A stretch of 64,000 nt of DNA from contig OZ250165.1 of assembly GCA_965238005.1 (NCBI GenBank), positions 3,424,001-3,488,000 on the forward strand. The letters are read 5' to 3'. Below are positions 1-64,000 of this stretch, piece by piece. How positions within the stretch are numbered: position 1 is the stretch's first letter; every line of letters begins with the position of its first letter. Source of the DNA: Longimicrobiales bacterium (GTDB lineage: Bacteria; Gemmatimonadota; Gemmatimonadetes; Longimicrobiales; Gaopeijiaceae). A program made the translations under genes and the position numbers. The notes under the pieces were generated by a model. That model did not search any database. It saw nothing but the letters and a program-made list of their open reading frames with translations, and had not been told where the DNA came from.

Positions 1-355
1 CGGCGCCCTGGTGAGGCGCTCCATGGACGCCGCGAAGACGGCGGCGGACCAGCACGGCATCGACTGCGAGATCATCGATCTACGAACGCTTTCGCCTTTG
101 GATATGGAGTCTGTGGCCGCGTCGGTGAAGAAGACCAACAAGGTCCTCGTCACCCACGAGGACTCCCTCTCCTGGGGTATCGGCTCGGAGATCGTGGCCC
201 GCATCGCGGACGAGCTCTTCCCCTGGCTGGACGGGCCGGTGCGGCGAGTGGCGTCGATGGACACCTGGGTCGCCTATGCGCCGCTGTTGGAAGAAGCCAT
301 CCTCCCCCAGCCCAAAGACGTCCTCGAGGGAATCCTGGACCTGGCGAAGTACTAG
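1..355 (+). CDS. 2-oxoacid dehydrogenase E1 beta / transketolase C-terminal domain (5' truncated by window)
   Basis: EIIDLRTLSPLD...VLVTHED...GIGSEIVARI...LDGPVRRVAS motifs. Confidence 0.9.
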   Translation, partial: GALVRRSMDAAKTAADQHGIDCEIIDLRTLSPLDMESVAASVKKTNKVLVTHEDSLSWGIGSEIVARIADELFPWLDGPVRRVASMDTWVAYAPLLEEAILPQPKDVLEGILDLAKY

Positions 356-420
356 TGTCCCGTTACCAACGTGTCTCGGCCAGTCGAGGGCACGGTGCAT
401 CCGTGGCAACGGAACACTAG
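352..420. mobile_element. Short CTAG-flanked MITE, internally deleted relative of 39511-39696
   Basis: CTAG-TGTCCCGTTACC...GGCAACGGAACA-CTAG; first ~55 bp are a near-exact reverse complement of the right end of the 39511-39696 element. Confidence 0.75.
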
Positions 421-1709
421 TTCTCGGATTCCGGATGGGTGCTCTCCGGCTGTGCCCTGGCGCCTTCGGGCAGGATCAGGCGGACGGCCCGCCGATAGAA
501 AACGTAGTTCCAGGCCCAGTTCACCAGGACCAGCGCGCGGTTGCGGAATCCGATGAGCCAAGCCAGGTGGATCGTCAGCCACAACACCCACGCACAAAAG
601 CCCGTAAAGGATCTTCCCCGGACGCTGGCGACGGCGGCGTTACGCCCGATCACTGCCAGCATTCCAAGGTCTTTGTAGGCGAACGTGCCGGGCGCCTTGC
701 CGGCGATGAGCTTTGCGATGCTGTCCGCCGCCGTGCTCCCCTGCTGAAGGGCGACCTGAGCCACCTGTGGCAACGGTTTCCCTTCCACCTCGAGAAAGGC
801 CAGGTCCCCCACCACGAACACATCCGGGTGGCCCGGTACCTGTAGTGTCGGCTCCACCGGCACGCGTCCGGACGGCCCCACCGGAAGCCCCCACCGGCCC
901 ATCGCCGGATCGCCCTGAACTCCCGCCGCCCACACAACGGTGTGGGTCGGGAGCTCTCCCTGGGCGCTCGTCACGGCTGCGTTCGGTCGGACAACTAGGA
1001 CCCGTGAGCCGAGCCGGACCGTCACGCCACGTTTCTCCAGGCGGGCGCGCGCATACTCCTGCAGGTGTCCCGGCATACCCGGAAGAAGGCGCTCCTCTCC
1101 CTCCACGAGAATCACGTCCACTTCATCCGGAGAGATGTCCCGGTAGTCCTTCAGCAGGGGGCCGTAGATCAGCTCTGCCAGCGCCCCGGCATACTCCGCC
1201 CCGGTGGGGCCCCCACCGACGATGGCAAACCGAAGTAGGGCGCGACGCTCCTCCGGGTCCGATGCCTGAGCCGCCCGCTCGAAGCAGGCCAGGACGTGGT
1301 AGCGGAGGGGGATGGCGTCGTCCATCGTCCGGAGCGGGAAGGAATGGCGGGCAGCACCCTCGACATCAAAGAAGTTCGGGACGCTGCCCGGAGCGAGAAC
1401 CAGATAGTCGTAGTCCAGCGAGCCGCCGTCCGTGACGATGGTCCTAGCATCGAGGTCGAGCTCGCGCAGCTCCGCCTTCCGGAAGTCGACCAGCGGCTCT
1501 TTTCGGAAGAGACTCCTTATGGGGTAGGCGATCTCTCCCGGACCGAGCTCGGCGGCGGCCACTTGGTAGAGGAGCGGGAAGAAGGTGTGATAGTTGTTGC
1601 GGTCGAGCACGATCACCCGCAGCCCGTGCCGAACGAAGCGCCTCGCCGCCCACAGGCCCCCGAAGCCCGCACCCACGACCACGATCCGAGGATGTGATGG
1701 AGGGTCCAC
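417..1709 (-). CDS. ndh: Type II NADH dehydrogenase (FAD-dependent)
   Basis: GAGFGG, FFPLLYQVA, VGGGPTGAEYAG, PQVAQVALQQG, YKDLGMLAVIGR motifs. Confidence 0.9.
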   Translation of the reverse strand: MDPPSHPRIVVVGAGFGGLWAARRFVRHGLRVIVLDRNNYHTFFPLLYQVAAAELGPGEIAYPIRSLFRKEPLVDFRKAELRELDLDARTIVTDGGSLDYDYLVLAPGSVPNFFDVEGAARHSFPLRTMDDAIPLRYHVLACFERAAQASDPEERRALLRFAIVGGGPTGAEYAGALAELIYGPLLKDYRDISPDEVDVILVEGEERLLPGMPGHLQEYARARLEKRGVTVRLGSRVLVVRPNAAVTSAQGELPTHTVVWAAGVQGDPAMGRWGLPVGPSGRVPVEPTLQVPGHPDVFVVGDLAFLEVEGKPLPQVAQVALQQGSTAADSIAKLIAGKAPGTFAYKDLGMLAVIGRNAAVASVRGRSFTGFCAWVLWLTIHLAWLIGFRNRALVLVNWAWNYVFYRRAVRLILPEGARAQPESTHPESEN

Positions 1710-1712
1710 AGA

Positions 1713-2909
1713 CTAGTACTTCGGGAGGCTCGAGTCGATCTCGTCCACCCAGGCGAGGATGCCTCCTGTGAGGTTGTCCACACGCCTGAAGCCCGCGTCC
1801 ACCAGTGCGTCGGCGGCCATGAGGCTACGCGTCCCGGACCGGCAGTACACCACGATCTCTCGATCCCGGGGCAGCTCGTTCATCCGATCGGGTAGCTCGC
1901 CAAGGGGGACCCGCACCTCCCCATCGGCATGAACGCTCACGATATCCCACTCGAAAGGCTCCCTGACATCGAGAAGCAGCGGTGGCTCGGCTTCGGCGAG
2001 ACGCTCCTTCAGTTCCCTGGGGCCAACCTCGCCGACGCCATTCGGGTGCTCCTGTTCCGTCTCTCCAGCCCCCGCCGCTCCTTCAACCTGAGAGCGGAGT
2101 CCGCAGAAGTCCTCGTAGTCGATGAGACTCGTCTGGGTCGGCACGTCTCCACATACCGGACAGTCCGGGTTCCGGCTCAGCGCGACCTCTCTCCAGGTCA
2201 GGTCCATGGCGTCGAAGATAAGGAGCCGCCCGCTGAGGGTGTTGCCCTTTCCAAGGACGAGCTTGATGACCTCCAGGGCCTGGAGCGAACCGATGACCCC
2301 CGGGAGGACTCCCAACACACCGGCTTCTGCGCAGTTGGGCACGAGGCCCGGAGGGGGCGGCTCACGGAAGAGGCAGCGGTAGCAAGGCCCGTCATCGAGT
2401 CCGAAGACCGAAACCTGCCCTTCCCAGCGGAAGATCGAGCCATAGACGTTGGGCTTGCCCAAGAGCACGCATGCGTCGTTGACCAGATAGCGCGTCGGGA
2501 AATTGTCGGTACCGTCCACCACCACATCGTACGGCTCGAGAATCTCCAGGGCGTTGTCGGAGCTAAGTCGTACGGGGTGTGCGACCACGTCCACGTGCGG
2601 ATTGATGTCTGCCAGTCGGTCCTTAGCCGATTCGAGCTTGTGCCGCCCAATGTCCTTGGTGCCGTGCAGGATCTGCCGCTGGAGGTTGCTCGCGTCCACC
2701 TCATCGAAGTCCACCAGACCGAGTGTGCCGATTCCGGCGGCGGCCAGGTAGAGGGCCAAAGGTGAGCCGAGGCCCCCCGCACCCACCACCAGCACCCGAG
2801 CCTCCTTGAGGCGTTGCTGGCCCTCTAGTCCCACCTCGGGAAGCGACAGATGTCGGGCGTACCGGGTCAGCTCCGCCGGCTCCAGCTCAGGATTGCGACG
2901 CTCTGCCAA
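1713..2909 (-). CDS. moeB: Molybdopterin-synthase adenylyltransferase with C-terminal rhodanese (MoeB/MoeZ)
   Basis: RYARHL, GAGGLGSP, SNLQRQ, CYRC/CPVC zinc motifs, rhodanese YCRSG; TTG start inferred. Confidence 0.92.
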   Translation of the reverse strand: MAERRNPELEPAELTRYARHLSLPEVGLEGQQRLKEARVLVVGAGGLGSPLALYLAAAGIGTLGLVDFDEVDASNLQRQILHGTKDIGRHKLESAKDRLADINPHVDVVAHPVRLSSDNALEILEPYDVVVDGTDNFPTRYLVNDACVLLGKPNVYGSIFRWEGQVSVFGLDDGPCYRCLFREPPPPGLVPNCAEAGVLGVLPGVIGSLQALEVIKLVLGKGNTLSGRLLIFDAMDLTWREVALSRNPDCPVCGDVPTQTSLIDYEDFCGLRSQVEGAAGAGETEQEHPNGVGEVGPRELKERLAEAEPPLLLDVREPFEWDIVSVHADGEVRVPLGELPDRMNELPRDREIVVYCRSGTRSLMAADALVDAGFRRVDNLTGGILAWVDEIDSSLPKY

Positions 2910-3004
2910 GGTCGAGTCTCTGTCGTCAAAGGGGGCGCGATCTCTGGCGAACTTGCACCCCCTCGTGGGATTCAGGTTCCTCAGCCGGGGAGGCGATGAA
3001 GTCT

Positions 3005-5191
3005 CTATTGCTCCGAGGACAGGTAGCGTAGGCCTCCCAGGGCCGTCGTGCGGAAAGCGGCGGCCTCTTCGGCCAGGTCGTTCACCTCCTCCGTGGCCAC
3101 TCCGGCGATGGCAGCGGCGTCGGCAAGCTGAGCGAACAGGAACTGATAGTGGAGCGGGATATTCAGCGTGCTGCGATCCTGCCAGATGTCCCGGTCCCGG
3201 ATCCCTCGGTACTGATAGACGTCGCGCACCAGGGCGAAATTCCGGTCGAGGTCGAACCACTCGCCGCCCATTCGATCGCTTCCCTGAACCAACCCCTCCG
3301 GGCGCTCCCCATTCAAGGTCCGCATCACCAGCTTCGTGGTGAGGCCGTGACGGATCCCCCAGTCCTGCAGACCGAGGTCTCCCAGCAGGCCGGCGGAGCT
3401 CGCGAAGTAGATGGGACGCTGTCCGATGGAGTCGTGGATGAAGCTCAGAGCCAGGCGGTGCCCACGGTCCAGGTACGTCCCCGCCGGATACCTTACCACC
3501 ACAGCGCCGAGCGCTAGGCTCAGGTCGTCGGGGATCCTACCCGACCCCACGGCATCGAGGATCTCGTCGCTGGCTCCCGTGATGGCCGAGTCCGGGATCG
3601 GGGTGGCAGGATAAAGGCCCACGGCGAACTCTTCGCTGAACGGCCTCTGCCGCTCCGGCTCCGTCATGTCCCGGAGCTGCTTGGGATACCAGTCCGTGTA
3701 GAGGTATTGGAGGACGATGACGCTCACGTCCTTCCGAATCCCCTCGATCTCCTGCAGGTACCAGAGCGGGAAGGTATCGTTATCCCCATTGGTGAAGAGT
3801 ATCCCGTACGGCTCGACGCTCATCAGAAGATCGTAGGCCCAATCGCGCGGGGCGTAGTCCCCCGCCCGGCTAGCCCAGGCCCAATTGTAGGCCAACGGGA
3901 TCAGGGCGACGATGAAGATCGGAGCTGCTTTCCGATATGCCGCTCCGCCACCCCAGTGGTCCGAGAGTGCCGACCAGAACCCCGCGAGACCGAGCCCGGC
4001 CAGGTTGCCCCACAGAATGAAGCTGGCCACGAAGAAGTAGTCCCTTTCACGCACCTCGTGGGCCAGCCGATCCGTTACGTGGGGGGCGAGTGAGAACCCG
4101 TACTTGAAGTTCAGATAGACGACCAGGCCAAGCGTGACTGTGGCCGTCAGAGCCACCATGTACGCGAAGATGTACCGATCCGCTCGCCACACGACGAGAA
4201 AGCCCATGAACCCCATAGCCATGAACAGCACGGTCGCCGGCAGACGAGCGCCCATGGGCAACGACCCGAGATCGGCTCCTCTCGCCCACTGCCAATCGAA
4301 GTACTGGAAGTAGTTGAGCAGCTGATCTCGGAGCGGTGCCTGCCGCTCGCTGACCGGAGCCTTGGCGTACTGCTCCCGACTCAGGGACGAGGCCAGAGCG
4401 GGGCAACCGGCCTTACCGTTGGTGTAGATGGCCACTGCCACCCCACCGGCAGACGTACAGGTAGGATCGCCCTCGTTTATGATCGGATCCTGGGCCGCGC
4501 GAATGGGCAGGAAGACGTTGAACGACAGCCCCAGCACCACCAGGGGAGCGGCACGGATCCAGAATCCCTTGCGCAACAGGACCGCTGGGCCCGCCAGAAG
4601 CACGAAGAGACCGAAAGCAGGCAGCGGAATTACCGACATGAGATGGTTGGCGGCCCCGAGAACCATCACATAGAGGGCTCCAAGTAGCGCCCTCAGGCCC
4701 GCCGGCTCGTCTTGCTGGTCATACCAACGGAGGAGCAGCCACGACGCAGAGGCCACGATGGCCACACTCACCGTATAGACCTTCTCGTTCGCGTTCGACT
4801 GATTCCACACGGTGTACGCCGTAGCTCCCATGAGGGCTCCGGACGCGGCACCCACGACGGCCATCCAACGCTCTTCGAGCACCGCCGAGAGGATCCGATG
4901 GCCGATCATGAAGAAGAAGAACGTGGCCGTTGCACTGGTGAAGGCGGCCAAGAGGTTGATGCGGACGGCCACGGGCAACCCAAGCGGTGCCAGCAGCAGG
5001 CTCCACGTGCGGGCCACCGACACGAACAGCGGATTCCCGGGCGGGTGAGGAATGCCCAGGAGGTGCCCCGTAGTGATGTACTCGCTGGCGTCCCACCACG
5101 CCGTGGTGGGTGCCAGGGTCAACACGTAGAGCGCGAAGATCGCCGCTCCCACGAGAGCGCCGGCTCGGTACGGCGGTCGATATCCCGTCAT
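3005..5191 (-). CDS. DUF2723-family membrane protein (GT-C-like)
   Basis: WDASEYI...IPHPPGNPLF, RERDYFF, FTNGDNDTFPLWY motifs; many TM helices. Confidence 0.85.
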   Translation of the reverse strand: MTGYRPPYRAGALVGAAIFALYVLTLAPTTAWWDASEYITTGHLLGIPHPPGNPLFVSVARTWSLLLAPLGLPVAVRINLLAAFTSATATFFFFMIGHRILSAVLEERWMAVVGAASGALMGATAYTVWNQSNANEKVYTVSVAIVASASWLLLRWYDQQDEPAGLRALLGALYVMVLGAANHLMSVIPLPAFGLFVLLAGPAVLLRKGFWIRAAPLVVLGLSFNVFLPIRAAQDPIINEGDPTCTSAGGVAVAIYTNGKAGCPALASSLSREQYAKAPVSERQAPLRDQLLNYFQYFDWQWARGADLGSLPMGARLPATVLFMAMGFMGFLVVWRADRYIFAYMVALTATVTLGLVVYLNFKYGFSLAPHVTDRLAHEVRERDYFFVASFILWGNLAGLGLAGFWSALSDHWGGGAAYRKAAPIFIVALIPLAYNWAWASRAGDYAPRDWAYDLLMSVEPYGILFTNGDNDTFPLWYLQEIEGIRKDVSVIVLQYLYTDWYPKQLRDMTEPERQRPFSEEFAVGLYPATPIPDSAITGASDEILDAVGSGRIPDDLSLALGAVVVRYPAGTYLDRGHRLALSFIHDSIGQRPIYFASSAGLLGDLGLQDWGIRHGLTTKLVMRTLNGERPEGLVQGSDRMGGEWFDLDRNFALVRDVYQYRGIRDRDIWQDRSTLNIPLHYQFLFAQLADAAAIAGVATEEVNDLAEEAAAFRTTALGGLRYLSSEQ

Positions 5192-5285
5192 CCCCTACCC
5201 TGGTGTGAGAAATGATGCGCGTGACCGGACTCGCACGAGCTTGTAGCGCATCCGCCCCCAACGGTTCCGCCTACCGCCTGTGAGG

Positions 5286-6557
5286 TCAACCGTCGGACGG
5301 CAGTCCCTCCCGGCCCGCGCTGTCCAGGAGCTCCAGGACCCGGTCCAGGTCTGAAGGGCGATTATAGATGTGGGTGGACAGGCGCATCCAACCGTAGTCG
5401 TACTCTCCAATGACCCGCGTGCGGATCTTGGCGGTGCGGCTCAAGTGGACCTGGAGCGCCAAGGAGTCGATACCCTCCATCCGGAACGACACCATTCCGG
5501 AAGACAGCTCGTCGCCCTCCGGAGACACGATCTCAACGCTCGGCAGGCTCTCCAACCCGGCGCGCAGGAGTGCATGGAGATAGCGCACCCTGGCCTCGAT
5601 CCGGTCGACCCCCAGCACGCCATGGAACTCCACGGCCGCCAGGAGGCCGGCGAGGCGGGACTCGTCGAAGGTCCCGAGGTGGTTGAACCGCTGGGCGCCC
5701 AGATCGAGATCATCCCAGCCACCCGAGGCGAGGGTCGGCCAGAGCCGGGTCCGCCATTCGCTCGTCATGTAGAGGAGCCCCGTCCCCTGCGGCGCGAGCA
5801 GCCACTTGTGGGGTGAGGATGCGTAGAAGTCGCCGCCCAGATCCCGGAGGCTGACCCGAAGCATGCCAGGGGGGTGCGCGCCGTCCACCGCGAAGACGAT
5901 GGACCGGTCACGGCAGACCCGGGCCAGGTCGGCGATGGGCAGTACGGTGCCCGTGGTGAACGTGACGTGGGAGAGGGCCAGCACACGGGTACGGGGCGTG
6001 AGGGCTCCCACCACGGCGTCCAGGAGCTCACCGGTCGAGCGGGCAGGCGTCGGAAGGCGGGCACTCTCCAGCGAGGCTCCGCGACGCGCGCACACCAGCT
6101 CCCAGGGCTTGTACCCACCGATGTGCTCATGGTCAGTGACGACCACCTCGTCGCCCACCTCCAGCTCGAGGCCGTTGGCCACGAAGTTCATGGCTTCCGT
6201 CGTGTTCCTCGGGAACACGACGCCCTCCGGGTCGGCATCCAAGAGCGCTCCCATGGCCCCCTTGAGATCATCCCAGCGGACTCCGGGTGGGTAGGTGGCC
6301 GCCACCCGTCGCGCGTGCTCGGCGACCGCCTCCACTACCACCCTGGGGGACGGCCCCAGAGTCCCGTTGTTCAGGTAGATACGATCGCTGGGGATGAGGA
6401 ACTGACTTCGGACGAAACCCCAGAACTCCTCGTCATCGGGAGCCCCACCCACCTGGAGGTCGCGACCGAGGGCGGCAACGGCGTGAGGCCAGGCCAGGGC
6501 CGCCGCCCCGGCGGCGTGAAGAAAGCTGCGTCGTCCTATGGTCATCGGTCGGATCAT
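5286..6557 (-). CDS. Tat-exported class V PLP aminotransferase (isopenicillin N epimerase/desulfurase-like)
   Basis: GRRSFL Tat motif; YLNNGTLGP, DGAH, SPHKWL. Confidence 0.85.
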   Translation of the reverse strand: MIRPMTIGRRSFLHAAGAAALAWPHAVAALGRDLQVGGAPDDEEFWGFVRSQFLIPSDRIYLNNGTLGPSPRVVVEAVAEHARRVAATYPPGVRWDDLKGAMGALLDADPEGVVFPRNTTEAMNFVANGLELEVGDEVVVTDHEHIGGYKPWELVCARRGASLESARLPTPARSTGELLDAVVGALTPRTRVLALSHVTFTTGTVLPIADLARVCRDRSIVFAVDGAHPPGMLRVSLRDLGGDFYASSPHKWLLAPQGTGLLYMTSEWRTRLWPTLASGGWDDLDLGAQRFNHLGTFDESRLAGLLAAVEFHGVLGVDRIEARVRYLHALLRAGLESLPSVEIVSPEGDELSSGMVSFRMEGIDSLALQVHLSRTAKIRTRVIGEYDYGWMRLSTHIYNRPSDLDRVLELLDSAGREGLPSDG

Positions 6558-6636
6558 GTTCGCCCCCTCAGACGAACGCAAGCGCATGGGAGGCGGCTGG
6601 CGGCCCCCTCCGCCCCACTCGTAGCTTGACGAATCT

Positions 6637-7734
6637 ATGCGCACAGTCAGAACGTTCCGCTCCGTGAGGAGCTGGCTTACCGGCAAGGCCGCCACGACTG
6701 AGTACGAAACGCTCTTGAACCGAGGCGATAGAGAGGTCCCGGCCTCGGTGATCGTTCCGTGCGCTGCGGCCCGCAAGCTGCCGGGGTGGATCGTCCTCCA
6801 CGGCCTCACCCGACCGGGCCGATTCCACCCCACTCTACTTCGATTCGTGCGGGCTCTCGCGTCATCCCAGGCTGCCGTCCTCGTCCCCCAGGTGCCCGAG
6901 TGGAAGAACCTCCGTCTTGCCCCCGAGTACACACTCTCCACTGTACGGGCCGCCCTCGAGGCGCTCCGCCGCCTCGACGCCACCGACGATGGTCCCTACG
7001 GGATCATCGGCTTCTCGTTCGGAGCCCCCCAAGTCATGATCGCGGCTTCCCACGAGGACATCGCCGAGCAGCTAGGAGGTGCCGTGGGCTTCGGGGGCTA
7101 CTGCGACATGGAACGCATGGTGCGATTCCAGATGACGGGCGAGCATGAATGGGGGGGAGTCACTCACCGCGTCCGGCCGGATCCCTACGGGCGATGGATC
7201 ATCGGCGGAAATCACCTGGTCTCTATTCCCGAGTACCGTGACTCACAGGATGTCGCCGACGCGCTGTGGCGCCTTGCCGTGGAGGCCGGCGAGCGGCGCA
7301 TCCTGGCGTGGGATCCCTCGTACGATGCCCTGAAGAACGAGCTCAGGAAGCATGTTGCGCCGGAGCACACGTGGTTGTTCGACCTGTTCGCCCCTCCCTC
7401 GGACCGTGAGCCGGACATGAGCGGATCCGAGGACATCGCCAAACGGCTGGCTGAAGCCGTCATGGAGTCGGTACCCCTCATGGACCCAAGGCCCTACCTC
7501 GCCCGAATCCGCACGCAAGTCCAGCTCATACATGGAAAGGACGACCGGCTCATCCCCTACACCGAGACCTTGAGGATGCAGGCGTCGTTCCCGGCGGAAC
7601 GGCGCATCGACACCACCATCACGGCCTTCTTCGCCCACTCCGATCAAGGAGGGCGTCTCTCGTCACTCCGGCACGAGTTTCGTGAAGGTCTGAAGCTGGT
7701 GCGGACACTCGGTCGCGTGCTGAGGATCGCCTAG
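6637..7734 (+). CDS. Alpha/beta-hydrolase fold protein
   Basis: LHGLT, GFSFG nucleophile elbow, IHGKDDRLIP. Confidence 0.65.
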   Translation: MRTVRTFRSVRSWLTGKAATTEYETLLNRGDREVPASVIVPCAAARKLPGWIVLHGLTRPGRFHPTLLRFVRALASSQAAVLVPQVPEWKNLRLAPEYTLSTVRAALEALRRLDATDDGPYGIIGFSFGAPQVMIAASHEDIAEQLGGAVGFGGYCDMERMVRFQMTGEHEWGGVTHRVRPDPYGRWIIGGNHLVSIPEYRDSQDVADALWRLAVEAGERRILAWDPSYDALKNELRKHVAPEHTWLFDLFAPPSDREPDMSGSEDIAKRLAEAVMESVPLMDPRPYLARIRTQVQLIHGKDDRLIPYTETLRMQASFPAERRIDTTITAFFAHSDQGGRLSSLRHEFREGLKLVRTLGRVLRIA

Positions 7735-7773
7735 GCTGTTGAAGAAGTACATTGAGCCGTGTGCGGTCGGATC

Positions 7774-9162
7774 CTACCTGGCGGCGAGAATCTGTTGGAC
7801 CACCACCCGAATGTCGGGGTCCTTGTCGTCCTTGGCGGCCTCGACGACGCTCATGGCGTGGGGAGTGCCGATGGAGCCGAGGGCCGAGAGGGCGGCCAAA
7901 CGGACCTCGGGAGAGGGCTTGTAGAAGAGGGATCCGACGGCTCGCTTTTCGATGAGGGCGACGGCGGCGGGATCTCCGAGCTGTCCCAGGGCCCGAAGCA
8001 CCTGCTCGATGACGGGATCGTCGTCGCCGACTTCGAGGATGCTCAGGAGGAGCTTGAAGGCGCGGTCGACCTTGAGAACCGAGACGGCTCGGGCGGCGGC
8101 GGTTCGAACGTCGGCCTCCGAGTCGTTCAGCATTCCCACCACCAACTGAGCCGCATCCTCTCCCCCGATCTTCGCCAGGGAGAGTACGGTTTCGCGACGT
8201 ACTCGCATGTCCTCGCGGGCCAGAGTGCCCGTGAGGTGGGCGATGGCCGTCTCTTCGCCACTCTCGCCGAGGACCGCTACCCCGTTCCTGGCCACGAACC
8301 ACCGCGAGTCCTCGAGCATCCCCTCGACGACCCTCATACCGGACTGCCCGAGGGCCACCAGGGCACCCACGTAGATCTTCCGGGCCAACCGATCGTCGGT
8401 ATCGGTAAGCGCATCGGCAATGGCGGTGGCCATAGGGTCACCCAGCTTGGCGTAGGCATCCACGAGGGCCAATCGCTCGCGCTCGTCCCGGACGCTCCCG
8501 AGGCGGATGGCCATTCGCATCCGTAGGACCACGTTCATGAGCTCGCCGGCCAACGCCTCGGCGGCGGGGTCCGGCACCGGCTGGACCAGGAGCGCATTCA
8601 TGGCCCTGGCCAGGCCGTCCAGAGCGTTGGCGGAGCGGGCCTCTTCCACTGCGGCCCGAAGCGGTTCCGTTAGCGACTTGCGCTGGTCGGAGGTCGCCAT
8701 CAAGTAGCGGGAGGTGGTCTCCTCGAGCTGCAGCTCCACGGATGAGCGGGGCTCCCCCTCGGAGACGGCCTCAGGCTCGATTTCGGGAACCGTCGCCAAC
8801 TCCTCCGCCTCGACCTCCGGCTGGGGGAGCCCGACCTCCGGCTCGGGGGCAGGCGCCTCCGCCTCGGGCTCGGCGGATTCAACGGCCGGCTCGGGGGCAG
8901 ATGCCTCTGCCTCGGGCTCGGCGGATTCGACGGCCGGCTCGGAGGCAGCTGCCTCTGCCTCCAGCTCGGGCTCCTCCGGGCTGGCGGATTGGTCCTCCAC
9001 CACCTCTTCCGCCTCCAACTCGGCGAAGAGGGAGTCGATGGAGCGTGCCCAGCCTTTGAGCTCGCGGTCGTTCTCTTGGGTCACGTGGGGGTCGGCGGAA
9101 AAAGCGATCGATTGGCCGGTCTCCCCCAACCTAGGCCGCGCTTCGGCGAGGCGCGAGAACAA
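7774..9162 (-). CDS. HEAT-repeat protein with acidic low-complexity N-terminus (start uncertain)
   Basis: Repeated RWFVARN/VRRETVLSLAKIG/VRTAAARA HEAT-like units. Confidence 0.8.
   Translation of the reverse strand: MFSRLAEARPRLGETGQSIAFSADPHVTQENDRELKGWARSIDSLFAELEAEEVVEDQSASPEEPELEAEAAASEPAVESAEPEAEASAPEPAVESAEPEAEAPAPEPEVGLPQPEVEAEELATVPEIEPEAVSEGEPRSSVELQLEETTSRYLMATSDQRKSLTEPLRAAVEEARSANALDGLARAMNALLVQPVPDPAAEALAGELMNVVLRMRMAIRLGSVRDERERLALVDAYAKLGDPMATAIADALTDTDDRLARKIYVGALVALGQSGMRVVEGMLEDSRWFVARNGVAVLGESGEETAIAHLTGTLAREDMRVRRETVLSLAKIGGEDAAQLVVGMLNDSEADVRTAAARAVSVLKVDRAFKLLLSILEVGDDDPVIEQVLRALGQLGDPAAVALIEKRAVGSLFYKPSPEVRLAALSALGSIGTPHAMSVVEAAKDDKDPDIRVVVQQILAAR
8838..8961. repeat. 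48-bp in-frame tandem repeat (~2.5 copies) encoding EPAVESAEPEAEAxA
   Basis: CCGGCTCGG..GCAG unit starts at 8838, 8886 and 8934. Confidence 0.85.
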
Positions 9163-9198
9163 TTTGGTGGGGCGGGACGCCGACGACCCCGCTCATCG

Positions 9199-9484
9199 TC
9201 AGATTTCCACTGTGGCCCCGAGACCCATCCGCTCGCCGGCATCCAGGATACGACCGGCCGCGGCCACGTCCTGAGCGGCACTCCGCGACGGACTTGAAGA
9301 GGCCTTCCGGCAGATACCCGGGCATGAACAGGCTCACAGCCTTCTCGGTAGATACCGTCACTCGGTCGGGCACCACGGCGTCGCCCGACGAGAGCTGGGT
9401 GAAAGCCGTCCTCATGGCGTCGATGGCCCCACGCATGTCCAGACACGCGCGTATGTCGGCCGCCGTCAGGATCCGTAGTTGCAT
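9199..9484 (-). pseudogene. Ornithine cyclodeaminase/mu-crystallin family, internally deleted
   Basis: N-terminus (LRILTAADIR...SLFMPGYL) joined to C-terminal LFKSV/AAQDVAAA...GLGATVEI with a frameshift. Confidence 0.8.
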
Positions 9485-9537
9485 GACATCTGTCCCGGAA
9501 GAAGGTTGGGAAAGGTCGTCCGTCCGCGGCCATTCAG

Positions 9538-9817
9538 CCAGTGTGGTGTTGCAGAAGTTCGCGAGCCACCGAGAGTGCCGAGGCGCCGGATCCGGGGTAC
9601 CCCCGCCGTTAGGCGTGGGTCAGGCGCGACGACGAGGAATAGCAACGCGGGCACCGCGGCCGAAGGCCGTGGTCCGAGGAGGAGGAACGCCGCAGGGCCG
9701 GATGCATCGGTGCTCGAGCCGAGCGACCTTCATGCTCGTCGTGAGCGCCCAGTTGACCGCGAGACGATCGAGCGCAGCGAGATCAATGGCCGAGACACTT
9801 CTGGGACACCACACTAG
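9538..9817. mobile_element. MITE-like element with 17-bp TIRs
   Basis: CCAG-TGTGGTGTTGCAGAAGT...ACTTCTGGGACACCACA-CTAG (15/17 IR); internal motifs shared with 39511-39696. Confidence 0.7.
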
Positions 9818-9855
9818 GACCTCCAGCACACACCCTCTGACCGGAACTCATCAAG

Positions 9856-11025
9856 GTGGAACGTAGCGCGGTGGTAGTCGTCGGCGGGGGTGTCTTCGGG
9901 GCCACCGCCGCCCTGGAGCTACGGGCCCGCGGGCACGCGGTGACGCTCCTGGACCCGGGGCCCCTTCCCCATCCCGACGCCAGCTCCACCGACATCAGCA
10001 AGGTCATCCGCGCCGACTACGGCCCGGACACCTTCTACGCCCGGCTGGTCCGGCAGTGCATCGACAGATGGCACGAGTGGAACGCGGAGGCCGGCCGGAC
10101 GCTCTATCACGAGACGGGGTTTCTCGTCCTGGCGCGGGAGGGGATGCGGCCCGGTGGCTTCGAGCACGACAGCTGGGAGGTGTTGGCCGGGCTGGGGCAT
10201 CCGATCGAGAGGCTCGCCCCCGGAGAGTTCACCCGTCGCTTCCCGGCCTGGAAGGAGGACTGTTACGCGGACGGGTACTTCAACCGCCGAGCCGGGTGGG
10301 CGGAGAGTGGCAGCGTGGTTTCGTGGCTCCTCACCAAGGCCCGGGACGCCGGTGTGCGCGTCGTGGAGGGGCAGACAATGGAGGCCCTCCGGGAGGACGG
10401 CTCACGCGTCTCGGGCATCGTGACCGACGGCAGCGAAGAGCACTCCGCAGATGTGGTCGTGGTTGCCGCGGGCGCGTGGACACCCACGCTGCTTCCATGG
10501 CTGACCGATGTGCTCTGGTGCGTGGGGCAACCGGTCTACCACTTCCGACCGCCGGATCTGGAGCCGTTCCGCCCGGAGCGCTTCCCACCCTGGAGCGCAG
10601 ACATCGCCAACACGGGCTGGTACGGCTTTCCCGTACAGCCCGACGGGACCTTGAAGATCGCCAATCACGGCGACGGGATCCGGATCGATCCCCGCAGCGA
10701 AAAGGTGGTCCCACCGGAAAACGACGAGAAGTTTCGAGGATTCCTGCGCGAAACGTTGGAGGGGATCGCCGACGCCCCGATCCTCAAACGGCGCCTCTGC
10801 CTCTACTGCGACACGTGGGACGGCGACTTCTGGATCGACCGGGATCCCGATCGTGAGGGACTGGTCGTGGCCGCCGGCGGCAGCGGCCACGGCTTCAAGT
10901 TCGCCCCTATGCTGGGCGAGATCATCGCCGATGTCGTGGAGGGCAAGGAGAATACTTGGGCCTCACGCTTCCGCTGGAGGACTCCCGGTGCGATCAAGAC
11001 CGAGGCGGCGCGATACACGAGCTGA
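9856..11025 (+). CDS. FAD-dependent oxidoreductase (sarcosine/fructosyl-amine oxidase family)
   Basis: GGGVFG, ASSTDISKVIR, CLYCDTWDGDF, GGSGHGFKF. Confidence 0.88.
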   Translation: MERSAVVVVGGGVFGATAALELRARGHAVTLLDPGPLPHPDASSTDISKVIRADYGPDTFYARLVRQCIDRWHEWNAEAGRTLYHETGFLVLAREGMRPGGFEHDSWEVLAGLGHPIERLAPGEFTRRFPAWKEDCYADGYFNRRAGWAESGSVVSWLLTKARDAGVRVVEGQTMEALREDGSRVSGIVTDGSEEHSADVVVVAAGAWTPTLLPWLTDVLWCVGQPVYHFRPPDLEPFRPERFPPWSADIANTGWYGFPVQPDGTLKIANHGDGIRIDPRSEKVVPPENDEKFRGFLRETLEGIADAPILKRRLCLYCDTWDGDFWIDRDPDREGLVVAAGGSGHGFKFAPMLGEIIADVVEGKENTWASRFRWRTPGAIKTEAARYTS

Positions 11026-11050
11026 CCGGTCGGACTACCTGAGAATCGCT

Positions 11051-11069
11051 GAGGCCTGTTGAAGGCCTC
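11051..11069. terminator. Small hairpin between convergent genes
   Basis: GAGGCCT-gttga-AGGCCTC. Confidence 0.4.
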
Positions 11070-11827
11070 TAGGGAACCGTGATCCACGCCCAGTCCCAAC
11101 CCTCCAGACCCCTTCGATTGACGGCCTTCACCCCGATCTGCGAGCCCGTCAGGACGTCTTCCAGGAGAGCCCGGGGAGCCTCGCCGGCGAGCGTCGTGAC
11201 CTGCTCCTCCGCCTCGGATCCATCTGCCCGCGTATACCGGAGGCGGTAGTCCTCGACGCCGCTCTCGGCCGCCGCCGCCCAGGTCAGCTGCACCCCTACA
11301 CGACTCCGCCGCACCTCAAGTCCGGAGAGACGGGCCGGACTCAACGCCAGCAGCATGATGGTGGCGACGGTGGTCCGGCTCACCTCGGCCACGAGCTGGT
11401 GATTGATGGTGGAGAGGCGGTCCGATGCCTGGTGGTAGTTGGGCTCCAGATCGCGGTAGACCATGCGGAGCGGCGCCTCCTCGAGCCCCTCCATGGCCTC
11501 ACCGGTGGAGAAGTTGTGAAGGTGCCAGAAGGTGAGCGCGTCCCCTTCGAGGGTATAGGTGCCTCCCTCGGCCGAGCCTCTCTTGATCTCACCCTCCTCG
11601 TCGACCACGAAGAACACGACCTGCCAGTCGGACTCGGTGAAGAAGATCCGCCCATCCACCCGGTGCTCCGCGCCGGCCTTCATGATGTATCTCTCCGCGT
11701 TCCAGGCGCCCCGGACGTCGGTGTTTTGGGCCGACAAGGGTACGGACGCGGAAGCCACGGCAACGGCCGCCAGCATGGCCGTCCAACCGAAAGCGCGTGT
11801 GAGTACCCTTTTCTCTGCTCTGCTCAT
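11069..11827 (-). pseudogene. Chimeric ORF: secreted hypothetical N-terminus fused to M28 peptidase C-terminus/FN3 domain
   Basis: Signal peptide and beta-rich domain, then abruptly PNYHQASDRLSTINHQLVAEVSRTTVAT and an FN3-like tail. Confidence 0.55.
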
Positions 11828-11989
11828 GAAATGCGTCCTGCGAAAAAATGCGCCCTACGAAGACGTTTCACATGCGACTCCCCACCCGGATCAGCCCGGA
11901 GGGTTCCCCAGGTCCATGATCACCTTCCACGAGCCATCGAGCTGCCTGCGCCAAACACTGACGTACAGGCCGTGGCCCACCGGAGCATC

Positions 11990-12169
11990 GCCAGCTACGT
12001 CACGGGTACGGACGAGGGCCCCAGAGACCAGGCTCGAGAGGTGTTCGATATGCTCCGGAGTGAGCTGGAGGACTACCAGCGGCAGATGGAGGCCCTCACA
12101 GTGGAGGACGTGGCTCGTTTCAACCGACTTCTGGACGACCGGGGGATCGAGCCCATCGGCCAGAACTAG
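11990..12169 (+). pseudogene. Orphan C-terminal fragment of a large protein (resembles BNR/VPS10 hydrolase tails)
   Basis: PRDQAREVFDML...DVARFNRLL; no upstream body. Confidence 0.4.
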
Positions 12170-12390
12170 CGTCGCCTGAGCAGTACCGAAAGGACGATGC
12201 CGGCGGCTATGGCCAATCCGAGTACGGTCTTCGCCGTCTCGCTGAGCCGGTCTTCGAGCTCCTCGATGGCCTCACGGCCAGTGGGAGCCGACGGGTCTTG
12301 ACTGATATGCACCGCGCAGAAGTCGGAGCCCTCGAGGGCGTTGAGCCGACACTGCGTCCCCTTCTTCGTCGTAGCGTTACAGCGTGCCAC
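12166..12390 (-). CDS. Small membrane-anchored protein with C-x9-C...C-x2-H motif (DUF5763-like)
   Basis: RCNATTKKGTQC...FCAVH, C-terminal TM helix, GGAGG RBS. Confidence 0.7.
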   Translation of the reverse strand: MARCNATTKKGTQCRLNALEGSDFCAVHISQDPSAPTGREAIEELEDRLSETAKTVLGLAIAAGIVLSVLLRRR

Positions 12391-12521
12391 TGACCAACCT
12401 CCTCACCCTGTCGGGCTTGCTCGACGCCCGGTGTCAGTAGTCCCACATCAAATATACGTACGACTCGACGGTCCTGATTCATCATGACGTGATGTGAGGT
12501 GGTGGAAAAGGGCCCAAATCC

Positions 12522-14078
12522 CTACGAGCTGAACTCGATTCCCTGGGCCAAGGGCAACTCGGTGCCCCAGTTCACCGTGTTGGTCTGGCGGCGCATGTAC
12601 GCCTTCCAGGCATCGGAGCCGGACTCCCGACCGCCACCCGTCTCCTTCTCGCCCCCGAAAGCGCCGCCGATCTCGGCGCCGCTCGTGCCGATGTTCACGT
12701 TCGCGATCCCGCAGTCGCTCCCGCGGTGCGACAGGAAGTACTCGGCCTCGCGAACGTGGTCCGTGAAGATCGCCGAGGAGAGCCCCTGGGGAACGCCGTT
12801 GTGGATGGCCATGGCTTCGTCGAGCTCGTCCACCGCCTCCCCGGGAGACGAAAACGCATCGCCGTACCCGATGATGTAGAGAATCGGAGCGAAGGTCTCT
12901 TCCTGGATGATGTCGTACTCGTTCTTGGCGGTAGCGATGCAGGGGGTCACGTAGTGCCCGCCGGGGTATTCATCTCCTTCCAGGCGCTCGCCACCGTAAA
13001 GGATCTCCCCGCCTTCCTCCTGCACGCGCCGGACGGCACCCTCGAGATCGTCCACGGCTCCTCGGTTCACGAGCGGCCCCATGAGCGTATCGGCCTCCCG
13101 GGGGTCTCCGATCCGGACTCCCTCGTAGGCGGCCGTGAGCCGGGCCACAAGCTCCTCACGCACGGACTCGTGGACGATGATGCGCCGCGTGCTGGTGCAG
13201 CGCTGCCCGGCAGTACCCACCGAGCCGAAGAGGATACCGGACAACGCCAGGTCCAGGTTGGCATGAGGGGTCACGATGATGGCGTTGTTGCCGCCGAGCT
13301 CGAGGATGGTGCGTCCCAACCGCTTGCCGACGACCTCGGCCACCCGATAGCCTACGGCGCAGCTTCCGGTGGCTGACACCAGGGGCACTCGGCGATCGTG
13401 GAGAACCCGGTCACCAACGGTCGCCCCCTTCCCCACCGTCAGGGAGAAGACGGCCGGGTCGACTCCGTTCTCCTCACAGACCGCCTGGGCGATCTTCGTC
13501 ACGGCGATGGCCGTGAGGGGCGTCTGGCTGGCCGGCTTCCACAGGACCGAATCACCACAGACGGAGGCCAGGGCTGCATTCCAGCTCCACACGGCCACCG
13601 GAAAGTTGAAGGCGCTGATCACGCCCACCACTCCCAGCGGATGCCACTGCTCCATCATGCGATGGTCCTGGCGCTCCGACGCGATGGTGAGCCCGTAGAG
13701 CTGCCGGGAGAGCCCCGTGGCGAAGTCGCAGATATCGATCAGCTCCTGGACCTCACCCTCACCCTCGGCCTGGATCTTGCCCATCTCCAGGGTGACCAGA
13801 GCACCCAGATCGGACTTCAACGCACGGAGTCGCTCTCCCAACTGCCGGACGAGATCGCCCCTCCTGGGTGCCGGCACGGTCCGCCAGTGGAGGAAGGCCT
13901 CATGGGCCCGGTCCACGATCCGGTCATATTCGTCCTCGGTGACCTGCTGAACGGTCGCGATGTTCGATCCATCGATGGGGGTGGTGACCTCGAGCTCGGG
14001 GCCCGAGCCCATCCATTCTCCGCAGAATCCGCCGAGGTTGCGCTCCTCGATGCCGAGACTCTTCAGGACATCGCTCAT
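12522..14078 (-). CDS. Aldehyde dehydrogenase family 7 (piperideine-6-carboxylate dehydrogenase-like)
   Basis: EQWHPLG, AFNFPVAVW, LELGGNN, GTAGQRCT, SGAEIGGAFGGEKETGGGRESGSDAW. Confidence 0.92.
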   Translation of the reverse strand: MSDVLKSLGIEERNLGGFCGEWMGSGPELEVTTPIDGSNIATVQQVTEDEYDRIVDRAHEAFLHWRTVPAPRRGDLVRQLGERLRALKSDLGALVTLEMGKIQAEGEGEVQELIDICDFATGLSRQLYGLTIASERQDHRMMEQWHPLGVVGVISAFNFPVAVWSWNAALASVCGDSVLWKPASQTPLTAIAVTKIAQAVCEENGVDPAVFSLTVGKGATVGDRVLHDRRVPLVSATGSCAVGYRVAEVVGKRLGRTILELGGNNAIIVTPHANLDLALSGILFGSVGTAGQRCTSTRRIIVHESVREELVARLTAAYEGVRIGDPREADTLMGPLVNRGAVDDLEGAVRRVQEEGGEILYGGERLEGDEYPGGHYVTPCIATAKNEYDIIQEETFAPILYIIGYGDAFSSPGEAVDELDEAMAIHNGVPQGLSSAIFTDHVREAEYFLSHRGSDCGIANVNIGTSGAEIGGAFGGEKETGGGRESGSDAWKAYMRRQTNTVNWGTELPLAQGIEFSS

Positions 14079-14179
14079 GGGTTTCCCTTTTATGGATATG
14101 GCCGGTCACGAACCCGTGTCCGGCCGAGTCGCCTTCGGCGAGAGGCAGCAGGTAAGATCGGCCGATCCCGTCGGGGTGT

Positions 14180-15997
14180 CTATCTGAGCGAATCGAGGAG
14201 CCGGCGAGCCTCCTCCGTTGCCAGCGCGAGGGCCTCCAACAGCCGGTTCCGCTCTCTCACCAGAGTCGTTTCGGCGAAGAGATAGCGATCGCTGGCCGGA
14301 TCTTCCTCGGCCAGGATCTCCACCGGCGCCAACCCGGGTAGCAGGCCCACGGCGAAGCCGGGATCCGGATGGAACGGGTCCACTGGATCGTAGGTCACGC
14401 GGTAGATGGGGCGAAGGACCCGCAGGATCGCCCGGTCGATCTCGGCCCCCTCGTGTCCGGGCAAAGCTCCCTGCACCTGGCGCACCACGTCCACGAGAGC
14501 CGCATGCACGTCCATTGCCACGCTCAGATCGAAGTGATCCCCCGCCGTCGCGGCCCTCGAAGCGATGAGCTCGCCCAGCGCTTCCACCTCCGCCACCAGG
14601 TCGATGGGGAGGACCGGATCGGCCAAGAGGTGAGCGAGGGCCTGGACGTACAGGCCCGCGTCCGTCTCGAGAACCTCGAAATCGATCTTGTCGAATGTGT
14701 CGTCGGGGGTGTGCCACCACCAATACCCGCCGTCTTCCGCCAACCGGGAGTGGTTGAACTGGAGAAGCGGCAGCCCGACGCCGTTGAAGGCCTGATCGGA
14801 GTCCCGTCCCGGCGTTCGCGTCCTGATCTGCTCACCCGCGACAGGCCCGGCTACGTCCCGGGCGAGACCGGCCAGAGCGGCCGTGGTAGTAGCGCTGAAG
14901 CGCTTGGCGTCCATCTGGCCCAGGCCGTCGATGTTGAGGTAGGCCACCGCCCGGTCCCGAAGCTCCTCGAAGAAGTGATCGGCAAACCAGGTGGAGCCGG
15001 CGTAGCGAGCGTTGCTGTGCCCTGGCCACCAGGCCACCACGAGACCGCGACGGAGCAGTTGGCGATTGGCGTAGATCGCCTTCGTAAGCTCCGCCATGGA
15101 CGCGTTGGCCGCCCCCTCGTCCGTGCCCGCGTGATACCATCCGTCGATGTGGCCGCCGAAGAGGACGTAGGGCGAGTCCGGGTCCGGGCCCGGGATCCGC
15201 ACGACGGCCAGACGGAGAGGCTTTCGCCCAGTGGTGACCTCGGCGCTGATGCGCACCCGTACGGGCCCGCGGGCCAGCCGCTCCCGCAGGGCGTCACCCC
15301 CGCTCTTGGCGACCTGAACCACTGGAATCTCCGGGAGACGCTGGTAGTTGCGGAGGGAGGGCGTCCCCCAGGTCGACGTCACGATGAGGTCGTTCAGCCG
15401 CTCCACGGGGTTGCTGAAGATCACGCCCGCGGCGCCCAGGAGCTCGAGCGCCGCGGTGGGAATGTTCCTCGGCTGCCCCTCCACCAACACGATGGCGCCC
15501 TGGGCTCGGCGGAGGTTCTCTGGCAGGTCGGCGGACTGTCCGGCGTCGCCCTCGAGAGCCAGGAGCTCACCGGTGCCGACCTCCAGCCGCGGCAGATCCG
15601 CGAGCGTCCCGAAGTCCACGAGGGGGGCTAGGACCCCGTCGGAGGAACCCGAAAAGGCCATGGTGATGGCCTCGAGGGAGAGATCCTCGGCCGGAACCTC
15701 CACCGACGCCGAGACGGGATCGCTGGCGTAGGTGTCGAAGGTGTGCACCTCCACAGGCACACCACTCTCCCGGAGAGACGCCACGATGGAGTCGATGGCG
15801 GCGTTCTCGCCGGGGCTCCCGGAGGGACGCTCGTAGTGCACGATCGCCCGGGCCAGACGCTCGAGGCCCTCGAGCGTGACGTCCTCCTGAACGGCCGTCG
15901 CCAGCTCATCGGATCGAGACGGCTGGGCGGACGGGGTGCACGCGGCGGTCGCGAGCACGGAGAGGAGCAACGATCCCCGAAGGGCGGTGAAACGCAT
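14180..15997 (-). CDS. M28 family metallopeptidase (lipoprotein)
   Basis: Lipobox ATAAC; GGHIDGW...GTDEG, WPGHS, WWHTPDDT. Confidence 0.8.
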   Translation of the reverse strand: MRFTALRGSLLLSVLATAACTPSAQPSRSDELATAVQEDVTLEGLERLARAIVHYERPSGSPGENAAIDSIVASLRESGVPVEVHTFDTYASDPVSASVEVPAEDLSLEAITMAFSGSSDGVLAPLVDFGTLADLPRLEVGTGELLALEGDAGQSADLPENLRRAQGAIVLVEGQPRNIPTAALELLGAAGVIFSNPVERLNDLIVTSTWGTPSLRNYQRLPEIPVVQVAKSGGDALRERLARGPVRVRISAEVTTGRKPLRLAVVRIPGPDPDSPYVLFGGHIDGWYHAGTDEGAANASMAELTKAIYANRQLLRRGLVVAWWPGHSNARYAGSTWFADHFFEELRDRAVAYLNIDGLGQMDAKRFSATTTAALAGLARDVAGPVAGEQIRTRTPGRDSDQAFNGVGLPLLQFNHSRLAEDGGYWWWHTPDDTFDKIDFEVLETDAGLYVQALAHLLADPVLPIDLVAEVEALGELIASRAATAGDHFDLSVAMDVHAALVDVVRQVQGALPGHEGAEIDRAILRVLRPIYRVTYDPVDPFHPDPGFAVGLLPGLAPVEILAEEDPASDRYLFAETTLVRERNRLLEALALATEEARRLLDSLR

Positions 15998-16349
15998 GGG
16001 AAACCTCCTTACACGCGCGGGCACGATGCTGTCGGGCTGGAATGCCAGGGCGAATGAACCACTCCATTAAGCGACTAAGCGAGTTCGGTAGAATACGTTG
16101 GACCACCCCATCTGGCGACGGCTGCGAACTCTGGCGCGTCACTACGGTATGACAGGCGTCGTCGCCCAAGGGGCCAAGTGGAATCGCCGGCGGATGGGAC
16201 GGCGAGAGGTGCGATCCATCTGTCGCCGGCCGCCATTCGCAGGAGTCTAGCGTCCCGTTCTCCCGCGACGAAGCTGGTATGGATAACAGGAGAGAGGCGG
16301 CCCGGAGGTGGATCACGGAGCCCCTCGAGAACTCGAAGGAGGGGTAGAC

Positions 16350-17534
16350 GTGAAGACAGAATCCAGGATCCTGAACACCGCCTCCATTCACGCCGGCTCG
16401 AGGCGACCTCGAGTGGACGGCGCGGTCGTGATGCCCGTGTTCCGCTCGAGCACGTACGAGTATCACGGGGAGAGCTACCACGACGTGAGGTACCTCCGCC
16501 TGAGCAACAGCCCGAACCATCGGGTTCTCCACGAGCGGATCGCGACCCTCGAGGGCTCGGAGGACGCCCTGTGCACCGGGAGTGGGATGTCGGCCATCTC
16601 GGCCGCACTGCTCACCGTCCTCGCCACAGGCGATCACCTGCTGGTTCAGGACTGCCTGTACGGGGGCACCACGGGCCTGCTCCAGAACGACTTCCCCCGG
16701 TGGGGCATCGGTCACACGGCCATCGATCCGCAGGATCCCGGCTCGTGGGAGGCGATGCTGCAGCCGAACACCAGGGTCATCTACGTAGAGACGCTGACCA
16801 ACCCACTCGTCCAGGTCGCGGACCTGGAGGCCGCGGTGCGCTTCGCCCGGGAGCACCACCTCTTCTCCATCATCGACAACACCTTCGCCAGTCCGGTGAA
16901 CTTCCGCCCGGTCGAGCACGGCTTCGACCTGTCCGTGGAGAGTTGTACCAAGTACATGAACGGGCACAACGACATCGTGGCAGGCTCGATGGCGGGCTCG
17001 GCGGACCTCGTCCGGCGAATCAAGCAAACTCTCGACCACCTGGGAGGGACCCTGGACCCCGACTCGTGCTTCCTGCTGGAGCGGGGCCTCAAGACGCTGG
17101 CGCTCAGGGTCGAGCATCAGAACGCCAGTGCCATGGAGATCGCCCGGTTCCTGGAGACGCATCCCGCGGTGTCGAGGGTGCACCACCCGAGCCTCGAGTC
17201 CCACGCCCAGCACGACCGTGCGGCTCGGCTCTTCGACGGCTTCGGCGGAATGCTCTCCTTCGAGCTAGAGGACGGGGTTCAGTCCGCGGAGGACTTTCTG
17301 ACGGTCCTGACGATCCCCGCCGTGGCGGCCTCCCTGGGCGGAGCCGAATCCCTCATCGTCCGGCCCGCCGCCGCCAGCCACGGCGCCCTCTCACCCGAAG
17401 AGCGCGCCAAGAGTGGAATCACCGACGGGCTGATTCGCTTCTCGGTGGGCCTGGAGGGCACGGCGGATCTGATCGCCGACCTGGAGCGGGCCCTGGACGC
17501 GGCGACGGCAACGCTGTCCGTCAGCAAGAGATGA
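16350..17534 (+). CDS. Cystathionine gamma-synthase/lyase family PLP enzyme
   Basis: SGMSAI, ETLTNP, DNTFASP, SCTKYMNGHND, SLGGAESL, IRFSVGLE. Confidence 0.9.
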   Translation: MKTESRILNTASIHAGSRRPRVDGAVVMPVFRSSTYEYHGESYHDVRYLRLSNSPNHRVLHERIATLEGSEDALCTGSGMSAISAALLTVLATGDHLLVQDCLYGGTTGLLQNDFPRWGIGHTAIDPQDPGSWEAMLQPNTRVIYVETLTNPLVQVADLEAAVRFAREHHLFSIIDNTFASPVNFRPVEHGFDLSVESCTKYMNGHNDIVAGSMAGSADLVRRIKQTLDHLGGTLDPDSCFLLERGLKTLALRVEHQNASAMEIARFLETHPAVSRVHHPSLESHAQHDRAARLFDGFGGMLSFELEDGVQSAEDFLTVLTIPAVAASLGGAESLIVRPAAASHGALSPEERAKSGITDGLIRFSVGLEGTADLIADLERALDAATATLSVSKR

Positions 17535-17686
17535 TCCCCCCCTGGCTCGAGACCTTCGCGGCCGATCTTGTGGACCGTATCGAGCTGGGCCTCGAAGGGG
17601 ACTGAAGCCGGTCCACCGGCCGCTCCCCACTCTCTGCGGTCCCAGAGGCCCATGGCTCAGCCCCTGATCGGGTGGGACCGTTCCCT

Positions 17687-18667
17687 ATGCGCAAGAAACC
17701 CGATCTCGAGCGATCGCTCGCCAACACTAGCCGCCTCCTGAGACAGAGGGGTTACCGGAATAGGACGGTAGACGTGTACGCGCGATGGCTCCGGCGATTC
17801 GCAGAGGCCCATCCCGGTACCGCGGTAGAGGATCTCACCAGAAGGCACGTGGAGGAGTTCTTGAGCGTTCTCACGGACCAGCGGAGGTTAGCGCCGAAGA
17901 GTCGCAATCAAGCCGCGTCCGCGCTGGCGTTTTTCTTTAGAGAGGTTCTGGGCCGCGATGATCTTGCAGGCATGCCTCGGGCCCGAGAGCCGCAACGAAT
18001 ACCGACAGTGTTATCCCACGGGCAGGCCCGACTCGTGCTCAGCCATCTGTCCGGTAAATATCGACTGCTGGGTTCGCTGATGTATGGCACAGGCGCCCGC
18101 CTGACGGAGTGTCATCAACTGCGGGTGAAGGACATCGACTTCGACCTGGTGCAGATCGCCATACGGGACGGGAAGGGTGCCAAGGACCGTTGGGTCATGC
18201 TTCCCGAGCGGCTCGGCCCGGCGCTACGCCGCCAGGTATCTTGGGTAACGGAACTGCACGAGGAGGACAGACGGCAAGGAGGCGGCTGGGCGCAACTGCC
18301 GGGTGCACTGGATCGCAAGGATCCGCGTGGGGGATACGACCTCGGTTGGCAGTTCCTGTTCCCCGCGAGCCGATGGTCACGTGATCCCGCCACTAACAGG
18401 AAAGGTCGGTACCACCTCCATCCGACAGCGATGCAGAAGCGGATGAAGGAGGCCGCGCGAGCATCCGGCATTGCCAAGCCCGTCACGTGTCACATCCTCC
18501 GCAAATCTTTTGCCACCCAGATGTTTCGGGCCGGATACGACGCGCGTTCCGTGCGGAAGCTCATGGGGCACAGGGACATCCGCACGACAATGATCTACGT
18601 GCAAGCCATCACCGACGCCGGACTGGGCATGCGCAGCCCACTTGATCGACCGGAGGACCGGGACTAG
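17687..18667 (+). CDS. intI: Integron integrase
   Basis: Tyrosine recombinase residues R(GARLTE), K(GKGAKDR), HILR, GH, TTMIY, plus the integron-specific insert LPGALDRK...WQFLFPA...RYHLH. Confidence 0.95.
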   Translation: MRKKPDLERSLANTSRLLRQRGYRNRTVDVYARWLRRFAEAHPGTAVEDLTRRHVEEFLSVLTDQRRLAPKSRNQAASALAFFFREVLGRDDLAGMPRAREPQRIPTVLSHGQARLVLSHLSGKYRLLGSLMYGTGARLTECHQLRVKDIDFDLVQIAIRDGKGAKDRWVMLPERLGPALRRQVSWVTELHEEDRRQGGGWAQLPGALDRKDPRGGYDLGWQFLFPASRWSRDPATNRKGRYHLHPTAMQKRMKEAARASGIAKPVTCHILRKSFATQMFRAGYDARSVRKLMGHRDIRTTMIYVQAITDAGLGMRSPLDRPEDRD

Positions 18668-18839
18668 GCTGCCACCTACCAACAGCCCCTCCGACGCAAC
18701 TACCACGTCGCCAGCGCAGCCCAAACCCGAAGGCATGGAGGTCATAAACGGAGGCTGCACCGGGGCTGTCGGGCCCGCGCGGTCTCACCTACGTTGCCGT
18801 TCACGCAGTGGATCCGATTCAGAAGATCAAGAGGATTCG

Positions 18840-18860
18840 CGGTAGAGTTGAAAGTTAGGC
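18840..18860 (+). other. Putative attI site
   Basis: GTTGAAA-GTTAGGC with no attC hairpin upstream, just before cassette 1, whose distal end is CCCTAAC. Confidence 0.6.
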
Positions 18861-18880
18861 GGCGCACCCAGGGAGACGAA

Positions 18881-19894
18881 ATGTCAGATCAGAGGCGGAA
18901 AGCGTTGATACCTGATAGAGACGACGGCGATGCCGTCATGGATCTCTCGAGGCGCGACATGGTTAGGATGACCGCCGGTGCCGGTGCCTATCTTGCGCTC
19001 AGTGGTTGCAGCAAGTCCGAAGTCACTTCGGGGCTCCTCACCAAGCCCATTCCGTCCTCGGGAGAGCAGATACCAGTGATTGGCATCGGAACCGCCCGGG
19101 ACCGCTTCATCCTCGACCAGCCGCCTGAAGACATTGCGATGCGGAAGCAGGTGTTTCAGGAGTTCACATCCATGGGTGGCCGCATGCTCGATGTGTTCCT
19201 AGGCGAGGACACCGAGACCTTCTGCGGCAACTTGATTCAGGAGCTGGGCAACCGCGAGCAGTTCTTCATCGCCACGAAGGAGAGCGTCAGGGCGGCAGTT
19301 AGTGCCGGTACCGATACTCGGCAAGCGGGCATCGACCGGATGAACGCATCGTTCAGCCGTTTCAACACCGACGTGATCGATCTGATGCAGATCCCGCACC
19401 TGACGGATTGGGAAAATCAGCTACCGATCCTACGTGAGTGGAAGCAGGAGGGGCGCTTCCGATACATCGGCGTGACCGTGTTTAGAAACGACCAGCACGA
19501 GGCCCTCGAATCCGTGATGCGACAGGAAGGCCTCGATTTCGTACAGCTCGACTACTCTTTGGAGGGCCGTCAGTCCGAGGAGCGCCTATTGCCACTGGCG
19601 GCCGACCGAGGAATGGCCGTGATGATCAACGTTCCCTTCCGCCGCGGCCTCGTCTTCCAGCGCCTGGGTGAACGGGAATTGCCCGGCTGGGCCGCGGAGC
19701 TGGAGTGTCAGACGATGGCACAGGTCACCCTTAAGTTCATCGTTTCGCACCCGTCTGTGACGTGCGCTATTCCCGGTACGTACAAGATGGAATACCTCAC
19801 GGACAACATGGGCGCGGCCATGGGGCCAATGCCGGATGCTGCCATGCGCCAGACCATGGCCGCATGGTATGACGCGTTGCCGGAGGTGGGCTAA
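18881..19894 (+). CDS. Aldo/keto reductase with Tat/lipoprotein signal (cassette 1)
   Basis: SRRDM, IPVIGIGT, IATK, IDLMQIPH, RYIGVT, DFVQLDYS. Confidence 0.88.
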   Translation: MSDQRRKALIPDRDDGDAVMDLSRRDMVRMTAGAGAYLALSGCSKSEVTSGLLTKPIPSSGEQIPVIGIGTARDRFILDQPPEDIAMRKQVFQEFTSMGGRMLDVFLGEDTETFCGNLIQELGNREQFFIATKESVRAAVSAGTDTRQAGIDRMNASFSRFNTDVIDLMQIPHLTDWENQLPILREWKQEGRFRYIGVTVFRNDQHEALESVMRQEGLDFVQLDYSLEGRQSEERLLPLAADRGMAVMINVPFRRGLVFQRLGERELPGWAAELECQTMAQVTLKFIVSHPSVTCAIPGTYKMEYLTDNMGAAMGPMPDAAMRQTMAAWYDALPEVG

Positions 19895-19961
19895 GCGCGG
19901 ACGAGCACTCAAGAGACGGCGGCCGATCGAAGGACTGACATGCATAGCCCTAACAAGCGAT

Positions 19962-21639
19962 GAGGCCGTGTGAAAACTCACCATGATTGAACGGGGAGCG
20001 AGCACCTAGGGCGGTGAGCTTGACATTTTGCTGGGAGGGGCGGGAAAGTAGTCGGGTGGGGCGTTGCGGACCTGACAGGGCCGTCTGGAAGCGCCCCGAA
20101 GGGCGAAAAACGGCGCTGAGGACCCCCTCTACGCGAGGGCGTCCAGCAGCTGCGGGACCTCGACGATGTTGAGGACCCGCTTCAGGTTGTAGGCAAGCAC
20201 GGTCAGGCTGAACTCGCCGCGGACCTTCCGCATGCCTTTGAGCAGAAAGTACCCCTGGTCCATCCCGCGCTTCATCGTGCCAAACGGATGCTCCACTAGC
20301 GCTTTGCGCTGCGCGAAGCGCGCCTGCTCCCGCTGGAGCCGTTGCGCCATCTCCTCCATCAGGTGCTCGTCCGCCCACCGTGTGATCTTCCGCCCGTCTT
20401 TGTTGCGCGTACAGCGGGGCCTGAGTGGACACCGCTTACAGGCGGTGGTCCGATAGTTCTTGATGGTGCGCCCGAGCTCGACGGTGGTGGTGCGGTAGGT
20501 GAGCGTCTTCCCCGCAGGACAGCGATAGAGGTCCCGAGTCCGGTCGTAGACGAAGTCATCTTTGGTGAAGAGCCCGCGCTTGGCATTGGCCGAGGTGATC
20601 GGTCGGGGCACCAGCGGCGTGAGGCCCGCCTCCACACACGTCTTGATCTCGGCGCCGTGGTAGTAGCCCCGGTCGGCCACCACCACCGGCGTCACGTTCC
20701 TCAGTACCTCCTGGGCCGCCATGGCCATCGGACTGAGCTGATTCTGGTCGGCGGCGGCGTTGGTGACCGTCTCGGCCACAATCAACTTGTGCTTGGCGTC
20801 GACCGCGGTCTGGACGTTGTAGCAGATCTCGATGCGGCCCCCGCTCATCATCGGCCGACTGTCGGCATCGGTGAGTGAGCGCGCGCTCTCCCCACTCGCC
20901 GCCAGCTCTTGCTGGAGATCCTCGTAGCGCTCCCGGCGCTGCTTAAGCGCCGCAATCTTCTCGCGCAGGGCGTCGGCGCTCGGCCGCTCGGTGCCCGCCT
21001 CCGCCTCGTCCTGGCGCTCCAAGTCTCGCAGATAGCGCGCGATCGTGCGCTCGATGTCCCGTTGTAGCTTGGCCAAGCGGGCCGCGGTGTAGCTCCGATC
21101 CCGGGCATTGACCGCCCGGAACTTGCTCCCATCGATGGCGAGCAACTCGCCGCCAAAGAGGTCCAGCCGCTTGCACAAGAGAATGAACTCGCGGCATACG
21201 CCCTTCAGCGCCTGCGGGTGATCCCGGCGGAAGTCAGCGATGGTCTTGAAGTCGGGTCGCAGTCCTCGCACCAACCACATCAGCTCGATGTTGCGATGCG
21301 TCTCCTGCTCCAGCCGCCGGCTGGAGCGAATGCGGTGCAGGTAGCCGTATAGGTACAATCGCAGGAGATCACCGGGATCGTAGCCCGGGCGGCCCGTATC
21401 TGCAGGCACCGATCGCTGAAAACTGAGCGTGCCGAGATCGAGCTGCGCCACGAAGGCGTCGAGGAAGCGCACTGGGTTGTCAGCGGTGACGTAGTCGTCG
21501 AGGACCTCAGGGAGGAGCACCACTTGGGTGCGATCCCTGCCGGCGATATAGGCCATGGGCGAAGCTCCGAGCAAGGGGAGCACTGGCCAAAACACGGGAC
21601 GTATAATATATGGCACGTCAGGAGTTTTCACACAGGCTC
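19962..21639 (-). mobile_element. IS1182-family insertion sequence
   Basis: 18-bp TIRs (16/18) GAGGCCGTGTGAAAACTC / GAGTTTTCACACAGGCTC; 4-bp CGAT duplication. Confidence 0.93.
20129..21556 (-). CDS. IS1182 transposase
   Basis: GRPGYDP...IRSSRRLE, PDFKTIADFR, AIDGSK, ADRGY, VEHPFG. Confidence 0.95.
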   Translation of the reverse strand: MAYIAGRDRTQVVLLPEVLDDYVTADNPVRFLDAFVAQLDLGTLSFQRSVPADTGRPGYDPGDLLRLYLYGYLHRIRSSRRLEQETHRNIELMWLVRGLRPDFKTIADFRRDHPQALKGVCREFILLCKRLDLFGGELLAIDGSKFRAVNARDRSYTAARLAKLQRDIERTIARYLRDLERQDEAEAGTERPSADALREKIAALKQRRERYEDLQQELAASGESARSLTDADSRPMMSGGRIEICYNVQTAVDAKHKLIVAETVTNAAADQNQLSPMAMAAQEVLRNVTPVVVADRGYYHGAEIKTCVEAGLTPLVPRPITSANAKRGLFTKDDFVYDRTRDLYRCPAGKTLTYRTTTVELGRTIKNYRTTACKRCPLRPRCTRNKDGRKITRWADEHLMEEMAQRLQREQARFAQRKALVEHPFGTMKRGMDQGYFLLKGMRKVRGEFSLTVLAYNLKRVLNIVEVPQLLDALA

Positions 21640-21727
21640 CGATCGCTACAGTCGCGGAAGGAGCGAGTGGCTCGCGCGTGCCGCGCTCGGTGACCAGATT
21701 GGCCGCGCAGTAGAATCGCGAGACGTT

Positions 21728-22140
21728 CTATGAAAGAGAGTGTCAAGAGCGGCTCCGCCCCGGCTGGATGCGAAGCCGTGTTGGGCTTGGCACTCAGCCC
21801 CTTGGTTGGATTAGCCGGATCGTCAGAGAGCGGTGTGCTGGATGAGTCAGTCTTCGTGTGGGCCATGATGATCCTCGCTTGGATGATCGATCCGTCCGGA
21901 CTTGATTGAGTGGACCTGGGTCGTACGACGCGAACCATGGTTCTATCTGAGACTCAGCGGCTTGATACTTCTTCGGGTTCTGCGGAAGGGCCTGGAGTTA
22001 GACTCGTGCCTCGGCATGACTGCGAGCCGGGCGTACGTCTCGCGTTGAGACTGCCTCCCGCACCGTCGTCCGGGGATTCGACGTTCCAAGGGATCGAGGG
22101 TCATACGCTGCACCCTACGCTCCGGGACGACGAACCCCCT
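21728..22140 (-). ncRNA. Predicted bridge/seekRNA of IS110-B
   Basis: Minus strand has CGCGAGACGT (22044-22035) and TCTAAC (22002-21997) matching the two target flanks, and ATAGAAC (21946-21940) matching the element end junction. Confidence 0.75.
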
Positions 22141-23134
22141 CTATATTTGGGGTCGACTCAGCTGGGTCGGATCAAAGACTTCTCCGGTTTTGAGTAGACG
22201 AAGGGTGAGCGCGGCGAGCTTACGCGCCAGCGTCACACGGGCGAGCTCCTCGCGCATCCCGCGCTCGATCATTCGGTGATAGAAATCTTGTAGAGGGCCC
22301 CGACGTCCGATGGCTACGTTGGCGGCGCCCTTAAAGACATTCTTGAGTACGCGATTGTGGTTGGGGTTCAACCCTCGCGTGAGTGGAGGGCGACGACGAC
22401 GACGAGGGCGCCCATCAAACAACTCGTAGTCGGCGCCTTGGTCTTCTTGCGCTGAGTCCGAAGCACATCGAGCTGAGCGTACAGGGTCTCGGCACGTAGC
22501 CGAGCACCGTGCTCGGGTAGCTGTGCGACCCAGGCGGCGCGCCCCTTCGGCTGGTAGACACCGCCGCCCGTGGTTCGGATGGCCCGCGCACGGAAGAGTG
22601 CCTTGAGCCGCAGCATCACGCGCGTGCCGTCCTCGACGAGGTTGCGATAGGCTCGAGTTAGACACCGCCGCCCGTGGTTCGGATGGCCCGCGCACGGAAG
22701 AGTGCCTTGAGCCGCAGCATCACGCGCGTGCCGTCCTCGACGAGGTTGCGATAGGCTCGAGTCAGCTCCTTGAGATCGCCTCGGCCGTGTGCGCCGTGGT
22801 ATACCGCTCGCAGGCTGCCGCACCGCAACTGCTCCGACAGTTCGTCGGCATCGACCTGGTCCCCCTTGTTGCCCGATCGCTTCTCGCCTCTGCGGTCGCA
22901 CACGATCACCCGGTCTACACGAGGACTCAGTAGGTCGTAGAGCCACTGCGCCTGTGTTCCCTCCTCGAACACCACGTGCACCGACCCAGCCATCGCGCTG
23001 AAGAACTCCCTTATCGATTCGTCGCTCGTCTCCACCACGCTGCGCGCGATCACACGCCCCCCTTCGCTCCGAACCGTCGCCACCGTCATTGCCTGGTGCA
23101 CGTCGAGCCCCACATACTTGGTGTTCCGCTTCAT
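22141..23134 (-). pseudogene. IS110 transposase, disrupted
   Basis: YVGLDVH, FEEG, KGDQVDA, ARVTLARKLA; 104-bp tandem duplication (22555-22762) and an internal deletion. Confidence 0.88.
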
Positions 23135-23329
23135 GAGAGCCGCCCTCTGCTGTGGTCCATGGTTGTTTCGCAACTCCACGGTACCCACAGGGGGCGTGCT
23201 TTCAAGTTGTGTTAGAGCGCACCCCGGAACGCTTTCGGTCCTACGTGCGCGAGAAACCTTGCGATAACGAATGAGATACTTTATTTACCACAGTACTCTG
23301 CATCAGTTTGTTCTCCGCTCCGCGGACTC

Positions 23330-24566
23330 ATGAAAGCGACGACCGACCGCATCCTCCAGCTGCTCGATGATCCCGAAGAGCTCGAGGCACTCTATCGGCA
23401 GGCCCCGGAGGCGTTTCGCGAGTCGCTCGGCGAGGCCTTCCGTACGGATCCCGATTCGGTGGCGCTGCGCATATGGCGGGCGCGACTTGAGTACCGCGAG
23501 CCGGGTCAGGGGGCGATTTTGCCTCGTAGGCTGGGTTATGCGATCGCGATCGCCCTGGCCGTCGGTGCGCTCGTCCGACTCCCGGCTCTCTGGCTCGGGG
23601 AGGTACTACCCTCGTCTTGCACCGTCGTGGGTCATCATGGCGCTTGCCGCGTATTTCTGGATCAGGCGTCCCGACCGTAGCCTGCTGATCGCGGGCTTGG
23701 GCCTGTCCCTCGCAGTCGTCGTCTATGTCAGCCGGCTCCCAGACTACACCGACTCAGTAGTAATGGCCCTGGTCCACCTCCCGTTCGTCTTCTGGACCTT
23801 CCTCGGACTGGTGTTCATGGGAGACTCGTGGCGAGAGGCGGATGCGCGGGTCCGCTTTGTTCGCTACAACGGTGAGCTGGTGGTTCTGGCCAGCCTAGTG
23901 GCGCTCGGCGGGATGGTGTTCAGCGGGGTGACGGTCGCCTTGTTTGAGTTGGTTTACGAGAACATCGGGGATTGGTACTTCAGCAACGTCGGAGTCTTCG
24001 GTGCCGCCGCCGTACCCGTCGCCGGGACGTATTTGTACGATGCCGTGTTCAATGAACGGACCGGGATCGCGGCAGTGCTCGCACGCGTCTTCGCCCCCCT
24101 CTTCTTAGTAATGGCGGTCACCTACTTGATTGTCGCGTTCATCGGAGGCGAGAACCCGTTCGTCGACCGTTCCTTCCTGATCACGTTCAACGGCTTGCTA
24201 CTCGTAGTACTTGGCATCTCGGTCTTTTCGATCGTGGAACGCGCCGAGGGGTCGCAGGTGGGGTTGATAGACTACATCAACATTACGCTCGTATTGGTCA
24301 CTCTCGTGATGGACGCGATCGCGCTATCCGCGATTCTTTTCAGGATGGCGTCCTTCGGATTCACGCCGAACCGAGTGACCGTGCTTGGAGCCAATCTGGT
24401 CATCATGGTGCACCTCGCATGGATATGCTGGACCTACGTCGCGCTAGTGCGCCGGAGGGCGGGGTTTGCGGCGATGCGGCGGGTCGTGGGAAGCTACCTC
24501 CCGATCTACGGGGCTTGGGCCGCCGTCGTTGCCTTCCTCCTGCCGCTAGTCTTTGCGTTCGCTTGA
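23330..24566 (+). pseudogene. Multi-TM membrane protein (DUF4153-like), frameshift near 23600 (cassette 2)
   Basis: ORFs 23330 and 23367 join; RYNGELVV, GFTPNRVTVLGAN; ends before AGCTAAC (24616). Confidence 0.7.
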
Positions 24567-24623
24567 GACAGAGCCAGATCTCCCTGCGTCTACCAATAGC
24601 TCTTGCCAAGGCGCGAGCTAACA

Positions 24624-24870
24624 CCATTAAGAAGGACCGGGTCAAGAGTACGCACTGATCCTGAGGCGGCGGGCGATGCCCCCAGATATGGGCGCTCTTG
24701 AACGCACACTCCCGCGGACAACCCGGTTCGGGGGAAGTCTGACTACTTGTGGCCTAACGACTAACGTCACCGCTCTCTTCCTCAGCTTCCCGCCCGACTC
24801 CTCTTATCGCCTCGGAGTCCATGGAGACTGGGCTCGGGCAAGACCCCTGTGCTTCAACTGATTAAAGAGG
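24624..24870 (-). mobile_element. Probable right-end remnant of another IS110-type element (D)
   Basis: Starts right after attC TAACA and has GTCAAGAG at the same 16-nt offset as element A. Confidence 0.4.
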
Positions 24871-25048
24871 AACTCGAGGTGCCAGCCGTCATGCGCGATC
24901 GGCGACCTGGGTAGGGGTCGGGCGTCAGGACCGAGCCCCAGATTCACGGAACATCCTAGCGCTCAACCTCCGCACCACCCTACAATTCCCCCCCGGGTCC
25001 TCCTTCCTCGGACTCGGTTCGGTTTCCCCGGGCCTGAGAGGCAATCCC

Positions 25049-26518
25049 ATGCGCGCACCGAACCTGATGGCGATCCGGTCGACCTTGTTCGTCGCTCTCA
25101 CGACAGCTGCCCTCACCACCCTCGCGCTCGCGGCCGCACCGACCCACGCGGGCGCCCAGGCGACCGCCTCGGATTCCGAGGTCCTGGCTCAGATCGACCT
25201 CTTCTCCGCGTGGCTCGAAGGTCAGATCGAGATCCGTGGACTACCGGGCGCCGTCGGCGGCGTCGTTTCGGGTGATGAGCTGGTGTGGGCTGAGGGCTTC
25301 GGACGTGCGGACGTCGATGCGGATCGGCCCATGGAGACCGATATGCGCTTCCGCATGGCTTCGCACAGCAAGCTCTTCACCGCAACTGCTATCATGCAGC
25401 TCCGGGAACAAGGCAAGGTTCGGCTTGATGATCCCGTCACCGATTACCTGCCATGGTTCACCTTCCAGAGCGCCGCTCCTGACGATCCTCCGGTCACCAT
25501 CGAGCACCTGCTAACGCACAGCTCCGGGCTCCCGCGCGAGGCCGGTTCGCACTGGACCGACTTCGACTTCCCAACCCCCGAGGAGGTCCTCGAGTTGATG
25601 CCCGATCGTCAGGCCCCCTTCTCACCCGAAGTCCGCTGGAAGTACTCGAACCTCGCCTACACCATCGCCGGCATGATCGTGGAGGCGATCAGCGGGATGA
25701 GCTGGGCGGACTACCTTAAGCAGAACATATTTGACCCGCTCGGCATGAGCTCGTCTAGCGTCGATCTGCCGGACGCGAAGATGGCTACTGGGTACGGCCG
25801 TCGGATGCCCGACGGCTCTCGGCAGGTCTTTCCGTTCGTCGACGCGCGCGGGATGGCCGCCGCGACGGGACTCACGTCGACGGTCGAAGACATGGCCCGC
25901 TTCGTGTCTGCCCAGTTTCGGACGGGGGCCCGCGGCGGTGACCGGCTTCTGAGGACGGCATCGCTTCGGGAGATGCATCGTGTGCGCATGCTCGAAAACA
26001 CGTGGACGAGCGGCCAAGGCATCGGATTCAGCGTGCGACGGATCGACGGGAAGCTCTATGTCGGCCACGGCGGCGGATACCCGGGCTACACGACGAACAC
26101 GACGATCCAGCTCGACTCGAAGGTTGGTGTAATCGTTCTAACGAACACGAATGACTCGAACCCTTCCCAGATCGCGGAGCAGCTCATGGGCACGGTCGGC
26201 GAAGCTGTCGCCTCCGCGACCACAGTCGAGCCGGAGGTCGTCGCGTGGGATCCCGCGTGGGAGCGCTTCGCCGGTGTGTACCGGAGCCGCGGCGGCGAGA
26301 CGCGAGTCCTCGTCATGAACGAACGGCTGGTGACGATGAATCCGTGGGGCACGAGTATCGGGGACCCGACCCAACTCGAACTGATCGGCGACGGGACGTT
26401 TCGCATGGTGGCGCCCACAGGTGGTGGCCCGGTCGGCGAGATCGTCCGGTTCGTCGAGGAGAACGGCGAGGTCGTACGGATGATTACAGGAGATTCGTAC
26501 TCCGTACGCGTGCGCTAG
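25049..26518 (+). CDS. Serine hydrolase, beta-lactamase/PBP family, secreted
   Basis: Signal peptide; MASHSK (SxxK), LLTHSSGL, YSN, HGGG. Confidence 0.9.
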   Translation: MRAPNLMAIRSTLFVALTTAALTTLALAAAPTHAGAQATASDSEVLAQIDLFSAWLEGQIEIRGLPGAVGGVVSGDELVWAEGFGRADVDADRPMETDMRFRMASHSKLFTATAIMQLREQGKVRLDDPVTDYLPWFTFQSAAPDDPPVTIEHLLTHSSGLPREAGSHWTDFDFPTPEEVLELMPDRQAPFSPEVRWKYSNLAYTIAGMIVEAISGMSWADYLKQNIFDPLGMSSSSVDLPDAKMATGYGRRMPDGSRQVFPFVDARGMAAATGLTSTVEDMARFVSAQFRTGARGGDRLLRTASLREMHRVRMLENTWTSGQGIGFSVRRIDGKLYVGHGGGYPGYTTNTTIQLDSKVGVIVLTNTNDSNPSQIAEQLMGTVGEAVASATTVEPEVVAWDPAWERFAGVYRSRGGETRVLVMNERLVTMNPWGTSIGDPTQLELIGDGTFRMVAPTGGGPVGEIVRFVEENGEVVRMITGDSYSVRVR

Positions 26519-26544
26519 AAGCGGCTCGACCCGCCGTTTCGTCT

Positions 26545-26695
26545 GGCGATCTGGCGATGCGCATGACGTTGAGATCGTCGACTACCACTAGGAGGCATCT
26601 AATGACCACATCGACGATGGCGCCGGTACACCCAGGCGAGGTCTTGCTTGAGGAGTTCCTCGAACCAATGGAGATTAGCCAGTGCCGACTGACGA
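26545..26695 (+). pseudogene. higA: HigB C-terminus and HigA N-terminus remnant (toxin-antitoxin)
   Basis: GDAHDVEIVDYH* followed by RBS and MTTSTMAPVHPGEVLLEEFLEPMEISQ. Confidence 0.75.
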
Positions 26696-26876
26696 AGGAC
26701 GGGTCCCTCCACGAGCTGACCCGTGTTGCTCACGATGGCGATCACTGAATACGTTGCATGGGCGTCGATTCCTGCGACAAACATGGCTGGCCTCCTTGGG
26801 TTCGGGTGCCGCAGGCCTTGAGTAAGCACAGTGCAACACCCAGCCCGAGTGAGGTCCGCCCTTCGCCTTATAAGAT
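26696..26876 (-). mobile_element. IS110-type element C, left-end remnant
   Basis: MFVAGIDAHATYSVIAIV; abuts attC L' CAGAATCGCGAGACGTTATGC. Confidence 0.75.
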
Positions 26877-26923
26877 CAGAATCGCGAGACGTTATGCGGC
26901 GCCGCCTGGCTGAGAGAATAGAC

Positions 26924-27286
26924 TCACGCAGGCTCGAACAGTTCGATCGGATTGCCATCCAGGTCTTCTGCGAGGCTCTGCCTGCCACCAGGGCCGCTAA
27001 TAATCTCGCTCCGGAACTGGACTCCGGCCCGCGTAAGCCTCTCGACCTCGGCATCCAAATCATCGACGTCGATGAGGATGCGGTTCCAACCGCCCGGCTC
27101 TGTCACACGTCCGTCGGGCATCGAGCGGCGTCCCGAGGACTTGGGGCCGCTGAGCAAGAGGGTGAGGTCTCCTCGAGTGACGATACAGATCGCGGGGGCT
27201 TGTAGCTCGATTACGAAACCGAAGTACTCGGTGTAAAAGGCCGCCGCCGCCCCGGGGTCGTTGACCATGTACCTCACTCTCGCCAT
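26924..27286 (-). CDS. VOC/glyoxalase protein (cassette, antisense to array)
   Basis: VRYMVND...FY, GGWNRILIDVDDL, GPGGRQ...DGNPIELFEP; cassette GTTATGC(26891)...ACATAAC(27458). Confidence 0.88.
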   Translation of the reverse strand: MARVRYMVNDPGAAAAFYTEYFGFVIELQAPAICIVTRGDLTLLLSGPKSSGRRSMPDGRVTEPGGWNRILIDVDDLDAEVERLTRAGVQFRSEIISGPGGRQSLAEDLDGNPIELFEPA

Positions 27287-27465
27287 TCCTGCCTCCAACC
27301 ACCCATATGACATTTTGGCACGACCCCCGGCTTTTGGATGAACCATCAACTCAGATGGGATCTCTATCACGCGCACCTAGAAGCCAAGGTCGATCTGCAG
27401 AGGATCAAGCCGCTCCGCAGAAAAGACCTGGCTAGAACTGCGTAGCGCGGGCGCGCCACATAACA

Positions 27466-27924
27466 CTTATCAGGCCCCCGGAATCAAGAGCGCGCATGTC
27501 CCCCAGCGTGCCGCGGAGCGGCGCGTAGAAGAGTGAGCATCGGTCGCCGAGTCCTCTGACTTGGTTTCCGTAGGCAGGTGCGAGCGTAGGGAGCCTCTGC
27601 ACCAAACACTTATCGAGGTTCAACCGCCGGGTGCCCTTCGAGACGAGCTCGAAGGCGGCGGAGCAGGAGCCTCGTGTCCGCTCCTGCGACCTAGAAATTC
27701 ATCTGTACCCTCGTGCCGTCCGACTCCATTCAAGGTGAGCGGGCTCAGGCCGTGTTGTGAGGCCAGGCCAGTTAGCTCCGGGCTCGGGTGAGGGGCAGAG
27801 TCCATGGTGGACCGATGGCGATGTGTGTGAGGAGCGGGAGGAGGCGTCCAATCAAGCGAAGCGGCTGCCAACCATCCGCTGTCGGCTCGAGTTATATGTC
27901 AGGCTCGCCGACCTCCCCTCCCCG
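27466..27924 (-). ncRNA. Predicted bridge/seekRNA of IS110-A
   Basis: Minus strand has ATAAC (27895-27891) and TCGCTTG (27859-27853) matching target TAACAAGCGA, and GATAAGTG (27614-27607) matching the end junction. Confidence 0.7.
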
Positions 27925-28971
27925 TCAGGTGCGGGTATAGAAGCGTTCGGTGTCGAATGCCTGCCGGTTCTTGAGCATGAAGTAGGTCGCCCGGCCGATG
28001 CGAGCGGCGAGGATGCTGAGCGCTTTGCCCTTGCCGTGGCGGCGCGTGAGCTTCTTCAGATGAGCCTGGCCGCGGGCGTTGTCCCTGAGGAAGAGCACGG
28101 CGGCCTCGCTGAAGGCCCATTTGAGATGAGCGTTCCCGATCTTGGCTCCTCCGCTGCCGACCCGCTTGCCTGCACTGCGGTGCTCGGGCTTAGCGAGTCG
28201 ACAGTAGGAGCTGAAGCGCTGCACTGTGCTGAAGCGAGCGATGTCGTGGATCTCATAGAGCAGGGTGAGCGCCAGGATGCGGCCGACGCCGGGGATGGTT
28301 CGGAGCCGCTCCAGCGTGTCGAAGTCGTGGACACGGGCTTCCTGTTCGACCGTGTGCTCGAGCGCTCGGATCACCGGGTCGTAGCGATCGGCCAGGGCGA
28401 GGTCCGCCTCGATCGTCCTTTGGGTCATGGGATCATCGAATGCCTCGGCCAGGCCCTGGCGGTTCTTCTTGTACAGGAGCTGACCGGAGGGTCGAGGCAG
28501 GTTGTACTGATGGAAGGTGTTACGGATGTGGGCGAGCAGTTCGCCTCGCTTGCGCACGAAGTAGAGTCGGCGCCGGAGCACGTCGCGTGTGGCGCGCATC
28601 CCAGGTGGATAGACGTAGGCGACGGGAAAGGCGCCGCCTCGCAGCAGGACCGCCGTCTTGTGGGAGTCGATCTTGTCGTTCTTGGCCTTGGCCCCATGAA
28701 TCGCCTTCATGTAGAGCGCATGGCCGAGCACGAAGTGGATCTGCTCGCGAGCACACAGATCGGCCAGCCAGTACCAGCAGAAGATGCACTCGCTGCCCAC
28801 GACGAGGTCTGAACGGTAGGGCTCGAGGGCGCGAAGGAGTGCCTCGCGCTCACAGCGTAGCCTCTTGTGCAGGCGTATCTTGCCCTGGCAGTCCAGGACG
28901 CAGAGGTAGAGTGTGCGAGCATGAAGGTCGATGCCACAGTAGTATCGATGCTGGCCTGTGTAGAAGCGCAT
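27925..28971 (-). CDS. IS110 recombinase/transposase (intact ORF)
   Basis: RuvC-like DEDD (GIDLH, SEC, KNDKID), IPGVG, RSAG serine, GNAHLKWAF. Confidence 0.95.
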   Translation of the reverse strand: MRFYTGQHRYYCGIDLHARTLYLCVLDCQGKIRLHKRLRCEREALLRALEPYRSDLVVGSECIFCWYWLADLCAREQIHFVLGHALYMKAIHGAKAKNDKIDSHKTAVLLRGGAFPVAYVYPPGMRATRDVLRRRLYFVRKRGELLAHIRNTFHQYNLPRPSGQLLYKKNRQGLAEAFDDPMTQRTIEADLALADRYDPVIRALEHTVEQEARVHDFDTLERLRTIPGVGRILALTLLYEIHDIARFSTVQRFSSYCRLAKPEHRSAGKRVGSGGAKIGNAHLKWAFSEAAVLFLRDNARGQAHLKKLTRRHGKGKALSILAARIGRATYFMLKNRQAFDTERFYTRT

Positions 28972-29452
28972 GGTTCCCCTCCTGGGTTGGATGAATCGAG
29001 TTTGGCGCTCTGATTCTTCCGCCCTCTCTTCGAGAGGTCCAGGAGGGGGCCTGCATGAGCAGGCTTGCTACTGGCGCGTGCGACATCAGGCTCGCGCGCT
29101 TCGCTTGCAGTCGCCATCTTGGTCGCCGGCCGAACCCCGAATAGGTGCTCGAGTCCCTGAGGACTGCACGAGCGAGCTTGCGTGCAGTGGCGATGCGAGC
29201 GATGCGCCAATCGAGCCGATCCTTGAGCCGGTCGTAGTACTCGCTGAGCCAGCTTTCGGGAGATCGGCCGTGATGGATGACGACGGTCTGGACGAAGGCG
29301 TTTCGGAGCTAGCGATTGGCACCGGCCGGGATGGGCCCGTAGCGGACCGTCATCCCGGAACGAGCAGCACTGCGTCGATCGCATCGTTCTTGTAGTTGGC
29401 TTCGGCGATCGCGGCTTCTGAACAAGCGCTCCGTCTTTGCTCACCACCGCAA

Positions 29453-30909
29453 GAAGCTGTCCCAACCGTAGTTGAAGGTTCCTGATAGGGGAGAAAGAAA
29501 AGTGGTGGCTCCGGGGGTCCCGGGCCGATAGGCTCGGGTAGGCAAAAACCCCAACACGGAGCCACCACGATGAAGAGAACGTACGAGGTAAGGGATCGGG
29601 CGGACAAGCGCGCGATCAGGGAGTTCCTGAAGCGGGAGGGGCAGTTTCTGCTTCCGATGCTTGAGCTCGTGGAGCAGACGGAGGTCGCGATCGACGAAGT
29701 CATCCAGGTGATGGGACGAGCGACGATCGAAGCGGTGCTGGAGATGAGCGCCGAGGGTGTGGCAGGCGTGAAGCAGGCAGGTCGGTCACGAGCGGAAGAC
29801 GACACGGTGTGGTATGGCCGGCAGGGTGGTGTGGTTTACCTGTCGGACCGGAAGGTGCGTGTGGAGCGGCCACGGCTCAGGCGCCGGGGCGCCGGGGAGG
29901 GTGGCGAGGTCGAGGTGCCGGCGTACGCAGCGATGCGGAGACCGGGCGCCGTGGCGGATCGGATGCTCGAGGTCCTGATGGCGGGGGTGAGCACGCGGAA
30001 GTACGGCCGTGTGATCGGTGAGATGGCCGACACGGTCGGGGTGAGCAAGTCGGCGGTGAGCCGTGAGACGGTCGAGGCCTCGGAGCGCGTGCTGAAGGAG
30101 CTGATGGAGCGCCGGCTGGATGCGTGGGACCTCCTGGTGATCTACCTGGACGGGATCCAGATGGGCTCGCACCACGTGCTTGCTGCGGTAGGCGTGGACT
30201 CAGACGGAAAGAAGCACGTGCTGGGCGTGAGGGAAGGAGCGAGTGAGAACGCCGAGGTGACCAGCGCGCTCCTAGAGGATCTGGTCGAGCGCGGCCTGGA
30301 CCCGGGCAGGCGGCGGCTGTTCGTGATCGATGGCTCGAAAGCGCTCAGGAAGGCGATCGAGAAGGTGTTCGGCCAACGTCACCCCATCCAGCGCTGCCGC
30401 AACCACAAGCTCCGCAACGTGCTGGGTCATCTGCCGAAGGATCAGCATCCTCAGGTGAAGGCGGCGTTCCGGGCGGCGATGAAGCTGGACGCGAAGCAGG
30501 GCGAGCAGAAGCTCGAGCAGCTCGCCCGATGGCTCGAGCGCGACCACCCCTCGGCCTCGGCCAGCCTACGCGAAGGCCTCAGCGAGATGTTCACGATCAA
30601 CCGGCTCGGCCTCCCGCCGCGGCTGAGGAAGTGCCTGGGCTCGACCAACCTGATCGACAGCACCCACTCGGGCGTAAGACAGAAGACCCGCAGGGTGACC
30701 AACTGGAAGAACGGAGCGATGGCCTTGCGCTGGGCTGCGGCCTCGTTCGTGGAGACCGAGAAGACCTACCGGAGGATCATCGGCTACGACCAGCTCTGGA
30801 TGCTCAGGGCCCACCTCGACGACCATGAACCGGTGGCCGAAATGAGAAAGGCAGGCTAACAAGGAGACTCTCCGGAGCCACCACCTTCAACTGTCAGCGG
30901 GACACCATC
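29453..30909 (+). mobile_element. IS256-family insertion sequence
   Basis: Imperfect TIRs (TGTCCC...AGTTGAAGGT); 8-bp duplication CACCGCAA at 29445 and 30910. Confidence 0.93.
29570..30859 (+). CDS. IS256 transposase
   Basis: GVSTR, YLDG, VIDGSKAL, QRCRNHKLRN, STNLID. Confidence 0.95.
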   Translation: MKRTYEVRDRADKRAIREFLKREGQFLLPMLELVEQTEVAIDEVIQVMGRATIEAVLEMSAEGVAGVKQAGRSRAEDDTVWYGRQGGVVYLSDRKVRVERPRLRRRGAGEGGEVEVPAYAAMRRPGAVADRMLEVLMAGVSTRKYGRVIGEMADTVGVSKSAVSRETVEASERVLKELMERRLDAWDLLVIYLDGIQMGSHHVLAAVGVDSDGKKHVLGVREGASENAEVTSALLEDLVERGLDPGRRRLFVIDGSKALRKAIEKVFGQRHPIQRCRNHKLRNVLGHLPKDQHPQVKAAFRAAMKLDAKQGEQKLEQLARWLERDHPSASASLREGLSEMFTINRLGLPPRLRKCLGSTNLIDSTHSGVRQKTRRVTNWKNGAMALRWAAASFVETEKTYRRIIGYDQLWMLRAHLDDHEPVAEMRKAG

Positions 30910-31115
30910 CACCGCAACGACCAGATACGTTGTGTGCGCATCGATTCCTGCGACATACATGATGGCCTCCTGGTGGTTGGCAGCCGCAGGTTCTTGGAGA
31001 AGTACCAGCGTAGTGCGCCGGCCATTGGGAGGCCATCCGCTTTATAAGGTCAGCAGAAGCGCAAAGTCGTTAGGCATCCGAGAACCGAGAGGGGCAGTGA
31101 ACGCATTCCATCTTC

Positions 31116-31601
31116 TTGGTCTGTTTAGCGGTCGTGGTAGCTGCGATCGGTTGGAAAGTCGCCGGTCTGCTCGGAGTCGTGCTCGGCGTCCCGGCCGGAA
31201 TCCTCGTGGGAGTCTATGGTCTGATAGGGACGTTCCTGGCCTTGGCGTGGCTCGAGACTCGCCGCGACCAGCTAGCTCTGCGCAGGTCATTCGGCCCGTA
31301 TTGGCGGGCCGAATACCGCGCAGATTGGGAGGAACTCAAGGCGTCGCTTCGCCCCGGCGCCGTTGTGAATGGAGTTGTGGTCAGAGTGCGATATCACGGC
31401 GCCTTCCTTAATCTTGGGAAAGGATTTCCGGGGCTTATCCAGGCCTACCAAATCGTGCATGACGGCTCGGAGCTGCCGTCCGTTGGTGACAACGTTCGTG
31501 CATGGGTTAAGGAGTATGATGAGGACTGTCGGACGGTAGTGCTCACGATGAACGAAGGGTCGCTCTCAGGACTCGGTGACCTCCGACCCCCGGATGCCTA
31601 A
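31116..31601 (+). CDS. Membrane-anchored S1 (OB-fold) domain protein (cassette; start uncertain)
   Basis: N-terminal TM; GAVVNGVV...HGAFLNLG...GLI...VGDNVRAWV; cassette GTTAGGC(31069)...GCCTAAAC(31596). Confidence 0.65.
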   Translation: MVCLAVVVAAIGWKVAGLLGVVLGVPAGILVGVYGLIGTFLALAWLETRRDQLALRRSFGPYWRAEYRADWEELKASLRPGAVVNGVVVRVRYHGAFLNLGKGFPGLIQAYQIVHDGSELPSVGDNVRAWVKEYDEDCRTVVLTMNEGSLSGLGDLRPPDA

Positions 31602-31604
31602 ACA

Positions 31605-32165
31605 CTTATCAGGCCCCCGGAGTCAAGAGCACGCACGTCCCCCCCCTCCCCCCGACGCGTCGCGGAGCGGCGCGCTAGGCGAAATAAGCATCGGTCGCCG
31701 AGTCCTCTGACCTGGTTTCAGTAGGCAGGTGCGAGCGTAGGGAGCCTCTGCACCAAACACTTATCGAGGTTCAACCGCCGGGTGCCCTACGAGGCGAGCT
31801 CGAAGGCGGCGGAGCGAGAAGTCTTCGTTTCGATTCCTCGCGACCTAGAAATTCATCTGTACCCTCGTGCCGTCCGACTCCATTCAAGACGTAGGTTAGG
31901 GAAGGCGCCGCCTCGCAGCAGCACGGCCGTCTTGTGCGAGTCGATCTCGTCGTTCTTGGCCTTGGCCCCGTGGATCGCCTTCTGCCCTGCGAGTCCAGGA
32001 CGCAGAGGTAGAGTGTGCGAGCGTGAAGGTCGATGCCACAGTAGTATCGATGCTGGCCCGTGTATGAGCGCATGGTTCCCCTCCTGGGTTGGTTGAATCG
32101 AAGTGTCATGCTCTGATTCTTCCGTCCTCTCTTCGAGAGGTCCAGGAGGGGGCCTGCATGAGTAT
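31605..32165 (-). mobile_element. IS110-A deletion derivative in attC
   Basis: Both ends (CTTATCAGGCCCCC...GGGGGCCTGCATGAGTAT) with CA core; transposase mostly deleted. Confidence 0.88.
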
Positions 32166-32274
32166 CAAGCAGTTGCTGCTGTCGCGGTAGGCGGATGGGT
32201 CCGGAGCACTCGCCTCGCAGCTCGCGCTCCGGGTGGACATGGTGGCGCGCAGCAGAACTGCAAAGTCGTTAGGA
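32166..32274 (+). other. attC remainder
   Basis: gcagttgctgctg...cagcagaactgc-aaagtc-GTTAGGA. Confidence 0.88.
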
Positions 32275-32302
32275 AGCGGAGATCCAAGCGAACTGAGCCT
32301 GG

Positions 32303-33169
32303 TCAGTCAGACCCGTCTTCCGACGACCACACGACGCGAAAGCCGATGTGGTTCCAGCGGTAGTCCGTGGCGAGATCATTGGTGACGGCTGCGGCTCTAA
32401 GGAAGAAGGCCGGATGCAGGAACGAGCCGCCCTTGAGCTTGAGCGCGTCATGGTTCACGGGGTGCCTATCTCGGTCGAACCAAACGGGCATCACCCACTC
32501 TCGAACATTCCCTGCGAGGTCGTAAACGCCCTCAGGTGTCGCATCAGTGGGCCGGGTCATAACCTCGATGGTGCTTCTCGGGGGACACTCACGGTAGTGA
32601 GAGCCTTCGCACGTCGGCGCCGAATCACCCCACGGGTACTCCCGTCGTTCCGCGCCTCTCGCGGCGTACTCCCACTCCACCTCTGTCGGTAGGCTGCCCC
32701 CCAAAGACACGGCGTAGGCCATGGCTTCTCGCCAGGTGACGTTGACTACGGGATGCTGCCCCCACCCGGCCGGGAAATCGTGCGCAGGATCGAACCGACG
32801 GTATTCCTCATTGGTGACCTCGTGCTCCTGCATCCAGAAGCTCTCTAACGTCCACCGTCCCATATCCTCCTCGACCTTGGAGTATGGGCTTCCGATTGGG
32901 AACTCATCGGTCCAATCCTCACTGCCGGAAATAAACGGCCCGCCCTCTACCAATACCGCACGGTTCAACGGGTCCGCGGCCCCCTTTGGCGGCATCGACT
33001 GTGCCGCGGTGGCGGCTTGGCCTGCTGTGTCATTCGAACAACCCACCGAAAGCACGACGAGAAAGCCGCCAACGGCGACGCCCGTAGCCCGGATCACCCC
33101 TCCAAGCGAGGTCGACAACTCTATTGCCAGGCGCATGATCAATCCGGGATCAGGCTGCTGCGGACGCAC
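32303..33169 (-). CDS. SUMF1/FGE-sulfatase domain lipoprotein (cassette, antisense)
   Basis: EVTNEEY, HPVVNVTW, LPTEVEWEYAARG, DLAGNVREW, IGFR; GTTAGGA/TCCTAAC pair. Confidence 0.9.
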   Translation of the reverse strand: MRPQQPDPGLIMRLAIELSTSLGGVIRATGVAVGGFLVVLSVGCSNDTAGQAATAAQSMPPKGAADPLNRAVLVEGGPFISGSEDWTDEFPIGSPYSKVEEDMGRWTLESFWMQEHEVTNEEYRRFDPAHDFPAGWGQHPVVNVTWREAMAYAVSLGGSLPTEVEWEYAARGAERREYPWGDSAPTCEGSHYRECPPRSTIEVMTRPTDATPEGVYDLAGNVREWVMPVWFDRDRHPVNHDALKLKGGSFLHPAFFLRAAAVTNDLATDYRWNHIGFRVVWSSEDGSD

Positions 33170-33235
33170 GTAGACTACTCAAGAAACCTACGCCGGTGCT
33201 CGCAGGAAGCGACAGGTGTGTTCGAGCTCTCCGGT

Positions 33236-33528
33236 TCCTAACAAGGGTTTGAAGCTGTCCGGGTAGGCTGCTTAGGTCCGGAGCACTCGGCTTGCACCTC
33301 GCGCTCCGGGCGAACATGGTTGTCCGGTTGGCGGCCTTGGTAGTGAGTAGTGCCCGCCGGTCTGTGCATTCAGTGGCGACAATTCTCTTCGGACCCATAT
33401 TGGTCTGGGTGTTGGTATTGGCCACGACCTGGGCGTACTAGCGAGCGATTGCTGCAGTCGCGGTAGGCTTGGAAGGTCGCGAGCTGCGCTTGCGGTCCCC
33501 ATACTGGTGCGCAGCAAAGTCGTTAGGC
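33236..33528 (+). other. Half attC, cassette scrap and degenerate attC
   Basis: TCCTAACaaggg...; gcgattgctgcag...gcgcagcaaagtcGTTAGGC. Confidence 0.7.
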
Positions 33529-33566
33529 GGCTCCTCGCGAGCGACCGGATCCGAAGGAGGACCTGC

Positions 33567-34202
33567 ATGAGCTCAGACGAGATACCCAGTATCGAGCCGA
33601 CGCCCGACGGGCCCTATCTGGTGAAGAACCTGCAGCACTTCTCCAACCGGAAGGGAGCCATCGAGGCCCGTGCCAGTGTGGCGCTGTGTCGCTGCGGCGG
33701 ATCGGCCAACAAGCCGTTCTGCGATGGGACGCATGCAAAGATTGGATTCTCCTCGGCCAAACTCGAAGGCCGTGTACCGGACAAGCGAGAAGCCTACGAG
33801 GCTGAAAAGATCACCATTCACGACGACCGGGGTATTTGCGCTCACGCTGGGCGTTGCACCGATGGACTCTCCTCGGTGTTCCGCCTGAAGCAGGAGCCCT
33901 GGATCGATCCGCAAGGGGCACTCCCGGAGGAGATCATCGAAACGATCCGGAGATGCCCGTCGGGAGCGCTCAGTTACACGGTCCATGGCGTGGAGCAGCG
34001 CGACCGGAAGGGCCCTGCGGCGATCTTCGTCTCCCTGAACGGCCCCTATGTGGTCACGGGTGGACCGCAGCTTCTCGACACGCCGCGCGGAGAAGGTGCT
34101 TCAACGGAGCATTTCACACTCTGCCGGTGCGGCGGCTCGAAGAACAAGCCGTTCTGTGACGGCTCGCACTGGTATAACAACTTCGATGACGACAAGAACT
34201 GA
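33567..34202 (+). CDS. CDGSH iron-sulfur domain protein with central Fe-S domain (cassette)
   Basis: Two LCRCGGS.NKPFCDG(T/S)H motifs; CAHAGRC...CPSGAL. Confidence 0.92.
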   Translation: MSSDEIPSIEPTPDGPYLVKNLQHFSNRKGAIEARASVALCRCGGSANKPFCDGTHAKIGFSSAKLEGRVPDKREAYEAEKITIHDDRGICAHAGRCTDGLSSVFRLKQEPWIDPQGALPEEIIETIRRCPSGALSYTVHGVEQRDRKGPAAIFVSLNGPYVVTGGPQLLDTPRGEGASTEHFTLCRCGGSKNKPFCDGSHWYNNFDDDKN

Positions 34203-34225
34203 GCCAACGATTCGGGAAGGAGCCC

Positions 34226-34322
34226 GCCCAAGAAGCGATTGCTGCTGACGCAGTCAGCGTGAGGGTCGCGTGCTGCGCACGCGGGGGGTAATGTGGTGCG
34301 CAGAATCGCATATCTGTTAGAG
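34226..34322 (+). other. attC (degenerate R'')
   Basis: GCCCAAGaagcgattgctg...cagaatcgcatatctGTTAGAG. Confidence 0.8.
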
Positions 34323-34504
34323 AGCCCTCGTCAGGCGCCTGGCCCGAGGCTGGGTCCGCGATCGTATCCACGCGGCTACTGCTTCCTCATCGAGCTTGCC
34401 GGAAGCCAAGGCCAGCATTCTCTGAACTACTTCGTCTTCGGGGGCGATGAAGTCGAATCCGTTGAGGCCGAGAAAGATGACGGCCGCCAACAACGAGATC
34501 CGCT

Positions 34505-34603
34505 CTCTAACGAGTGTTTGCTACTGTCGCGGTAACGCTGCGGGTCGCGCGCTACTCGCGCGCAGCCCAGATTGATGCGCATCAGAAGCCCGAGACGTTA
34601 GGC
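34505..34603 (+). other. attC (uninterrupted)
   Basis: CTCTAAC...tttgctactg...catcagaagc..gagacGTTAGGC. Confidence 0.85.
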
Positions 34604-34631
34604 TGCACGAGCAACGTAAGATCGTGCGTCT

Positions 34632-35357
34632 TTGGGAAAAGAACCCTTGCAGAATTCCTCAGACCGTCAGCTCCGCCGAATCGGGGCCATTGCAGCCATG
34701 CTCGGCCCGCTGGTGCTGCTCGTTTCAACGCTTATGCATCCGCGTGAGGCCGACCCCAACGACGCAGTTGCAGCTTTCACAGAATATGCTGCCGATCGTC
34801 TTTGGGTAGGAACTCACCTTGGTCAATTCCTCGGGGTGGCGATTATCGTGGCGGCGTTAGTGATGCTTTCTCGCTCACTGGAGGAAGGAAAAGCCGCGGC
34901 CTGGTCGCGCATCGGCTTAGCCGGAGCAATCGCCACTCTTGCTTGCACAGCCGTCCTTCAGGCTGTCGATGGAGTGGCCCTCAAGTTCATGGTAGACCGA
35001 TGGGCTGCGGCGCCAGCGGAACAACAACCAACGATCTTTGAAGCTGCCTTTGGTGTTCGGCAAGTTGAGGCCGGGTTGGCGAGCCTGACGAGTTTGCTCT
35101 TCGGGATCACGGTAACAGCGTATGGTGTCGCCATGCTTCTTAGCCCGATCTACCCAGCTTGGGTTGGCCTCTTGGCGATAGTTGATGGGCTCGGGACCGC
35201 AGCTGGTGCCGTCGTCCTGGCCTACGCCGGGTTTTCGGAATTGATGATGACGATAAGCATGCCTGCCAACCTCCTCCTGCTGGTGTGGATGATCGTCGTT
35301 GGCGTTTTGATGTGGACTCGAGGCGGCAAAGAGCACGCGAGCAACAGTGGGGCCTAA
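34632..35357 (+). CDS. Multi-TM membrane protein (DUF4386-like; cassette)
   Basis: About 6 TM helices; stop overlaps R'' GCCTAAC (35352). Confidence 0.75.
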   Translation: MGKEPLQNSSDRQLRRIGAIAAMLGPLVLLVSTLMHPREADPNDAVAAFTEYAADRLWVGTHLGQFLGVAIIVAALVMLSRSLEEGKAAAWSRIGLAGAIATLACTAVLQAVDGVALKFMVDRWAAAPAEQQPTIFEAAFGVRQVEAGLASLTSLLFGITVTAYGVAMLLSPIYPAWVGLLAIVDGLGTAAGAVVLAYAGFSELMMTISMPANLLLLVWMIVVGVLMWTRGGKEHASNSGA

Positions 35358-35638
35358 CTTATCAAGAGCCCCGTGGATCGCCTTCATGTAGAGCCATGGC
35401 CGAGCACGAAGGGGATCTGCTCACGAGCACAGAGATCGGCGAGCCAGTACCAACAGAAGATGCACTCGCTGCCCACCACGAGGTCTGCACGGTGGGGCTT
35501 GAGGGCGCGAAGCAATGCCTCGCGCTCACAGCGCAGCCTCTTGTGCAGGCGTATCTTGCCCTGGGAGTCCAGGACGCAGAGGTAGAGCGTGCGAGCGTGA
35601 AGGTCGAAGATGCCACAGGAGGGGGCCTGCATGAGTAT
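35358..35638 (-). mobile_element. IS110-A deletion derivative in attC
   Basis: CTTATCA...transposase scrap (DLHARTLYLC)...GGGGGCCTGCATGAGTAT-CA. Confidence 0.85.
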
Positions 35639-35732
35639 CAAGCGCTTGCTGCAGTCGCGGTAGCGTGGAGGGTCGCGCGCTTCGCTTGCGGTCTGCGTCT
35701 TAGGCGCGGAGCAGAATGGCGAGACGTTAGCT
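35639..35732 (+). other. attC remainder
   Basis: caagcgcttgctgcag...gagcagaatggcgagacGTTAGCT. Confidence 0.85.
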
Positions 35733-35787
35733 GGACTCCGATAGGCTCTGAGAGGATGAGAGCGTTGGAGGCCGCCGCGAGCCGCCG

Positions 35788-36279
35788 TCAGTTTCGCTTT
35801 GTCGTGTCCGGTGAGAGCTCGCGGAGGCTGTCTTCCAGCTTCATGTACCAGGGATCGTCGACGCTGTCGCGTTGGAAGTAGAGTATGACCTCCCGCTCGT
35901 TGATCAGCGCGTTCAGGAGGAGCTTCACCTTCACGCGCAACTTCACCCGGGCCCGGAGCCCGCCCGAGTCGATCTCTGCGAAGACGACCTCGTAGTCCTT
36001 GATGTCCAGGGCCTCCGGTCTCACCGTGAAAAGGCGCTGGATAAGGAACGGAATATCGACGCTGTCGCGTATGTCGGGTGCGTGGTAGCTCGCCGCGCTC
36101 ACGAAATCCTTGAACTGGATGTCCTCCAGGAACGCAAGCGCCACGCGCCGAAGTGCGCCGCGATCCCCGCCGAGGGCCAGGCCCAGGGTTGAGAAGGCGC
36201 CCCCGGAGACGTGCGCTACGCCGAGGTAGCCTCCCAGGAGAAGGGCCAGCACCAACAGGGCGGTCACGGCCTTTTTCAT
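35788..36279 (-). CDS. Hypothetical exported/membrane-anchored protein
   Basis: N-terminal hydrophobic helix; overlaps the permease stop. Confidence 0.7.
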   Translation of the reverse strand: MKKAVTALLVLALLLGGYLGVAHVSGGAFSTLGLALGGDRGALRRVALAFLEDIQFKDFVSAASYHAPDIRDSVDIPFLIQRLFTVRPEALDIKDYEVVFAEIDSGGLRARVKLRVKVKLLLNALINEREVILYFQRDSVDDPWYMKLEDSLRELSPDTTKRN

Positions 36280-37013
36280 GTCACGACCTCACGCCGGGGG
36301 AGCAGGGACGCCGTAGCGGCGGCGACGAGGACCGTGGACATGGCCAGCAGTACGACCAGAAATAGCGCAACCATGTGCCAGCGAGGCTCGAGGGCGGCGC
36401 TCTCCTCGAAGACGCGAAAGGCCCAGTGTACAGGCATCGCCCTTTCCACGGCGGCGACGACGTCGCTATAAAGATTATTGGGGATCGCCAGCTCGGAGAA
36501 CAGTATTTGGGGGAGGAGGAGAAGCGGCACCGCGAACACCGCCCGCTCCTGGGTCGTCGCCAGGGCGCTGACGAGGAGGCCGAGGCCGGTGCCCGCCAGC
36601 GAGGCACCGAAGAGTGCCAGAAGCTCCAGCGGCATGGGACCTCGGAGCTGGAGGTGCCACTCCACCGTCCCCTGCAACAGGACGACCTGAGCCGCGCCGA
36701 GGGCGGCCAGCACCCACACCTTGGAGGCGACGTAGGCGCCGGGGCGGAGGCCGAAGAGGCGCTCCCGCTCGAGGATGGCGCGCTCCTTTACGATTTCCCG
36801 GCAGGCGTTGATGCACCCGAACCAGACGGCCGCCAGGCAGAGCACGAAGTAGAGCGCGGGCGTGTCACGCTCGATGGACCCCCACACCACGGCGCACAGC
36901 CATCCGATGAGGGGGGCCTGCGCCAGAACCAGGACCAGGCCACCCATGTCGCCGAGCCAGCAGTCCCGGTAGCGGGCTGCCAGGATGTGCGACTGCCGGC
37001 GCGGCGTGCTCAC
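36276..37013 (-). CDS. ABC-2 type transporter permease
   Basis: WFGCINACREIVKERAILERER, LLPQILFS. Confidence 0.88.
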   Translation of the reverse strand: MSTPRRQSHILAARYRDCWLGDMGGLVLVLAQAPLIGWLCAVVWGSIERDTPALYFVLCLAAVWFGCINACREIVKERAILERERLFGLRPGAYVASKVWVLAALGAAQVVLLQGTVEWHLQLRGPMPLELLALFGASLAGTGLGLLVSALATTQERAVFAVPLLLLPQILFSELAIPNNLYSDVVAAVERAMPVHWAFRVFEESAALEPRWHMVALFLVVLLAMSTVLVAAATASLLPRREVVT

Positions 37014-37921
37014 GGAACCTCCGGGCTCCCCAGCCGAGCCTTCAGGCGGTCGAGGGCTTCGTCAGTGCTGGTCAGGCCTCTCTCCCCACTTGCTCGGGCG
37101 GCTTGCGAACGGGGTGCGGGCCCCGGGCGGCGGAGAAACGTCCGCTGGTCTGGGTCCGCGCTGGCGGTGAGGTGCCAGGCCGACGGCGATTGCTTCTCGA
37201 GCTGTCGGAAGAGTTCGGCGTACCGATCGACCCGGAAGTACGAGAGCGCTTTTCGGGGCGGCCCGAAGAAAGCGACGTATCCGCCCACCAGCACGCACAG
37301 TGCTTCGGCCCGCTCGATGCTCTCCATGGCGTGGGTGGCCACGAGGACGATCCGGCCGGTCCCCGCGACCTGGGACAGGAGTGCCATCGTACGCGCCTCG
37401 AGACCGGGGTCGAGACCCGAAGTCGGCTCGTCGAGGATGAGCAACGGCGGGCCGGTCAGGAGCTCGAGGGCCACTGACACGCGCTTTCTCTGGCCACCGG
37501 AGAGCTGGCGAATGCGGACTCCGGAGCGGTCACCAAGGTCGACCTGGTCGAGGACCTCCGCGATCCGGGACTGGCGCTCCTCCGCGCTCGTCCCCGGCAT
37601 GCGCAGCTCAGCGGCATAGGTCAGCTCGCGCCGCACGGTGAGCCCCCGGTGGAGCGTGTCATCTTGGGGCACATAGCCGACCGGGCCCAGCTTCGCCACG
37701 GGGAGCGGTCCCATCATCACGGACCCCTCGTCAGGATCCCGAAGGCCCAGGAGCGCCTTGATAAGCGTGCTCTTTCCCGCCCCCGACGGACCGATAAGCG
37801 CGCACATCTCCCCGGGGTGCAGCGTCAGGTCCACCATCTTGAGAATGCGGGTGCCGCCGGCAGACACACCCACGTTCTCCACGCGCAGGGGACCGGGGAG
37901 AAGGCTCGTCGTCGAGGCCAC
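37010..37921 (-). CDS. ABC transporter ATP-binding protein
   Basis: GPSGAGKS, LSGGQRKR, LDEPTSGLD. Confidence 0.92.
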   Translation of the reverse strand: MASTTSLLPGPLRVENVGVSAGGTRILKMVDLTLHPGEMCALIGPSGAGKSTLIKALLGLRDPDEGSVMMGPLPVAKLGPVGYVPQDDTLHRGLTVRRELTYAAELRMPGTSAEERQSRIAEVLDQVDLGDRSGVRIRQLSGGQRKRVSVALELLTGPPLLILDEPTSGLDPGLEARTMALLSQVAGTGRIVLVATHAMESIERAEALCVLVGGYVAFFGPPRKALSYFRVDRYAELFRQLEKQSPSAWHLTASADPDQRTFLRRPGPAPRSQAARASGERGLTSTDEALDRLKARLGSPEVP

Positions 37922-38199
37922 GCGGGGCGGTTCCGGCTACGATGGGGACAGCGAGGCGCTCAACGCGATGTCCTCGTCGAGGGAAATGGAGGATGTCTCA
38001 ATTTCACGATGTGCCGCAACCCAACGAATTAGCAAGCGTGGCAATTTCATAGGGCTCGGGATCCGCTCGACGGCCGCTCGCGTGGGGCGAGCCCGCGCGA
38101 TCGGAAGGATGACTCCCTGGTCTTCTTGGACACAAACCATCGTACGTATGTTCACGATGTAAAGATACGTACGCCTCTCCGGCGAGCAGCTCGGCGAGC

Positions 38200-38245
38200 T
38201 TCATGACAAGCGCTTGCTACCGTCGCGGTAGGCGTCGGGCTCGCT
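38200..38245 (+). other. attC left-half remnant
   Basis: catgACAAGCGCTTGCTACCGTCGCGGTAG. Confidence 0.6.
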
Positions 38246-38249
38246 GGCG

Positions 38250-38600
38250 ACGCGAGGGGGATGCCGTTTACCTCGGTGGTGCCGGTAAGGTGCGGATGTC
38301 CGGCGACGATCAGGTCCACATCGGCCGAATCCAGCTCACGAGCCATCGAGAGGATCTCTCCGCTGCAGCGATTTTCGTTGCAGGACCAACCCGCGTGAGC
38401 GGTGAGGATGGTGAGGTCGGGGCCTTCGGCGCGCACCTGCTCCGGCACGCCGTCGATCGCCGCCCTCCCGCGACCGAAGGCGAGGCCTGCGACGCGTGGA
38501 GCATATACGATGCGCTCGGCGCTAGACGTCATGAACCCAATGAAGGCCACGCGCAGCCCCGAGAACTCCGTAATGTGATAGGGCCGTGCCGAATTGGGGG
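38250..38600 (-). pseudogene. 5'-nucleotidase/metallophosphoesterase fragment
   Basis: AFIGFMT...ILTAHAG...VDLIVAGHPH. Confidence 0.65.
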
Positions 38601-38619
38601 GGCAAACGCGCCGCGCATG

Positions 38620-38891
38620 GCCTAACCAGCGATCGCGGGCATCCTATGCGCTCAGCATCTCTGCCACGTCATTCCGCCTGGCACCAAGACGGAGCAGAGT
38701 CCGGATCATAAGGTTCACTGACACGCTCGGATGAGCCACCTCCATCAAGGGCAATTTGTCTGCCCCTCAGGCTCGCGCGCTTCGCTTGCCGTCGGCAGAT
38801 TGGACGAGCAGCAGAGCTTGAGGCACGCCGCGCGTGCCGGAGACGGCCGAGCGCCGCGAAGCGGGCGCGGGTCAATCGCGGGACGTTAGAC
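38620..38891 (+). other. Scrambled attC remnants
   Basis: GCCTAACcagcgatcgc; gagcagcagagc; aatcgcgggacGTTAGAC. Confidence 0.6.
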
Positions 38892-38911
38892 GGCAGACAC
38901 GAAGAGGAAGC

Positions 38912-39514
38912 ATGCGACCTTGGTCCCGAGCCACTGTCGAGGAGTACCGCCGACTAACCCTTCGTGCTCACAGCCTCCTGGCCGATGTGCCTCTACACGA
39001 TGTCTGGCGAGTTGCCCTTCCGGGCGGGAGCCCCTCGTGCACCATGCAGGATGTTCGCTCCGTGTTGCACGCCGCGAGGAGGTCACAGCCTCTGAGCCCT
39101 CCGGTTCGTGCCCTCTTTGCCCTCCGCTGGTTGCTGGGGCGTTTGTTTCGATGGGATGGTCCTCTGTCGGAGCCAGAGGAGTGGTCTTTTCGAACGCGGC
39201 TCACCGAGGCTGATCGCCAGCAGTCGAGCGTGAAGCCGGGTACGCTCGATGGGCCGTTCGCCGTCCTGTACGTTCACGCGACGGAGGCAGTCAGTGAGAT
39301 CCGGAACGCGACGTTCCACGCCTTCCTAGTCTGGGCGCTGGAGCCAGCGCCGGATGGCTATCAGCTCTTCTGGGCGATTCACGTCCTCCCGGTCAGCGTC
39401 TGGACAAAGCCTTATCTGGCGCTGATCGATCCCTTCCGCCGCTGGTTGGTGTACCCGTCGTTGTTGCGCCGCATCCATGAAGCGTGGTCCCGCGAGTTCA
39501 AGTCTGCTGCCTAG
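38912..39514 (+). CDS. DUF2867-like protein (cassette)
   Basis: VPLHDVW, ALFALRWLLGRLFRWD, YLALIDPFRRWLVYP. Confidence 0.7.
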   Translation: MRPWSRATVEEYRRLTLRAHSLLADVPLHDVWRVALPGGSPSCTMQDVRSVLHAARRSQPLSPPVRALFALRWLLGRLFRWDGPLSEPEEWSFRTRLTEADRQQSSVKPGTLDGPFAVLYVHATEAVSEIRNATFHAFLVWALEPAPDGYQLFWAIHVLPVSVWTKPYLALIDPFRRWLVYPSLLRRIHEAWSREFKSAA

Positions 39515-39696
39515 TGTTCCGTTTCCGGAGTTCGCGAGCCACCAAGAGGGTCGGGGCGCCGTGGGATCAAGGCGGGACGACGCGGCGTAGCGCAAGCGGG
39601 CACCGCGCGAAGCGTAGTCGCAAGGAGTCCCAACGCCGAGCCCACGGATGCACCGTGTCCTCGACTGGCCGAGACACTTTGGTAACGGGACACTAG
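39511..39696. mobile_element. CTAG-flanked MITE inserted in an attC R'' box
   Basis: CTAG-TGTTCCGTTTCC...GGTAACGGGACA-CTAG; removal gives GCCTAGCAAGCGATCACTGCTG...CAGCAG. Confidence 0.82.
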
Positions 39697-40140
39697 CAAG
39701 CGATCACTGCTGGCGCGGAGGACTCCCGAGTCGCACACTGCGTGGGCGGTCAGCTGCGAGGCGCGCAGCAGAGCCAGAGGCACGCATCGTGTGCCGGTGA
39801 CGACCGACCTCAAGAAGAACGGATGGTTCGAGGAGGAGGTCTTGCCGATGCTCCGGGAGCGAGTGAGGCAACTGGTTCTCTAAATCTGGGGCCCGAGTCA
39901 ATGGAGGGAACTGATCGATACGCATGGTCGCTGCTATTCGGACGAGGATTTCGCGCTCATTCTCCAGCGAGCGGCAGAACTGCAGGACCGAGCTGGTGGG
40001 GCTGCTGCCAATTGCCGGACCGGACCGACGGTGCGTCGACCACCGCTGGTCGCCGGAGGCATCGTCATCGATTCCCTGCAACCGGCCTCCCTCTTGGAGG
40101 GGCTCCGAGAAGAGATCGCCCGGTACCTGTTTCGTTGGCC

Positions 40141-40185
40141 GCCTAACCAGCGCCTGCTACTGACGCAACTTGAGGGTCGCGTGCG
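40141..40185 (+). other. attC left-half remnant
   Basis: GCCTAACcagcgcctgctactg...gggtcgcg. Confidence 0.65.
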
Positions 40186-40188
40186 AAC

Positions 40189-40824
40189 ATGACGAGCACT
40201 TTGACGAGACGTCGGGAAGAGCTCGCGAATAGTCTTAGCCATGGCGTTGGCCTCATTTGCGCCGTGGCGGCCACGCCGGTTCTCATCATCGGCACCGTGA
40301 ACCGCGGGGGCGCGGCCGGCGTGGTCGGCAGCAGCGTCTTCGGGGCGACGATGGTGCTGCTCTATCTGTCGTCCACTTGGTATCACGCTGTGCCGGAGGG
40401 CCAACTCAAGGACCGTCTTCACAAGCTCGACCATGCCGCGATCTACCTACTCATCGCCGGCAGCTACACGCCCTTCACTCTGGGTGTCCTGGGCGGGGCA
40501 TGGGGATGGACCCTGTTCGGTATCGTGTGGGGCGCCGCCGCAATCGGAGTGTGTGAGAAGCTGATCTCCGGAATTCGCTATCCGCGGCTGTCCACCGCCC
40601 TGTACTTGATCCTGGGTTGGTCGGTCGTGATCGTGATTCGACCGTTGGTGCTCAATATGCCACCCCAGGGAGTAGGGTGGCTCGTTGCCGGGGGCCTCTC
40701 GTACACGGCAGGCGTGGTGTTCTATATCGCCCGCCGCCTTCCGTACCACCACCTCATTTGGCACCTGTTCGTGCTGGCCGGCTCAACCTGCCACTTCTTT
40801 GCGGTCCTGTGGTACGCGGCATAA
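40189..40824 (+). CDS. Hemolysin III / PAQR family membrane protein
   Basis: EELANSLSHG, LDHAAIYLLIAGSYTPF, HLIWHLFVLAGS. Confidence 0.93.
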   Translation: MTSTLTRRREELANSLSHGVGLICAVAATPVLIIGTVNRGGAAGVVGSSVFGATMVLLYLSSTWYHAVPEGQLKDRLHKLDHAAIYLLIAGSYTPFTLGVLGGAWGWTLFGIVWGAAAIGVCEKLISGIRYPRLSTALYLILGWSVVIVIRPLVLNMPPQGVGWLVAGGLSYTAGVVFYIARRLPYHHLIWHLFVLAGSTCHFFAVLWYAA

Positions 40825-41170
40825 GCGCGAATTCGTTAGCTAGAACTGGTGTGGGACACCACACTAGATCTTCGTCTGAGATCTCTGTTCCAGAGGAGAA
40901 GCCTGTGGATACCAAGTATCGCCGCACTGCAAACGTAGTGGGTGCTGCCTTGAGTCATCTTGCCAATGAGTAACCATCCTCGAGAGCGGTAGAGTCAACT
41001 CCAGGTAGCGATCCGTGATCCCACGGGTCGAATCGCTGTGGCCGGCGAGCCTGGGCGGCAAAAGGCGACTCGCGATGGGCACTAGGGTCCCTCGCGCTCG
41101 CCTTGCAGCCCCCGCCGAAAACGGACACTCTGGTCGCGCGCAGTAGAGCCACCCCGATCTCGAGCATGTC

Positions 41171-41581
41171 ATGTCGCCTGAGTTCCCCACGGAGGACGTC
41201 GAGCTCACGCACCTCCTCGTCGTCGCCGATGTCACACGGGCTTGCGCTTTCTACACCGACGTTCTTGGCGCCCAGCTGTTTCGGGAGTACGGTGGCACAT
41301 CCGCCGTGCTCCAGTTCCAGGGCAACTGGCTGCTACTTGTCACGGGAGGCGGGCCGGCGGAGGACAAGCCCGACGTGGTCTTCGCTCCGCCGGACGACCC
41401 AAATCGGGTCAGTCATCAGCTCACGATGCGGGTTCCCGATTGTCGGGGCGCCTACGAGGTGCTGAAGTCTAGGGGCGCCGAATTCCTGGCGCCTCCGGTA
41501 GACCGGGGCGACGAGATCCGCTGTTTTTTTCGAGATCCGGATGGACATCTCCTGGAGATCAGCGAGCTGACACGAGGGTGA
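41171..41581 (+). CDS. VOC/glyoxalase protein
   Basis: FYTDVLGA, CFFRDPDGHLLEISE. Confidence 0.9.
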   Translation: MSPEFPTEDVELTHLLVVADVTRACAFYTDVLGAQLFREYGGTSAVLQFQGNWLLLVTGGGPAEDKPDVVFAPPDDPNRVSHQLTMRVPDCRGAYEVLKSRGAEFLAPPVDRGDEIRCFFRDPDGHLLEISELTRG

Positions 41582-41716
41582 GCGCGTGCCGGAGACGACC
41601 GAGCGCGGCGACGCATGCCGGGTCGGCCGCAAGTCCGCTTCAGGGGCCGCCAAGGACTTGTGGCGAGGGGTTCAGGGACGGCCGCTAAGTACGGCAATCC
41701 GGAATTGGGAGCGAGA

Positions 41717-41938
41717 ATGCGAAGCATCGTCAGTATCTCCGCGACTAGTCGACCCGACAACTACACTGCCAGGGCCCTGGCGATCGTGAATGACGAGCTG
41801 GGCCACCGCGAACGTCCGCCAACCGTTTTCGATGCCCGTGATCTATCCCTCTCCTTCCCACCCTCTCCTTCCCAGGACACCCACCGACGGAGGACGCTGA
41901 CCGACTACGATCGGCCGTCGAAGGGTCCTTGGGAGTAG
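41717..41938 (+). pseudogene. NADPH-dependent FMN reductase N-terminal fragment
   Basis: IVSISATSRPDNYTARAL...FDARDLSL. Confidence 0.55.
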
Positions 41939-42131
41939 CTATTGCTCGAGCAGCTACGTGTGTCTGCTCTAACGTCGGGGCTCTCGTACTTCCGGGGGGC
42001 GTCTCGGTCGCCGGTGTGCGTGCGGCGTTCGACGATGAAGGTGGGCCCTGGACATCAACGATCTGATCGGAGGCAGTCACCCCTGCTGTGGCGGGGAGCG
42101 GGTCGCGCTTCTCTCTTATGGACTGCATCTT

Positions 42132-42813
42132 GATGCGCATGAAGGTACTTCGCCCCGCCCAACGTCAGGGGCAGACCGCACCTGCAGATCTGATCGATCT
42201 CCACCGGCGCGTTTTCGCGCAGGCGACACGGATCGCAGCGCTGATCCTGGCTGCGGTGTTCCTCGAGGGGTGGGAGCTAGGTGCGCAGGACCGCCGTGAG
42301 CTGGTCATTTCGGACTCGGTCGGGCTCCGGACACCTCCCACCATCTCCCCCCGGAGCGGATTGCCCGGCACCCAGGTGACGGTCAGCGCCATACACCTAC
42401 CGGCCATCACGCCGGTACAGATCGGCATCGGGGCCACCGGCGTGGGCTTCGAGGTCCTTGATCAACTCATGACCAGTCCGGAAGGCCAGATCACGCACAC
42501 GGTCCGGATCCCTGGCTGGGCAAGCCGCGACCGGTCGCACGTCTTCATCGTCTTCGACATCTACTTCCGGCCGCTGTCGCTGTCGGGCCCGTTTCATGTT
42601 ACCGACCGCAACGGCCTCTTCACGAGAGCAGGGCGAATCACGAGACGGGATTCAGTGTGCACAACGATGCTCGCAGACGACGGCGAGTCGTATTCGCTGA
42701 CGGGGGACATCCGTGAGCTCGAACCCGAGGACGAAGTGATCGTGGAGGGAGCGCTCGCCGAGTCTTCCCAGTGCACTCAGGGGATCGCAATTGACGTGGT
42801 ACGGATTCGCTAG
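42132..42813 (+). CDS. Hypothetical secreted beta-rich protein (start uncertain)
   Basis: Signal-like helix; ISPRSGLPGTQVTV; C-terminal C...C domain. Confidence 0.6.
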
Positions 42814-42903
42814 CTCTAGAGGCCGGTTTCTGCCATCCTGGAGAAGATGGTATTCCTGGCGGCCAAGAAAGCACTCTAGGAGTCTCACAGGCCACGCGAG
42901 CGC

Positions 42904-43242
42904 ATGCCCTACGAGACCAACGGCCTGGACAACGTCGCGCGCAGGACCCGGTATCTGTCGGACTACCTGAAGGATCGGCTGTCAGCCATGGCAGGAGTCA
43001 CGCTGCTGAGCGGAAGCACGCCTCAGACGTCCTGCCCCGGCTCGACGATCTTCGAGATGGAGGGGGTGGACGCCATGGCCCTCGTTCCCGTCATGGACGA
43101 ACGGCACTCCATCCACATCGACGAGCACCAGAGAGACCGCCACAACGCCATCCGGGTATCAACCCACATCTACAACGCCAGAGCCGAGATCGACCGCCTC
43201 GTCGCCGCACTCGGAAGCCTCACATCCGGAAGCTTCACATGA
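42904..43242 (+). pseudogene. Class V aminotransferase C-terminal fragment
   Basis: IRVSTHIYN...EIDRLV; PLP-binding domain absent. Confidence 0.65.
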
Positions 43243-43267
43243 GTCGGAAGCTTCACATAGGGAAGAG

Positions 43268-43522
43268 ATGATGCCGATCTACGAATACTCCTGCAAAGAA
43301 TGTGAGAATCAGTTCGAGGAGTTGGTGCGTGGGGACGAGACACCACAGTGCCCCTCGTGCGGGAGCGAGAATCTGGAGAGGCTCGTCTCCCTCCCCAGAG
43401 TGCAGTCCGAGAGCACGAAAGACATGAGCATGAGAGCCGCCAAGAAGCGAGACGCGGAGCAGGCCAGGGACCGCTTGCACGACCGGTTACACTACGAAAG
43501 AAGTCACGATCGACACGGGTGA
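43268..43522 (+). CDS. FmdB-family zinc ribbon protein
   Basis: MPIYEYSCKEC...CPSCGS. Confidence 0.9.
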   Translation: MMPIYEYSCKECENQFEELVRGDETPQCPSCGSENLERLVSLPRVQSESTKDMSMRAAKKRDAEQARDRLHDRLHYERSHDRHG

Positions 43523-43539
43523 GCCCTTCGGGAGCGAAC

Positions 43540-44049
43540 ATGGACGCGTCGCTCGAGATGCCTGACCGGCCTCCCATCGATCCCCGAGTCGACATCGGGC
43601 ACGTGCACCTGAAGGTCGCCGACATCGAGCGATCTCTGGGCTTCTATCGTGATGTCCTCGGATTCGAGCTTGTCCAGCGGATGGGCCCTGACTCCGCGTT
43701 CATCAGCGCCGGAGGCTATCATCACCACATCGGCCTCAACACGTGGGAGAGCCGGGGCGGCGAAGCAGCTCCCCGAGGCTCCACCGGGCTCTACCATCTG
43801 GCGATCCGTTACCCGGACCGGGCTACCCTGGCCGACGCCTATCGTCGCCTTCTCGATGTCGGGATCCCTCTCGACGGAGCCGCGGATCACGGCGTCAGCG
43901 AAGCTCTTTATCTGAGCGACCCGGACGGCAACGGCGTGGAGCTCTACCGGGATCGACCCGTGGAGGAGTGGCCACGGGATCCCGACGGCGAGCTCACCAT
44001 GTACACGCACCCCCTCGACCTGGAGAGCCTGAGGCTCGAGCGTCCGTAG
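43540..44049 (+). CDS. VOC family protein (catechol 2,3-dioxygenase-like)
   Basis: IGHVHLKV, GGYHHHIGLNTW, DHGVSEALY. Confidence 0.9.
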   Translation: MDASLEMPDRPPIDPRVDIGHVHLKVADIERSLGFYRDVLGFELVQRMGPDSAFISAGGYHHHIGLNTWESRGGEAAPRGSTGLYHLAIRYPDRATLADAYRRLLDVGIPLDGAADHGVSEALYLSDPDGNGVELYRDRPVEEWPRDPDGELTMYTHPLDLESLRLERP

Positions 44050-44161
44050 GCTTGGTGCCCGCCAGGGACTGTGCCCACCGGGCTTCCGTCTCTACCCTGG
44101 TGCCCCCCGCCGACCCCGTGTCGGTGGCGTTGGAATTGGACGTGTGACCAGGAGGACTCCG

Positions 44162-45112
44162 ATGTCCGAAAAGAAGATAATAGTGGTGGCAGGTGCGACC
44201 CGTGCCCAGGGCGGCGGTCTCGTCCGAGCGATATTGAATGACCCCGACGGGCCCTTCACCGCCCGTGCCCTCACGAGGAATGTCGATTCGGACAATGCCC
44301 AGGCGCTCGCTGCGGCCGGCGCCGAGGTCGTAGCCGCCGACTACGACGACCCCGAAAGCCTCAACCGGGCGTTTGCCGGGGGGTACGGCGCCTACCTCGT
44401 CACCAACTTCTGGGAGCACTTCTCTCCCGAGAAGGAGATAGCGCAGGCGACGGCCCTCGCCGATGCTGCGCAGCAGGCGGGCATCCAGCATGTCATCTGG
44501 TCCACCCTGGATGACACGCGCAAGTGGGTGCCGCTCGATGACGACCGCATGCCCACGCTGATGGGCAAGTACAAGGTCCCGCACTTCGACGCAAAGGGCG
44601 AAGCGGACGCGCTGTTCAGCGCCCGTGGACTGCCGACCACCCTTCTGCAGACCTGCTTCTACTGGGAGAACTTCATCTTCTCCGGGAGTGGTCCGGTGAG
44701 GGGCGAGGACGGCAAGCTGGCCATCACCTTCCCCATGGACGACAAGAAGCTGCCTGGCATCGGCGTAGAGGACATCGGCAAATGCGCCTACGGGATCTTC
44801 AAGAAGGGGCCAGAGCTCATCGGTGAGACGGTGGGCATCGCCGGCGAGCACCTCACGGGCGACCAAATGGCCGCCGCCCTGAGCGAGGCCATCGGTGAGG
44901 AGGTGGGATGCAACGCCGTGTCCCCGGAGATGTACCGGAGCTTCGACTTCCCGGGGGCGGAGGATCTGGGCAACATGTTCCAGTTCCACCGGGACTTCGA
45001 GGAGATGTACTGTGCGTCGAGGAACGTGGAAGGGGCGCGAGCCCTGAATCCAGAGCTCCAGAACTTCTCGGAGTGGCTCGCCGTGAACGGAAGCCGAGTC
45101 CCCATCGAGTAG
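44162..45112 (+). CDS. NmrA/HSCARG family protein
   Basis: VAGAT.AQGG, VTNFWE, VPHFDAKGE. Confidence 0.92.
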   Translation: MSEKKIIVVAGATRAQGGGLVRAILNDPDGPFTARALTRNVDSDNAQALAAAGAEVVAADYDDPESLNRAFAGGYGAYLVTNFWEHFSPEKEIAQATALADAAQQAGIQHVIWSTLDDTRKWVPLDDDRMPTLMGKYKVPHFDAKGEADALFSARGLPTTLLQTCFYWENFIFSGSGPVRGEDGKLAITFPMDDKKLPGIGVEDIGKCAYGIFKKGPELIGETVGIAGEHLTGDQMAAALSEAIGEEVGCNAVSPEMYRSFDFPGAEDLGNMFQFHRDFEEMYCASRNVEGARALNPELQNFSEWLAVNGSRVPIE

Positions 45113-45129
45113 ACAAGACGACCTCGATC

Positions 45130-45376
45130 GTGGACGTGCGCTCGGCCACCGTCGCGGATATACCGGCCCTGGCCGCCCTCATCGAGGCGTCGGTTCGTGG
45201 CCTCGGGCCACCGCACTGCGACCCACGGCAGATCGAGAGCTCCCATCCATTTGGAGGCCGGATTCAAGCGAGACAGGTCATTCGACCGCGGGCTTGCAGA
45301 GGCACTGGAAAGCCTGGGCGAGCACGTGGGAGCCGACCGACTCGACCTCCCCAACGGCTGGCGACAGATGGTGTAA
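45130..45376 (+). pseudogene. GNAT-like N-terminal scrap joined to an unrelated C-terminal scrap
   Basis: VRSATVADIPALAALIEASVRGL, then loss of frame. Confidence 0.4.
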
Positions 45377-45387
45377 CTCGTCCGCGG

Positions 45388-46962
45388 TCAATCGTGGAAC
45401 GTGGCCGGGGTGTCGGGAGGCGAGTCCTGCGCCCCCGTGAGTCGCGCCCGGAACTCGGATTCCCTCTCAGGGGACAGCGCCGTGAATAACGATACGGCAG
45501 GAACCACGAGCAGCGGGACCACCGTAGTCACGTAGGCCGGATCGAGCCCTTCCCCGTGGCTGGTCAACAGAGAAACGAGCAGCCGAACCGGAGCGGACGC
45601 TCCTTCGGGCGCCTGGAGATCGATCCACAGGGCCCATTTGATCAACACGAACCAGATCCCTCCGGCACCATAACCGGCCAGCATCCCCCAATAGGCGCCC
45701 GGCTCCGTGGTGCGGCGCCAGTAGAGCACGTAGGCCACGGAGATGGCGGCAGGGACCACCATGGCGAACGCGAACAGGAGCAGATCAAGTATGGAGACCC
45801 GGGTGCTCGTGGCGATCCACCAAGCGATCAGCGCTGAGATCAGGGCGTATCCCACCGTGACCGTCCGGTAGGCGCGGAGCCTTCGCGCTGACGAATAGGT
45901 GCTGGCCGAGGGGATCCAATCGCGAACGAACATGGTGGCGCTGGAGAGGAGGATCGGTCCACCCGACGAGATGACCGCTGCCAGGACGGCCGCCAGAGCG
46001 ATCCCGCCCATGACCGGACTGATCTCCGCGGCCAGGGTGGTGAGATTTCGGTAGCCGGCCAACCCGGAGTCGGTTCCGTAGCGAGCCACAGTGAGGATGC
46101 CGATCAGCCCCGCGAGGACCGGCATGAGGGCGGCTATGGCGCCACCGGCGATAAATGCCGGCGCGAGGCTCCGCTCTGACCGCGTCGCGGTGGAGTAGTT
46201 TGCGTAGATGGACGCGGCCGGTGAGTGGACCGTAGCCGAGAAGAACATGGCCAGGATCGCTATCCACCCCCCACCCGCGAACCCCCACCAGGCCTCTCGG
46301 GCGCTGGACGACGAAGCGAGTTGTGCGTTCACCCGCTCGGTCACGACGTCCCAGCCGCCGAGCTCGCGCACCCCCAAGACCCCCACGGCCAAGAGGGACG
46401 CCAGGATCACCGTGCAATGGATGACGTTGGTGACCGCGGTGCCCCACAGACCACCCAGAGACACGTACGTCGCCAGGATCAGGGCGGCGATGAGCGTGCC
46501 GTGCAGCATGGAGAGGGGCGTGAGAGTGCTGATGATCACGCCGATTACGTACGCTTCGATGACGTTGACGATGGCGTACTCGGTCTGCACACACAGGCTC
46601 GTGAGCCACTGGCACCGCTTCGAGCCGAAGCGGATCAAGAACAGCTCGCCCACAGTCTGGAGACCAAGTCGCCGGTAGTAGACCGCGAAGGCTAGACCCA
46701 CGAGGACCAGGGCGGCGAACGAGCTGATCCCGTACCACCACATGTTCCAGACACCGCCGGTCACGACGTTCCCGGCTACGCCGTAGGTGCCGGCACCCCC
46801 GATGCGCGCGCCTGCCAGCCCGAACGCCACGAGCACTCCAGACATGCCCCCGCCAGCCACGGCCCAGTCGCTCGAGCCTTTGGATCGTCGGGCCATGAGG
46901 CCCCCGACGGCCGTGACGCCGACCAGGTAGAGGACGATGACAGTGACGGCGACGTTGTCCAA
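45388..46962 (-). CDS. Sodium:solute symporter family protein
   Basis: DWAVAGG, YVSLGGLWGTAVTN, LAAVISS; ~13 TM. Confidence 0.9.
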   Translation of the reverse strand: MDNVAVTVIVLYLVGVTAVGGLMARRSKGSSDWAVAGGGMSGVLVAFGLAGARIGGAGTYGVAGNVVTGGVWNMWWYGISSFAALVLVGLAFAVYYRRLGLQTVGELFLIRFGSKRCQWLTSLCVQTEYAIVNVIEAYVIGVIISTLTPLSMLHGTLIAALILATYVSLGGLWGTAVTNVIHCTVILASLLAVGVLGVRELGGWDVVTERVNAQLASSSSAREAWWGFAGGGWIAILAMFFSATVHSPAASIYANYSTATRSERSLAPAFIAGGAIAALMPVLAGLIGILTVARYGTDSGLAGYRNLTTLAAEISPVMGGIALAAVLAAVISSGGPILLSSATMFVRDWIPSASTYSSARRLRAYRTVTVGYALISALIAWWIATSTRVSILDLLLFAFAMVVPAAISVAYVLYWRRTTEPGAYWGMLAGYGAGGIWFVLIKWALWIDLQAPEGASAPVRLLVSLLTSHGEGLDPAYVTTVVPLLVVPAVSLFTALSPERESEFRARLTGAQDSPPDTPATFHD

Positions 46963-47221
46963 TCAAGCTCCCGTCTTGGGAGGATTCGCCCATCGAGCAC
47001 GGGGATAGCGTCTCGGCCCGGGGGCAGCGACTCGGGCGGGTTGGATAACCTTCGGGGAGTCGGTTTGCAACCGGGCGTCCGCCCACCGCTGACGCGAGAA
47101 GCTGCACGCACCAGACGATGGAGCCGACGGATCGGCCGGGTGTGGGACCCTCGGGCACCGTCGGGGTATTGGGTTGTCGCGGTGACACCCACGTTCACTT
47201 GCCCTGAGGTACCGGCCGATC

Positions 47222-49618
47222 ATGTCTACGCCTTCGCCCCTGGAAGATTTTCCCTTCGGAACCCGCCTGAGCCTGGCACGCCTCATCGACTTCTGGGAGC
47301 GCCAGGATGAGGATCCGAGCTCCTTGCATGCGCCCCTGGCCCGGGTGATCGTCGAGCGGCTCGAAGAGGCTCCGGAGCTCCGAGGGATCATCGACGACCG
47401 CTCGGTGCTGGAGCCGCACCGGGAGCTCATCGACCTCATGATGACCGCCATGGTCCCGGCGGGTCGGCGTGACGACTACTACGCCACAGCCGGCGAGCCC
47501 TTCAACATGCTCCCCTTCTACCAGACGCCGGCATGGCGGCGGGTCGGGCTGGGCGAAGCCGAACGCTTCATGGAGCGGCTCGACATACCGCCGGACCAAT
47601 TTGCCTTGTCGAAGCTCATGTGGGCCTACGAGTTTCTTCTCGGGAAGTGGTTGGGCGTCGAGGCGAATCTCCAGCACGCCCTCGTCATGACCGTACACGA
47701 CGAGGATGTCGGGCTGGACAGACACTTTTCGTTGAGCCCCGATCCTCGGTTCGTGTCGGTGAGGCTCGTTCGTGACATCGAGAAGCCGTCCTCGGAGGAC
47801 ATCGCAAGCCTGCTGGCCGAGCCGACCAACCTCGACCTCTGGACCGAGCTGCTCCCTCCGAACGCCTTCGAGTTCGATGGGATGACGGTGATCACAGCGG
47901 TGGACGTGACGCCGCACGAAGTGATCTCGCGACTCAAGAACGACCTCATCGAGAAGGATTCAATGGCGTCGCCCGAGAAGGTCGATCGGCTCCAGCATCG
48001 GATCCGCAATCTCCTGGGTTGCCCGGAGCTCAGCCTCGGCCTGATCGCCTTCGACCGGCGCGCCGACGTCGAAGCGATCGAGGGAGCGAGGGCGGTGGGC
48101 AAGAGCCTACTCCTCTGCGACGAATGCGCCCCCATCTGCCGGAACCGAGCCAATTCCCACTACGCGGGAGTCTTCCAGGGAGCGGACCCCATCATCGTTC
48201 AGGATCTGAAGAGGTCGAGGATACGCACCGGTTACGAGCACCACCTTCGGCAGCACGGGCACCGTAGCCTCCTTCTCTACCCTCTCCACGTCGGGGACCA
48301 ACTGGTCGGGCTCATGGAGCTCGCCTCGCCCAAGCCCGGAGACCTCAACGCCTTCAACGCCGGCGACTGGTGGACGTCGTCCCGCTCTTCGCCACCACAC
48401 TCAAGCGCAACCTGGACGAGCTCGAGGATCATGTGCAGAGCGTCATCAAGCGGAAATACACGGCGATCCACTCGGCTGTAGAATGGCGTTTTCGCGAGGC
48501 CGCCCTGCACTACCTGGAGGAGAAGGAGCGCGGGGAGGTTAGCCCCGAGCTCGAGCAGATCGTCTTTCATGACGTGTACCCACTCTACGGCCTGGTCGAC
48601 ATGCGCGACTCGTCGCGGATACGCAACGAGGCGATTCGGGTCGACCTCGGCGACCAGCTCAAGCTGGCCCTGGACGTGATCAATGCCGTCGGGCAGATCC
48701 GACCGCTTCCCGCGCTGGAAGAAGTGGGATACCTGCTGGCGCGGCATCTCGACGGTATCGAAAGCGAACCGGTCGGCTGACGAATCAGGAATCTTGGAGC
48801 TACTCCGGCATGACGTGGAGCCGCTCTTCGGACAACTCGAGAACTACGGGAGTGATGTGGCGGAGCGTGTGGCCGCCTATCGCGCGGCACTCGACGGAGA
48901 CCTGAACATCGTCTATCGCCGCCGCAAGGACTTCGAAGAGAGCGTGGCGGCCTTGAACGAGACTATCTCGATGACGCTGGACGCGGAGGAAGAGCGAGCA
49001 CAGGCCATGTTCCCCCACTTCTTCGAGAAGTTCAGGACGGACGGCGTGGACCACAGCATATACATCGGTCCTGCGCTGCACGAGGACGGGCTCTTCGATG
49101 AGCTCTATCTGCGAAACCTCCGGATCTGGCAGCTCATGACGACCTGCCGGATCGAGTGGGAACTCGCCCGCGTCAAGACCGACATGCCCGTGCCCCTGGA
49201 GGCGACCCACCTTATCCTCGTCCAGCATCAGCCGCTCTCGATCAGGTTCCGCATCGACGAGAAGCGCTTCGACGTGGACGGGGCGTACGACATCCGCTAC
49301 GAGATCGTCAAGAAGCGGATCGACAAGGCCCGCATCCGCGGGACAAACGAACGCGTAACCCAGCCGGGCCAGCTCGCCATCGTGTACTCGACGGCCAGTG
49401 AGGCCGCCGAGTACAGGAGATACGTCGAGTTCCTTCAGAGCAAGGGCTACTTCGGCCCGGGGTTGGAGGAGCTGGAGCTGGAGGACCTCCCGGGCATCTC
49501 CGGTCTCAAGGCGCTGCGAGTCGCCATCGCGAGCAAAGGCGAGATCGATGAGTCGGCCCCGCCGGCTCGACCCTCGGCCCGGGAGATCGAGACGGTCCTC
49601 ACCGGAGACCAGGCCTAG
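47222..49618 (+). pseudogene. GAF-domain-containing protein, two frameshifts
   Basis: Three overlapping ORFs; YTAIHSAVEWRF, FEKFRTDGVDH, FDVDGAYDIRYEIVKKRIDKA. Confidence 0.75.
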
Positions 49619-49634
49619 GAGCCTGGCGCGGACC

Positions 49635-50675
49635 TCACACGTTGAACCGCACGTGCATGATGTCGCCGTCGGCGACGACGTAGTCCTTTCCCTCGACCTG
49701 GAGACGTCCCGCGTCCTTCACCGCCTGCTCCGAGCCGTACTCCATGAAGGTCTCATACGGCATGACCTCGGCACGGATGAACCCACGCTCCAGGTCGGAG
49801 TGAATCCGTCCCGCGGCGAGTCGGGCTCTGGTGCCCCGGCGGATGGTCCACGCCCGCACCTCGTCGTGCCACACGGTGAAGAACGAGATGAGGTCCAGGA
49901 GGCCATAGGCGGTCCGGATGAACCTGGCGAGGGCGGACTCGCCGAGGCCCAGGTCTTCGAGAAAGGCGACCTGGTCTTCGGCATCGAGTCCGGCGATCTC
50001 GGCTTCCACGCTCGCCGAGAGCACGAGACCAGCGGCGTGTAGCTCGCTCACGCGGGACTCGAGATCGGGAGGCAAGGGCTCGGCCGCTTGGTCCTCGGCG
50101 CGATTCAGGGCCACGAGGAGGGACCGGTCCGTGAGCAAGCCGAAACCTCTCAGATGGTCGCGATTCAGCTCCTCGGCCGGGACGGATCGCAACGGGCGCT
50201 CCTCCTCCAGCGCCGCTTTCATCGTCTCGAACGAGGCCACCTCCTGCGCGTCGGCCTGCTCCTTTCGTGCTCGGTCGAGCCGCCGCTCGATGATCTCGTG
50301 GTCGGCGAAGACACACTCGGCGTGGAAGGCCTCAAGATCCCCCATGGGATCGGGGTCACCGTCGAGCGCGGGATTGGGAAAGTCCCTGAGCACCAGACAA
50401 AGCGCCTCCTGATCGCGGATCTGTTGGAGAGCCCGAGGCGAGAGGCCCTTCTTCTCGGCGCCGTGCTCCCCGGGGATGTCGCAGAAGCTCATCTCCGCAT
50501 ACGTGGTCTTCTTCGGCGAGAAGATGCGGGACAGCTCGTCGATCCGCGCGTCGGGCACCCTCACGGTGCCCAGGCGCACTTCGCCGCCGAAACCTACGGG
50601 CACGCCCAGGCCCGTCATCGCGTTGAACACCGTGGTCTTCCCTGAGCCCGCGAATCCAACCAAACCGATCTTCAT
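49635..50675 (-). CDS. ychF: YchF-family ribosome-binding ATPase
   Basis: GFAGSGKTT, DIPG, AGRIHSDLERGFIRAE, EGKDYVVADGD. Confidence 0.9.
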   Translation of the reverse strand: MKIGLVGFAGSGKTTVFNAMTGLGVPVGFGGEVRLGTVRVPDARIDELSRIFSPKKTTYAEMSFCDIPGEHGAEKKGLSPRALQQIRDQEALCLVLRDFPNPALDGDPDPMGDLEAFHAECVFADHEIIERRLDRARKEQADAQEVASFETMKAALEEERPLRSVPAEELNRDHLRGFGLLTDRSLLVALNRAEDQAAEPLPPDLESRVSELHAAGLVLSASVEAEIAGLDAEDQVAFLEDLGLGESALARFIRTAYGLLDLISFFTVWHDEVRAWTIRRGTRARLAAGRIHSDLERGFIRAEVMPYETFMEYGSEQAVKDAGRLQVEGKDYVVADGDIMHVRFNV

Positions 50676-51223
50676 ACCTTCTCCGTTTTTCGAGGAAGGA
50701 TACATCATCGCGGGCCGATTGGTAGAATCTTCGCCAAGTCGGCAAACTGTGCTGCCCTTTTGCGACTTTTCCACACCGGAAAAGCCCGTCGAGCGGCCCC
50801 TCGCCACTGGCACGAATCTCGCAGCCGATAGGCTCTCGCAGTACCACAGAAGCATCTCCACCGATCTTCCTCACCTCGAGGCGATGCGTCAGGAGAAGCC
50901 CCGAAACGGGAGATCTCCCATGCGTATCTTCTCGTTCCCACCTCGTGCCGGATGCGCCGGCCCGGGTCACTACCTGCTCGCCCTGCAGGTTTGCCCCAGA
51001 CATTGGGATGGCGAACAGTGCTCGGCTCCTGGAGACCCGAACCATGTATAGGGCACCGGGCTCATCGGGCGGCACCGGGTTCTTCGTCCTCTTCCTCGTG
51101 GTTTGCGGCGCCCTGTACATGGGGGCGTGCCCGAACTCCACGGGAGATCCAGGACCGGCGGAAGCACAGGTTCGTCCCTGGAGCTACTGAGGCAGCTTGC
51201 CTATGCCGGCAGCACGCTCAGGG

Positions 51224-51250
51224 TTGACAGCCCCCGGCGTCTTCTATCAT
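51224..51250 (+). promoter_or_regulatory. Possible sigma70 promoter for the leu operon
   Basis: TTGACA at 51224 and TATCAT at 51245 (short, 15-bp spacer). Confidence 0.4.
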
Positions 51251-51314
51251 ATCTAAGTGCTTCTTTCTCGTTCACGGTGCGGCACCATGCGCCCCGCCCA
51301 AGGGAGCCCACAGC

Positions 51315-51419
51315 ATGATCTGGACTCAGGCGCTGACCTTTAGCCTTGAGGCCCTTCGACTTATCGGGCTTTTTCGGCCGATGAGAGGGCACCGGTTCGT
51401 GCGGCTCGAGGCAGCCTGA
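51315..51419 (+). CDS. leu operon leader peptide (MIWTQALTFSLEALRLIGLFRPMRGHRFVRLEAA)
   Basis: Six Leu codons, four of them CTT; GAGAGGGC can pair with the terminator 5' arm. Confidence 0.7.
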   Translation: MIWTQALTFSLEALRLIGLFRPMRGHRFVRLEAA

Positions 51420-51448
51420 GCGGGCGAGACCGGAAGCGCGAAATGCGC

Positions 51449-51483
51449 GGGCCCTCTCGGAAACGGGGGGGCCCGGTTTTTTT
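51449..51483 (+). terminator. leu attenuator terminator
   Basis: GGGCCCTCTCG-gaaa-CGGGGGGGCCC followed by a T7 run. Confidence 0.85.
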
Positions 51484-51504
51484 GGGGCTGGCATAGGAAG
51501 AACC

Positions 51505-53061
51505 ATGGCCAAGATCAGAATCTTCGATACGACGCTCCGGGACGGTGAGCAGTCTCCAGGGTGCACGATGTCCACGGCCGAGAAGCTCAGGATGGCGCAT
51601 CAGCTCGACGAGTTGGGCGTCGACGTCATCGAGGCGGGCTTCCCAGTAGCATCGGAGGACGACTTCAACGGCGTGCGATCCATTGTCCGCGAGGTGCGTC
51701 GGCCCATCATCGCAGCCCTGGCGCGGGCGCACCCGGTCGACGTCGACCGGGCGGCGGCGGCGGTGGAGGAAGCGGAGCACGCACGGGTGCACGTCTTCCT
51801 TGCCACTTCGGACGTCCATCTCGAGCACAAGCTGGAGATCACCCGCGACGAATGCCTGGACCAGGTGGTGGAGGCCGTCGAGAGGGCCCGGCGACTCGCC
51901 GATGACGTGGAGTTCAGCGCCGAAGACGCGACCCGGACGGACGTGGCGTTCCTCTGTCAGGTTGTACAGGCAGCAGTGGAGGCAGGCGCCACTACGATCA
52001 ACATCCCCGACACCGTGGGCTACACCTTGCCCAGAGAGTACGCTGCGCTGATAGAGACACTGTTCCGCGACCTTGAGGGTCTGGAGAACACGGTGGTCAG
52101 CGTCCACTGCCACGACGATCTGGGGCTGGCGGTCGCGAACTCTCTGGCCGCCATCGAGGCCGGGGCGCGGCAGGTCGAGTGCACCATCAACGGCATCGGG
52201 GAGCGTGCCGGCAACGCGTCTCTCGAGGAGGTCGTGATGGCCCTCAAGGTGCGTGGGGACTTGACCGAGCACCACACGGACGTCAACACGCGATCCCTGT
52301 ACAAGGCGAGCCAGCTCCTCTCGCACCTGACCGGGATTCACCCCCAACCCAACAAGGCCATCGTGGGCAAGAACGCCTTCGCTCACGAAGCCGGCATCCA
52401 TCAGCACGGCATGCTCAAGGAGAAGATGACGTACGAGATCATGACCCCGGAGATGGTCGGTGCTCCCGGCACCCAGCTGGTCCTCGGGAAGCACTCCGGG
52501 CGGCATGGCCTCAAGAACCGGTACCAGGAGCTGGGTTACGAGCTGGAATCCGAGGAGCTGGACCGGGCCTACAAGCAGTTCACCCTCCTGGCGGACCAGA
52601 AGAAGACGGTCCTCGACGAGGATCTCCTGGTGATCCTGCACCATGAGGCCATGGTGGACACCCCGAGGGCGTTCCGTCTCGTCGAGCTGGACGTGAACTG
52701 CGGCGGCAAGTGGTCCACGGCGCGCGTTCGCGTCACCCACGGTGACGGCCCTCCCATGGAGGCCTCCGGCAAGGGTGACGGTCCCATCGCAGCGGCGTTC
52801 TCGGCCATCGACGAGCTGATCGATGCCACCGTCGCAATCGAGGACTTCAAGATCGTGGCCGCCACTCCGGGCCGGGACGCCGTCGGCGAGGTGAACCTCC
52901 ACGCCCGCATCGGCGGCCAGACCTTCGCCGGCCGGGGGGCGTCGACCGATGTGGTGGACGCCGCGGCCCGCGCCTACATCAATGCCCTCAACAAGGCGGA
53001 GCACGCCAAGGCCCTCGAGGGGATTAAACTGGAGAAGGAAAGCTACCTTTGGGGCGTCTGA
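51505..53061 (+). CDS. leuA: 2-isopropylmalate synthase
   Basis: FDTTLRDGEQSPG, HCHDDLG, GIGERAGN, HEAGIHQ. Confidence 0.97.
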   Translation: MAKIRIFDTTLRDGEQSPGCTMSTAEKLRMAHQLDELGVDVIEAGFPVASEDDFNGVRSIVREVRRPIIAALARAHPVDVDRAAAAVEEAEHARVHVFLATSDVHLEHKLEITRDECLDQVVEAVERARRLADDVEFSAEDATRTDVAFLCQVVQAAVEAGATTINIPDTVGYTLPREYAALIETLFRDLEGLENTVVSVHCHDDLGLAVANSLAAIEAGARQVECTINGIGERAGNASLEEVVMALKVRGDLTEHHTDVNTRSLYKASQLLSHLTGIHPQPNKAIVGKNAFAHEAGIHQHGMLKEKMTYEIMTPEMVGAPGTQLVLGKHSGRHGLKNRYQELGYELESEELDRAYKQFTLLADQKKTVLDEDLLVILHHEAMVDTPRAFRLVELDVNCGGKWSTARVRVTHGDGPPMEASGKGDGPIAAAFSAIDELIDATVAIEDFKIVAATPGRDAVGEVNLHARIGGQTFAGRGASTDVVDAAARAYINALNKAEHAKALEGIKLEKESYLWGV

Positions 53062-53062
53062 C

Positions 53063-54208
53063 ATGAATTGGCGCATCGCCGTTCTCCCCGGGGATGGAGT
53101 GGGCTCCGAGGTAATCGACGCAGCCGTTATGGTGCTTCGGGCGACAGCCAAGCGCTTCGGTCACGAAGCGAGCCTGGACTTCCACGACGTGGGCTGGACC
53201 GCCTACGACCGCCACGGCGTCCCGCTCCCCGAAGACACCCTGGAGGCCTGTCGGTCGGCAGACGCCGTGCTCCTGGGAGCCGTCGGCGATCCCCGCGGAG
53301 ACGGCCTCGATCCCGAGGTACGGCCGGAGGCGGCTCTCCTGGCCTTGCGGCAGGAGATGGGGTGCTTCGCCAACCTTCGTCCGGTTCGTCTCCTCGCCGC
53401 CCTCGCGGACGCGTCTCCACTGCGCCGCGAACGTGTCGACGGCACCGACCTGGTGATCGTCCGCGAGCTGGCCGGCGGGATCTACTACGGACAGCCCCGC
53501 GGCGCCGTCGACGGCGGCCAGGCCGCAGTGGACACCATGCGGTACCACCGGGACGAAGTCGTCAGGATTGCCAAGGTAGCGTTCGAGACGGCCCGGGGCC
53601 GGCGGAAGAAGGTCCTCTCCATCGACAAGGCCAACGTCCTCCACACCTCGAGACTCTGGCGCAAGGTGGTCGACGGCGTGGCGGAGGATTATCCCGACGT
53701 GGAGTGCCATCACATGCTCGTCGACCGGGCCGCCATGGAGCTCGTGCTCAATCCCACCGGCCTCGACGTGATGCTCACGCCGAACCTGTTCGGCGACGTG
53801 CTGAGCGACGAGGCCGCCGCGGTGGTGGGATCCATCGGGCTGCTTGCTTCCGCGAGCATTGGTGGAGACGGTGGGATCTTCGAGCCGGTCCACGGCTCGG
53901 CCCCGGACATCGCAGGAACGGGCACTGCCAATCCCCTCGCCACCATTCTGTCGGCGGCACTGCTGCTCCGTCACGTCTACGGACACGAGGCGGAGGCCAG
54001 GGCCATCGAAGCCGCGGTGGAGCAGGTCCTGGAGGGCGGGCTGCGGACACCGGACCTGGCTCGTGGCGATGAGCCAGCGGTTGGAACGGAAGCCATGGGT
54101 AAAGCGGTGGCCGATGCGGTCAGCAGGGCCGAGGCCGCAGCGAGTGCCGAGGCCGGTGCCGTGACCGGCGTCGACGTGGCGAGCGAAGAGGCGTCATCCC
54201 ATGCCTAG
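53063..54208 (+). CDS. leuB: 3-isopropylmalate dehydrogenase
   Basis: [35 protein letters not shown]. Confidence 0.97.
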
Positions 54209-55601
54209 GACGATGCTGGACAAGATCTGGGACGCCCATCTCGTGCACAGCGAGGAGGGCAGGCCGGACCTCCTTTACATCGATCTCCACCTCCTCCACG
54301 AGGTGACCTCGGCGCAGGCGTTCGAGGGGCTTCGCCTGGCGGGCCGGACTGTGCGGCGTCCCGAGCTTTGCGTGGCCACTGTCGACCACAACGTGCCCAC
54401 CACCGACCGCTCCCTTCCCATCCTCGACGACCTGGCCCGTCTCCAGATCCAGGCGCTCGGCAAGAACGCGCAGGAATTCGGAATCGAGCTTTTCGACGTC
54501 GACAGCCCCCACCAGGGGATCGTTCACGTCATCGGACCGGAGATGGGTTTCACCCAGCCTGGAATGACCATCGTGTGCGGCGACAGCCACACGTCGACGC
54601 ACGGAGCGTTCGGGGCTCTGGCCATGGGGATCGGCACATCCCAGGTCGAGCACGTGCTGGCGACCCAGTGCCTGCCCAGGGCCCGGCCCAAGTCGTTGGA
54701 GATCCGGGTCAATGGGGAGCTGCCGCCTGGAGTGACGGCGAAAGACCTGATCCTCGGCATCATCGCCCAGATCGGGATAGCGGGCGGCACCGGCCAGGTC
54801 ATCGAGTACACGGGCGAGGCAATCCGCGCTCTCTCCATGGAGGAGCGCATGACGGTCTGCAACATGTCCATCGAAGCGGGTGCCCGCGCCGGCATGATCG
54901 CCCCTGACGAAACCACCTTCCGCTATCTGGAGGGACGGCCCAGGGCGCCCCAGGGGGAAGCATTCGAGCACGCCGTGTCCCGTTGGCGGGGGCTCGCCAC
55001 CGACGAAGGGTCCACCTTCGACAAGAGCGTGGAGGTCGATGCAGCGTCCCTGGAGCCCTTCGTCACATGGGGGACCAACCCGGGGATGTCGATCCCGGTC
55101 TCGGGAAGCATCCCAGGGCCCGAATCCGCAACATCGGCCGACGATCTGGAGGCGGTGGAGCGGGCTCTCGCCTACATGGACCTGAAGCCCGGCACTCCCA
55201 TCCAGGAGGTCTCAATCGACCGGGTCTTCCTGGGCTCCTGCACCAACGCCCGAATCGAGGATCTGCGGGCCGCCGCCTCGGTCCTGGACGGTCACGAAGT
55301 CCACGAGAGTGTCCGTGCCATGGTGGTCCCGGGATCGGCGGCGGTGAAACGCGCCGCCGAAGAAGAGGGCCTCGACCGGGTCTTCATCGAGGCGGGCTTC
55401 GAGTGGCGGGAAGCGGGGTGCTCCATGTGCTTGGGGATGAACCCGGACATCCTGGGCCCCGGCGAGCGCTGCGCATCCACCTCCAACCGTAACTTCGAGG
55501 GACGCCAGGGGCGGGGGGGACGAACGCACCTGGTGAGCCCGCAGATGGCGGCGGCCGCGGCCGTAGCCGGCCACTTCGTCGACATTCGGGACTGGGTCTG
55601 A
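54201..55601 (+). CDS. leuC: 3-isopropylmalate dehydratase large subunit
   Basis: [32 protein letters not shown]. Confidence 0.97.
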
Positions 55602-55604
55602 CCC

Positions 55605-56207
55605 GTGGAGCCTTTCACCACACACACCGGGCTGGTGGCGCCGTTGGATCGCGTCGACGTAGACACAGATCAGATCATCCCGAAGCAGTTCCTGAAGCGG
55701 ATCGAGCGCACCGGATACGGCCAGTTTCTCTTTCACGATTGGCGCGCCCGTGAGGACGGCTCCCTGGACCCGGACTTCTCCCTCAACCGCCCCGAGTACG
55801 CCGGAGCCAGCATCCTCGTCGCGGGCCGAAACTTCGGCTGCGGCTCGTCCCGGGAGCACGCGCCCTGGGCGCTGACCGACTTCGGGTTCCGGGCCGTCAT
55901 CGTCCCAAGCTTCGCGGACATCTTCAAGAGCAACAGCTTCCAGAATGGCTTGCTGCCCATCGAGCTGGCCGAAGACGAGATCGCGCATGTCATGGTGGCG
56001 GCCCAGTCCGGCGACGGCTACTCCCTGAGGGTGGATCTGGAAGCGCAGCTGGTCAGTGACGGAAACGCCTGGCAGGCAGACTTCTCCGTCGATCCCTTCC
56101 GGCGGCGCTGCCTTCTGAACGGCTTAGACGACATCGCCCTCACCCTCCAGCTCGAAAGCCGGATCCAGGTGTTCGAGGACGCGCGGAGGGCAGCGGCCAC
56201 GGGTTGA
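55605..56207 (+). CDS. leuD: 3-isopropylmalate dehydratase small subunit
   Basis: [22 protein letters not shown]. Confidence 0.97.
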
Positions 56208-56223
56208 GTGCCCTCGCGTCGTG

Positions 56224-57909
56224 TCAGCTAGTCGTCGCCCCCGTGGCGGCCGACGACACCAGCCGTGCGTACTTGGCCATGACCCCAGGAGTGATCTTCC
56301 GGTCCGCGGGCCGCCACTCCTTCAGCCTGGCTCGCAACTCATCGTCTCCAAGGTTGACCGAGAGCGTACGGGCCGGAATGTCGAAGGTGATCTCATCGCC
56401 GTCCCGGACGGCGGCGATCGGCCCGCCCGCCACCGCCTCGGGTGCCACATGACCCGCCATGAGCCCGTGCGTCGCACCGGAGAATCGACCGTCGGTGAGG
56501 AGGCCCACCGTTTCGCCCAATCCGGCCCCGGCGATGGCCGCAGTGACCGCCAGCATCTCCCGCATGCCGGGCCCGCCGCGGGGCCCCTCACCCCGGATGA
56601 CCACAACGTCGCCCTCTCGAATCGATCCGGTCTGGACCGCCTCGAAGGCCGCTTCCTCCTCCTCGAAGACGCGGGCCGGCCCCGAGTGGTACGTCCGCTC
56701 GTGGCCGGCCACCTTCAGCACACATCCGTCGGGAGCCAGGTTGCCCTCGAGCACTACCAAGCCGCCCTGTGCTTTGAGGGGATCGGACACGGACCGCACG
56801 ACCTCCTGCCCCGGCGCCTCCATGGCGCCTTCGGTCTCATCCGCCAGTGTCCGTCCGGTGACGGTCATGGCTTCTCCATGCAGGAGTCCGGCATCCAGCA
56901 GCCGTCGCGTGACCAGCGCGACACCGCCCGCTCGGTGCAGGTCGGTGGCCACGAATCGCCCCCCGGGCTTCAGATCGGCGATGAGGGGGGTCCTGGCGCT
57001 GATGCGATCGAAGTCGCGCATTTCGAGCGCTACGCCCGCTTCATGAGCCAGAGCCATCAGGTGGAGCACCGAGTTGGTGGACCCGCCCGTCGCCACGGCG
57101 ACGGCGATCCCGTTCTCCAGGCTCTCGCGCGTGATGATGTCTCGTGGGCGAAGCTCTGACTGGACCAGCTCCACGGCCAGGCGTCCACACGCCCGTGCCA
57201 CCTCTTCCTTGGCAGGGTCGACCGCTGGGACGGATCCACTGCCCATGGGCGAGACCCCCATGGCCTCGAAGACCGTGGCCATGGTGTTGGCCGTGAACTG
57301 GCCACCGCAGGCACCCGGACCCGGGCAGGCCGCTCTCTCGAGGTCATCCAGGTCCTCCTGGCTCATGCGCCCGGCGGCGCACGCGCCGATGCCCTCGAAG
57401 ACGTCCTGGATAGTCACGTCCCGACCTCGATACCGACCGGGCTGGATGGAGCCGCCGTACAGCATGAGCGAGGGCCGATCCAGCCGAGCCATCGCCATGA
57501 CCGTGCCCGGAATGGTCTTGTCACAGCCGGAGAGCGTGACCAGGCCATCGAAGTGGTATCCTAGGGCCACGAGCTCGATGGAGTCCGCCACGACTTCCCT
57601 GCTGACCAGCGATGCTTTCATTCCCACCGTGCCCATGGTGATTCCGTCCGAGACGACGATGGTGTTGAACTCGAGGGCCACGCCCCCCGCTTCCCGGACG
57701 CCCTCCTTCACCCAGGCGCCGAGCCCCCGAAGATGGGCGTTGCAGGGAGTGGTGTCGGTCCAGGTGTTGGCGACGCCGATCAAGGGCCGGCCGAAGTCGT
57801 CATCCCCTAGGCCGACTGCCCGCAGCATCGAACGAGCGGCGGCGCGGTCCCGTCCGAGGACGAGGTCGTGGCTGATGAGCGGAAGCCGACGGGTAGATTC
57901 ACCACTCAT
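56224..57909 (-). CDS. ilvD: Dihydroxy-acid dehydratase
   Basis: [35 protein letters not shown]. Confidence 0.96.
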
Positions 57910-58859
57910 CGGACGGAAACCCGCTTCGGTTGATGCACCAGGCTCCTCCACCCGTAGGGATCCGGCCGTTTTCCACGGACCAGATCCATGTACTCCTTCT
58001 GCAGCCACTTGGTGAGGGGACCGACGCCCCCATCCGCGACCGGGATCCGGTCGACGCTTCGGACAGGAGTGATCTCTGCGGCGGTTCCGGTCAGGAAGAG
58101 CTCCTCGGCCAGGTAGAGCATCTCCCTGGGTATGGCTTGTTCTCGTGCGGGAATCCCGAGATCATTTGCCAAGGTCAGCACCGAATCCCGCGTGATCCCG
58201 CGGAGGTTGGTGCCGTCGAGGGGCGGCGTCATGAGCGTGCCCCCGCTCACGACGAAGAGGTTCTGGGCGCTGGCCTCGCTGACCAGCCCATCCGGCCGTA
58301 GGCCGATGGCCTCGGCGTACCCGTTCGCCTCCGCCTCCATCTTCATGAGCTGGCTCGCCAGGTAGGTGCCGCCGGCCTTGGCCATGGTGGGCAGGGTGTT
58401 CGGCGCCGGCCGACTCCAGCTCGAGACGCAGACGTCCACGCCCTCCACGAGGGCAGCCGAGCCCAGGTACTGCCCCCACGGCCAGGAGACGACGTACGTC
58501 TCCACCGGGCTGGCGCCGGGGTGCACCCCCAGGGCCCCGAGGCCGCGAAAGGCCACAGGACGGATATAGCCCGAGCTCAGTCCGTTGGCTCGCACGACCT
58601 CACGGCACGCCTCGGCCAGGGTCTCGGCGCTCACGTCCATGGGCATGCGATAGATCCGTGCGGAGTCGAGAAAGCGCTTCACATGGCCCTCGAGCCGGAA
58701 GATGGACGGGCCGTCCGGTGTCTCGTAGAACCGGATCCCCTCGAACACCGACGAGCCGTAGTGCACCACGTGACTCATGACGTGGAGCTGTCCGGCATCC
58801 CAAGGGACGATCTCCCCGTCTTTCCAGATCCAGTCGGTCTTCCCTGAGAACTCAGCCAT
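57906..58859 (-). CDS. ilvE: Branched-chain amino acid aminotransferase
   Basis: [29 protein letters not shown]. Confidence 0.96.
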
Positions 58860-58879
58860 GGCGGGCCTCGCTTCCTCGC

Positions 58880-59341
58880 TCACAGCCAAGCCATACGACC
58901 GACGACAGCCACTCGTCGGCGGTCCAACAGAGTGCGGTCGGCATCGGCCGCCTCGAAGAACCTCTTGTCGAACTCTTGTTCACTCATGTCCTCGTCCTTC
59001 CAATTGATTGGGTTTCGTGTTCGCTCTTGCGGGGATGAGAAGCTCCCCGGTCCTGGAAGCGCTCGACAGCTCCCCTCGTCGCCAGACCCGTTAACCAGGT
59101 TGGTGGCCCCGGGCCCGCTGGTGGCGACACACACCCCGGTCCGCCCCGTGGCACGGGCGTAGCCGTCCGCCGCGTGGGCGGCCGCCTGCTCGTGCCTAGT
59201 GAGCACGTGGCGAAGGCCCTCGCTCCCGTAGAGCGCATCGTAGAACGGGAGGATCGCCCCGCCCGGATGGCCCAAGAGGACCCAGACGTCCTCGGCCAGG
59301 AGGGCCTCGCAGAGCAGATCGGCTCCGGCCACGGTGCTCAT
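58880..59341 (-). pseudogene. ilvB: Collapsed ilvB/(ilvN)/ilvC remnant
   Basis: ilvB N-terminus ([31 protein letters not shown]), then RBS and MSEQ...RRVAVVG (ilvC start) joined to MAWL* (ilvC end). Confidence 0.85.
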
Positions 59342-59451
59342 GGCCGGCGTCGCACAGCAGCGCAGGGCGGAGCCATCGCTCGCGACCCGGAGCCGAAGGC
59401 ACGGGTGGGTGCAGAAAAGGTGATCTCTTGCATGGCCGCTTCTCCAGGGCC

Positions 59452-59488
59452 AGAAAGAAGCGGGCCCTCCCGTTTCGAGAGGGCCCGC
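59452..59488 (-). terminator. ilv attenuator terminator
   Basis: GCGGGCCCTCTCG-aaa-CGGGAGGGCCCGC followed by TTCTTTCT. Confidence 0.8.
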
Positions 59489-59513
59489 CGCCGTGCTCTG
59501 CTTTGCTTCCGGT

Positions 59514-59624
59514 CTATGTCGCTTCGGGCAAAGCGCACCCGGGCCCTCTCTCGACGAGCTCGCTAATAGGGAGCCCGTCGAGCGTAATAACGCTAACGAC
59601 GAGGGTCGGTGTGCGGTTTGACAT
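59514..59624 (-). CDS. ilv leader peptide ([36 protein letters not shown])
   Basis: Val/Ile/Leu cluster; GAGAGGGCCC antiterminator complementary to the terminator 5' arm. Confidence 0.75.
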
Positions 59625-59851
59625 CAGTTCGACGTGCCGGTCTCGGTCCGTTCCTTCGATGCTCATGTCCTACAATTAACCGCTCAAGGAAACAGATGGC
59701 GTGTGGGAAGTCAAGGGAAAGTTTTTAGAGGCTGCTCACCCCTACCGAAACCTGCCCCTCCCAGCCACCGTACGCTCCGGAAGGGAGAGCCGTCTCTTCT
59801 GCCCCACACGACAGACACCGGTCGGACCCGACCTCTACGAGAATCGAACGC

Positions 59852-60666
59852 TATGGAACGCCTGACTCGAGACCTCCGCTACGCCGCCCGCCGCCTCCTC
59901 AAGAAGCCGGTGTCTTCAGCGGGGTGGCGTCATCGCGATTGAGCTTCATCCAGACGGACGTCGAGGGTGGCGTGGAGATGGTCCCGGCAGACTCGTGAGC
60001 GGCAGCTACTTCCCGCTGCTCGGCGTTCCCGCGCATATCGGCCGAACGCTGCTTCCCGAGGACAACGTCTCTCCCGGGGGTCACTACGTGGTGATGCTCG
60101 ACTATGGCTTCTGGCAGCGGCGGTACGGGGGGGATCCGTCGGTGGTGGGACAGGAGATCAGGCTGAACGGGCGAGCCTATTCCATCGTGGGGGTGGTGCC
60201 GGAGGAGGGGGGACGGCCGGGCTGGTCTTCGGATAGGCGCCGGCCCTTCAGGCGAGCAAGGCGGACATCGCCTCGACCCTGAAGGACGAAGGCACGGGCG
60301 GTGGGCGCCCCGGGCGCGTGACGCTCAGGAGCGCCCTGGTGGTGACGCAGGTGGCCGTGTCCCTCATGCTCCTCATCGGGGCCGGCCTCTTCCCGCGAAG
60401 CCCGCACCGCTGTGGATCCGGGATTCGGAGCCAACCCGGCAGCTATCGTCACGATCCAGACCGCAGCGGATCGGTACTCGACGGACGAAGCTCGAGTGTT
60501 CTTCCGCTCCTTCCGCAAAGAGGCGCTTCGGCTTCCCAGGGTGACCGCCGTGGGTATGTCCGGAGACCAGCCCTGCGTGCTGGCGTTGGTGGTATGGCTG
60601 GCCGCGTGGATACCGGCGCGGCGGGCGGGCAGGATCGACCCCGTAAGGGCGCTGAGGGCGGAGTAG
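59852..60666 (+). pseudogene. Large ABC permease (MacB/ADOP-like) collapsed to fragments
   Basis: DLRYAARRLLKKP; VSGSYFPLLGV...WQRRYGGDP; LVVTQVAVSLMLLIGAGL; PARRAGRIDPVRALRAE in different frames. Confidence 0.85.
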
Positions 60667-60693
60667 GCCCGGAAAGCCTGCTCCCGCTACGGA

Positions 60694-60858
60694 TCAGGAA
60701 TCTCGCAGACGCTCTTCGATTCTGGCGAGGCGCTCCTCGATCTCGCGGAGCTGGTGGATGATCATGACGTGTGTCTTCTTGGCGTCGATTCCCACCGGGC
60801 TAGAGTCGCTGGCGATCTCTTCCTCGATGGCCCGAACCGTTTCCTCGGGGATGTTCAT
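60694..60858 (-). CDS. Small hypothetical protein
   Basis: RBS AGGAG; SPVGIDAKKTHVMII then coiled coil. Confidence 0.65.
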   Translation of the reverse strand: MNIPEETVRAIEEEIASDSSPVGIDAKKTHVMIIHQLREIEERLARIEERLRDS

Positions 60859-61059
60859 GCATGGCTCCTGAAGGCTAGCGGTGCGTGTGATGAGGCGGGT
60901 GTCTCGTGGGGCTGCGGAACCATACACGGGAGCGCCTCGGCTGGATAGGCAGTCCGAGCGCACCGCAGGTCCCCTGGCAAAGAGGCTCCCGGCACCGAAG
61001 ATTGCCCGTGCAGTCGATTCAGCCGTGCATGCCTCGTCCGGGCCCAGGGCCGCGCGGGA

Positions 61060-62266
61060 CGAGCCTTCACGCCCGAGGACGCCCTCGACGTGCGCACGGC
61101 TCGGATTCAGGACGTCTCCGACGACGGGGCGTGGATCGCGGCCACCGTTCAGCGTCACCGGGACCGCCTCAACGTGGACCACGAGCGCTTCGGAGACCCC
61201 ACATATGTATCGCCGTCCCTGAACGAGGTGTTGGTCGTGAGCACGCGCACGGGCGAGGAGCTCTCCCTCTTCGACAGCCCGGTGGTCGAGCTGGAACGTC
61301 TCCGAGGACGGAAGCACCATCGTGTTCGCCCGGTCGGACGGCGACCGGCCGGACGAGCTCTGGGTCGCCGACCGATCGATGGCCAACCCGCGCCAGCTCA
61401 CCGATCTGAACCCAAAGCTGGACGGCGTACAGCTCACGCGGAGTGAACTCGTCAAGTACCTGGACGTGGACGGCGAGAAGCTCTACGGCATCCTCTACTA
61501 CCCCATCGACTACGAGCCCGGGAAGAAGTACCCCCTCGTGGCCGAGATCTACGAGACCTTCTTCGACAACGGCTATAACACCAACATGAATTTGTTGGCG
61601 AGTCGGGGATGGTTCGGCTTCCGCCCGCCCGTCGATCTCGAGATCGGCTACCCCGGCGAAGCGTGGCTCAAGGGCGTGACCACCGCCATCAACAAGGTCA
61701 TCGACCGGGGGCTGGTGGACGAGGATAAGCTGGGGGTCCACGGAACCAGCTACGGAGGGTACGCTACCAACCTCCTCATCACCCAGACCGACCGTTTCGC
61801 CGCCGCGGTGAACATCTCCGGGAAGGTGAACATCATCAGCCTCCTGGGAGACAGCGAGAAGATCACGACCCGTAACTACAACGCTGCCGGGGAAGGTCAG
61901 GACCGCCTCGGCGCCACGCTCTGGGAGCAGCCCCAGAAGTATGTGGAGCACTCGGCCATCATGTTCGCCGATCGCATCAACACGCCCCTGCTCATGCTCT
62001 CGGGAGAGGGTGACTGGAACGTGCCCGCCACCAATCAGCGCGAGATGTACTACGCGCTACGAAGGCTGGGTAAGAAGGTGACGTGGGTGAACTACATGCG
62101 GGCCGGCCACGGAGCCGGGCGGGCCGGCACCGTGGAGGACTTCCTCGACCACTGGAACCGCATGTTCGAGTGGTACGGCACCTACTTCGAGGAGGAAGAC
62201 GAAGGGAAGGCCACGAGGGATCCGCCCCAGGTCCGCCCGTACGAAAACCGTTGGCCCTCCCATTAG
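61060..62266 (+). pseudogene. S9 prolyl oligopeptidase family; most of beta-propeller deleted, catalytic domain intact
   Basis: GTSYGG, GEGDWNV, AGH triad motifs; short out-of-frame N-terminal piece. Confidence 0.75.
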
Positions 62267-62334
62267 TTGGGCGGTATCGTGTGTAGGGCATGCAGTAGCC
62301 TGAGTCGAAGTCGTCACGCCATTCTCCCTGGGAG

Positions 62335-62529
62335 ATGCAAATGTCGGGTGCCGCGAAGCTGTTCGTCCTCCTCGCCTTCCTCGCCTTCCTCCTGGCCATC
62401 GTAGCCAGCTTCTGGATGGGTGCCATCATGGGCATCGGTGCTGAGGCGTATTCCCGAGCCTGTACCAACCTCGCGCTCATCGCCATCGCCATCGTCATGG
62501 TCTTCGAGGAAGAGGGGTCGGCCGGCTAG
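62335..62529 (+). CDS. Small 2-TM protein
   Basis: Two hydrophobic helices, RBS GGAG. Confidence 0.6.
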   Translation: MQMSGAAKLFVLLAFLAFLLAIVASFWMGAIMGIGAEAYSRACTNLALIAIAIVMVFEEEGSAG

Positions 62530-62548
62530 AACCGGCGCAGATCACACT

Positions 62549-62576
62549 CCGGCCGAGCCCGGCGGGCTCGGCCGGG
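62549..62576. terminator. GC hairpin between convergent genes
   Basis: CCGGCCGAGCCC-ggc-GGGCTCGGCCGG. Confidence 0.55.
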
Positions 62577-62651
62577 CATTTCGAGCCCGCAGCAAGCGGC
62601 CTGGCCCTCCGGGGTTCGGAGTCCGCGTCCAGAGCCCGTGTGGTGGCTTCT

Positions 62652-63506
62652 TCAAAGGCCCAGGACGTTGGTCCGGATCTTCGTGAGTCCCTGCTCCCTG
62701 GCCCACAGATCCAACTCCACGGTGGCCACCTCGTCGACGAGAGGGACGGCCGCACCCTGCTGCCGCTGGTCCACGGACTTCAGGTATCGCCGACAGGTCC
62801 GGCACTCGTCGATCCGGACGTGGGCGACCGACTCCGCCGTGTGCACGGGAAGACGGTCGGCGTTGGTCTCGCCGCACCCTGGGCAAGTGAGTCGCGGAAA
62901 GCGCCACTCGGTGGCACAGGTGGAGCAGACGAGGGTCCGGCGACCGACGGCGTCGGGGAGATCTCGGAGAACGGCTACCTGCGGCTGTCCGCCACAGGTC
63001 ATGCAGCGTCTTCCGCCTTGCTCCAGCTGTGTGGGCGGGCCATCCGAAGCCAGAGACGTGATCACGGGCTCGAGGAAGGCCCGGGCGTGGAATTCGGTGG
63101 GGTCGGGCTCGGTCTCGGCGGTCTCGCTCCGTGCCGCACCGAGGGCTGCCCGGAGCATCGTGGAGCGGTGCGCCCCGTCGGTGTCCAGAAGGGCTCGGGC
63201 GCCCTCCGTGATCACCTCGGTCCCGACGTCGGCGATCCTCGCCAGGAAGTCCTCGAACCGGGGGACGAGCTCGTCGACGGGGAGCTGATCGACGAGGAGG
63301 AGGGGGGAGGTGCCTGCGGTGCTCCGCACCAGAGGTAACCAATGCTCCACGGGCACGCGCTCCGCCACCCGCTCCTGGATCTCGATGAGCCCCACGTAGA
63401 ATCCGAGGAGCTCTTCGGCATGTGGGGCCTTGTCGAGGAGGTGGACCGCCCTGGCCCGCCGGAGCGTCCACGGGCTCACGGTGGAAGCGGAGCCGATGGC
63501 CGTCAA
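62652..63506 (-). CDS. fdhE: Formate dehydrogenase accessory protein FdhE
   Basis: CMTCG, CSTCATEW, CPGCG, CRTCRRYLK, DEVATVELDL. Confidence 0.92.
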   Translation of the reverse strand: MTAIGSASTVSPWTLRRARAVHLLDKAPHAEELLGFYVGLIEIQERVAERVPVEHWLPLVRSTAGTSPLLLVDQLPVDELVPRFEDFLARIADVGTEVITEGARALLDTDGAHRSTMLRAALGAARSETAETEPDPTEFHARAFLEPVITSLASDGPPTQLEQGGRRCMTCGGQPQVAVLRDLPDAVGRRTLVCSTCATEWRFPRLTCPGCGETNADRLPVHTAESVAHVRIDECRTCRRYLKSVDQRQQGAAVPLVDEVATVELDLWAREQGLTKIRTNVLGL

Positions 63507-64000
63507 GACCCGGACTGCTCCTTCTGCCAGAGAGGGTGGTGTAGCTTGGCCCATGCGTGGGTCACCGACCCGTGGAGCATGGACCCGAGCGTTCCCGGGT
63601 AGGCCACCGTTCCGAGGTAGACGTGAACGATGAGGAGCAGCCCCCCGGCCACGGTGGTCAGGTAGTGGAGGACGCGCATCCCGTTGACCACGCCTCCGTA
63701 GAAGGGGCCGAGGCCCAGCGCGCCTCCGGGCAACCAGAGAGGGACTCCGGACACCAGATAGGAGACCCCCAGCAGCCCCATGGCCCAGAAGAAGAGCTTC
63801 TGGCCGGCGTTGTACTTGCCGGCAGGGGGGACGTTGTCCTTGTCGTGGACGGCGTAGTGGCGGATCGCCTTGAGCCACTCCCGGTCGCCGGAGTCGATCC
63901 GCATGTCGCGGGCCCAAACGAGGACCATGGCCGCGAGCGACCCGGAGAAGATGACGCCCATCCAGGGGTGGAGGATGCGAGCCGTCGGGCCGCCGCCCAC
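63503..64000 (-). CDS. fdnI: Formate dehydrogenase gamma subunit (cytochrome b556), 5' truncated
   Basis: RILHPW, GKYNAGQKLFFW, VHVYL, WAKLHHPLW. Confidence 0.92.
   Translation of the reverse strand: MGGGPTARILHPWMGVIFSGSLAAMVLVWARDMRIDSGDREWLKAIRHYAVHDKDNVPPAGKYNAGQKLFFWAMGLLGVSYLVSGVPLWLPGGALGLGPFYGGVVNGMRVLHYLTTVAGGLLLIVHVYLGTVAYPGTLGSMLHGSVTHAWAKLHHPLWQKEQSGS

Follow-up and report, generated by a model that had tools for sequence, protein, structure and literature searches.

Several IS110-family lineages, probably RNA-guided, at different registers of attC sites in a Longimicrobiales integron

The targeting of integron attC sites by IS110-family elements has so far been treated as the property of one clade using one position. 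The IS1111-attC group is described as monophyletic and as inserting near the 5' end of attC (PMC3001079), and ISKpn4, ISPst6 and ISPa25 use one common position (PMC11187229). In integrons of Pseudomonas aeruginosa ST235, ISPa21, an IS110 located in attC, was proposed to immobilise cassettes despite the integrase, its authors describing the experimental evidence as limited (PMC11616780). Here we analyse a stretch of 64,000 nucleotides from a marine Longimicrobiales bacterium ('the window'), where elements that we call A, B, C1, C2 and D occupy attC sites (Table 1). A first-pass annotation of this sequence had proposed that independent guide-RNA lineages converged on one repeat at different registers and froze the array. 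Our best explanation, to which we give a probability of about 0.8, is that the attC repeat is targeted by several RNA-guided lineages of the IS110 family, to judge from insertion positions, guide matches, covariation and the tree.

Table 1. Coordinates of the integron, its attC sites and the elements inserted in them (positions in the window)
Feature	Position	Strand	Remarks
intI, integron integrase	17672..18667	+	cassettes' strand; upstream of attI
Putative attI	18790..18860	+	crossover GTT at 18854
attC 1	19948..23217	+	double insertion: IS1182 and B
IS1182-family element	19962..21639	-	4-nt duplication CGAT; NF033551, 424.5 bits
Element B	21728..23210	-	IS1111-like layout; at GTT of R'
Predicted seekRNA of B	21965..22085	-	guides: left arm 22034-22044, right arm 21997-22003
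attC 2	from 24616		D terminus; remainder of site lost
Element D terminus	24624..24681	-	after TAACA; rest of D and attC missing
C1 left-end remnant	26697..26876	-	second CA of GCAGCAGAAT (L')
attC 3	ending 26897		C1 left-end remnant; 5' part of site lost
attC 4	27458-31075		double insertion: A and C2 (IS256 inside C2)
Element A	27466..29059	-	at CA of R''; left-end junction lacks a few bases
Guide-like segments of A	27850..27897	-	TAAC-side match 27891-27896; CAAGCG-side match 27853-27858
C2 remnant	about 29128..31050	-	one CA upstream of C1 register; far end deleted
IS256-family element	29453..30909	+	inside C2; 8-nt duplication; NF033543 match
attC 5	about 31594-32274		A remnant; downstream attC remnant 64.9 bits (covariance model)
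A copy in attC 5	31605..32165	-	internally deleted
attC without IS	33436..33528	+	R'' variant; deletion beside L'; 49 bits
Uninterrupted attC	34226..34322	+	R'' is AAG instead of AAC; L' lacks one CAG
attC with paired AAC/GTT and full hairpin	34505..34603	+	sole such site in array
attC 6	35352-35732		A remnant; attC remnant 50.4 bits (covariance model)
A copy in attC 6	35359..35638	-	internally deleted
attC 7	about 39507-39779		MITE
MITE	39514..39693	.	at CTAG in R'' variant

The array is that of a sedentary integron, with an integrase above the integron-integrase cut-off, an attI and a series of attC sites. IntI scores 326.8 bits against TIGR02249 (cut-off 265) and shares 42% identity with IntI1 across 305 amino acids, with the catalytic motifs aligned, in agreement with the earlier view that it is intact. 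The attI was called from its position and from its conservation, up to the GTT, in two sites of the related genome G011; its function is putative. Local attC sites were described by a covariance model and the genome was searched with profile and covariance models, in place of an earlier heuristic scan that returned 11 candidates and missed the window's own sites. The 4.84 Mb genome contains 29 attC-like sites, each of about 100 nt. Only 34226-34322 and 34505-34603 had been thought to be whole. The latter is indeed the sole full attC hairpin as it stands, and contains no exact match to the A, B or C targets; the former, however, has an altered R'', and a third uninterrupted site, 33436-33528, does not form the attC fold in silico.

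Both sequence reading and the covariance model find seven interrupted attC sites, two of them hit twice, in keeping with the initial count of at least seven. Once its two elements are removed, attC 1 folds in silico into a full hairpin. All IS110-type elements are antisense to the array, as first described: the coding pieces of A, B, C1 and C2 lie on the minus strand, and the orientation of D follows from homology to whole copies. Among the testable IS110-type copies of this genome, 15 of 16 touch attC-like sites, all in antisense, an overlap that exceeds chance given 29 such sites in 4.84 Mb. The original proposal stood to fall if most genomic copies lay outside attC; with 15 of 16 testable copies at attC-like sites, this is not what we find for the IS110-type elements.

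Most copies of the IS1182, MITE and IS256 elements do lie outside attC, and we do not count these three as guide-RNA or attC-specific elements. The IS1182 element has six genomic copies, one in a clear attC and one in an attC-like half site, and prefers YTAAC 3 nt from its duplication; at E 1e-120, none of 150 family genomes contains a close relative. The MITE has 45 paired genomic copies, one of them at attC, and none of the eight IS256 copies listed is at attC, that of the window sitting in C2. IS1182 would reach R'' through a short DNA preference, and the MITE and IS256 would be there by accident. Their placement also needs adjustment: the duplication of IS1182, an element assigned to L'', spans the border between spacer and L'', and the MITE, assigned to R'', lies in a CTAGC variant of that box. 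We rejected the idea that the repeat at 38120-38205 is the end of a further IS110 element: it has no transposase and is a palindrome found mostly away from attC.

The registers first assigned to the IS110-type elements (A and D at R'', C at L', B at the GTT of R') hold, with two refinements: A, D, C1 and C2 have a CA core in common, and C uses two registers 3 nt apart. The idea that attC sites are 'partitioned' among elements, in the sense of exclusion, is not supported: registers co-occur within one site and nothing points to competition. The A-plus-B double insertion recurs in G011, and a C1-plus-B double insertion in L179 and L200. These recurrences make it hardly credible that the array is an assembly artefact of collapsed repeats, even if the duplication in the window's B is missing from another run's contig; run X1, possibly the source sample, has contigs that span several junctions and show no difference there. 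No IS-circle or restored-attC joint was present among the joints listed, all from assembled contigs.

Against NF033542 (cut-off 140), A scores 184.6 bits, C1 202.9, C2 200 and D 199.7; B scores 120 bits, below the cut-off, its window piece matching PF01548, and both PF01548 and PF02371 are found in 120 of the 120 homologues listed. The transposase of A is open (27925-28971, 348 aa, IS110), and that of the window's B is broken by one deletion and one duplication, a whole copy existing in G011. D is present in the window as a terminus of 65-70 nt only, matching whole copies L151/L156 at 80% over 70 nt, and its guide layout is known from whole copies; the C2 remnant matches the G002 copy at about 93% in four pieces. 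Downstream of the transposase lie about 460 nt of non-coding DNA in A, 425 in B, 300-360 in C and 230-270 in D. Subterminal inverted repeats measure 9 nt or more in A, about 6 nt in B and about 11 nt in C; those of D are short and imperfect. The A-clade register recurs across taxa (81 loci examined), that of D recurs in whole copies, and the left junction of B ends in GTT in 67 of 68 cases across taxa. Outside Longimicrobiales, only part of each clade could be placed in attC: 22 of 61 A copies and 12 of 47 B copies by a strict box test, and 21 of 67 B copies by a lineage model. B relatives were absent from plasmids at E 1e-20, and a search with one exact pattern for B immediately after this kind of attI had no match in 301 family genomes. 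The intact genomic copy of C1 lies outside attC, and other C members use the central loop of attC.

We found two target matches downstream of the transposase in A, B, C1, C2 and whole D, the top-strand match lying 5' of the bottom-strand match. The guide region of B has a conserved stem (8 of 23 pairs compensated) that leaves both guides unpaired. When sequences are folded singly, their stability does not exceed that of shuffles (z -1.4 to +0.9). The guides of C1 and C2 differ by exactly their register difference. Across genomes, and relative to shuffles that ignore kinship, guides match their targets in excess for B (left 120/182 versus 69.6, with guides starting TAC left out; right 41/50 versus 27.3), A (left 39/64 versus 25.3; right 54/76 versus 30.8) and the right arm of C (58/72 versus 32.6). 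The left arm of C, with four guides, is not significant (17/28 versus 12.8; 805 of 10000 shuffles). Empty sites show a reciprocal pattern: in G011, whose B guide is GCAGAGACGT, matching sites are 12 times occupied and never empty, and one site of the G000 kind is empty; in G000, no site of its own kind is empty and three of the G011 kind are. G274, whose B guide is a third variant, is outside this comparison. Covariation in A, B and C and this reciprocal pattern support RNA-guided targeting at different registers, as the first-pass annotation had it. By analogy with seekRNA, each element would encode, downstream of its transposase, a small RNA with two short segments that pair with the two target strands, the target spanning about 11-16 nt and having a short core; these RNAs are presumably made and used. 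Changes in the segments would re-aim the element onto conserved attC boxes, namely R'' (A, D), L' (C1, with C2 three bases upstream) and the crossover GTT of R' (B).

Could the transposases instead recognise folded single-stranded attC, the RNA matches being incidental? Every element lies on the bottom strand, as do group IIC-attC introns (PMC3001079), and five B copies (L225, L227, L238, L239, L241) occupy a whole attC despite a poor left-guide match; at 9 of 64 B junctions (64 of 69 being readable), the left guide matches at no more than 2 of 7 positions. However, this would not account for guides that co-vary with their targets, for the 3 of 15 B copies of G011 at guide-matching sites devoid of an attC stem, or for neighbouring attC sites of identical stem and different spacer that are unoccupied. 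We consider recognition of the fold very unlikely. Since copies are also found at guide-matching sites without a stem, the RNA-guided elements would recognise sequence rather than the folded hairpin.

How many times did attC targeting arise? AU tests reject A-D as one clade (p 1e-44), as well as A-D together with the ISUnCu1-type element (p 1e-6), and monophyly is rejected in five of five groupings, in quick LG+G4 trees with long branches and few outgroups. These tests favour separate origins for B, C and A/D, and to that extent the convergence first proposed holds; the independence of A and D is doubtful because both have the same register and guide layout. Although the sister of A is a non-attC group, A and D probably have one ancestral target in common. 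Besides the known IS1111-attC group, represented here by L186 alone (named ISUnCu1 in PMC10232235), three or more deep lineages (A/D, C and B) would then have come to use attC boxes. A single ancient attC-targeting ancestor followed by re-aiming and loss would involve no convergence. It would fit the CA core and antisense orientation common to A, D, C1, C2 and the ISUnCu1-type element; the case of A, which resembles D and yet has a non-attC sister, implies that loss occurs, and change counts cannot separate gain from loss. Such an ancestor is nevertheless unlikely: the sister of B is the non-attC group B2, several deep-branching B members aim elsewhere, the known group nests among relatives of IS4321, IS5708 and ISPsy16, and monophyly fails in every grouping.

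The array had been described as frozen. We infer all effects on IntI from sequence, and on this basis an insertion of A, D, C or IS1182 probably inactivates the site, whereas one of B probably does not. The A insertion leaves ATC in place of AAC, a mismatch that cost about 370-fold in published IntI1 assays (6e-6 versus 2.2e-3 recombination for a GTT/ATC site; Frumerie 2010, PMC2811028). C would split the site, and B would leave the hairpin whole and may ride along with cassettes. Several sites, on the other hand, are broken by deletions without any visible IS (33236, 33436, 38203-38891, 40141-40841). Insertions and deletions together leave one canonical attC, and therefore resident cassettes are probably shuffled at a rate close to zero; new cassettes could still enter through attI and IntI. 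As regards freezing only, the elements may be a symptom rather than a cause, having landed harmlessly in an array already idle and decaying. The IS-free broken sites would be explained in this way, as would the deletions carried by most IS copies and the integrases that appear broken in two relatives with IS-laden arrays (in G011 the in-frame match starts only at residue 96; that of G358 contains a TAG). Against this, IntI and attI look intact here, seven sites hold elements, and the A junction is the very mismatch for which a large loss was measured; we put prior decay somewhat short of an even chance. G011 also contains five repeats of a 1.4-kb unit that resembled a shuffled cassette; this unit is a transposon and gives no evidence of shuffling.

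A more tentative reading, which we find rather doubtful, makes attC a recurrent attractor for RNA-guided recombinases, with B sparing the site and spacer diversity reflecting in part an arms race with IS110 guides. B would enter at the IntI crossover GTT, rebuild GTTAG at its far end and head the next cassette, so that the upstream hairpin could stay recombinable and B could be carried by IntI. The five poorly matched B copies would first have entered cassettes that IntI later excised, and so have come to lie behind another attC; the attC sites that survive would be variants that escape the guides.

Like the IS1111-attC group, the elements described here combine an IS110-family transposase, a long downstream non-coding region, an attC target, antisense orientation and, for all except B, the CA core seen in L186. 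They differ in position: L186 enters at TAACAATT[CA], 5 nt downstream of the A/D core, whereas A/D at R'', C at L' (C1 and C2) and B at R' use four other registers. A-D are 22-30% identical to L186 over short stretches and fall outside its clade. This extends a known type of attC parasite from one lineage and position to several, one of them exactly at the integrase crossover. ISPa21 (PMC11616780) is a single element in a single register. Group IIC-attC introns, none of which was found in this array, also occupy the bottom strand of attC, opposite to cassette transcription, but are retroelements with another chemistry (PMC3001079). If four more lineages with other registers in many phyla are confirmed, IS110 elements would act as a general brake on integrons in the environment, and attC calls would be missed because of them. 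For IntI, every register predicts a distinct and directly testable outcome (ATC mismatch, split site or spared site), on a question whose experimental basis is thin according to a 2024 paper. As in the IS110 systems directed by seekRNA or bridge RNA (PMC11187229; PMC11208160), two target matches lie downstream of the transposase, the top-strand match 5', with re-aiming in nature. In contrast to those systems (Siddiquee 2024, Durrant 2024), the RNA is here predicted from sequence alone, and the natural series shifts register inside one repeat (C1/C2) and tracks attC spacer variants (B), providing a ready set for studying guide rules in divergent bridge/seek recombinases.

Convergent, RNA-guided targeting of attC emerges from this array as a real and well-supported case. 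The boxes of an attC site are named R'', L'', L' and R', and we call register the exact point at which an element enters among them. Seven attC sites between 19948 and 39770 are interrupted, two of them twice: IS1182 and B share one of the two, A and C2 the other, and IS256 lies within C2. These calls rest on junction sequences and on a covariance model from 14 attC sites (two from the window), and they agree with the first-pass annotation, which had counted at least seven interrupted sites and two double hits. The IS110-family elements A, B, C1, C2 and D (IS1111 type) are all antisense to the array, as had been stated. With element ends fixed from whole copies in relatives, the entry point of A and D is the CA in TAACA and that of B the GTT of R', as first proposed; the far end of B is again GTT, so that GTTAG is rebuilt beyond it. 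Entry of C at L' also holds, but is refined to two registers, the second CA in GCAGCAGAAT for C1 and a point 3 bases upstream for C2. Two IS-free sites had been taken as whole; one of them is the only IS-free site to fold into a complete hairpin, but the other is altered in R'' (see table).

Features of the array and of related loci (window coordinates unless a genome or locus is named; G000, the window's own genome; G001, G002, G011 and G358, comparison genomes; L numbers, loci from relatives or other genomes)
Feature	Location	Observation
Integron integrase	17672-18667	
Putative attI	GTT at 18854	Sequence preceding the GTT conserved in G011
intI-attI region	17672-18860	intI on the cassettes' strand and upstream of attI, the reverse of the usual layout; same in G011
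IS1182	19962-21639, and 5 other copies	YTAAC-N3 beside the duplication: a sequence-specific DDE target
Inverted IS1182 copies	G000 29601-31278 and 348148-349825	Flanks swapped, the CGAT and AGCA duplications each distributed over the two copies, which points to an inversion of ~320 kb; matching empty site in G001 (L175)
Serine hydrolase, beta-lactamase family (PF00144)	25049-26518	Between D and C1 remnants
IS256	29453-30909	99-100% identity with many G001 and G002 copies
IS-free attC	33436-33528	Deletion beside L'
IS-free attC	34226-34322	R'' reads AAG
IS-free attC	34505-34603	Complete hairpin
Palindromic repeat	38120-38205, and 11 other places	Around CGTACGTAT...ATACGTACG; sometimes directly 5' of an attC; possible operator or promoter
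Intact C1	G000 47265-48970	Right end in a 248-nt tandem; the joint lies at the guide segment of the element's RNA gene that resembles the target
Third C sub-lineage	G000 3782602; L159	Enters the central part of a long attC (CAGCTCGCG); matching guide in L158/L159
C1-filled arrays	G358, L346-L349	Many attC sites filled by C1; the array's integrase has an internal TAG
A-clade element	L187 (Vibrio campbellii plasmid)	In a Vibrio-type attC, with a second IS110 end further along the same site: a double-hit attC outside Gemmatimonadota
1.35-kb DDE-type element, 405-aa ORF	L052 9812-11163, and four more copies (G011 arrays)	In 5/5 copies seen, lies ~9 nt 5' of the R'' of an attC; possibly another attC-directed element, presumably IS481-like
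2.5-kb unit, tyrosine recombinase and IS91-family transposase	L054 12370-14870, also behind two attI-like G011 sites	Four copies, inserted at the GTT of an attI or attC

Most genomic copies of the IS110-type elements lie inside attC; the outcome that the annotation had named as its refutation, a majority outside attC, did not arise. Counting the copies of this genome (a single contig of 4.84 Mb) that keep a native junction, and taking a model hit as attC, we placed 15 of 16 testable copies in attC-like sites: A 3/3, B 3/3 (left junction present), C 8/9 and D 1/1 (R'' half only), the sites of the C ends at 2844927, 3782602 and 4171316 having been scored by eye from the L'-spacer-GTT tail. The sole exception is an intact C1 copy at 47-49 kb; end-less fragments and two B copies with the far end alone, both followed by GTTAG, were left out of the 16. 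Among 15 B copies in G011, 10 abut a model hit, 2 follow attC remnants and 3 occupy stem-less sites that match the guide, while in G358 the C1 junctions were attC at 7/7 right ends read and 5/5 left ends found. IS1182 and the MITE, which had been listed with these elements, fail the attC-specificity test, as does IS256. Of the 45 paired MITE copies, 1 touches an attC and the rest sit at CTAG-like sites; the IS256 flanks are unrelated. In 5 of 6 IS1182 copies YTAAC stands exactly 3 nt from the 4-nt duplication (TAAC frequency, 0.0005 per position); the copies at attC comprise one clear attC and one attC-like half site, and reflect a short DNA preference that R'' happens to satisfy.

Downstream of each transposase (A-D) lie two short segments, one per target arm, ordered as in the published IS1111 seekRNAs (PMC11187229). 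These putative guides covary with their targets. With identical guides collapsed and kinship ignored, the B left guide matched at 120/182 positions (mean of shuffles, 69.6; 26 guides, 52 rows of 98 loci), the B right guide at 41/50 (27.3), the A left guide at 39/64 (25.3), the A right guide at 54/76 (30.8) and the C right guide at 58/72 (32.6), values that in no case more than 1 of 10000 shuffles reached; for the C left arm (4 guides) the excess over shuffles lacked significance. A cleaner extraction gave at least 5/7 left-guide matches at 49 of 64 B junctions, and the C1 and C2 guides differ just as their registers do. Occupancy of B sites is reciprocal between two genomes, in small numbers: sites matching the resident guide are all filled (12 in G011, 2 in G000), whereas those matching the other genome's guide are empty (1 in G011, 3 in G000). 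Three helices could be drawn for the B guide region, with both guides unpaired and 8 of 23 pairs compensated in the same 16-sequence alignment from which the structure was derived; single-sequence folds of guide regions were unremarkable.

In five B copies that occupy whole attC sites, 0-2 of the 7 left-guide positions match. This would be expected if IntI had removed the cassette that B first entered; however, we found no B behind attI in 301 family genomes searched with one exact attI pattern. Loose guide pairing would explain these copies too, as would a guide supplied in trans.

Did these lineages arise separately? Pairwise identity among A, B, C and D is 18-33%. In a tree of 67 proteins, B has a non-attC group as its sister. 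Three plasmid elements, likewise non-attC, form the sister of A, and D branches next; C stands apart. The ISUnCu1-type element from pIEC33019 is nested with IS4321, IS5708 and ISPsy16 around it. AU tests, run on 38 of the 67 rows under a quick LG+G4 model with groupings picked once the first tree was known, rejected a single A-D clade (p 1e-44), the same with the ISUnCu1 type (p 1e-6), A+D+C and B+C, and more weakly A+D (p 0.007). The proposal of independent guide lineages at different registers is thus retained for its separate clades and fixed registers, but A and D count as one origin, because register and guide layout are common to both. The nearest relatives of A come from Longimicrobiales and Gemmatimonadota records, and its clade spans many phyla. 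By a strict L-box test, whose counts for A and B are lower bounds, 22/61 A sites scored against 11/780 controls, and 12/47 B sites against 25/2250; many members of both clades may target other sequences.

The integrase looks intact, as first judged: it exceeds the TIGR02249 cut-off, and its alignment with IntI1 covers 305 residues, catalytic motifs in place. The suggestion that the array is nonetheless frozen survives in part, since the sequence predicts a mostly frozen state for mixed reasons. Remnants left by A still score 64.9 and 50.4 bits, with R'' reading ATC, a mismatch for which IntI1 gave 6e-6 versus 2.2e-3 (Frumerie 2010, PMC2811028). C and IS1182 separate the arms of attC. B, on the other hand, should spare its site, because R'', both L boxes and GTT are kept, given what is reported on R boxes (PMC7439510); in the window, IS1182 has already split the site of B. 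Deletions alone have broken several further attC, and the one canonical site left is without exact A, B or C targets. On excision, the IS circle is reported to form without an equivalent re-joined target (PMC11187229).

Targeting of attC by IS1111 elements, antisense orientation, seekRNA guidance and the immobilisation hypothesis are already known, the idea of freezing having been published for ISPa21 (PMC11616780; further related literature: PMC11208160, PMC3001079, PMC10232235, PMC12444791, PMC11089894, PMC5034289, PMC13604230). Our search, confined to published papers, returned neither several lineages at several attC registers nor an element at the crossover GTT; some registers may be on record. 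The known IS1111-attC group, the ISUnCu1 type, differs from A and D in entering 5 nt downstream of their core.

Follow-up and report, generated by a model that had tools for sequence, protein, structure and literature searches.

Element B, an insertion sequence (IS) of the IS110 family with the architecture of the IS1111 group, is now decayed, but was very probably guided by a seekRNA (bridge RNA) onto the GTT of the R' box of an attC site. It lies within the window, the whole stretch of 64,000 nt analysed from contig OZ250165.1 of a Longimicrobiales bacterium, where it is inserted antisense to the integron cassettes and in an orientation- and site-specific manner in attC. An earlier note on this DNA had proposed an RNA guide aimed at the attC GTT, and the proposal is supported by covariation between guides and flanks, by a conserved RNA fold, and by the landing of the element at the R' GTT.

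The chromosomal integron around element B is genuine. Its integrase gene, intI, occupies 17672..18667 on the plus strand and encodes a protein of 331 aa, which reaches 326.8 bits with TIGR02249, where the cut-off is 265, and also matches the profiles PF00589 and PF13495; in a TIGR02249 profile search it is the sole above-cut-off integrase match in the 4.84-Mb genome. The gene has the same orientation as the cassettes, and a GTTAGGC motif, looked at as a position for attI, lies around 190 bp past its stop codon. Downstream of intI, the plus-strand open reading frames are each closed by an imperfect palindrome that starts with ...CTAAC and ends with ...GAGAC-GTTAG/T, and attC-type repeat ends of this kind are arrayed behind them on the plus strand at 21725, 26895, 34601, 35730, and 38889. 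When folded, attC1 and the attC at 34507-34608 both close by pairing of R' with R''.

The site that holds element B, attC1, lies in two pieces. Its 5' part (19949..19966, plus strand) comprises the R'' box, (C)CCTAAC, together with the first part of L'', and its 3' part as far as the R' box (21638..21724, plus strand) is placed by its sequence and by the fold of the reconstructed site. attC1 has been struck twice, by an IS1182-family element in the 5' half (19967-21633) and by element B at the 3' end. Removal of both ISs in silico yields a site of 112 nt in which CTAACG pairs with CGTTAG; the fold energy of this reconstruction is only about 1.5 standard deviations below that of shuffled sequences. 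The GTT of the R' box is the IntI crossover point. Uninterrupted attC sites with R' ends at 26883, 34589, 35718, and 38877 show 0-1 mismatch to the 10-mer CGCGAGACGT and then read TTA, and this continuation in all four fixes the boundaries of element B.

The body of element B thus delimited measures 1,483 bp (21728..23210), with the transposase encoded on the minus strand. Its ends (left ACAACTTGAAAGCAC..., right ...CTCTTTCATAG) are common to four other copies or remnants and to intact relatives of 1,563 bp, and on comparison element B is a degraded copy of the 1,563-bp element. One GTT core copy lies beside the right IS end at 21725..21727 on the plus strand (AAC on the transposase strand), directly after CGCGAGAC (21717-21724, plus strand), the last 8 nt before the R' box and the right target flank of guide 1. 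A second GTT (23211-23213) is directly followed by AGAG (23214-23217), and together these make up the R' box GTTAGAG at 23211..23217 on the plus strand, which, read on the transposase strand, gives CTCTAAC as the left target flank. Because GTT is present on both sides of element B, the exchange point within the triplet is unreadable from the insertion.

What remains of the transposase is an N-terminal fragment, a 176-aa frame at 22658..23188 on the minus strand, with a DEDD/RuvC-like domain (PF01548, 45.3 bits; cut-off 29). An intact relative in genome G224, which belongs to the same family, matches both PF01548 (42.4 bits) and PF02371 (44.8 bits; cut-off 21.3), and copy 2 of the window's own genome matches PF02371 (Transposase_20) with 42.4 bits. 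The catalytic serine motif reads, by eye, GLAVVTRSSA, as against GL-P----S(t)G as worded in PMC11187229. NCBIfam NF033542 is aligned over its full length (6-341) with 120 bits, missing the cut-off of 140. By these profile and motif matches, the lineage is a divergent member of the IS110 family. Around 420 nt downstream and around 75 nt upstream of the transposase gene are non-coding. Candidate subterminal repeats are visible by eye: TTGAAAG on the left faces CTTTCA on the right, giving 6-7 bp with extensions of 5 nt and 3 nt, which is at the lower limit of the 7-17 bp range published for IS1111 subterminal inverted repeats (PMC11208160). Relatives with TTGAGAG carry CTCTCA, so the repeat pair co-varies, again by eye. 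The transposase and the long 3' non-coding region, with the candidate short subterminal inverted repeats beside them, support the placement of element B in the IS110 family with IS1111 architecture.

Both the transposase and the RNA of element B are damaged and, to judge from its sequence, the copy is non-functional. A perfect tandem duplication of 104 bp (22555..22762; units 22555-22658 and 22659-22762), with a junction on the transposase strand of ...TCTA followed by ACTCG..., shifts the reading frame; it is absent from the relatives, and the duplication-free joint is seen in contigs of run X17, while in the best-matching public DNA run the contigs stop short of the duplication junction. A deletion of 175 bp relative to copy 2 and to the intact relatives has its junction at 22433..22434, with GCG as microhomology, and loose ends of public-run contigs lie beside it at 22434-22436. 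A further deletion of around 12 nt strips one hairpin from the RNA (helix 4, the inner hairpin of the donor-side domain). The window's genome holds four further copies or remnants—one with repeats, two 3'-truncated, and one solo right end—and none of the five is intact. In one copy of this genome a 180-bp unit is present four times, and the repeat junction makes a stop codon.

The 3' non-coding region (21728..22140, minus strand; 413-416 nt) is the presumed source of the seekRNA. Its predicted target-binding domain (21981..22062, minus strand) consists of an outer stem, UGCGGGAGG..GUCU / AGG..CCCUUCCGCA, and an internal loop carrying both guides, which flank an inner hairpin (22009-22034, minus strand) with guide 1 as the 5' strand of the loop and guide 2 as the 3' strand. 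Guide 1, CGCGAGACGT (22035..22044, minus strand), is a 10/10 match, with the sequence of the right flank plus the core on the bottom strand. Guide 2, (G)TCTAAC (21997..22002, minus strand), begins 32 nt 3' of guide 1 on the transposase strand and equals the left flank plus the core as read on the top strand. Guide 1 is thus predicted to pair with the top strand and guide 2 with the bottom strand. In the subgroup of element B, guide 1 ends in GTA though the core is GTT. The adjoining donor-side domain (21932..21980, minus strand) is closed by GAACC/GGUUC and contains AUAGAAC (21940-21946), identical in sequence to the right end of element B with the core added; both this motif and that end are invariant in the relatives and hence uninformative for covariation. 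When the variable triplet on the 5' strand of the donor loop was compared by eye with the first 5 nt of the element, no guide tracking the left end was seen. The earlier note had set element B between two GTT copies whose joining on removal restores CGCGAGAC-GTT-AGAG, and had read CGCGAGACGT, then TCTAAC 32 nt later, and then ATAGAAC in the 3' non-coding end on the transposase strand; every one of these strings lies where it had put them, the last three at 22044-22035, 22002-21997, and 21946-21940.

Aligned with one another, 31 distinct non-coding regions share a conserved scaffold interspersed with hypervariable patches. A four-helix structure is paired in 98.2% of 895 cells across these 31 sequences, a level matched by 0 of 500 shuffles, and pairing falls to 40-50% when the helix partners are slid by 1-3 columns. 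Compensatory changes on both sides occur in 11 of 29 pairs. The earlier note had named folding of 21728-22140 as a check, and the outcome favours its reading: the guides face each other across an internal loop, and the fold that contains it carries these compensatory changes. Rfam contains no family that reaches its gathering score across the window, and a search of 21700-22200 with E up to 1 was also empty. Relatives of the IS are covered, along with their non-coding region, by RNA-library contigs with a likeness of 90-99%, although carry-over of DNA may account for these contigs; a 532-nt contig from run X17 spans 21724-22245, and the contigs show neither ends nor strand.

Further evidence for guidance comes from elements whose guides and targets differ. 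The G224 element shares 94% DNA identity with that of the window, yet it carries GCAGAGACGT as guide 1 and occupies GCAGAGAC-GTT sites, whereas the counterparts in the window are CGCGAGACGT and CGCGAGAC-GTT. Contigs from public runs follow the same pattern, in that relatives with TGC at 22042-22044 (the GCAGAGAC guide) have flanks ...GAATCGCA. Further guide 1 versions are likewise found with targets of their own: TGAGTCGTT with TGAGTC-GTT, CGCCGAGTT with CGCCGA-GTT, and CCGGGGCGTT with CCAGGGC-GTT. On the other side of the insertion, the left flanks GGCCGAC, CTCCGAAC, TCGCATAAC, and CGTAAAC depart from CTAAC, and for each of them a matching guide 2 is present.

Relatives were sought in 401 genomes of the phylum and are present in 28. 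From 79 loci fetched, 49 had a recognisable scaffold, and 40 of these had both guide 1 and a right flank, yielding 31 unique pairs. Over positions outside the core, guide 1 matches its cognate right flank at 5.77 of 9 positions and non-cognate flanks at 3.01 of 9, and 10,000 permutations never gave so high a cognate value. Guide 2 matches the left flank at 3.85 of 6 positions when cognate and 2.44 of 6 when non-cognate (40 unique pairs), and here too 0 of 10,000 permutations reached the cognate value. The relatives are kin, and the permutation figures therefore overstate independence; the direction of the covariation across these sequences is nonetheless plain. Covariation among homologs had been put forward in the earlier note as a check on the guide, and both guides do indeed co-vary with their own flanks.

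The landing point recurs among copies and relatives, and it is this repetition that lends weight to the 10-mer match. Read on the transposase strand, the copies of the window's genome have left flanks ending in CTAAC in 4 of 4 available cases and right flanks opening with (AAC)KTCTCGCGAT in 3 of 3. G224 contains six identical intact copies of 1,563 bp inside 40 kb, all six placed with ...CTAAC before the IS and (AAC)GTCTCTGCGATTC after it. In public genome contigs, one Longimicrobiales metagenome-assembled genome (MAG) carries 13 identical copies, and relatives occur in many Gemmatimonadota MAGs. Twelve more distant loci were examined, and the left flank ends in CTAAC in all 11 that have one. 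With every locus taken together, CTAAC closes 54 of the 78 distinct left flanks, and the other 24 end mostly in NNAAC.

Scanning the relatives' sites for closure on a GTTAG box at a distance of 89-141 nt found 16 of 47 distinct sites closable, with energies of -16.8 kcal/mol or lower, compared with 3 of 47 shuffled controls; the 31 sites without closure may be interrupted, degenerate, or non-attC. Unconstrained folding of 180-nt flanks had been tried as an attC detector but was too noisy (11 of 46 sites), and the scan for a closing GTT box replaced it. In attC1 itself the landing point is the R' GTT at the 3' end of the site and not near its 5' end. It had also been suggested that the IS, since its insertion keeps GTT, may travel with the next cassette. 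No support for this emerged: the 13 identical copies share nothing on the next-cassette side, and on the other side their flanks share only 45-85 nt, corresponding to the attC half. Since the flanks beyond that half are unrelated, the copies look like independent transpositions into similar attC sites.

In the mechanism proposed here, an intact relative encodes a 353-aa DEDD/serine recombinase, followed by the non-coding region of around 420 nt that would specify the seekRNA. A single internal loop of this RNA would carry both guides: on the right, guide 1 (10 nt, 5' side) would pair with the target flank and core on their top strand, and on the left, guide 2 (6-7 nt, 3' side) would do so with flank and core on their bottom strand. 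Together they would direct a circular form of the IS into the joint between ...YCTAAC and GTCTCGCG... on the IS strand, which corresponds to the attC bottom strand at the R' GTT. The IS would thereby come to lie antisense to the cassettes, with the L' arm split from the rest of R'. Guide 1 would read the spacer between L' and R', which is uniform within the attC family of one genome and different between genomes; as this spacer changes from genome to genome, guide 1 is retuned to suit. That the RNA is made, is bound by the recombinase, and directs recombination is presumed by analogy with the published mechanism of the family.

The rival that fares best, although it is unlikely, holds that the protein alone picks the site by recognising either the hairpin that attC forms or its R' box, and that the matching segments are a captured piece of attC with no role as RNA guide. 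Since attC sites are structured and in part palindromic, strings that resemble attC are unsurprising in an element that dwells in them. The 10-mer taken alone is also near chance, as 12 of 300 dinucleotide shuffles of the non-coding region match at least 10 positions to the 40-bp target. A captured fragment, however, sits poorly with segments that hold fixed positions in a fold with compensatory changes and that change along with their own flanks, including in members retargeted to left flanks that are not attC-like; moreover, the mechanism published for the family is RNA-guided (PMC11187229, PMC11208160).

It is less probable still that IntI moves element B as a cassette-like unit bounded by GTT. 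Such movement would explain the position at the crossover point, GTT is indeed present on both sides, and IntI is encoded just 3 kb upstream. Element B, however, is without an attC of its own and encodes its own recombinase, and copies occur in attC-like sites at 0.36, 1.62, 1.74, and 2.69 Mb, far from the single IntI of the genome; the unrelated flanks of the 13 copies of a relative, outside the attC half, likewise tell against it. The weakest rival, that the matches are coincidental in a GC-rich and repeat-rich region and that insertion at CTAAC has other reasons, can draw on the same 12 of 300 shuffles, but is barely credible against 0 of 10,000 shuffled pairings equalling the cognate ones for both guides and against a guide difference between 94%-identical elements that exactly follows the target difference. 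RNA-guided insertion at the R' GTT is thus the preferred reading.

The internal repeats of the lineage may carry traces of the same machinery. On the transposase strand, the units of both tandem duplications (104 bp and 180 bp) start at ACTCG, preceded by G, and end at TCTA, without microhomology. The duplication junctions read TCTAACTC, an 8-mer equal to guide 2 plus the next two bases. ACTCG occurs at only two sites in the intact element; both have been used, each joining to the TCTA that comes next downstream. With random placement, such joins would be expected about 4 times in a million per event. According to a 2026 preprint (10.64898/2026.08.31.748434), bridge recombinases use 'half-match' sites, in which pairing involves the core and only one arm, and half-site recombination between sister copies would yield duplications of this kind. 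Were half-site recombination their source, strand exchange would be placed between A and AC. In a different lineage, L026, a 458-bp unit is present three times, the right end being joined to an internal site that shares GAAG. A wider reading combines two propositions, namely that a Gemmatimonadota-centred lineage converged on the R' GTT with guide 1 retuned to the attC 'dialect' of each host, and that the duplications are half-match scars of recombinase and RNA; in this combined form it is put forward tentatively and is rather doubtful.

The lineage offers a natural series of around 30 distinct versions of guide 1, and several of guide 2, on one conserved scaffold. Such a series of guides and targets is useful for working out the pairing rules of seekRNAs beyond the few elements tested at the bench. 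If the duplications are recombinase scars, they would also form a natural record of off-target activity that is relevant to bridge-recombinase tools. For the integron, insertion at R' parts L' from the rest of R', and cassette excision at that site should therefore be blocked. In the chromosomal integrons of environmental bacteria, each of the two R boxes of attC appears to have a distinct RNA-guided parasite.

The second of these elements in the window, element C, is also of the IS110 family (about 27462-29058, minus strand; transposase 27925-28971). Like element B, it has a 3' non-coding region and lies antisense inside the same attC-like repeat family, but it occupies the 5' (R''-proximal) side of attC, as do members of the IS1111-attC group. 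With element C at the 5' side and element B at the 3' end, both ends of this attC family are occupied by RNA-guided elements. Element C also differs from element B in its intact transposase of 348 aa, which scores 184.6 bits with NF033542 and is unrelated in detail to that of element B. The best plasmid relatives of element C are 50-60% identical (tblastn), and in enterobacterial plasmids tblastn gave only ISEc45-like matches at 26%. One Pseudomonas plasmid match in the tblastn searches with the element B and C transposases lay outside any integron.

IS1111-family elements that target attC (ISPa21, ISPst6, ISKpn4, and ISPa25) have been described since 2008-2009. The IS1111-attC group (ISPa21, ISPst6, ISKpn4) is site- and orientation-specific in attC and inserts antisense to the cassettes (PMC11187229, PMC3001079). 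In 2024, seekRNAs were reported to co-purify with the transposase and to carry segments that match the attC target on both strands, those of ISKpn4, ISPst6, and ISPa25 being published (PMC11187229), and bridge RNAs are predicted in the right end of 93% of IS1111 elements (PMC11208160). Element B shares with this group the IS110 family and the 3' non-coding region, and has candidate subterminal inverted repeats as well, and its guides stand in the same order as in IS1111 seekRNAs, where the match to the top strand lies 5' of that to the bottom strand (PMC11187229). The two differ in where they land: members of the IS1111-attC group insert near the 5' end of attC (PMC3001079), whereas the lineage of element B inserts at the R' GTT at the 3' end. 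The best plasmid match to the element B transposase is 31.6% identical (tblastn, 72,556 plasmid records), which suggests a lineage separate from the IS1111-attC group, and Klebsiella and Pseudomonas are absent among the 25 matching plasmid records.

IS621 and the IS110 group resemble element B in combining a DEDD and serine recombinase with programmable specificity, and in a bridge RNA whose target-binding internal loop reads both strands around a short core (PMC11208160, PMC11208158). IS621, however, carries its RNA in the left end with the guides in the opposite order, uses CT as its core, and has subterminal repeats of only 2-3 bp; in element B the RNA lies in the right end and the shared triplet is AAC/GTT. 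The donor side of element B is a multi-branch loop, as for IS1111 members (PMC11208160). Group IIC-attC introns are likewise attC-specialised and insert antisense (PMC3001079). Unlike element B, they are retro-elements that read the attC stem-loop and a TTGTT near the 5' end, and they work without a recombinase or guide loop.

The principle itself is already known, since the targeting of attC by IS1111 elements and seekRNAs that match attC have both been published (PMC11187229, PMC11208160). A literature search with the founding IS1111-attC papers outside its scope found no description of an IS targeting R' or of this lineage. Against that background, the landing at the R' GTT, the Gemmatimonadota lineage, and the natural series of retuned guides appear new.

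Two dead copies of element B, the IS110-family insertion at the first attC of the window's integron, carry internal tandem duplications: 104 bp present twice in the window copy (22555-22762) and 180 bp present four times in another broken copy in the same genome (locus L014, G000:C1:1619624-1620343). The boundaries of these two independent duplications are identical, and their junction, TCTA/ACTCG, restores the guide-2 8-mer TCTAACTC, guide 2 being the segment of the presumed seekRNA that matches the left target flank and core. ACTCG occurs at just two sites of the element, both of which served the duplications. Both may be scars of half-match recombination carried out by the element's own machinery. 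A repeat is also seen in a 40%-identical IS110-family lineage (locus L026, genome G221), in which a 458-bp unit occurs three times in tandem (positions 58-1435 of the locus) with 100% identity between copies, and the right end of the element, ...CATAGAAG, is fused to an internal site, ...GCGAAG/CTGACG.

Other insertion sequences occupy the same attC array. The attC that holds element B is also interrupted in its 5′ half by an IS1182-family element (19967-21633; transposase at 20129-21631 on the minus strand, NF033551, 424 bits), which has inverted repeats GTGTGAAAACTC and AGGC on either side. A second IS110-family element, element C (about 27462-29058; NF033542, 184.6 bits), encodes an intact transposase of 348 aa on the minus strand (27925-28971), and partial copies of it lie at 31601-32162 and about 35395-35635. 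Element C sits in antisense orientation on the 5′ (R″-proximal) side of attC-like repeats, and its 3′ non-coding region contains CGCTTGAT, a match to its own left flank. A Mutator/IS256-type transposase gene (29570-30859) and a cassette-like ORF of the serine beta-lactamase/esterase family (25049-26518; PF00144, 247 bits) are likewise found in this stretch, the latter within the array.

In locus L021 (genome G347), a member of the 40%-identity group, the left flank reads ...GCCGCCTAAC/AAGG and the non-coding region contains AATAACAAGGAT; attC-like sites may be targeted on their R″ side by this lineage. Genome G224, of the same bacterial family and holding six identical intact relatives of element B, also has seven identical copies of a gene for a 297-aa XerC/D-like tyrosine recombinase (for example, G224:C1 464170-464970, 646060-646860, and 2205768-2206568). 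Several of these adjoin those IS copies and one adjoins intI, and the gene is probably a further mobile element of attC arrays.

In the window (17672-18870), intI and the cassettes are co-directional, with GTTAGGC about 190 bp past the intI stop. The G224 integron has this arrangement too, its IS copies beginning 2 kb past intI; such co-directionality is the rarer of the integron layouts.

Follow-up and report, generated by a model that had tools for sequence, protein, structure and literature searches.

An IS110-family, IS1111-type insertion sequence with a probable downstream guide-RNA region in an attC site of a chromosomal integron

Element A lies in the window (the whole stretch of DNA that was analysed, 64,000 nucleotides, to which all positions refer) and is very probably an insertion sequence of the IS110 family and IS1111 type, with a guide-RNA region downstream of its gene, sited in an attC of a chromosomal integron. 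The first-pass annotation of this DNA had proposed an IS110 recombinase and a guide region directed to attC on its R'' side. Conserved folds, and covariation of the guide segments with both the flanks and the element ends, support that proposal. The arrangement fits the already published IS1111-type seekRNA/bridge RNA system, attC-targeting members included. Element A is a well-preserved example of that system, with gene and guide region whole and one end damaged, and not a new system; since the kind was described in 2024 and is now in genome engineering use, a new member is no discovery in itself. The gene and ends of this copy (copy 1) are:

27466-29059, gene on the minus strand: element A (copy 1)
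27464-27465, minus strand: core dinucleotide at the right-end junction, CA on the plus strand and TG on the gene strand
27466-27481, minus strand: right end, made up of a subterminal inverted repeat (gene strand CCGGGGGCCTGA) and the terminal extension TAAG
27482-27487, minus strand: -35-like hexamer TTGATT, with TTGACT or TTGACA at the same place in relatives
27925-28971, minus strand: transposase/recombinase gene, 348 amino acids, stop-free, with DEDD residues (D15, E61, D99, D102) and S266
28972-29059, minus strand: left end, with a ribosome-binding site, a subterminal repeat at 29045-29053 and a truncated terminal extension

The encoded protein has an N-terminal, RuvC-like DEDD domain (PF01548, E 6e-9) followed by a C-terminal Transposase_20 domain (PF02371, E 1.8e-19), and it scores 184.6 bits with NF033542, “IS110 family RNA-guided transposase”, for which the cut-off is 140. 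The DEDD residues and C-terminal serine, which the first-pass annotation had described as kept in the reading frame, are invariant, all five of them, in 16 of 16 aligned homologues (65-94% identity). The C-terminal domain aligns with the chains of IS621 and ISCro4 (E 1.6e-4 and 3e-4, respectively); S266 sits opposite the serine of the YESG motif in both, and NDKID also aligns with the IS621 chain.

Element A opens with CTTATC at 27466, directly after ATAACA on the plus strand, in agreement with the TAACA that had been noted there. The core dinucleotide occurs again at the other junction, and relatives have TG on both sides. Relatives have a right end of the same architecture, with repeats of up to 12 perfect bp. 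The subterminal inverted repeats of copy 1 (CAGGCCCCC/GGGGGCCTG) are 9 bp long and perfect, those of relatives are 12 bp with 0-1 mismatch, and the IS1111 group is described as having repeats of 7-17 bp (PMC11208160). The non-coding sequence is also distributed as in the IS1111 group, with 459 nt downstream of the gene in copy 1 versus 88 nt upstream. The extensions beyond the repeats are asymmetric: with the 2-nt core left out, the left one measures 8-9 nt and the right one 4 nt; those of the IS1111 group are 7 (or 6) bp and 3 bp, a gap that may be one of convention. The ends of relatives were located by motif search, an inverted-repeat finder with a 12-nt window having missed most of them. 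A CTTGAC block is conserved immediately inside the right repeat in the alignment of relatives, and the TTGATT hexamer of copy 1 could give a junction promoter once the element is circularised, an idea taken from PMC13604230. On the plus strand, copy 1 ends with ...CCTGCATGAG followed by CAGGC, and two further copies in the window (copies 2 and 3) end with ...CCTGCATGAGTAT followed by CAAGC; relatives with 94% identity start with ATACTCATGCAGGCC on the gene strand. Hence, judged by the complete left ends of relatives and of copies 2 and 3, copy 1 has lost the outermost ATA (3 nt), and CTCATG is what is left of its left extension.

The region downstream of the gene contains two conserved folded modules, with four candidate guide segments (G1-G4) in their loops:

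27830-27922, minus strand: module 1, candidate target-binding part (seekRNA-like), with an outer stem, a loop with G1 and G2, and an inner hairpin
27891-27899, minus strand: G1 (ACATATAAC), complementing the gene-strand target right of the crossover
27848-27861, minus strand: G2 (CTTCGCTTG, 27853-27861) plus ATTGG; target-sense, left of the crossover (attC CAAGCGA)
27599-27735, minus strand: module 2, candidate donor-binding part, with an outer helix, the G3/G4 loop, an inner helix AGGU/ACCU and two hairpins
27695-27703, minus strand: G3 (GATGAATTT), partial complement of the left end; the reverse complement of ATACTCATG is CATGAGTAT
27602-27614, minus strand: G4 (GATAAGTG, 27607-27614) plus TTTGG (27602-27606); identical to the right end plus core
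27553-27568, minus strand: conserved block GAAACCAAGTCAGAGG, downstream of module 2 in the alignment

Module 1 begins 3 nt past the stop codon, and module 2 has a conserved lead, TTGAAT..GGACGGCACGAGGG. The module 1 fold has 21 pairs, six of them changed on both sides, and is 93.7% paired as against 46-60% when slid. For module 2, where the statistics refer to one stated structure, six of 13 pairs are changed on both sides and 93.8% of cells are paired, as against 32-41% when slid and 85.8% in shuffles. A covariance model of the non-coding end was the check that the first-pass annotation had suggested; a model of module 1 was built from 15 sequences and applied to 29 sources that had no part in building it, and in 24 of them it places the module just past the stop codon. 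RNAalifold assigns almost no energy (-0.21 kcal/mol) to the long module 2 alignment and a partly different outer helix to a shorter one. Two alternative pairings of the outer helix are thus predicted, so that the fine structure of module 2 given here is provisional.

Does the downstream region act as RNA? It could instead work as DNA, either by binding proteins or by pairing of DNA with DNA at the ends, with no guide RNA. Among the listed sequencing runs with the element, none is recorded as RNA; the right-end sequence repeated inside the element can recombine as DNA, and one relative (L017) has a tandem duplication of the stretch between this internal copy and the real end. However, helices in both modules are kept by compensatory changes, which fits a folded single strand, and the corresponding region of ISEc11, ISKpn4, ISPa11 and ISPst6 is reported to yield an RNA that movement requires and that is recovered together with the purified transposase (PMC11187229). 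We therefore regard a function as DNA as very improbable, and favor a guide RNA.

Four runs labelled metatranscriptomic were considered as RNA evidence and rejected: they were made by WGA or ChIP, so the labels are doubtful, and they are Logan contigs of relatives, mostly 90-95% alike, that are uninformative on expression or RNA ends. A scan of the gene strand found no sigma-70-like promoter or terminator inside the element, and an Rfam scan of 20000-45000 (E up to 1) found no family within it. The only Rfam match in that interval is a sub-threshold Hammerhead_II, outside the element.

In module 1, ATAAC (27891-27895) is followed exactly 31 nt later by TCGCTTG (27853-27859), both on the minus strand, and then directly by ATTGG (27848-27852). 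In module 2, TTTGG follows the end-junction segment, the same 8-mer that makes the right end plus core at 27464-27471. The first-pass annotation had described these three segments, their spacing and the shared nTTGG correctly; its inventory missed the fourth segment, G3. The parallel that it drew with a divergent element B also holds on a quick look, since the matches there are in the same order and 32 nt apart. G1, which complements the gene strand, lies 5ʹ of G2, which is gene-strand sense, and this is the guide order of IS1111-type elements, where the segment that matches the top strand lies 5ʹ of the bottom-strand match (PMC11187229).

Each of these matches is just 5-8 nt long, and attC is a structured site whose shape is recognised by other recombinases. 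The matches could be due to chance, with the protein choosing its target by recognising the folded attC. When the non-coding region was shuffled 20,000 times with its dinucleotides preserved, ATAAC alone appeared in 1,716 shuffles, TCGCTTG in 904 and GATAAGTG in 12, but the 7-mer and the 8-mer appeared jointly in none. Moreover, the segments are at fixed spots in conserved folds and vary with the flanks over 22-24 guide variants. We give chance almost no weight, and treat the segments as candidate guides.

The first-pass annotation had staked its reading on the segments being conserved and covarying in homologues. Across 79 related loci they are both. With one entry per distinct guide and 50,000 permutations, the variable positions of G1 match the flanks at 86.6 of 144 (60.3 when permuted; 24 guides) and those of G2 at 56.0 of 132 (34.3; 22 guides), and no permutation reached either value. 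Striking individual matches are those of L042 (9/9), L032 (8/9), L072 (7/9, with CACAAC) and L030 (G2 CCCCGTG). For copy 1, the flank predicts CCACATAAC for G1, and its own left flank (GCAAGCCTG) agrees with G2 at only four of nine positions. The same test applied to the element ends gave 107.3 of 180 for G3 and the left end (87.7 when permuted, 0/50,000; 20 distinct guides), and 49.4 of 56 for G4 and the right end (44.9 when permuted, with 244 of 50,000 reaching the observed value). G4 and the right end agree (TAAG/TAGG) in 36 of the 41 relatives on the protein tree, with the two states interspersed, and a relative on a Vibrio plasmid shows TATG, a third state, at both places; every one of the five that disagree has a TAAGGG end. 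G3 matches at 5-8 of nine positions and never pairs with the outermost left-end bases, having TTT where full complementarity wants TAT. The covariation of G3 and G4 with the element ends is confounded by shared descent. In this computational comparison, the loop segments vary with target and donor, on both of whose strands they would pair, in the manner of a seekRNA or bridge RNA.

The target belongs to an integron. An integron integrase is encoded at 17672-18667 (326.8 bits with TIGR02249, whose cut-off is 265), and there is a family of eight attC-like repeats on the plus strand. The attC reads TAACAAGCG when intact, and TAACA, element, CAAGCG when occupied. Element A is antisense to the cassettes, and its crossover is the CA after the TAA of the R'' box. 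In all three copies, TAA(A)(CA) of an R'' box precedes the element on the cassette strand, and the gene is read from the other strand. The interrupted site and the other two copies are:

29060-29134, plus strand: remainder of the interrupted attC, CAGGCTTGCTAC...GCGCGCTTCGCTTGCAGTCGCC, diverged from the other sites (repeat family D6)
31605-32165, minus strand: copy 2, a deletion derivative; both ends (the left one complete), module 2 and two gene fragments remain
35358-35638, minus strand: copy 3, a fragment in which 7 nt of the right end are fused to the 5ʹ part of the gene, with a complete left end

The TAA that had been noted before copy 3 is there (GCCTAA), but the sequence before copy 2 is TAAACA, not TAACA. 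Copy 2 lacks module 1, and copies 2 and 3 are dead remnants. A covariance-model search of the 4.84-Mb genome found no second copy of module 1, and copy 1 is the sole intact copy in that genome. Conserved ends and modules recur in relatives from many phyla. Complementarity of R' and R'' beside these relatives reached at least 6/7 in nine of 30 cases, no more than in shuffles. Hence, it is the common flank consensus that suggests that the targets of relatives are attC sites.

Copy 1 is probably no longer mobile, since its left end lacks 3 nt and the genome holds no other intact copy. The first-pass annotation had remarked on a left end without TAT and on possible immobility, and this caution was justified. 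Alternatively, the system may be complete and copy 1 still mobile, its short left end being a tolerated variant or its boundary having been drawn wrongly. Nothing is missing from the gene, from either module or from the right end, copy 1 agrees with the family alignments in every invariant column, and, since G3 leaves the outermost left-end bases unpaired in every relative, such bases may matter less for RNA recognition. Nonetheless, all 47 left ends found in relatives, and those of copies 2 and 3, start with AT(A/T). Furthermore, the 3-nt loss moves the crossover relative to the subterminal repeat and takes away part of the inferred -10 of a junction promoter, and a sole intact copy among remnants is what is expected of an element that has stopped moving. 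We consider continued mobility unlikely, and loss of mobility the better account of copy 1.

How would an intact element of this kind move? The most likely mechanism is that shown experimentally for relatives. The downstream region would be transcribed into a guide RNA that is bound by the recombinase. In the internal loop of module 1, G1 would pair with one target strand, right of the crossover, and G2 with the other strand, left of the crossover. In module 2, G4 (equal to the right end) and G3 (a partial complement of the left end) would recognise the joined ends of an excised circle, and the recombinase would exchange strands at the common TG/CA core. RNA production and binding, the circular intermediate, the junction promoter and the chemistry of strand exchange are all modelled here on published relatives.

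Two published studies describe those relatives. IS1111-type elements have a non-coding region downstream of the gene and a seekRNA that co-purifies with the transposase, and ISKpn4, ISPst6 and ISPa25 target attC (PMC11187229). For 93% of IS1111 elements, a bridge RNA is predicted to lie in the right end, and its donor-binding nucleotides are often part of a multi-loop (PMC11208160). The “IS1111-attC” elements (ISKpn4, ISPst6, ISPa25 and ISPa21) share with element A the DEDD/serine recombinase, the subterminal inverted repeats and the downstream guide region. As described in PMC3001079, they too insert close to the R'' (5ʹ) end of attC and in antisense to the cassettes. Module 1 of element A occupies ~90 nt directly past the stop codon, compared with 82-86 nt reported for IS1111-attC seekRNAs. 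However, the insertion points differ: that given for ISKpn4, ISPst6 and ISPa25 is ..TTGAA*CGAATTGTTAG, 7 nt before TTAG (Table 1 of PMC13604230), whereas the element A family inserts abutting TTAG (TTG*TTAG, R'' TAAC), 7 nt away. The guide region differs too, at ~330 nt for both modules of element A versus 148-151 nt for the long forms of IS1111-attC elements. Of 620 matching plasmid records, 38 distinct ones were listed, and none of these from Klebsiella or Pseudomonas exceeds ~31% protein identity, and the Klebsiella and Pseudomonas records listed from protein and DNA searches of the plasmid collection are distant or unrelated only. Tetu & Holmes reportedly described, in 2008, a cycle of spread and decay of IS1111-attC elements in cassette arrays, which is common to element A.

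IS621 and ISCro4, bridge recombinases of the IS110 group, are more remote. Their guide RNA has two loops and reads target and donor on both strands around a 2-nt core, as that of element A would, and the catalytic DEDD and serine are common to all three. In contrast to element A, their RNA lies upstream of the gene in the left end, is one compact 177-nt molecule and has the reverse guide order, and long subterminal repeats are absent. The sequence similarity between IS621 and element A is marginal (E 1.6e-4, C-terminal domain only).

What is the significance of these elements? The 22-24 natural guide variants over 79 loci are a series in which guides and real flanks change together, and this series supports the IS1111-type pairing rules without experiment. 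Our data are also evidence for a candidate donor-binding module that is physically apart from the target-binding module. A separate donor module bears on the question of end recognition by IS1111-type elements, given that in one published assay a target-only RNA of 82 nt was enough (PMC11187229). In addition, integron parasites gain a second crossover point with this family, right at the R'' box, in what the flank consensus suggests are chromosomal integrons of many phyla. One could go further and propose that the widespread environmental clade is an attC-parasite lineage apart from ISPst6/ISKpn4, one that reached this host site on its own, with its own R''-box crossover and a bipartite, split-bridge-RNA guide. 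This is speculative, and we would not favor it at present; it implies that the target module at the stop codon and the donor multi-loop module ~190 nt downstream may be two separate RNAs. If it were true, the guide variants would be a ready-made map of programmable loop positions.

ISEc11 and ISPa11, for which a seekRNA has been shown experimentally, have the same architecture and match order as element A; their transposases are only distantly related, and their targets, a linear site and REP sequences, are unlike that of element A. A natural redirection by change of the loop segments is described between the close relatives ISEc11 and ISXne4, and it has a parallel here: G1 of element A differs from that of its 94%-identical relatives, and the flanks differ likewise (ATAAC versus TCTAAC).

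The genome carrying the window is 4.84 Mb in a single contig, and its nearest relatives within the genome collection are Longimicrobiales MAGs. The window holds an integron integrase gene (TIGR02249, 326.8 bits, cut-off 265) with a cassette array downstream on the same strand, in which attC-like repeats start TAACAAGCG (repeat family D2, eight copies). In the textbook integron layout the integrase gene is divergent from the cassettes; here it is co-oriented with the cassettes and attC sites. Element A, an IS110-family insertion sequence of the IS1111 type, is present three times in the array.

17672-18667, same strand as cassettes: integron integrase gene
27466-29059: copy 1 of element A, near-whole
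27925-28971, minus strand: transposase ORF of element A, 348 aa, PF01548 and PF02371
31605-32165: copy 2, internal-deletion derivative
35358-35638: copy 3, fragment

Site comparison within the window shows that an uninterrupted attC, TAA-CA-AGCG, becomes TAA-CA-element-CA-AGCG when occupied, which places the crossover at a core of two nucleotides, CA in cassette orientation and TG in gene orientation. This placement agrees with the joined ends that the first-pass annotation predicted, GAGTAT-CA-CTTATC; the TAACA that it read ahead of the element at 31605 is TAAACA. Further element A gene fragments lie outside the window at G000:C1:3672784-3673045 and 2136374-2136466 (84–86% identity), one ~185 kb and the other ~1.3 Mb away.

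The transposase passes the NCBI model “IS110 family RNA-guided transposase”. Its DEDD residues and C-terminal serine, previously described as retained, are indeed invariant (D15, E61, D99, D102 and S266) in all 16 homologues compared (65–94% identity), and in the alignment with the IS621 chain S266 faces the YESG serine.

Scanning one genome for each species confirmed 539 relatives. The best 79 loci, at 56–96% identity, were kept, and come from Gemmatimonadota, Desulfobacterota, Nitrospirota, Acidobacteriota, Chloroflexota, Planctomycetota and others. On the gene strand, their common left end is ATACT(C/A/T)AT..(A/G)GGCC, preceded by flanking ...TTG, and their common right end is GGCC..(G/T/C)ATA(A/G)GTG, followed by TTAG...; subterminal inverted repeats reach 12 perfect bp. 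The joined flanks in cassette orientation (47 distinct left, 44 distinct right) read GCCTAACAAGnGnnTGCAGCnGnCGG, for comparison with the window's attC consensus, CTAACAAGCGnTTGCTGCTGTCGCGG. A crude test for the R' partner of the R'' flank beside the relatives gave no signal (9/30, like shuffles). From these flanks, it is likely that the whole element A family targets attC sites, beyond this window too.

Alignment of the relatives revealed two conserved modules in the non-coding region, which contain target-matching (G1, G2) and end-matching (G3, G4) segments.

27830-27922: module 1, starting 3 nt after the stop codon; outer stem, internal loop and inner hairpin of variable length
End of the 5' side of module 1 loop: G1, nnnnnTAAC; ACATATAAC in element A
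3' side of module 1 loop: G2, nnnnnnTTG, then ATTGG; CTTCGCTTG in element A
27599-27735: module 2, with invariant lead TTGAnTnGGACGGCAyGAGGGyAC
Within module 2, ahead of CTAGG: G3, variable 9-nt segment; GATGAATTT in element A
Within module 2: inner helix AGGU/ACCU, enclosing two variable hairpins
Within module 2, after AACCUC: G4, an 8-mer, GATAAGTG in element A, then UUUGGUGCAG

The guide and end motifs of the first-pass annotation were all found where it had placed them. When the non-coding region was shuffled 20,000 times with dinucleotides preserved, no shuffle contained both the 7-mer and the 8-mer. It had seen G1, G2 and G4 but missed G3, which is newly found here. In one relative, L017, a 142-nt stretch ~460–611 nt after the stop codon, from the internal GATAAGTG to the real right end, is tandemly duplicated; the duplication junction joins the right end to TTTGG, as though the internal copy had served as an end.

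Both modules have covarying folds, with controls that favor the structures since these were derived from the tested sequences themselves. For module 1 (15 sequences, 21 pairs, six with changes on both sides), 93.7% of cells were paired, versus 89.2% in shuffles and 46–60% with partners slid; the covariation score was 0.219 versus 0.146 in shuffles, and 0/500 shuffles reached the observed value. For module 2 (21 sequences, 13 pairs, six with changes on both sides), the corresponding values were 93.8%, 85.8% and 32–41%, with a score of 0.356 versus 0.191 and again 0/500. RNAalifold gave a second version of the module 2 outer helix beside this structure, so its fine structure is only tentative. 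A covariance model, suggested earlier as a check for the non-coding end, was built for module 1 from 15 short-type sequences. It recovered the module in the window and in 24 of 29 sources outside the model; in these 24, one of them a Vibrio plasmid, the match is full-length and begins at the stop codon. The model has a single match in this genome.

Do the guides follow their DNA partners? Each distinct guide entered the test a single time, and flanks were permuted among guides 50,000 times. Matches between G1 and the flank (six variable positions, 24 guides) numbered 86.6/144 against a permutation mean of 60.3, and those between G2 and the flank (six variable positions, 22 guides) 56.0/132 against 34.3; no permutation reached either value. 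For G3 and the left end (20 guides: 107.3/180, mean 87.7, 0/50,000) and G4 and the right end (seven guides: 49.4/56, mean 44.9, 244/50,000), the guides share ancestry with the ends compared. The guide segments do track their DNA partners across relatives, and the family clearly illustrates how guide and target co-vary in nature. In L042, guide and flank are both CCGCCCAAC; L072 has guide GCGCACAAC and flank TTGCACAAC, L032 agrees at 8/9 positions, and L030 has G2 CTCCCCGTG and flank GGCCCCGTG. G1 is ACATATAAC in element A versus ATTTCTAAC in 94%-identical relatives, and the flanks shift likewise, from CCACATAAC to CTGTCTAAC. G4 shares the TAAG/TAGG state of the real end in 36/41 relatives on the protein tree, where the two states are interspersed, so that several coordinated switches are needed; the Vibrio plasmid relative has TATG at both. 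Against the guide reading, G4 and the end disagree in the other 5/41, all with TAAGGG ends; G3 invariably reads TTT at the place where TAT would be needed for full complementarity; and the left flank of copy 1 matches G2 at 4/9 positions.

The conserved modules and guide-flank covariation support the original reading of an RNA-guided IS110-family recombinase aimed at attC. These features are those of an IS1111-type guide RNA. Siddiquee et al. (PMC11187229) showed that a seekRNA made from the downstream non-coding region co-purifies with the transposase, that movement requires it, that its loop has the top-strand match 5' of the bottom-strand match, and that ISKpn4, ISPst6 and ISPa25 target attC sites. 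For 93% of IS1111 elements, Durrant et al. (PMC11208160) predicted a bridge RNA in the right end, with donor-binding nucleotides often within a multi-loop, which module 2 looks like; the layout hints at a donor-binding module separate from the target module. From these two papers, we infer that the non-coding region would yield an RNA that forms an RNP, that the RNP would pair with target and circular donor, and that strand exchange at the core would follow. A putative junction promoter would combine TTGAC(A/T) inside the right end, a 17–18-nt spacer and GATACT across the junction.

IS1111-attC elements lie antisense to the cassettes, inserted close to the 5' end of attC (PMC3001079). Element A does likewise, and the order of guide matches is the same. 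Its guide region has about double the length. Table 1 of a 2026 review (PMC13604230) lists the ISKpn4 target as CGGCTTGAA*CGAATTGTTAG, with ISPst6 and ISPa25 alike, which puts their crossover 7 nt before TTAG, whereas the right end of the element A family abuts TTAG. Among the 38 distinct plasmid records listed, of 620 matching, none from Klebsiella or Pseudomonas exceeded ~31% protein identity. A full-text search for literature linking bridge/seek RNAs to attC found only PMC11208160 and PMC11187229, and the family may still be one already named. The system belongs to a known mechanism and is not a new one.

Copy 1 retains its gene and both modules. As noted previously, its left end is shortened: the outermost three bases, present in copies 2 and 3 and in all 47 left ends found in relatives, are absent. 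Both halves of the putative promoter are altered (TTGATT, and ATA missing). Its gene is the only intact one of its kind in the genome, the 12 other tblastn matches being fragments or distant IS110 lineages. With a left end 3 nt short and the sole intact gene, copy 1 is therefore probably immobile, despite its intact gene and modules. Tetu and Holmes are said to have described, in 2008, an infection-and-extinction cycle for attC-targeting insertion sequences; the presence of a single near-whole copy beside two wrecks in this array fits such a cycle.

Other elements and genes lie nearby.

19962-21640: IS1182-family insertion sequence (NF033551, 424 bits), in an attC site after TAACAAGCGAT; terminal repeats GAGGCCGTGTGAAAACTC / GGAGCCTGTGTGAAAACTCC
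21728-23210, minus strand: element B, a very divergent second IS110-family element
25049-26518: ORF of the PF00144 serine-hydrolase/beta-lactamase family, cassette region
29570-30859: Mutator-family transposase gene (PF00872), between copies 1 and 2

Element B was not recovered by tblastn with the element A transposase. Read in its own direction it is bordered by AAC on each side, which puts it at the GTT of an R' box of attC, and with the IS1182-family element it gives one attC site two different elements. In its non-coding region, CGCGAGACGT (22035-22044) is complementary to the element's right flank, and TCTAAC (21997-22002), 32 nt later, equals its left flank. The guide order earlier likened to that of element A is the same, and the spacing almost so. 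A 6-bp repeat, TGAAAG, is seen at its ends, which have extensions of 6 nt and 3 nt. The reading frame of its transposase gene is broken by an exact tandem duplication of 104 bp within the gene, at 22555-22762 (repeat family D7). Just past the attC remnant adjoining the left end of copy 1, 29162-29362 (minus strand) weakly matches the C-terminal part of an IS110 transposase model (22.6 bits, one internal TAG) and may be a stub of yet another element.
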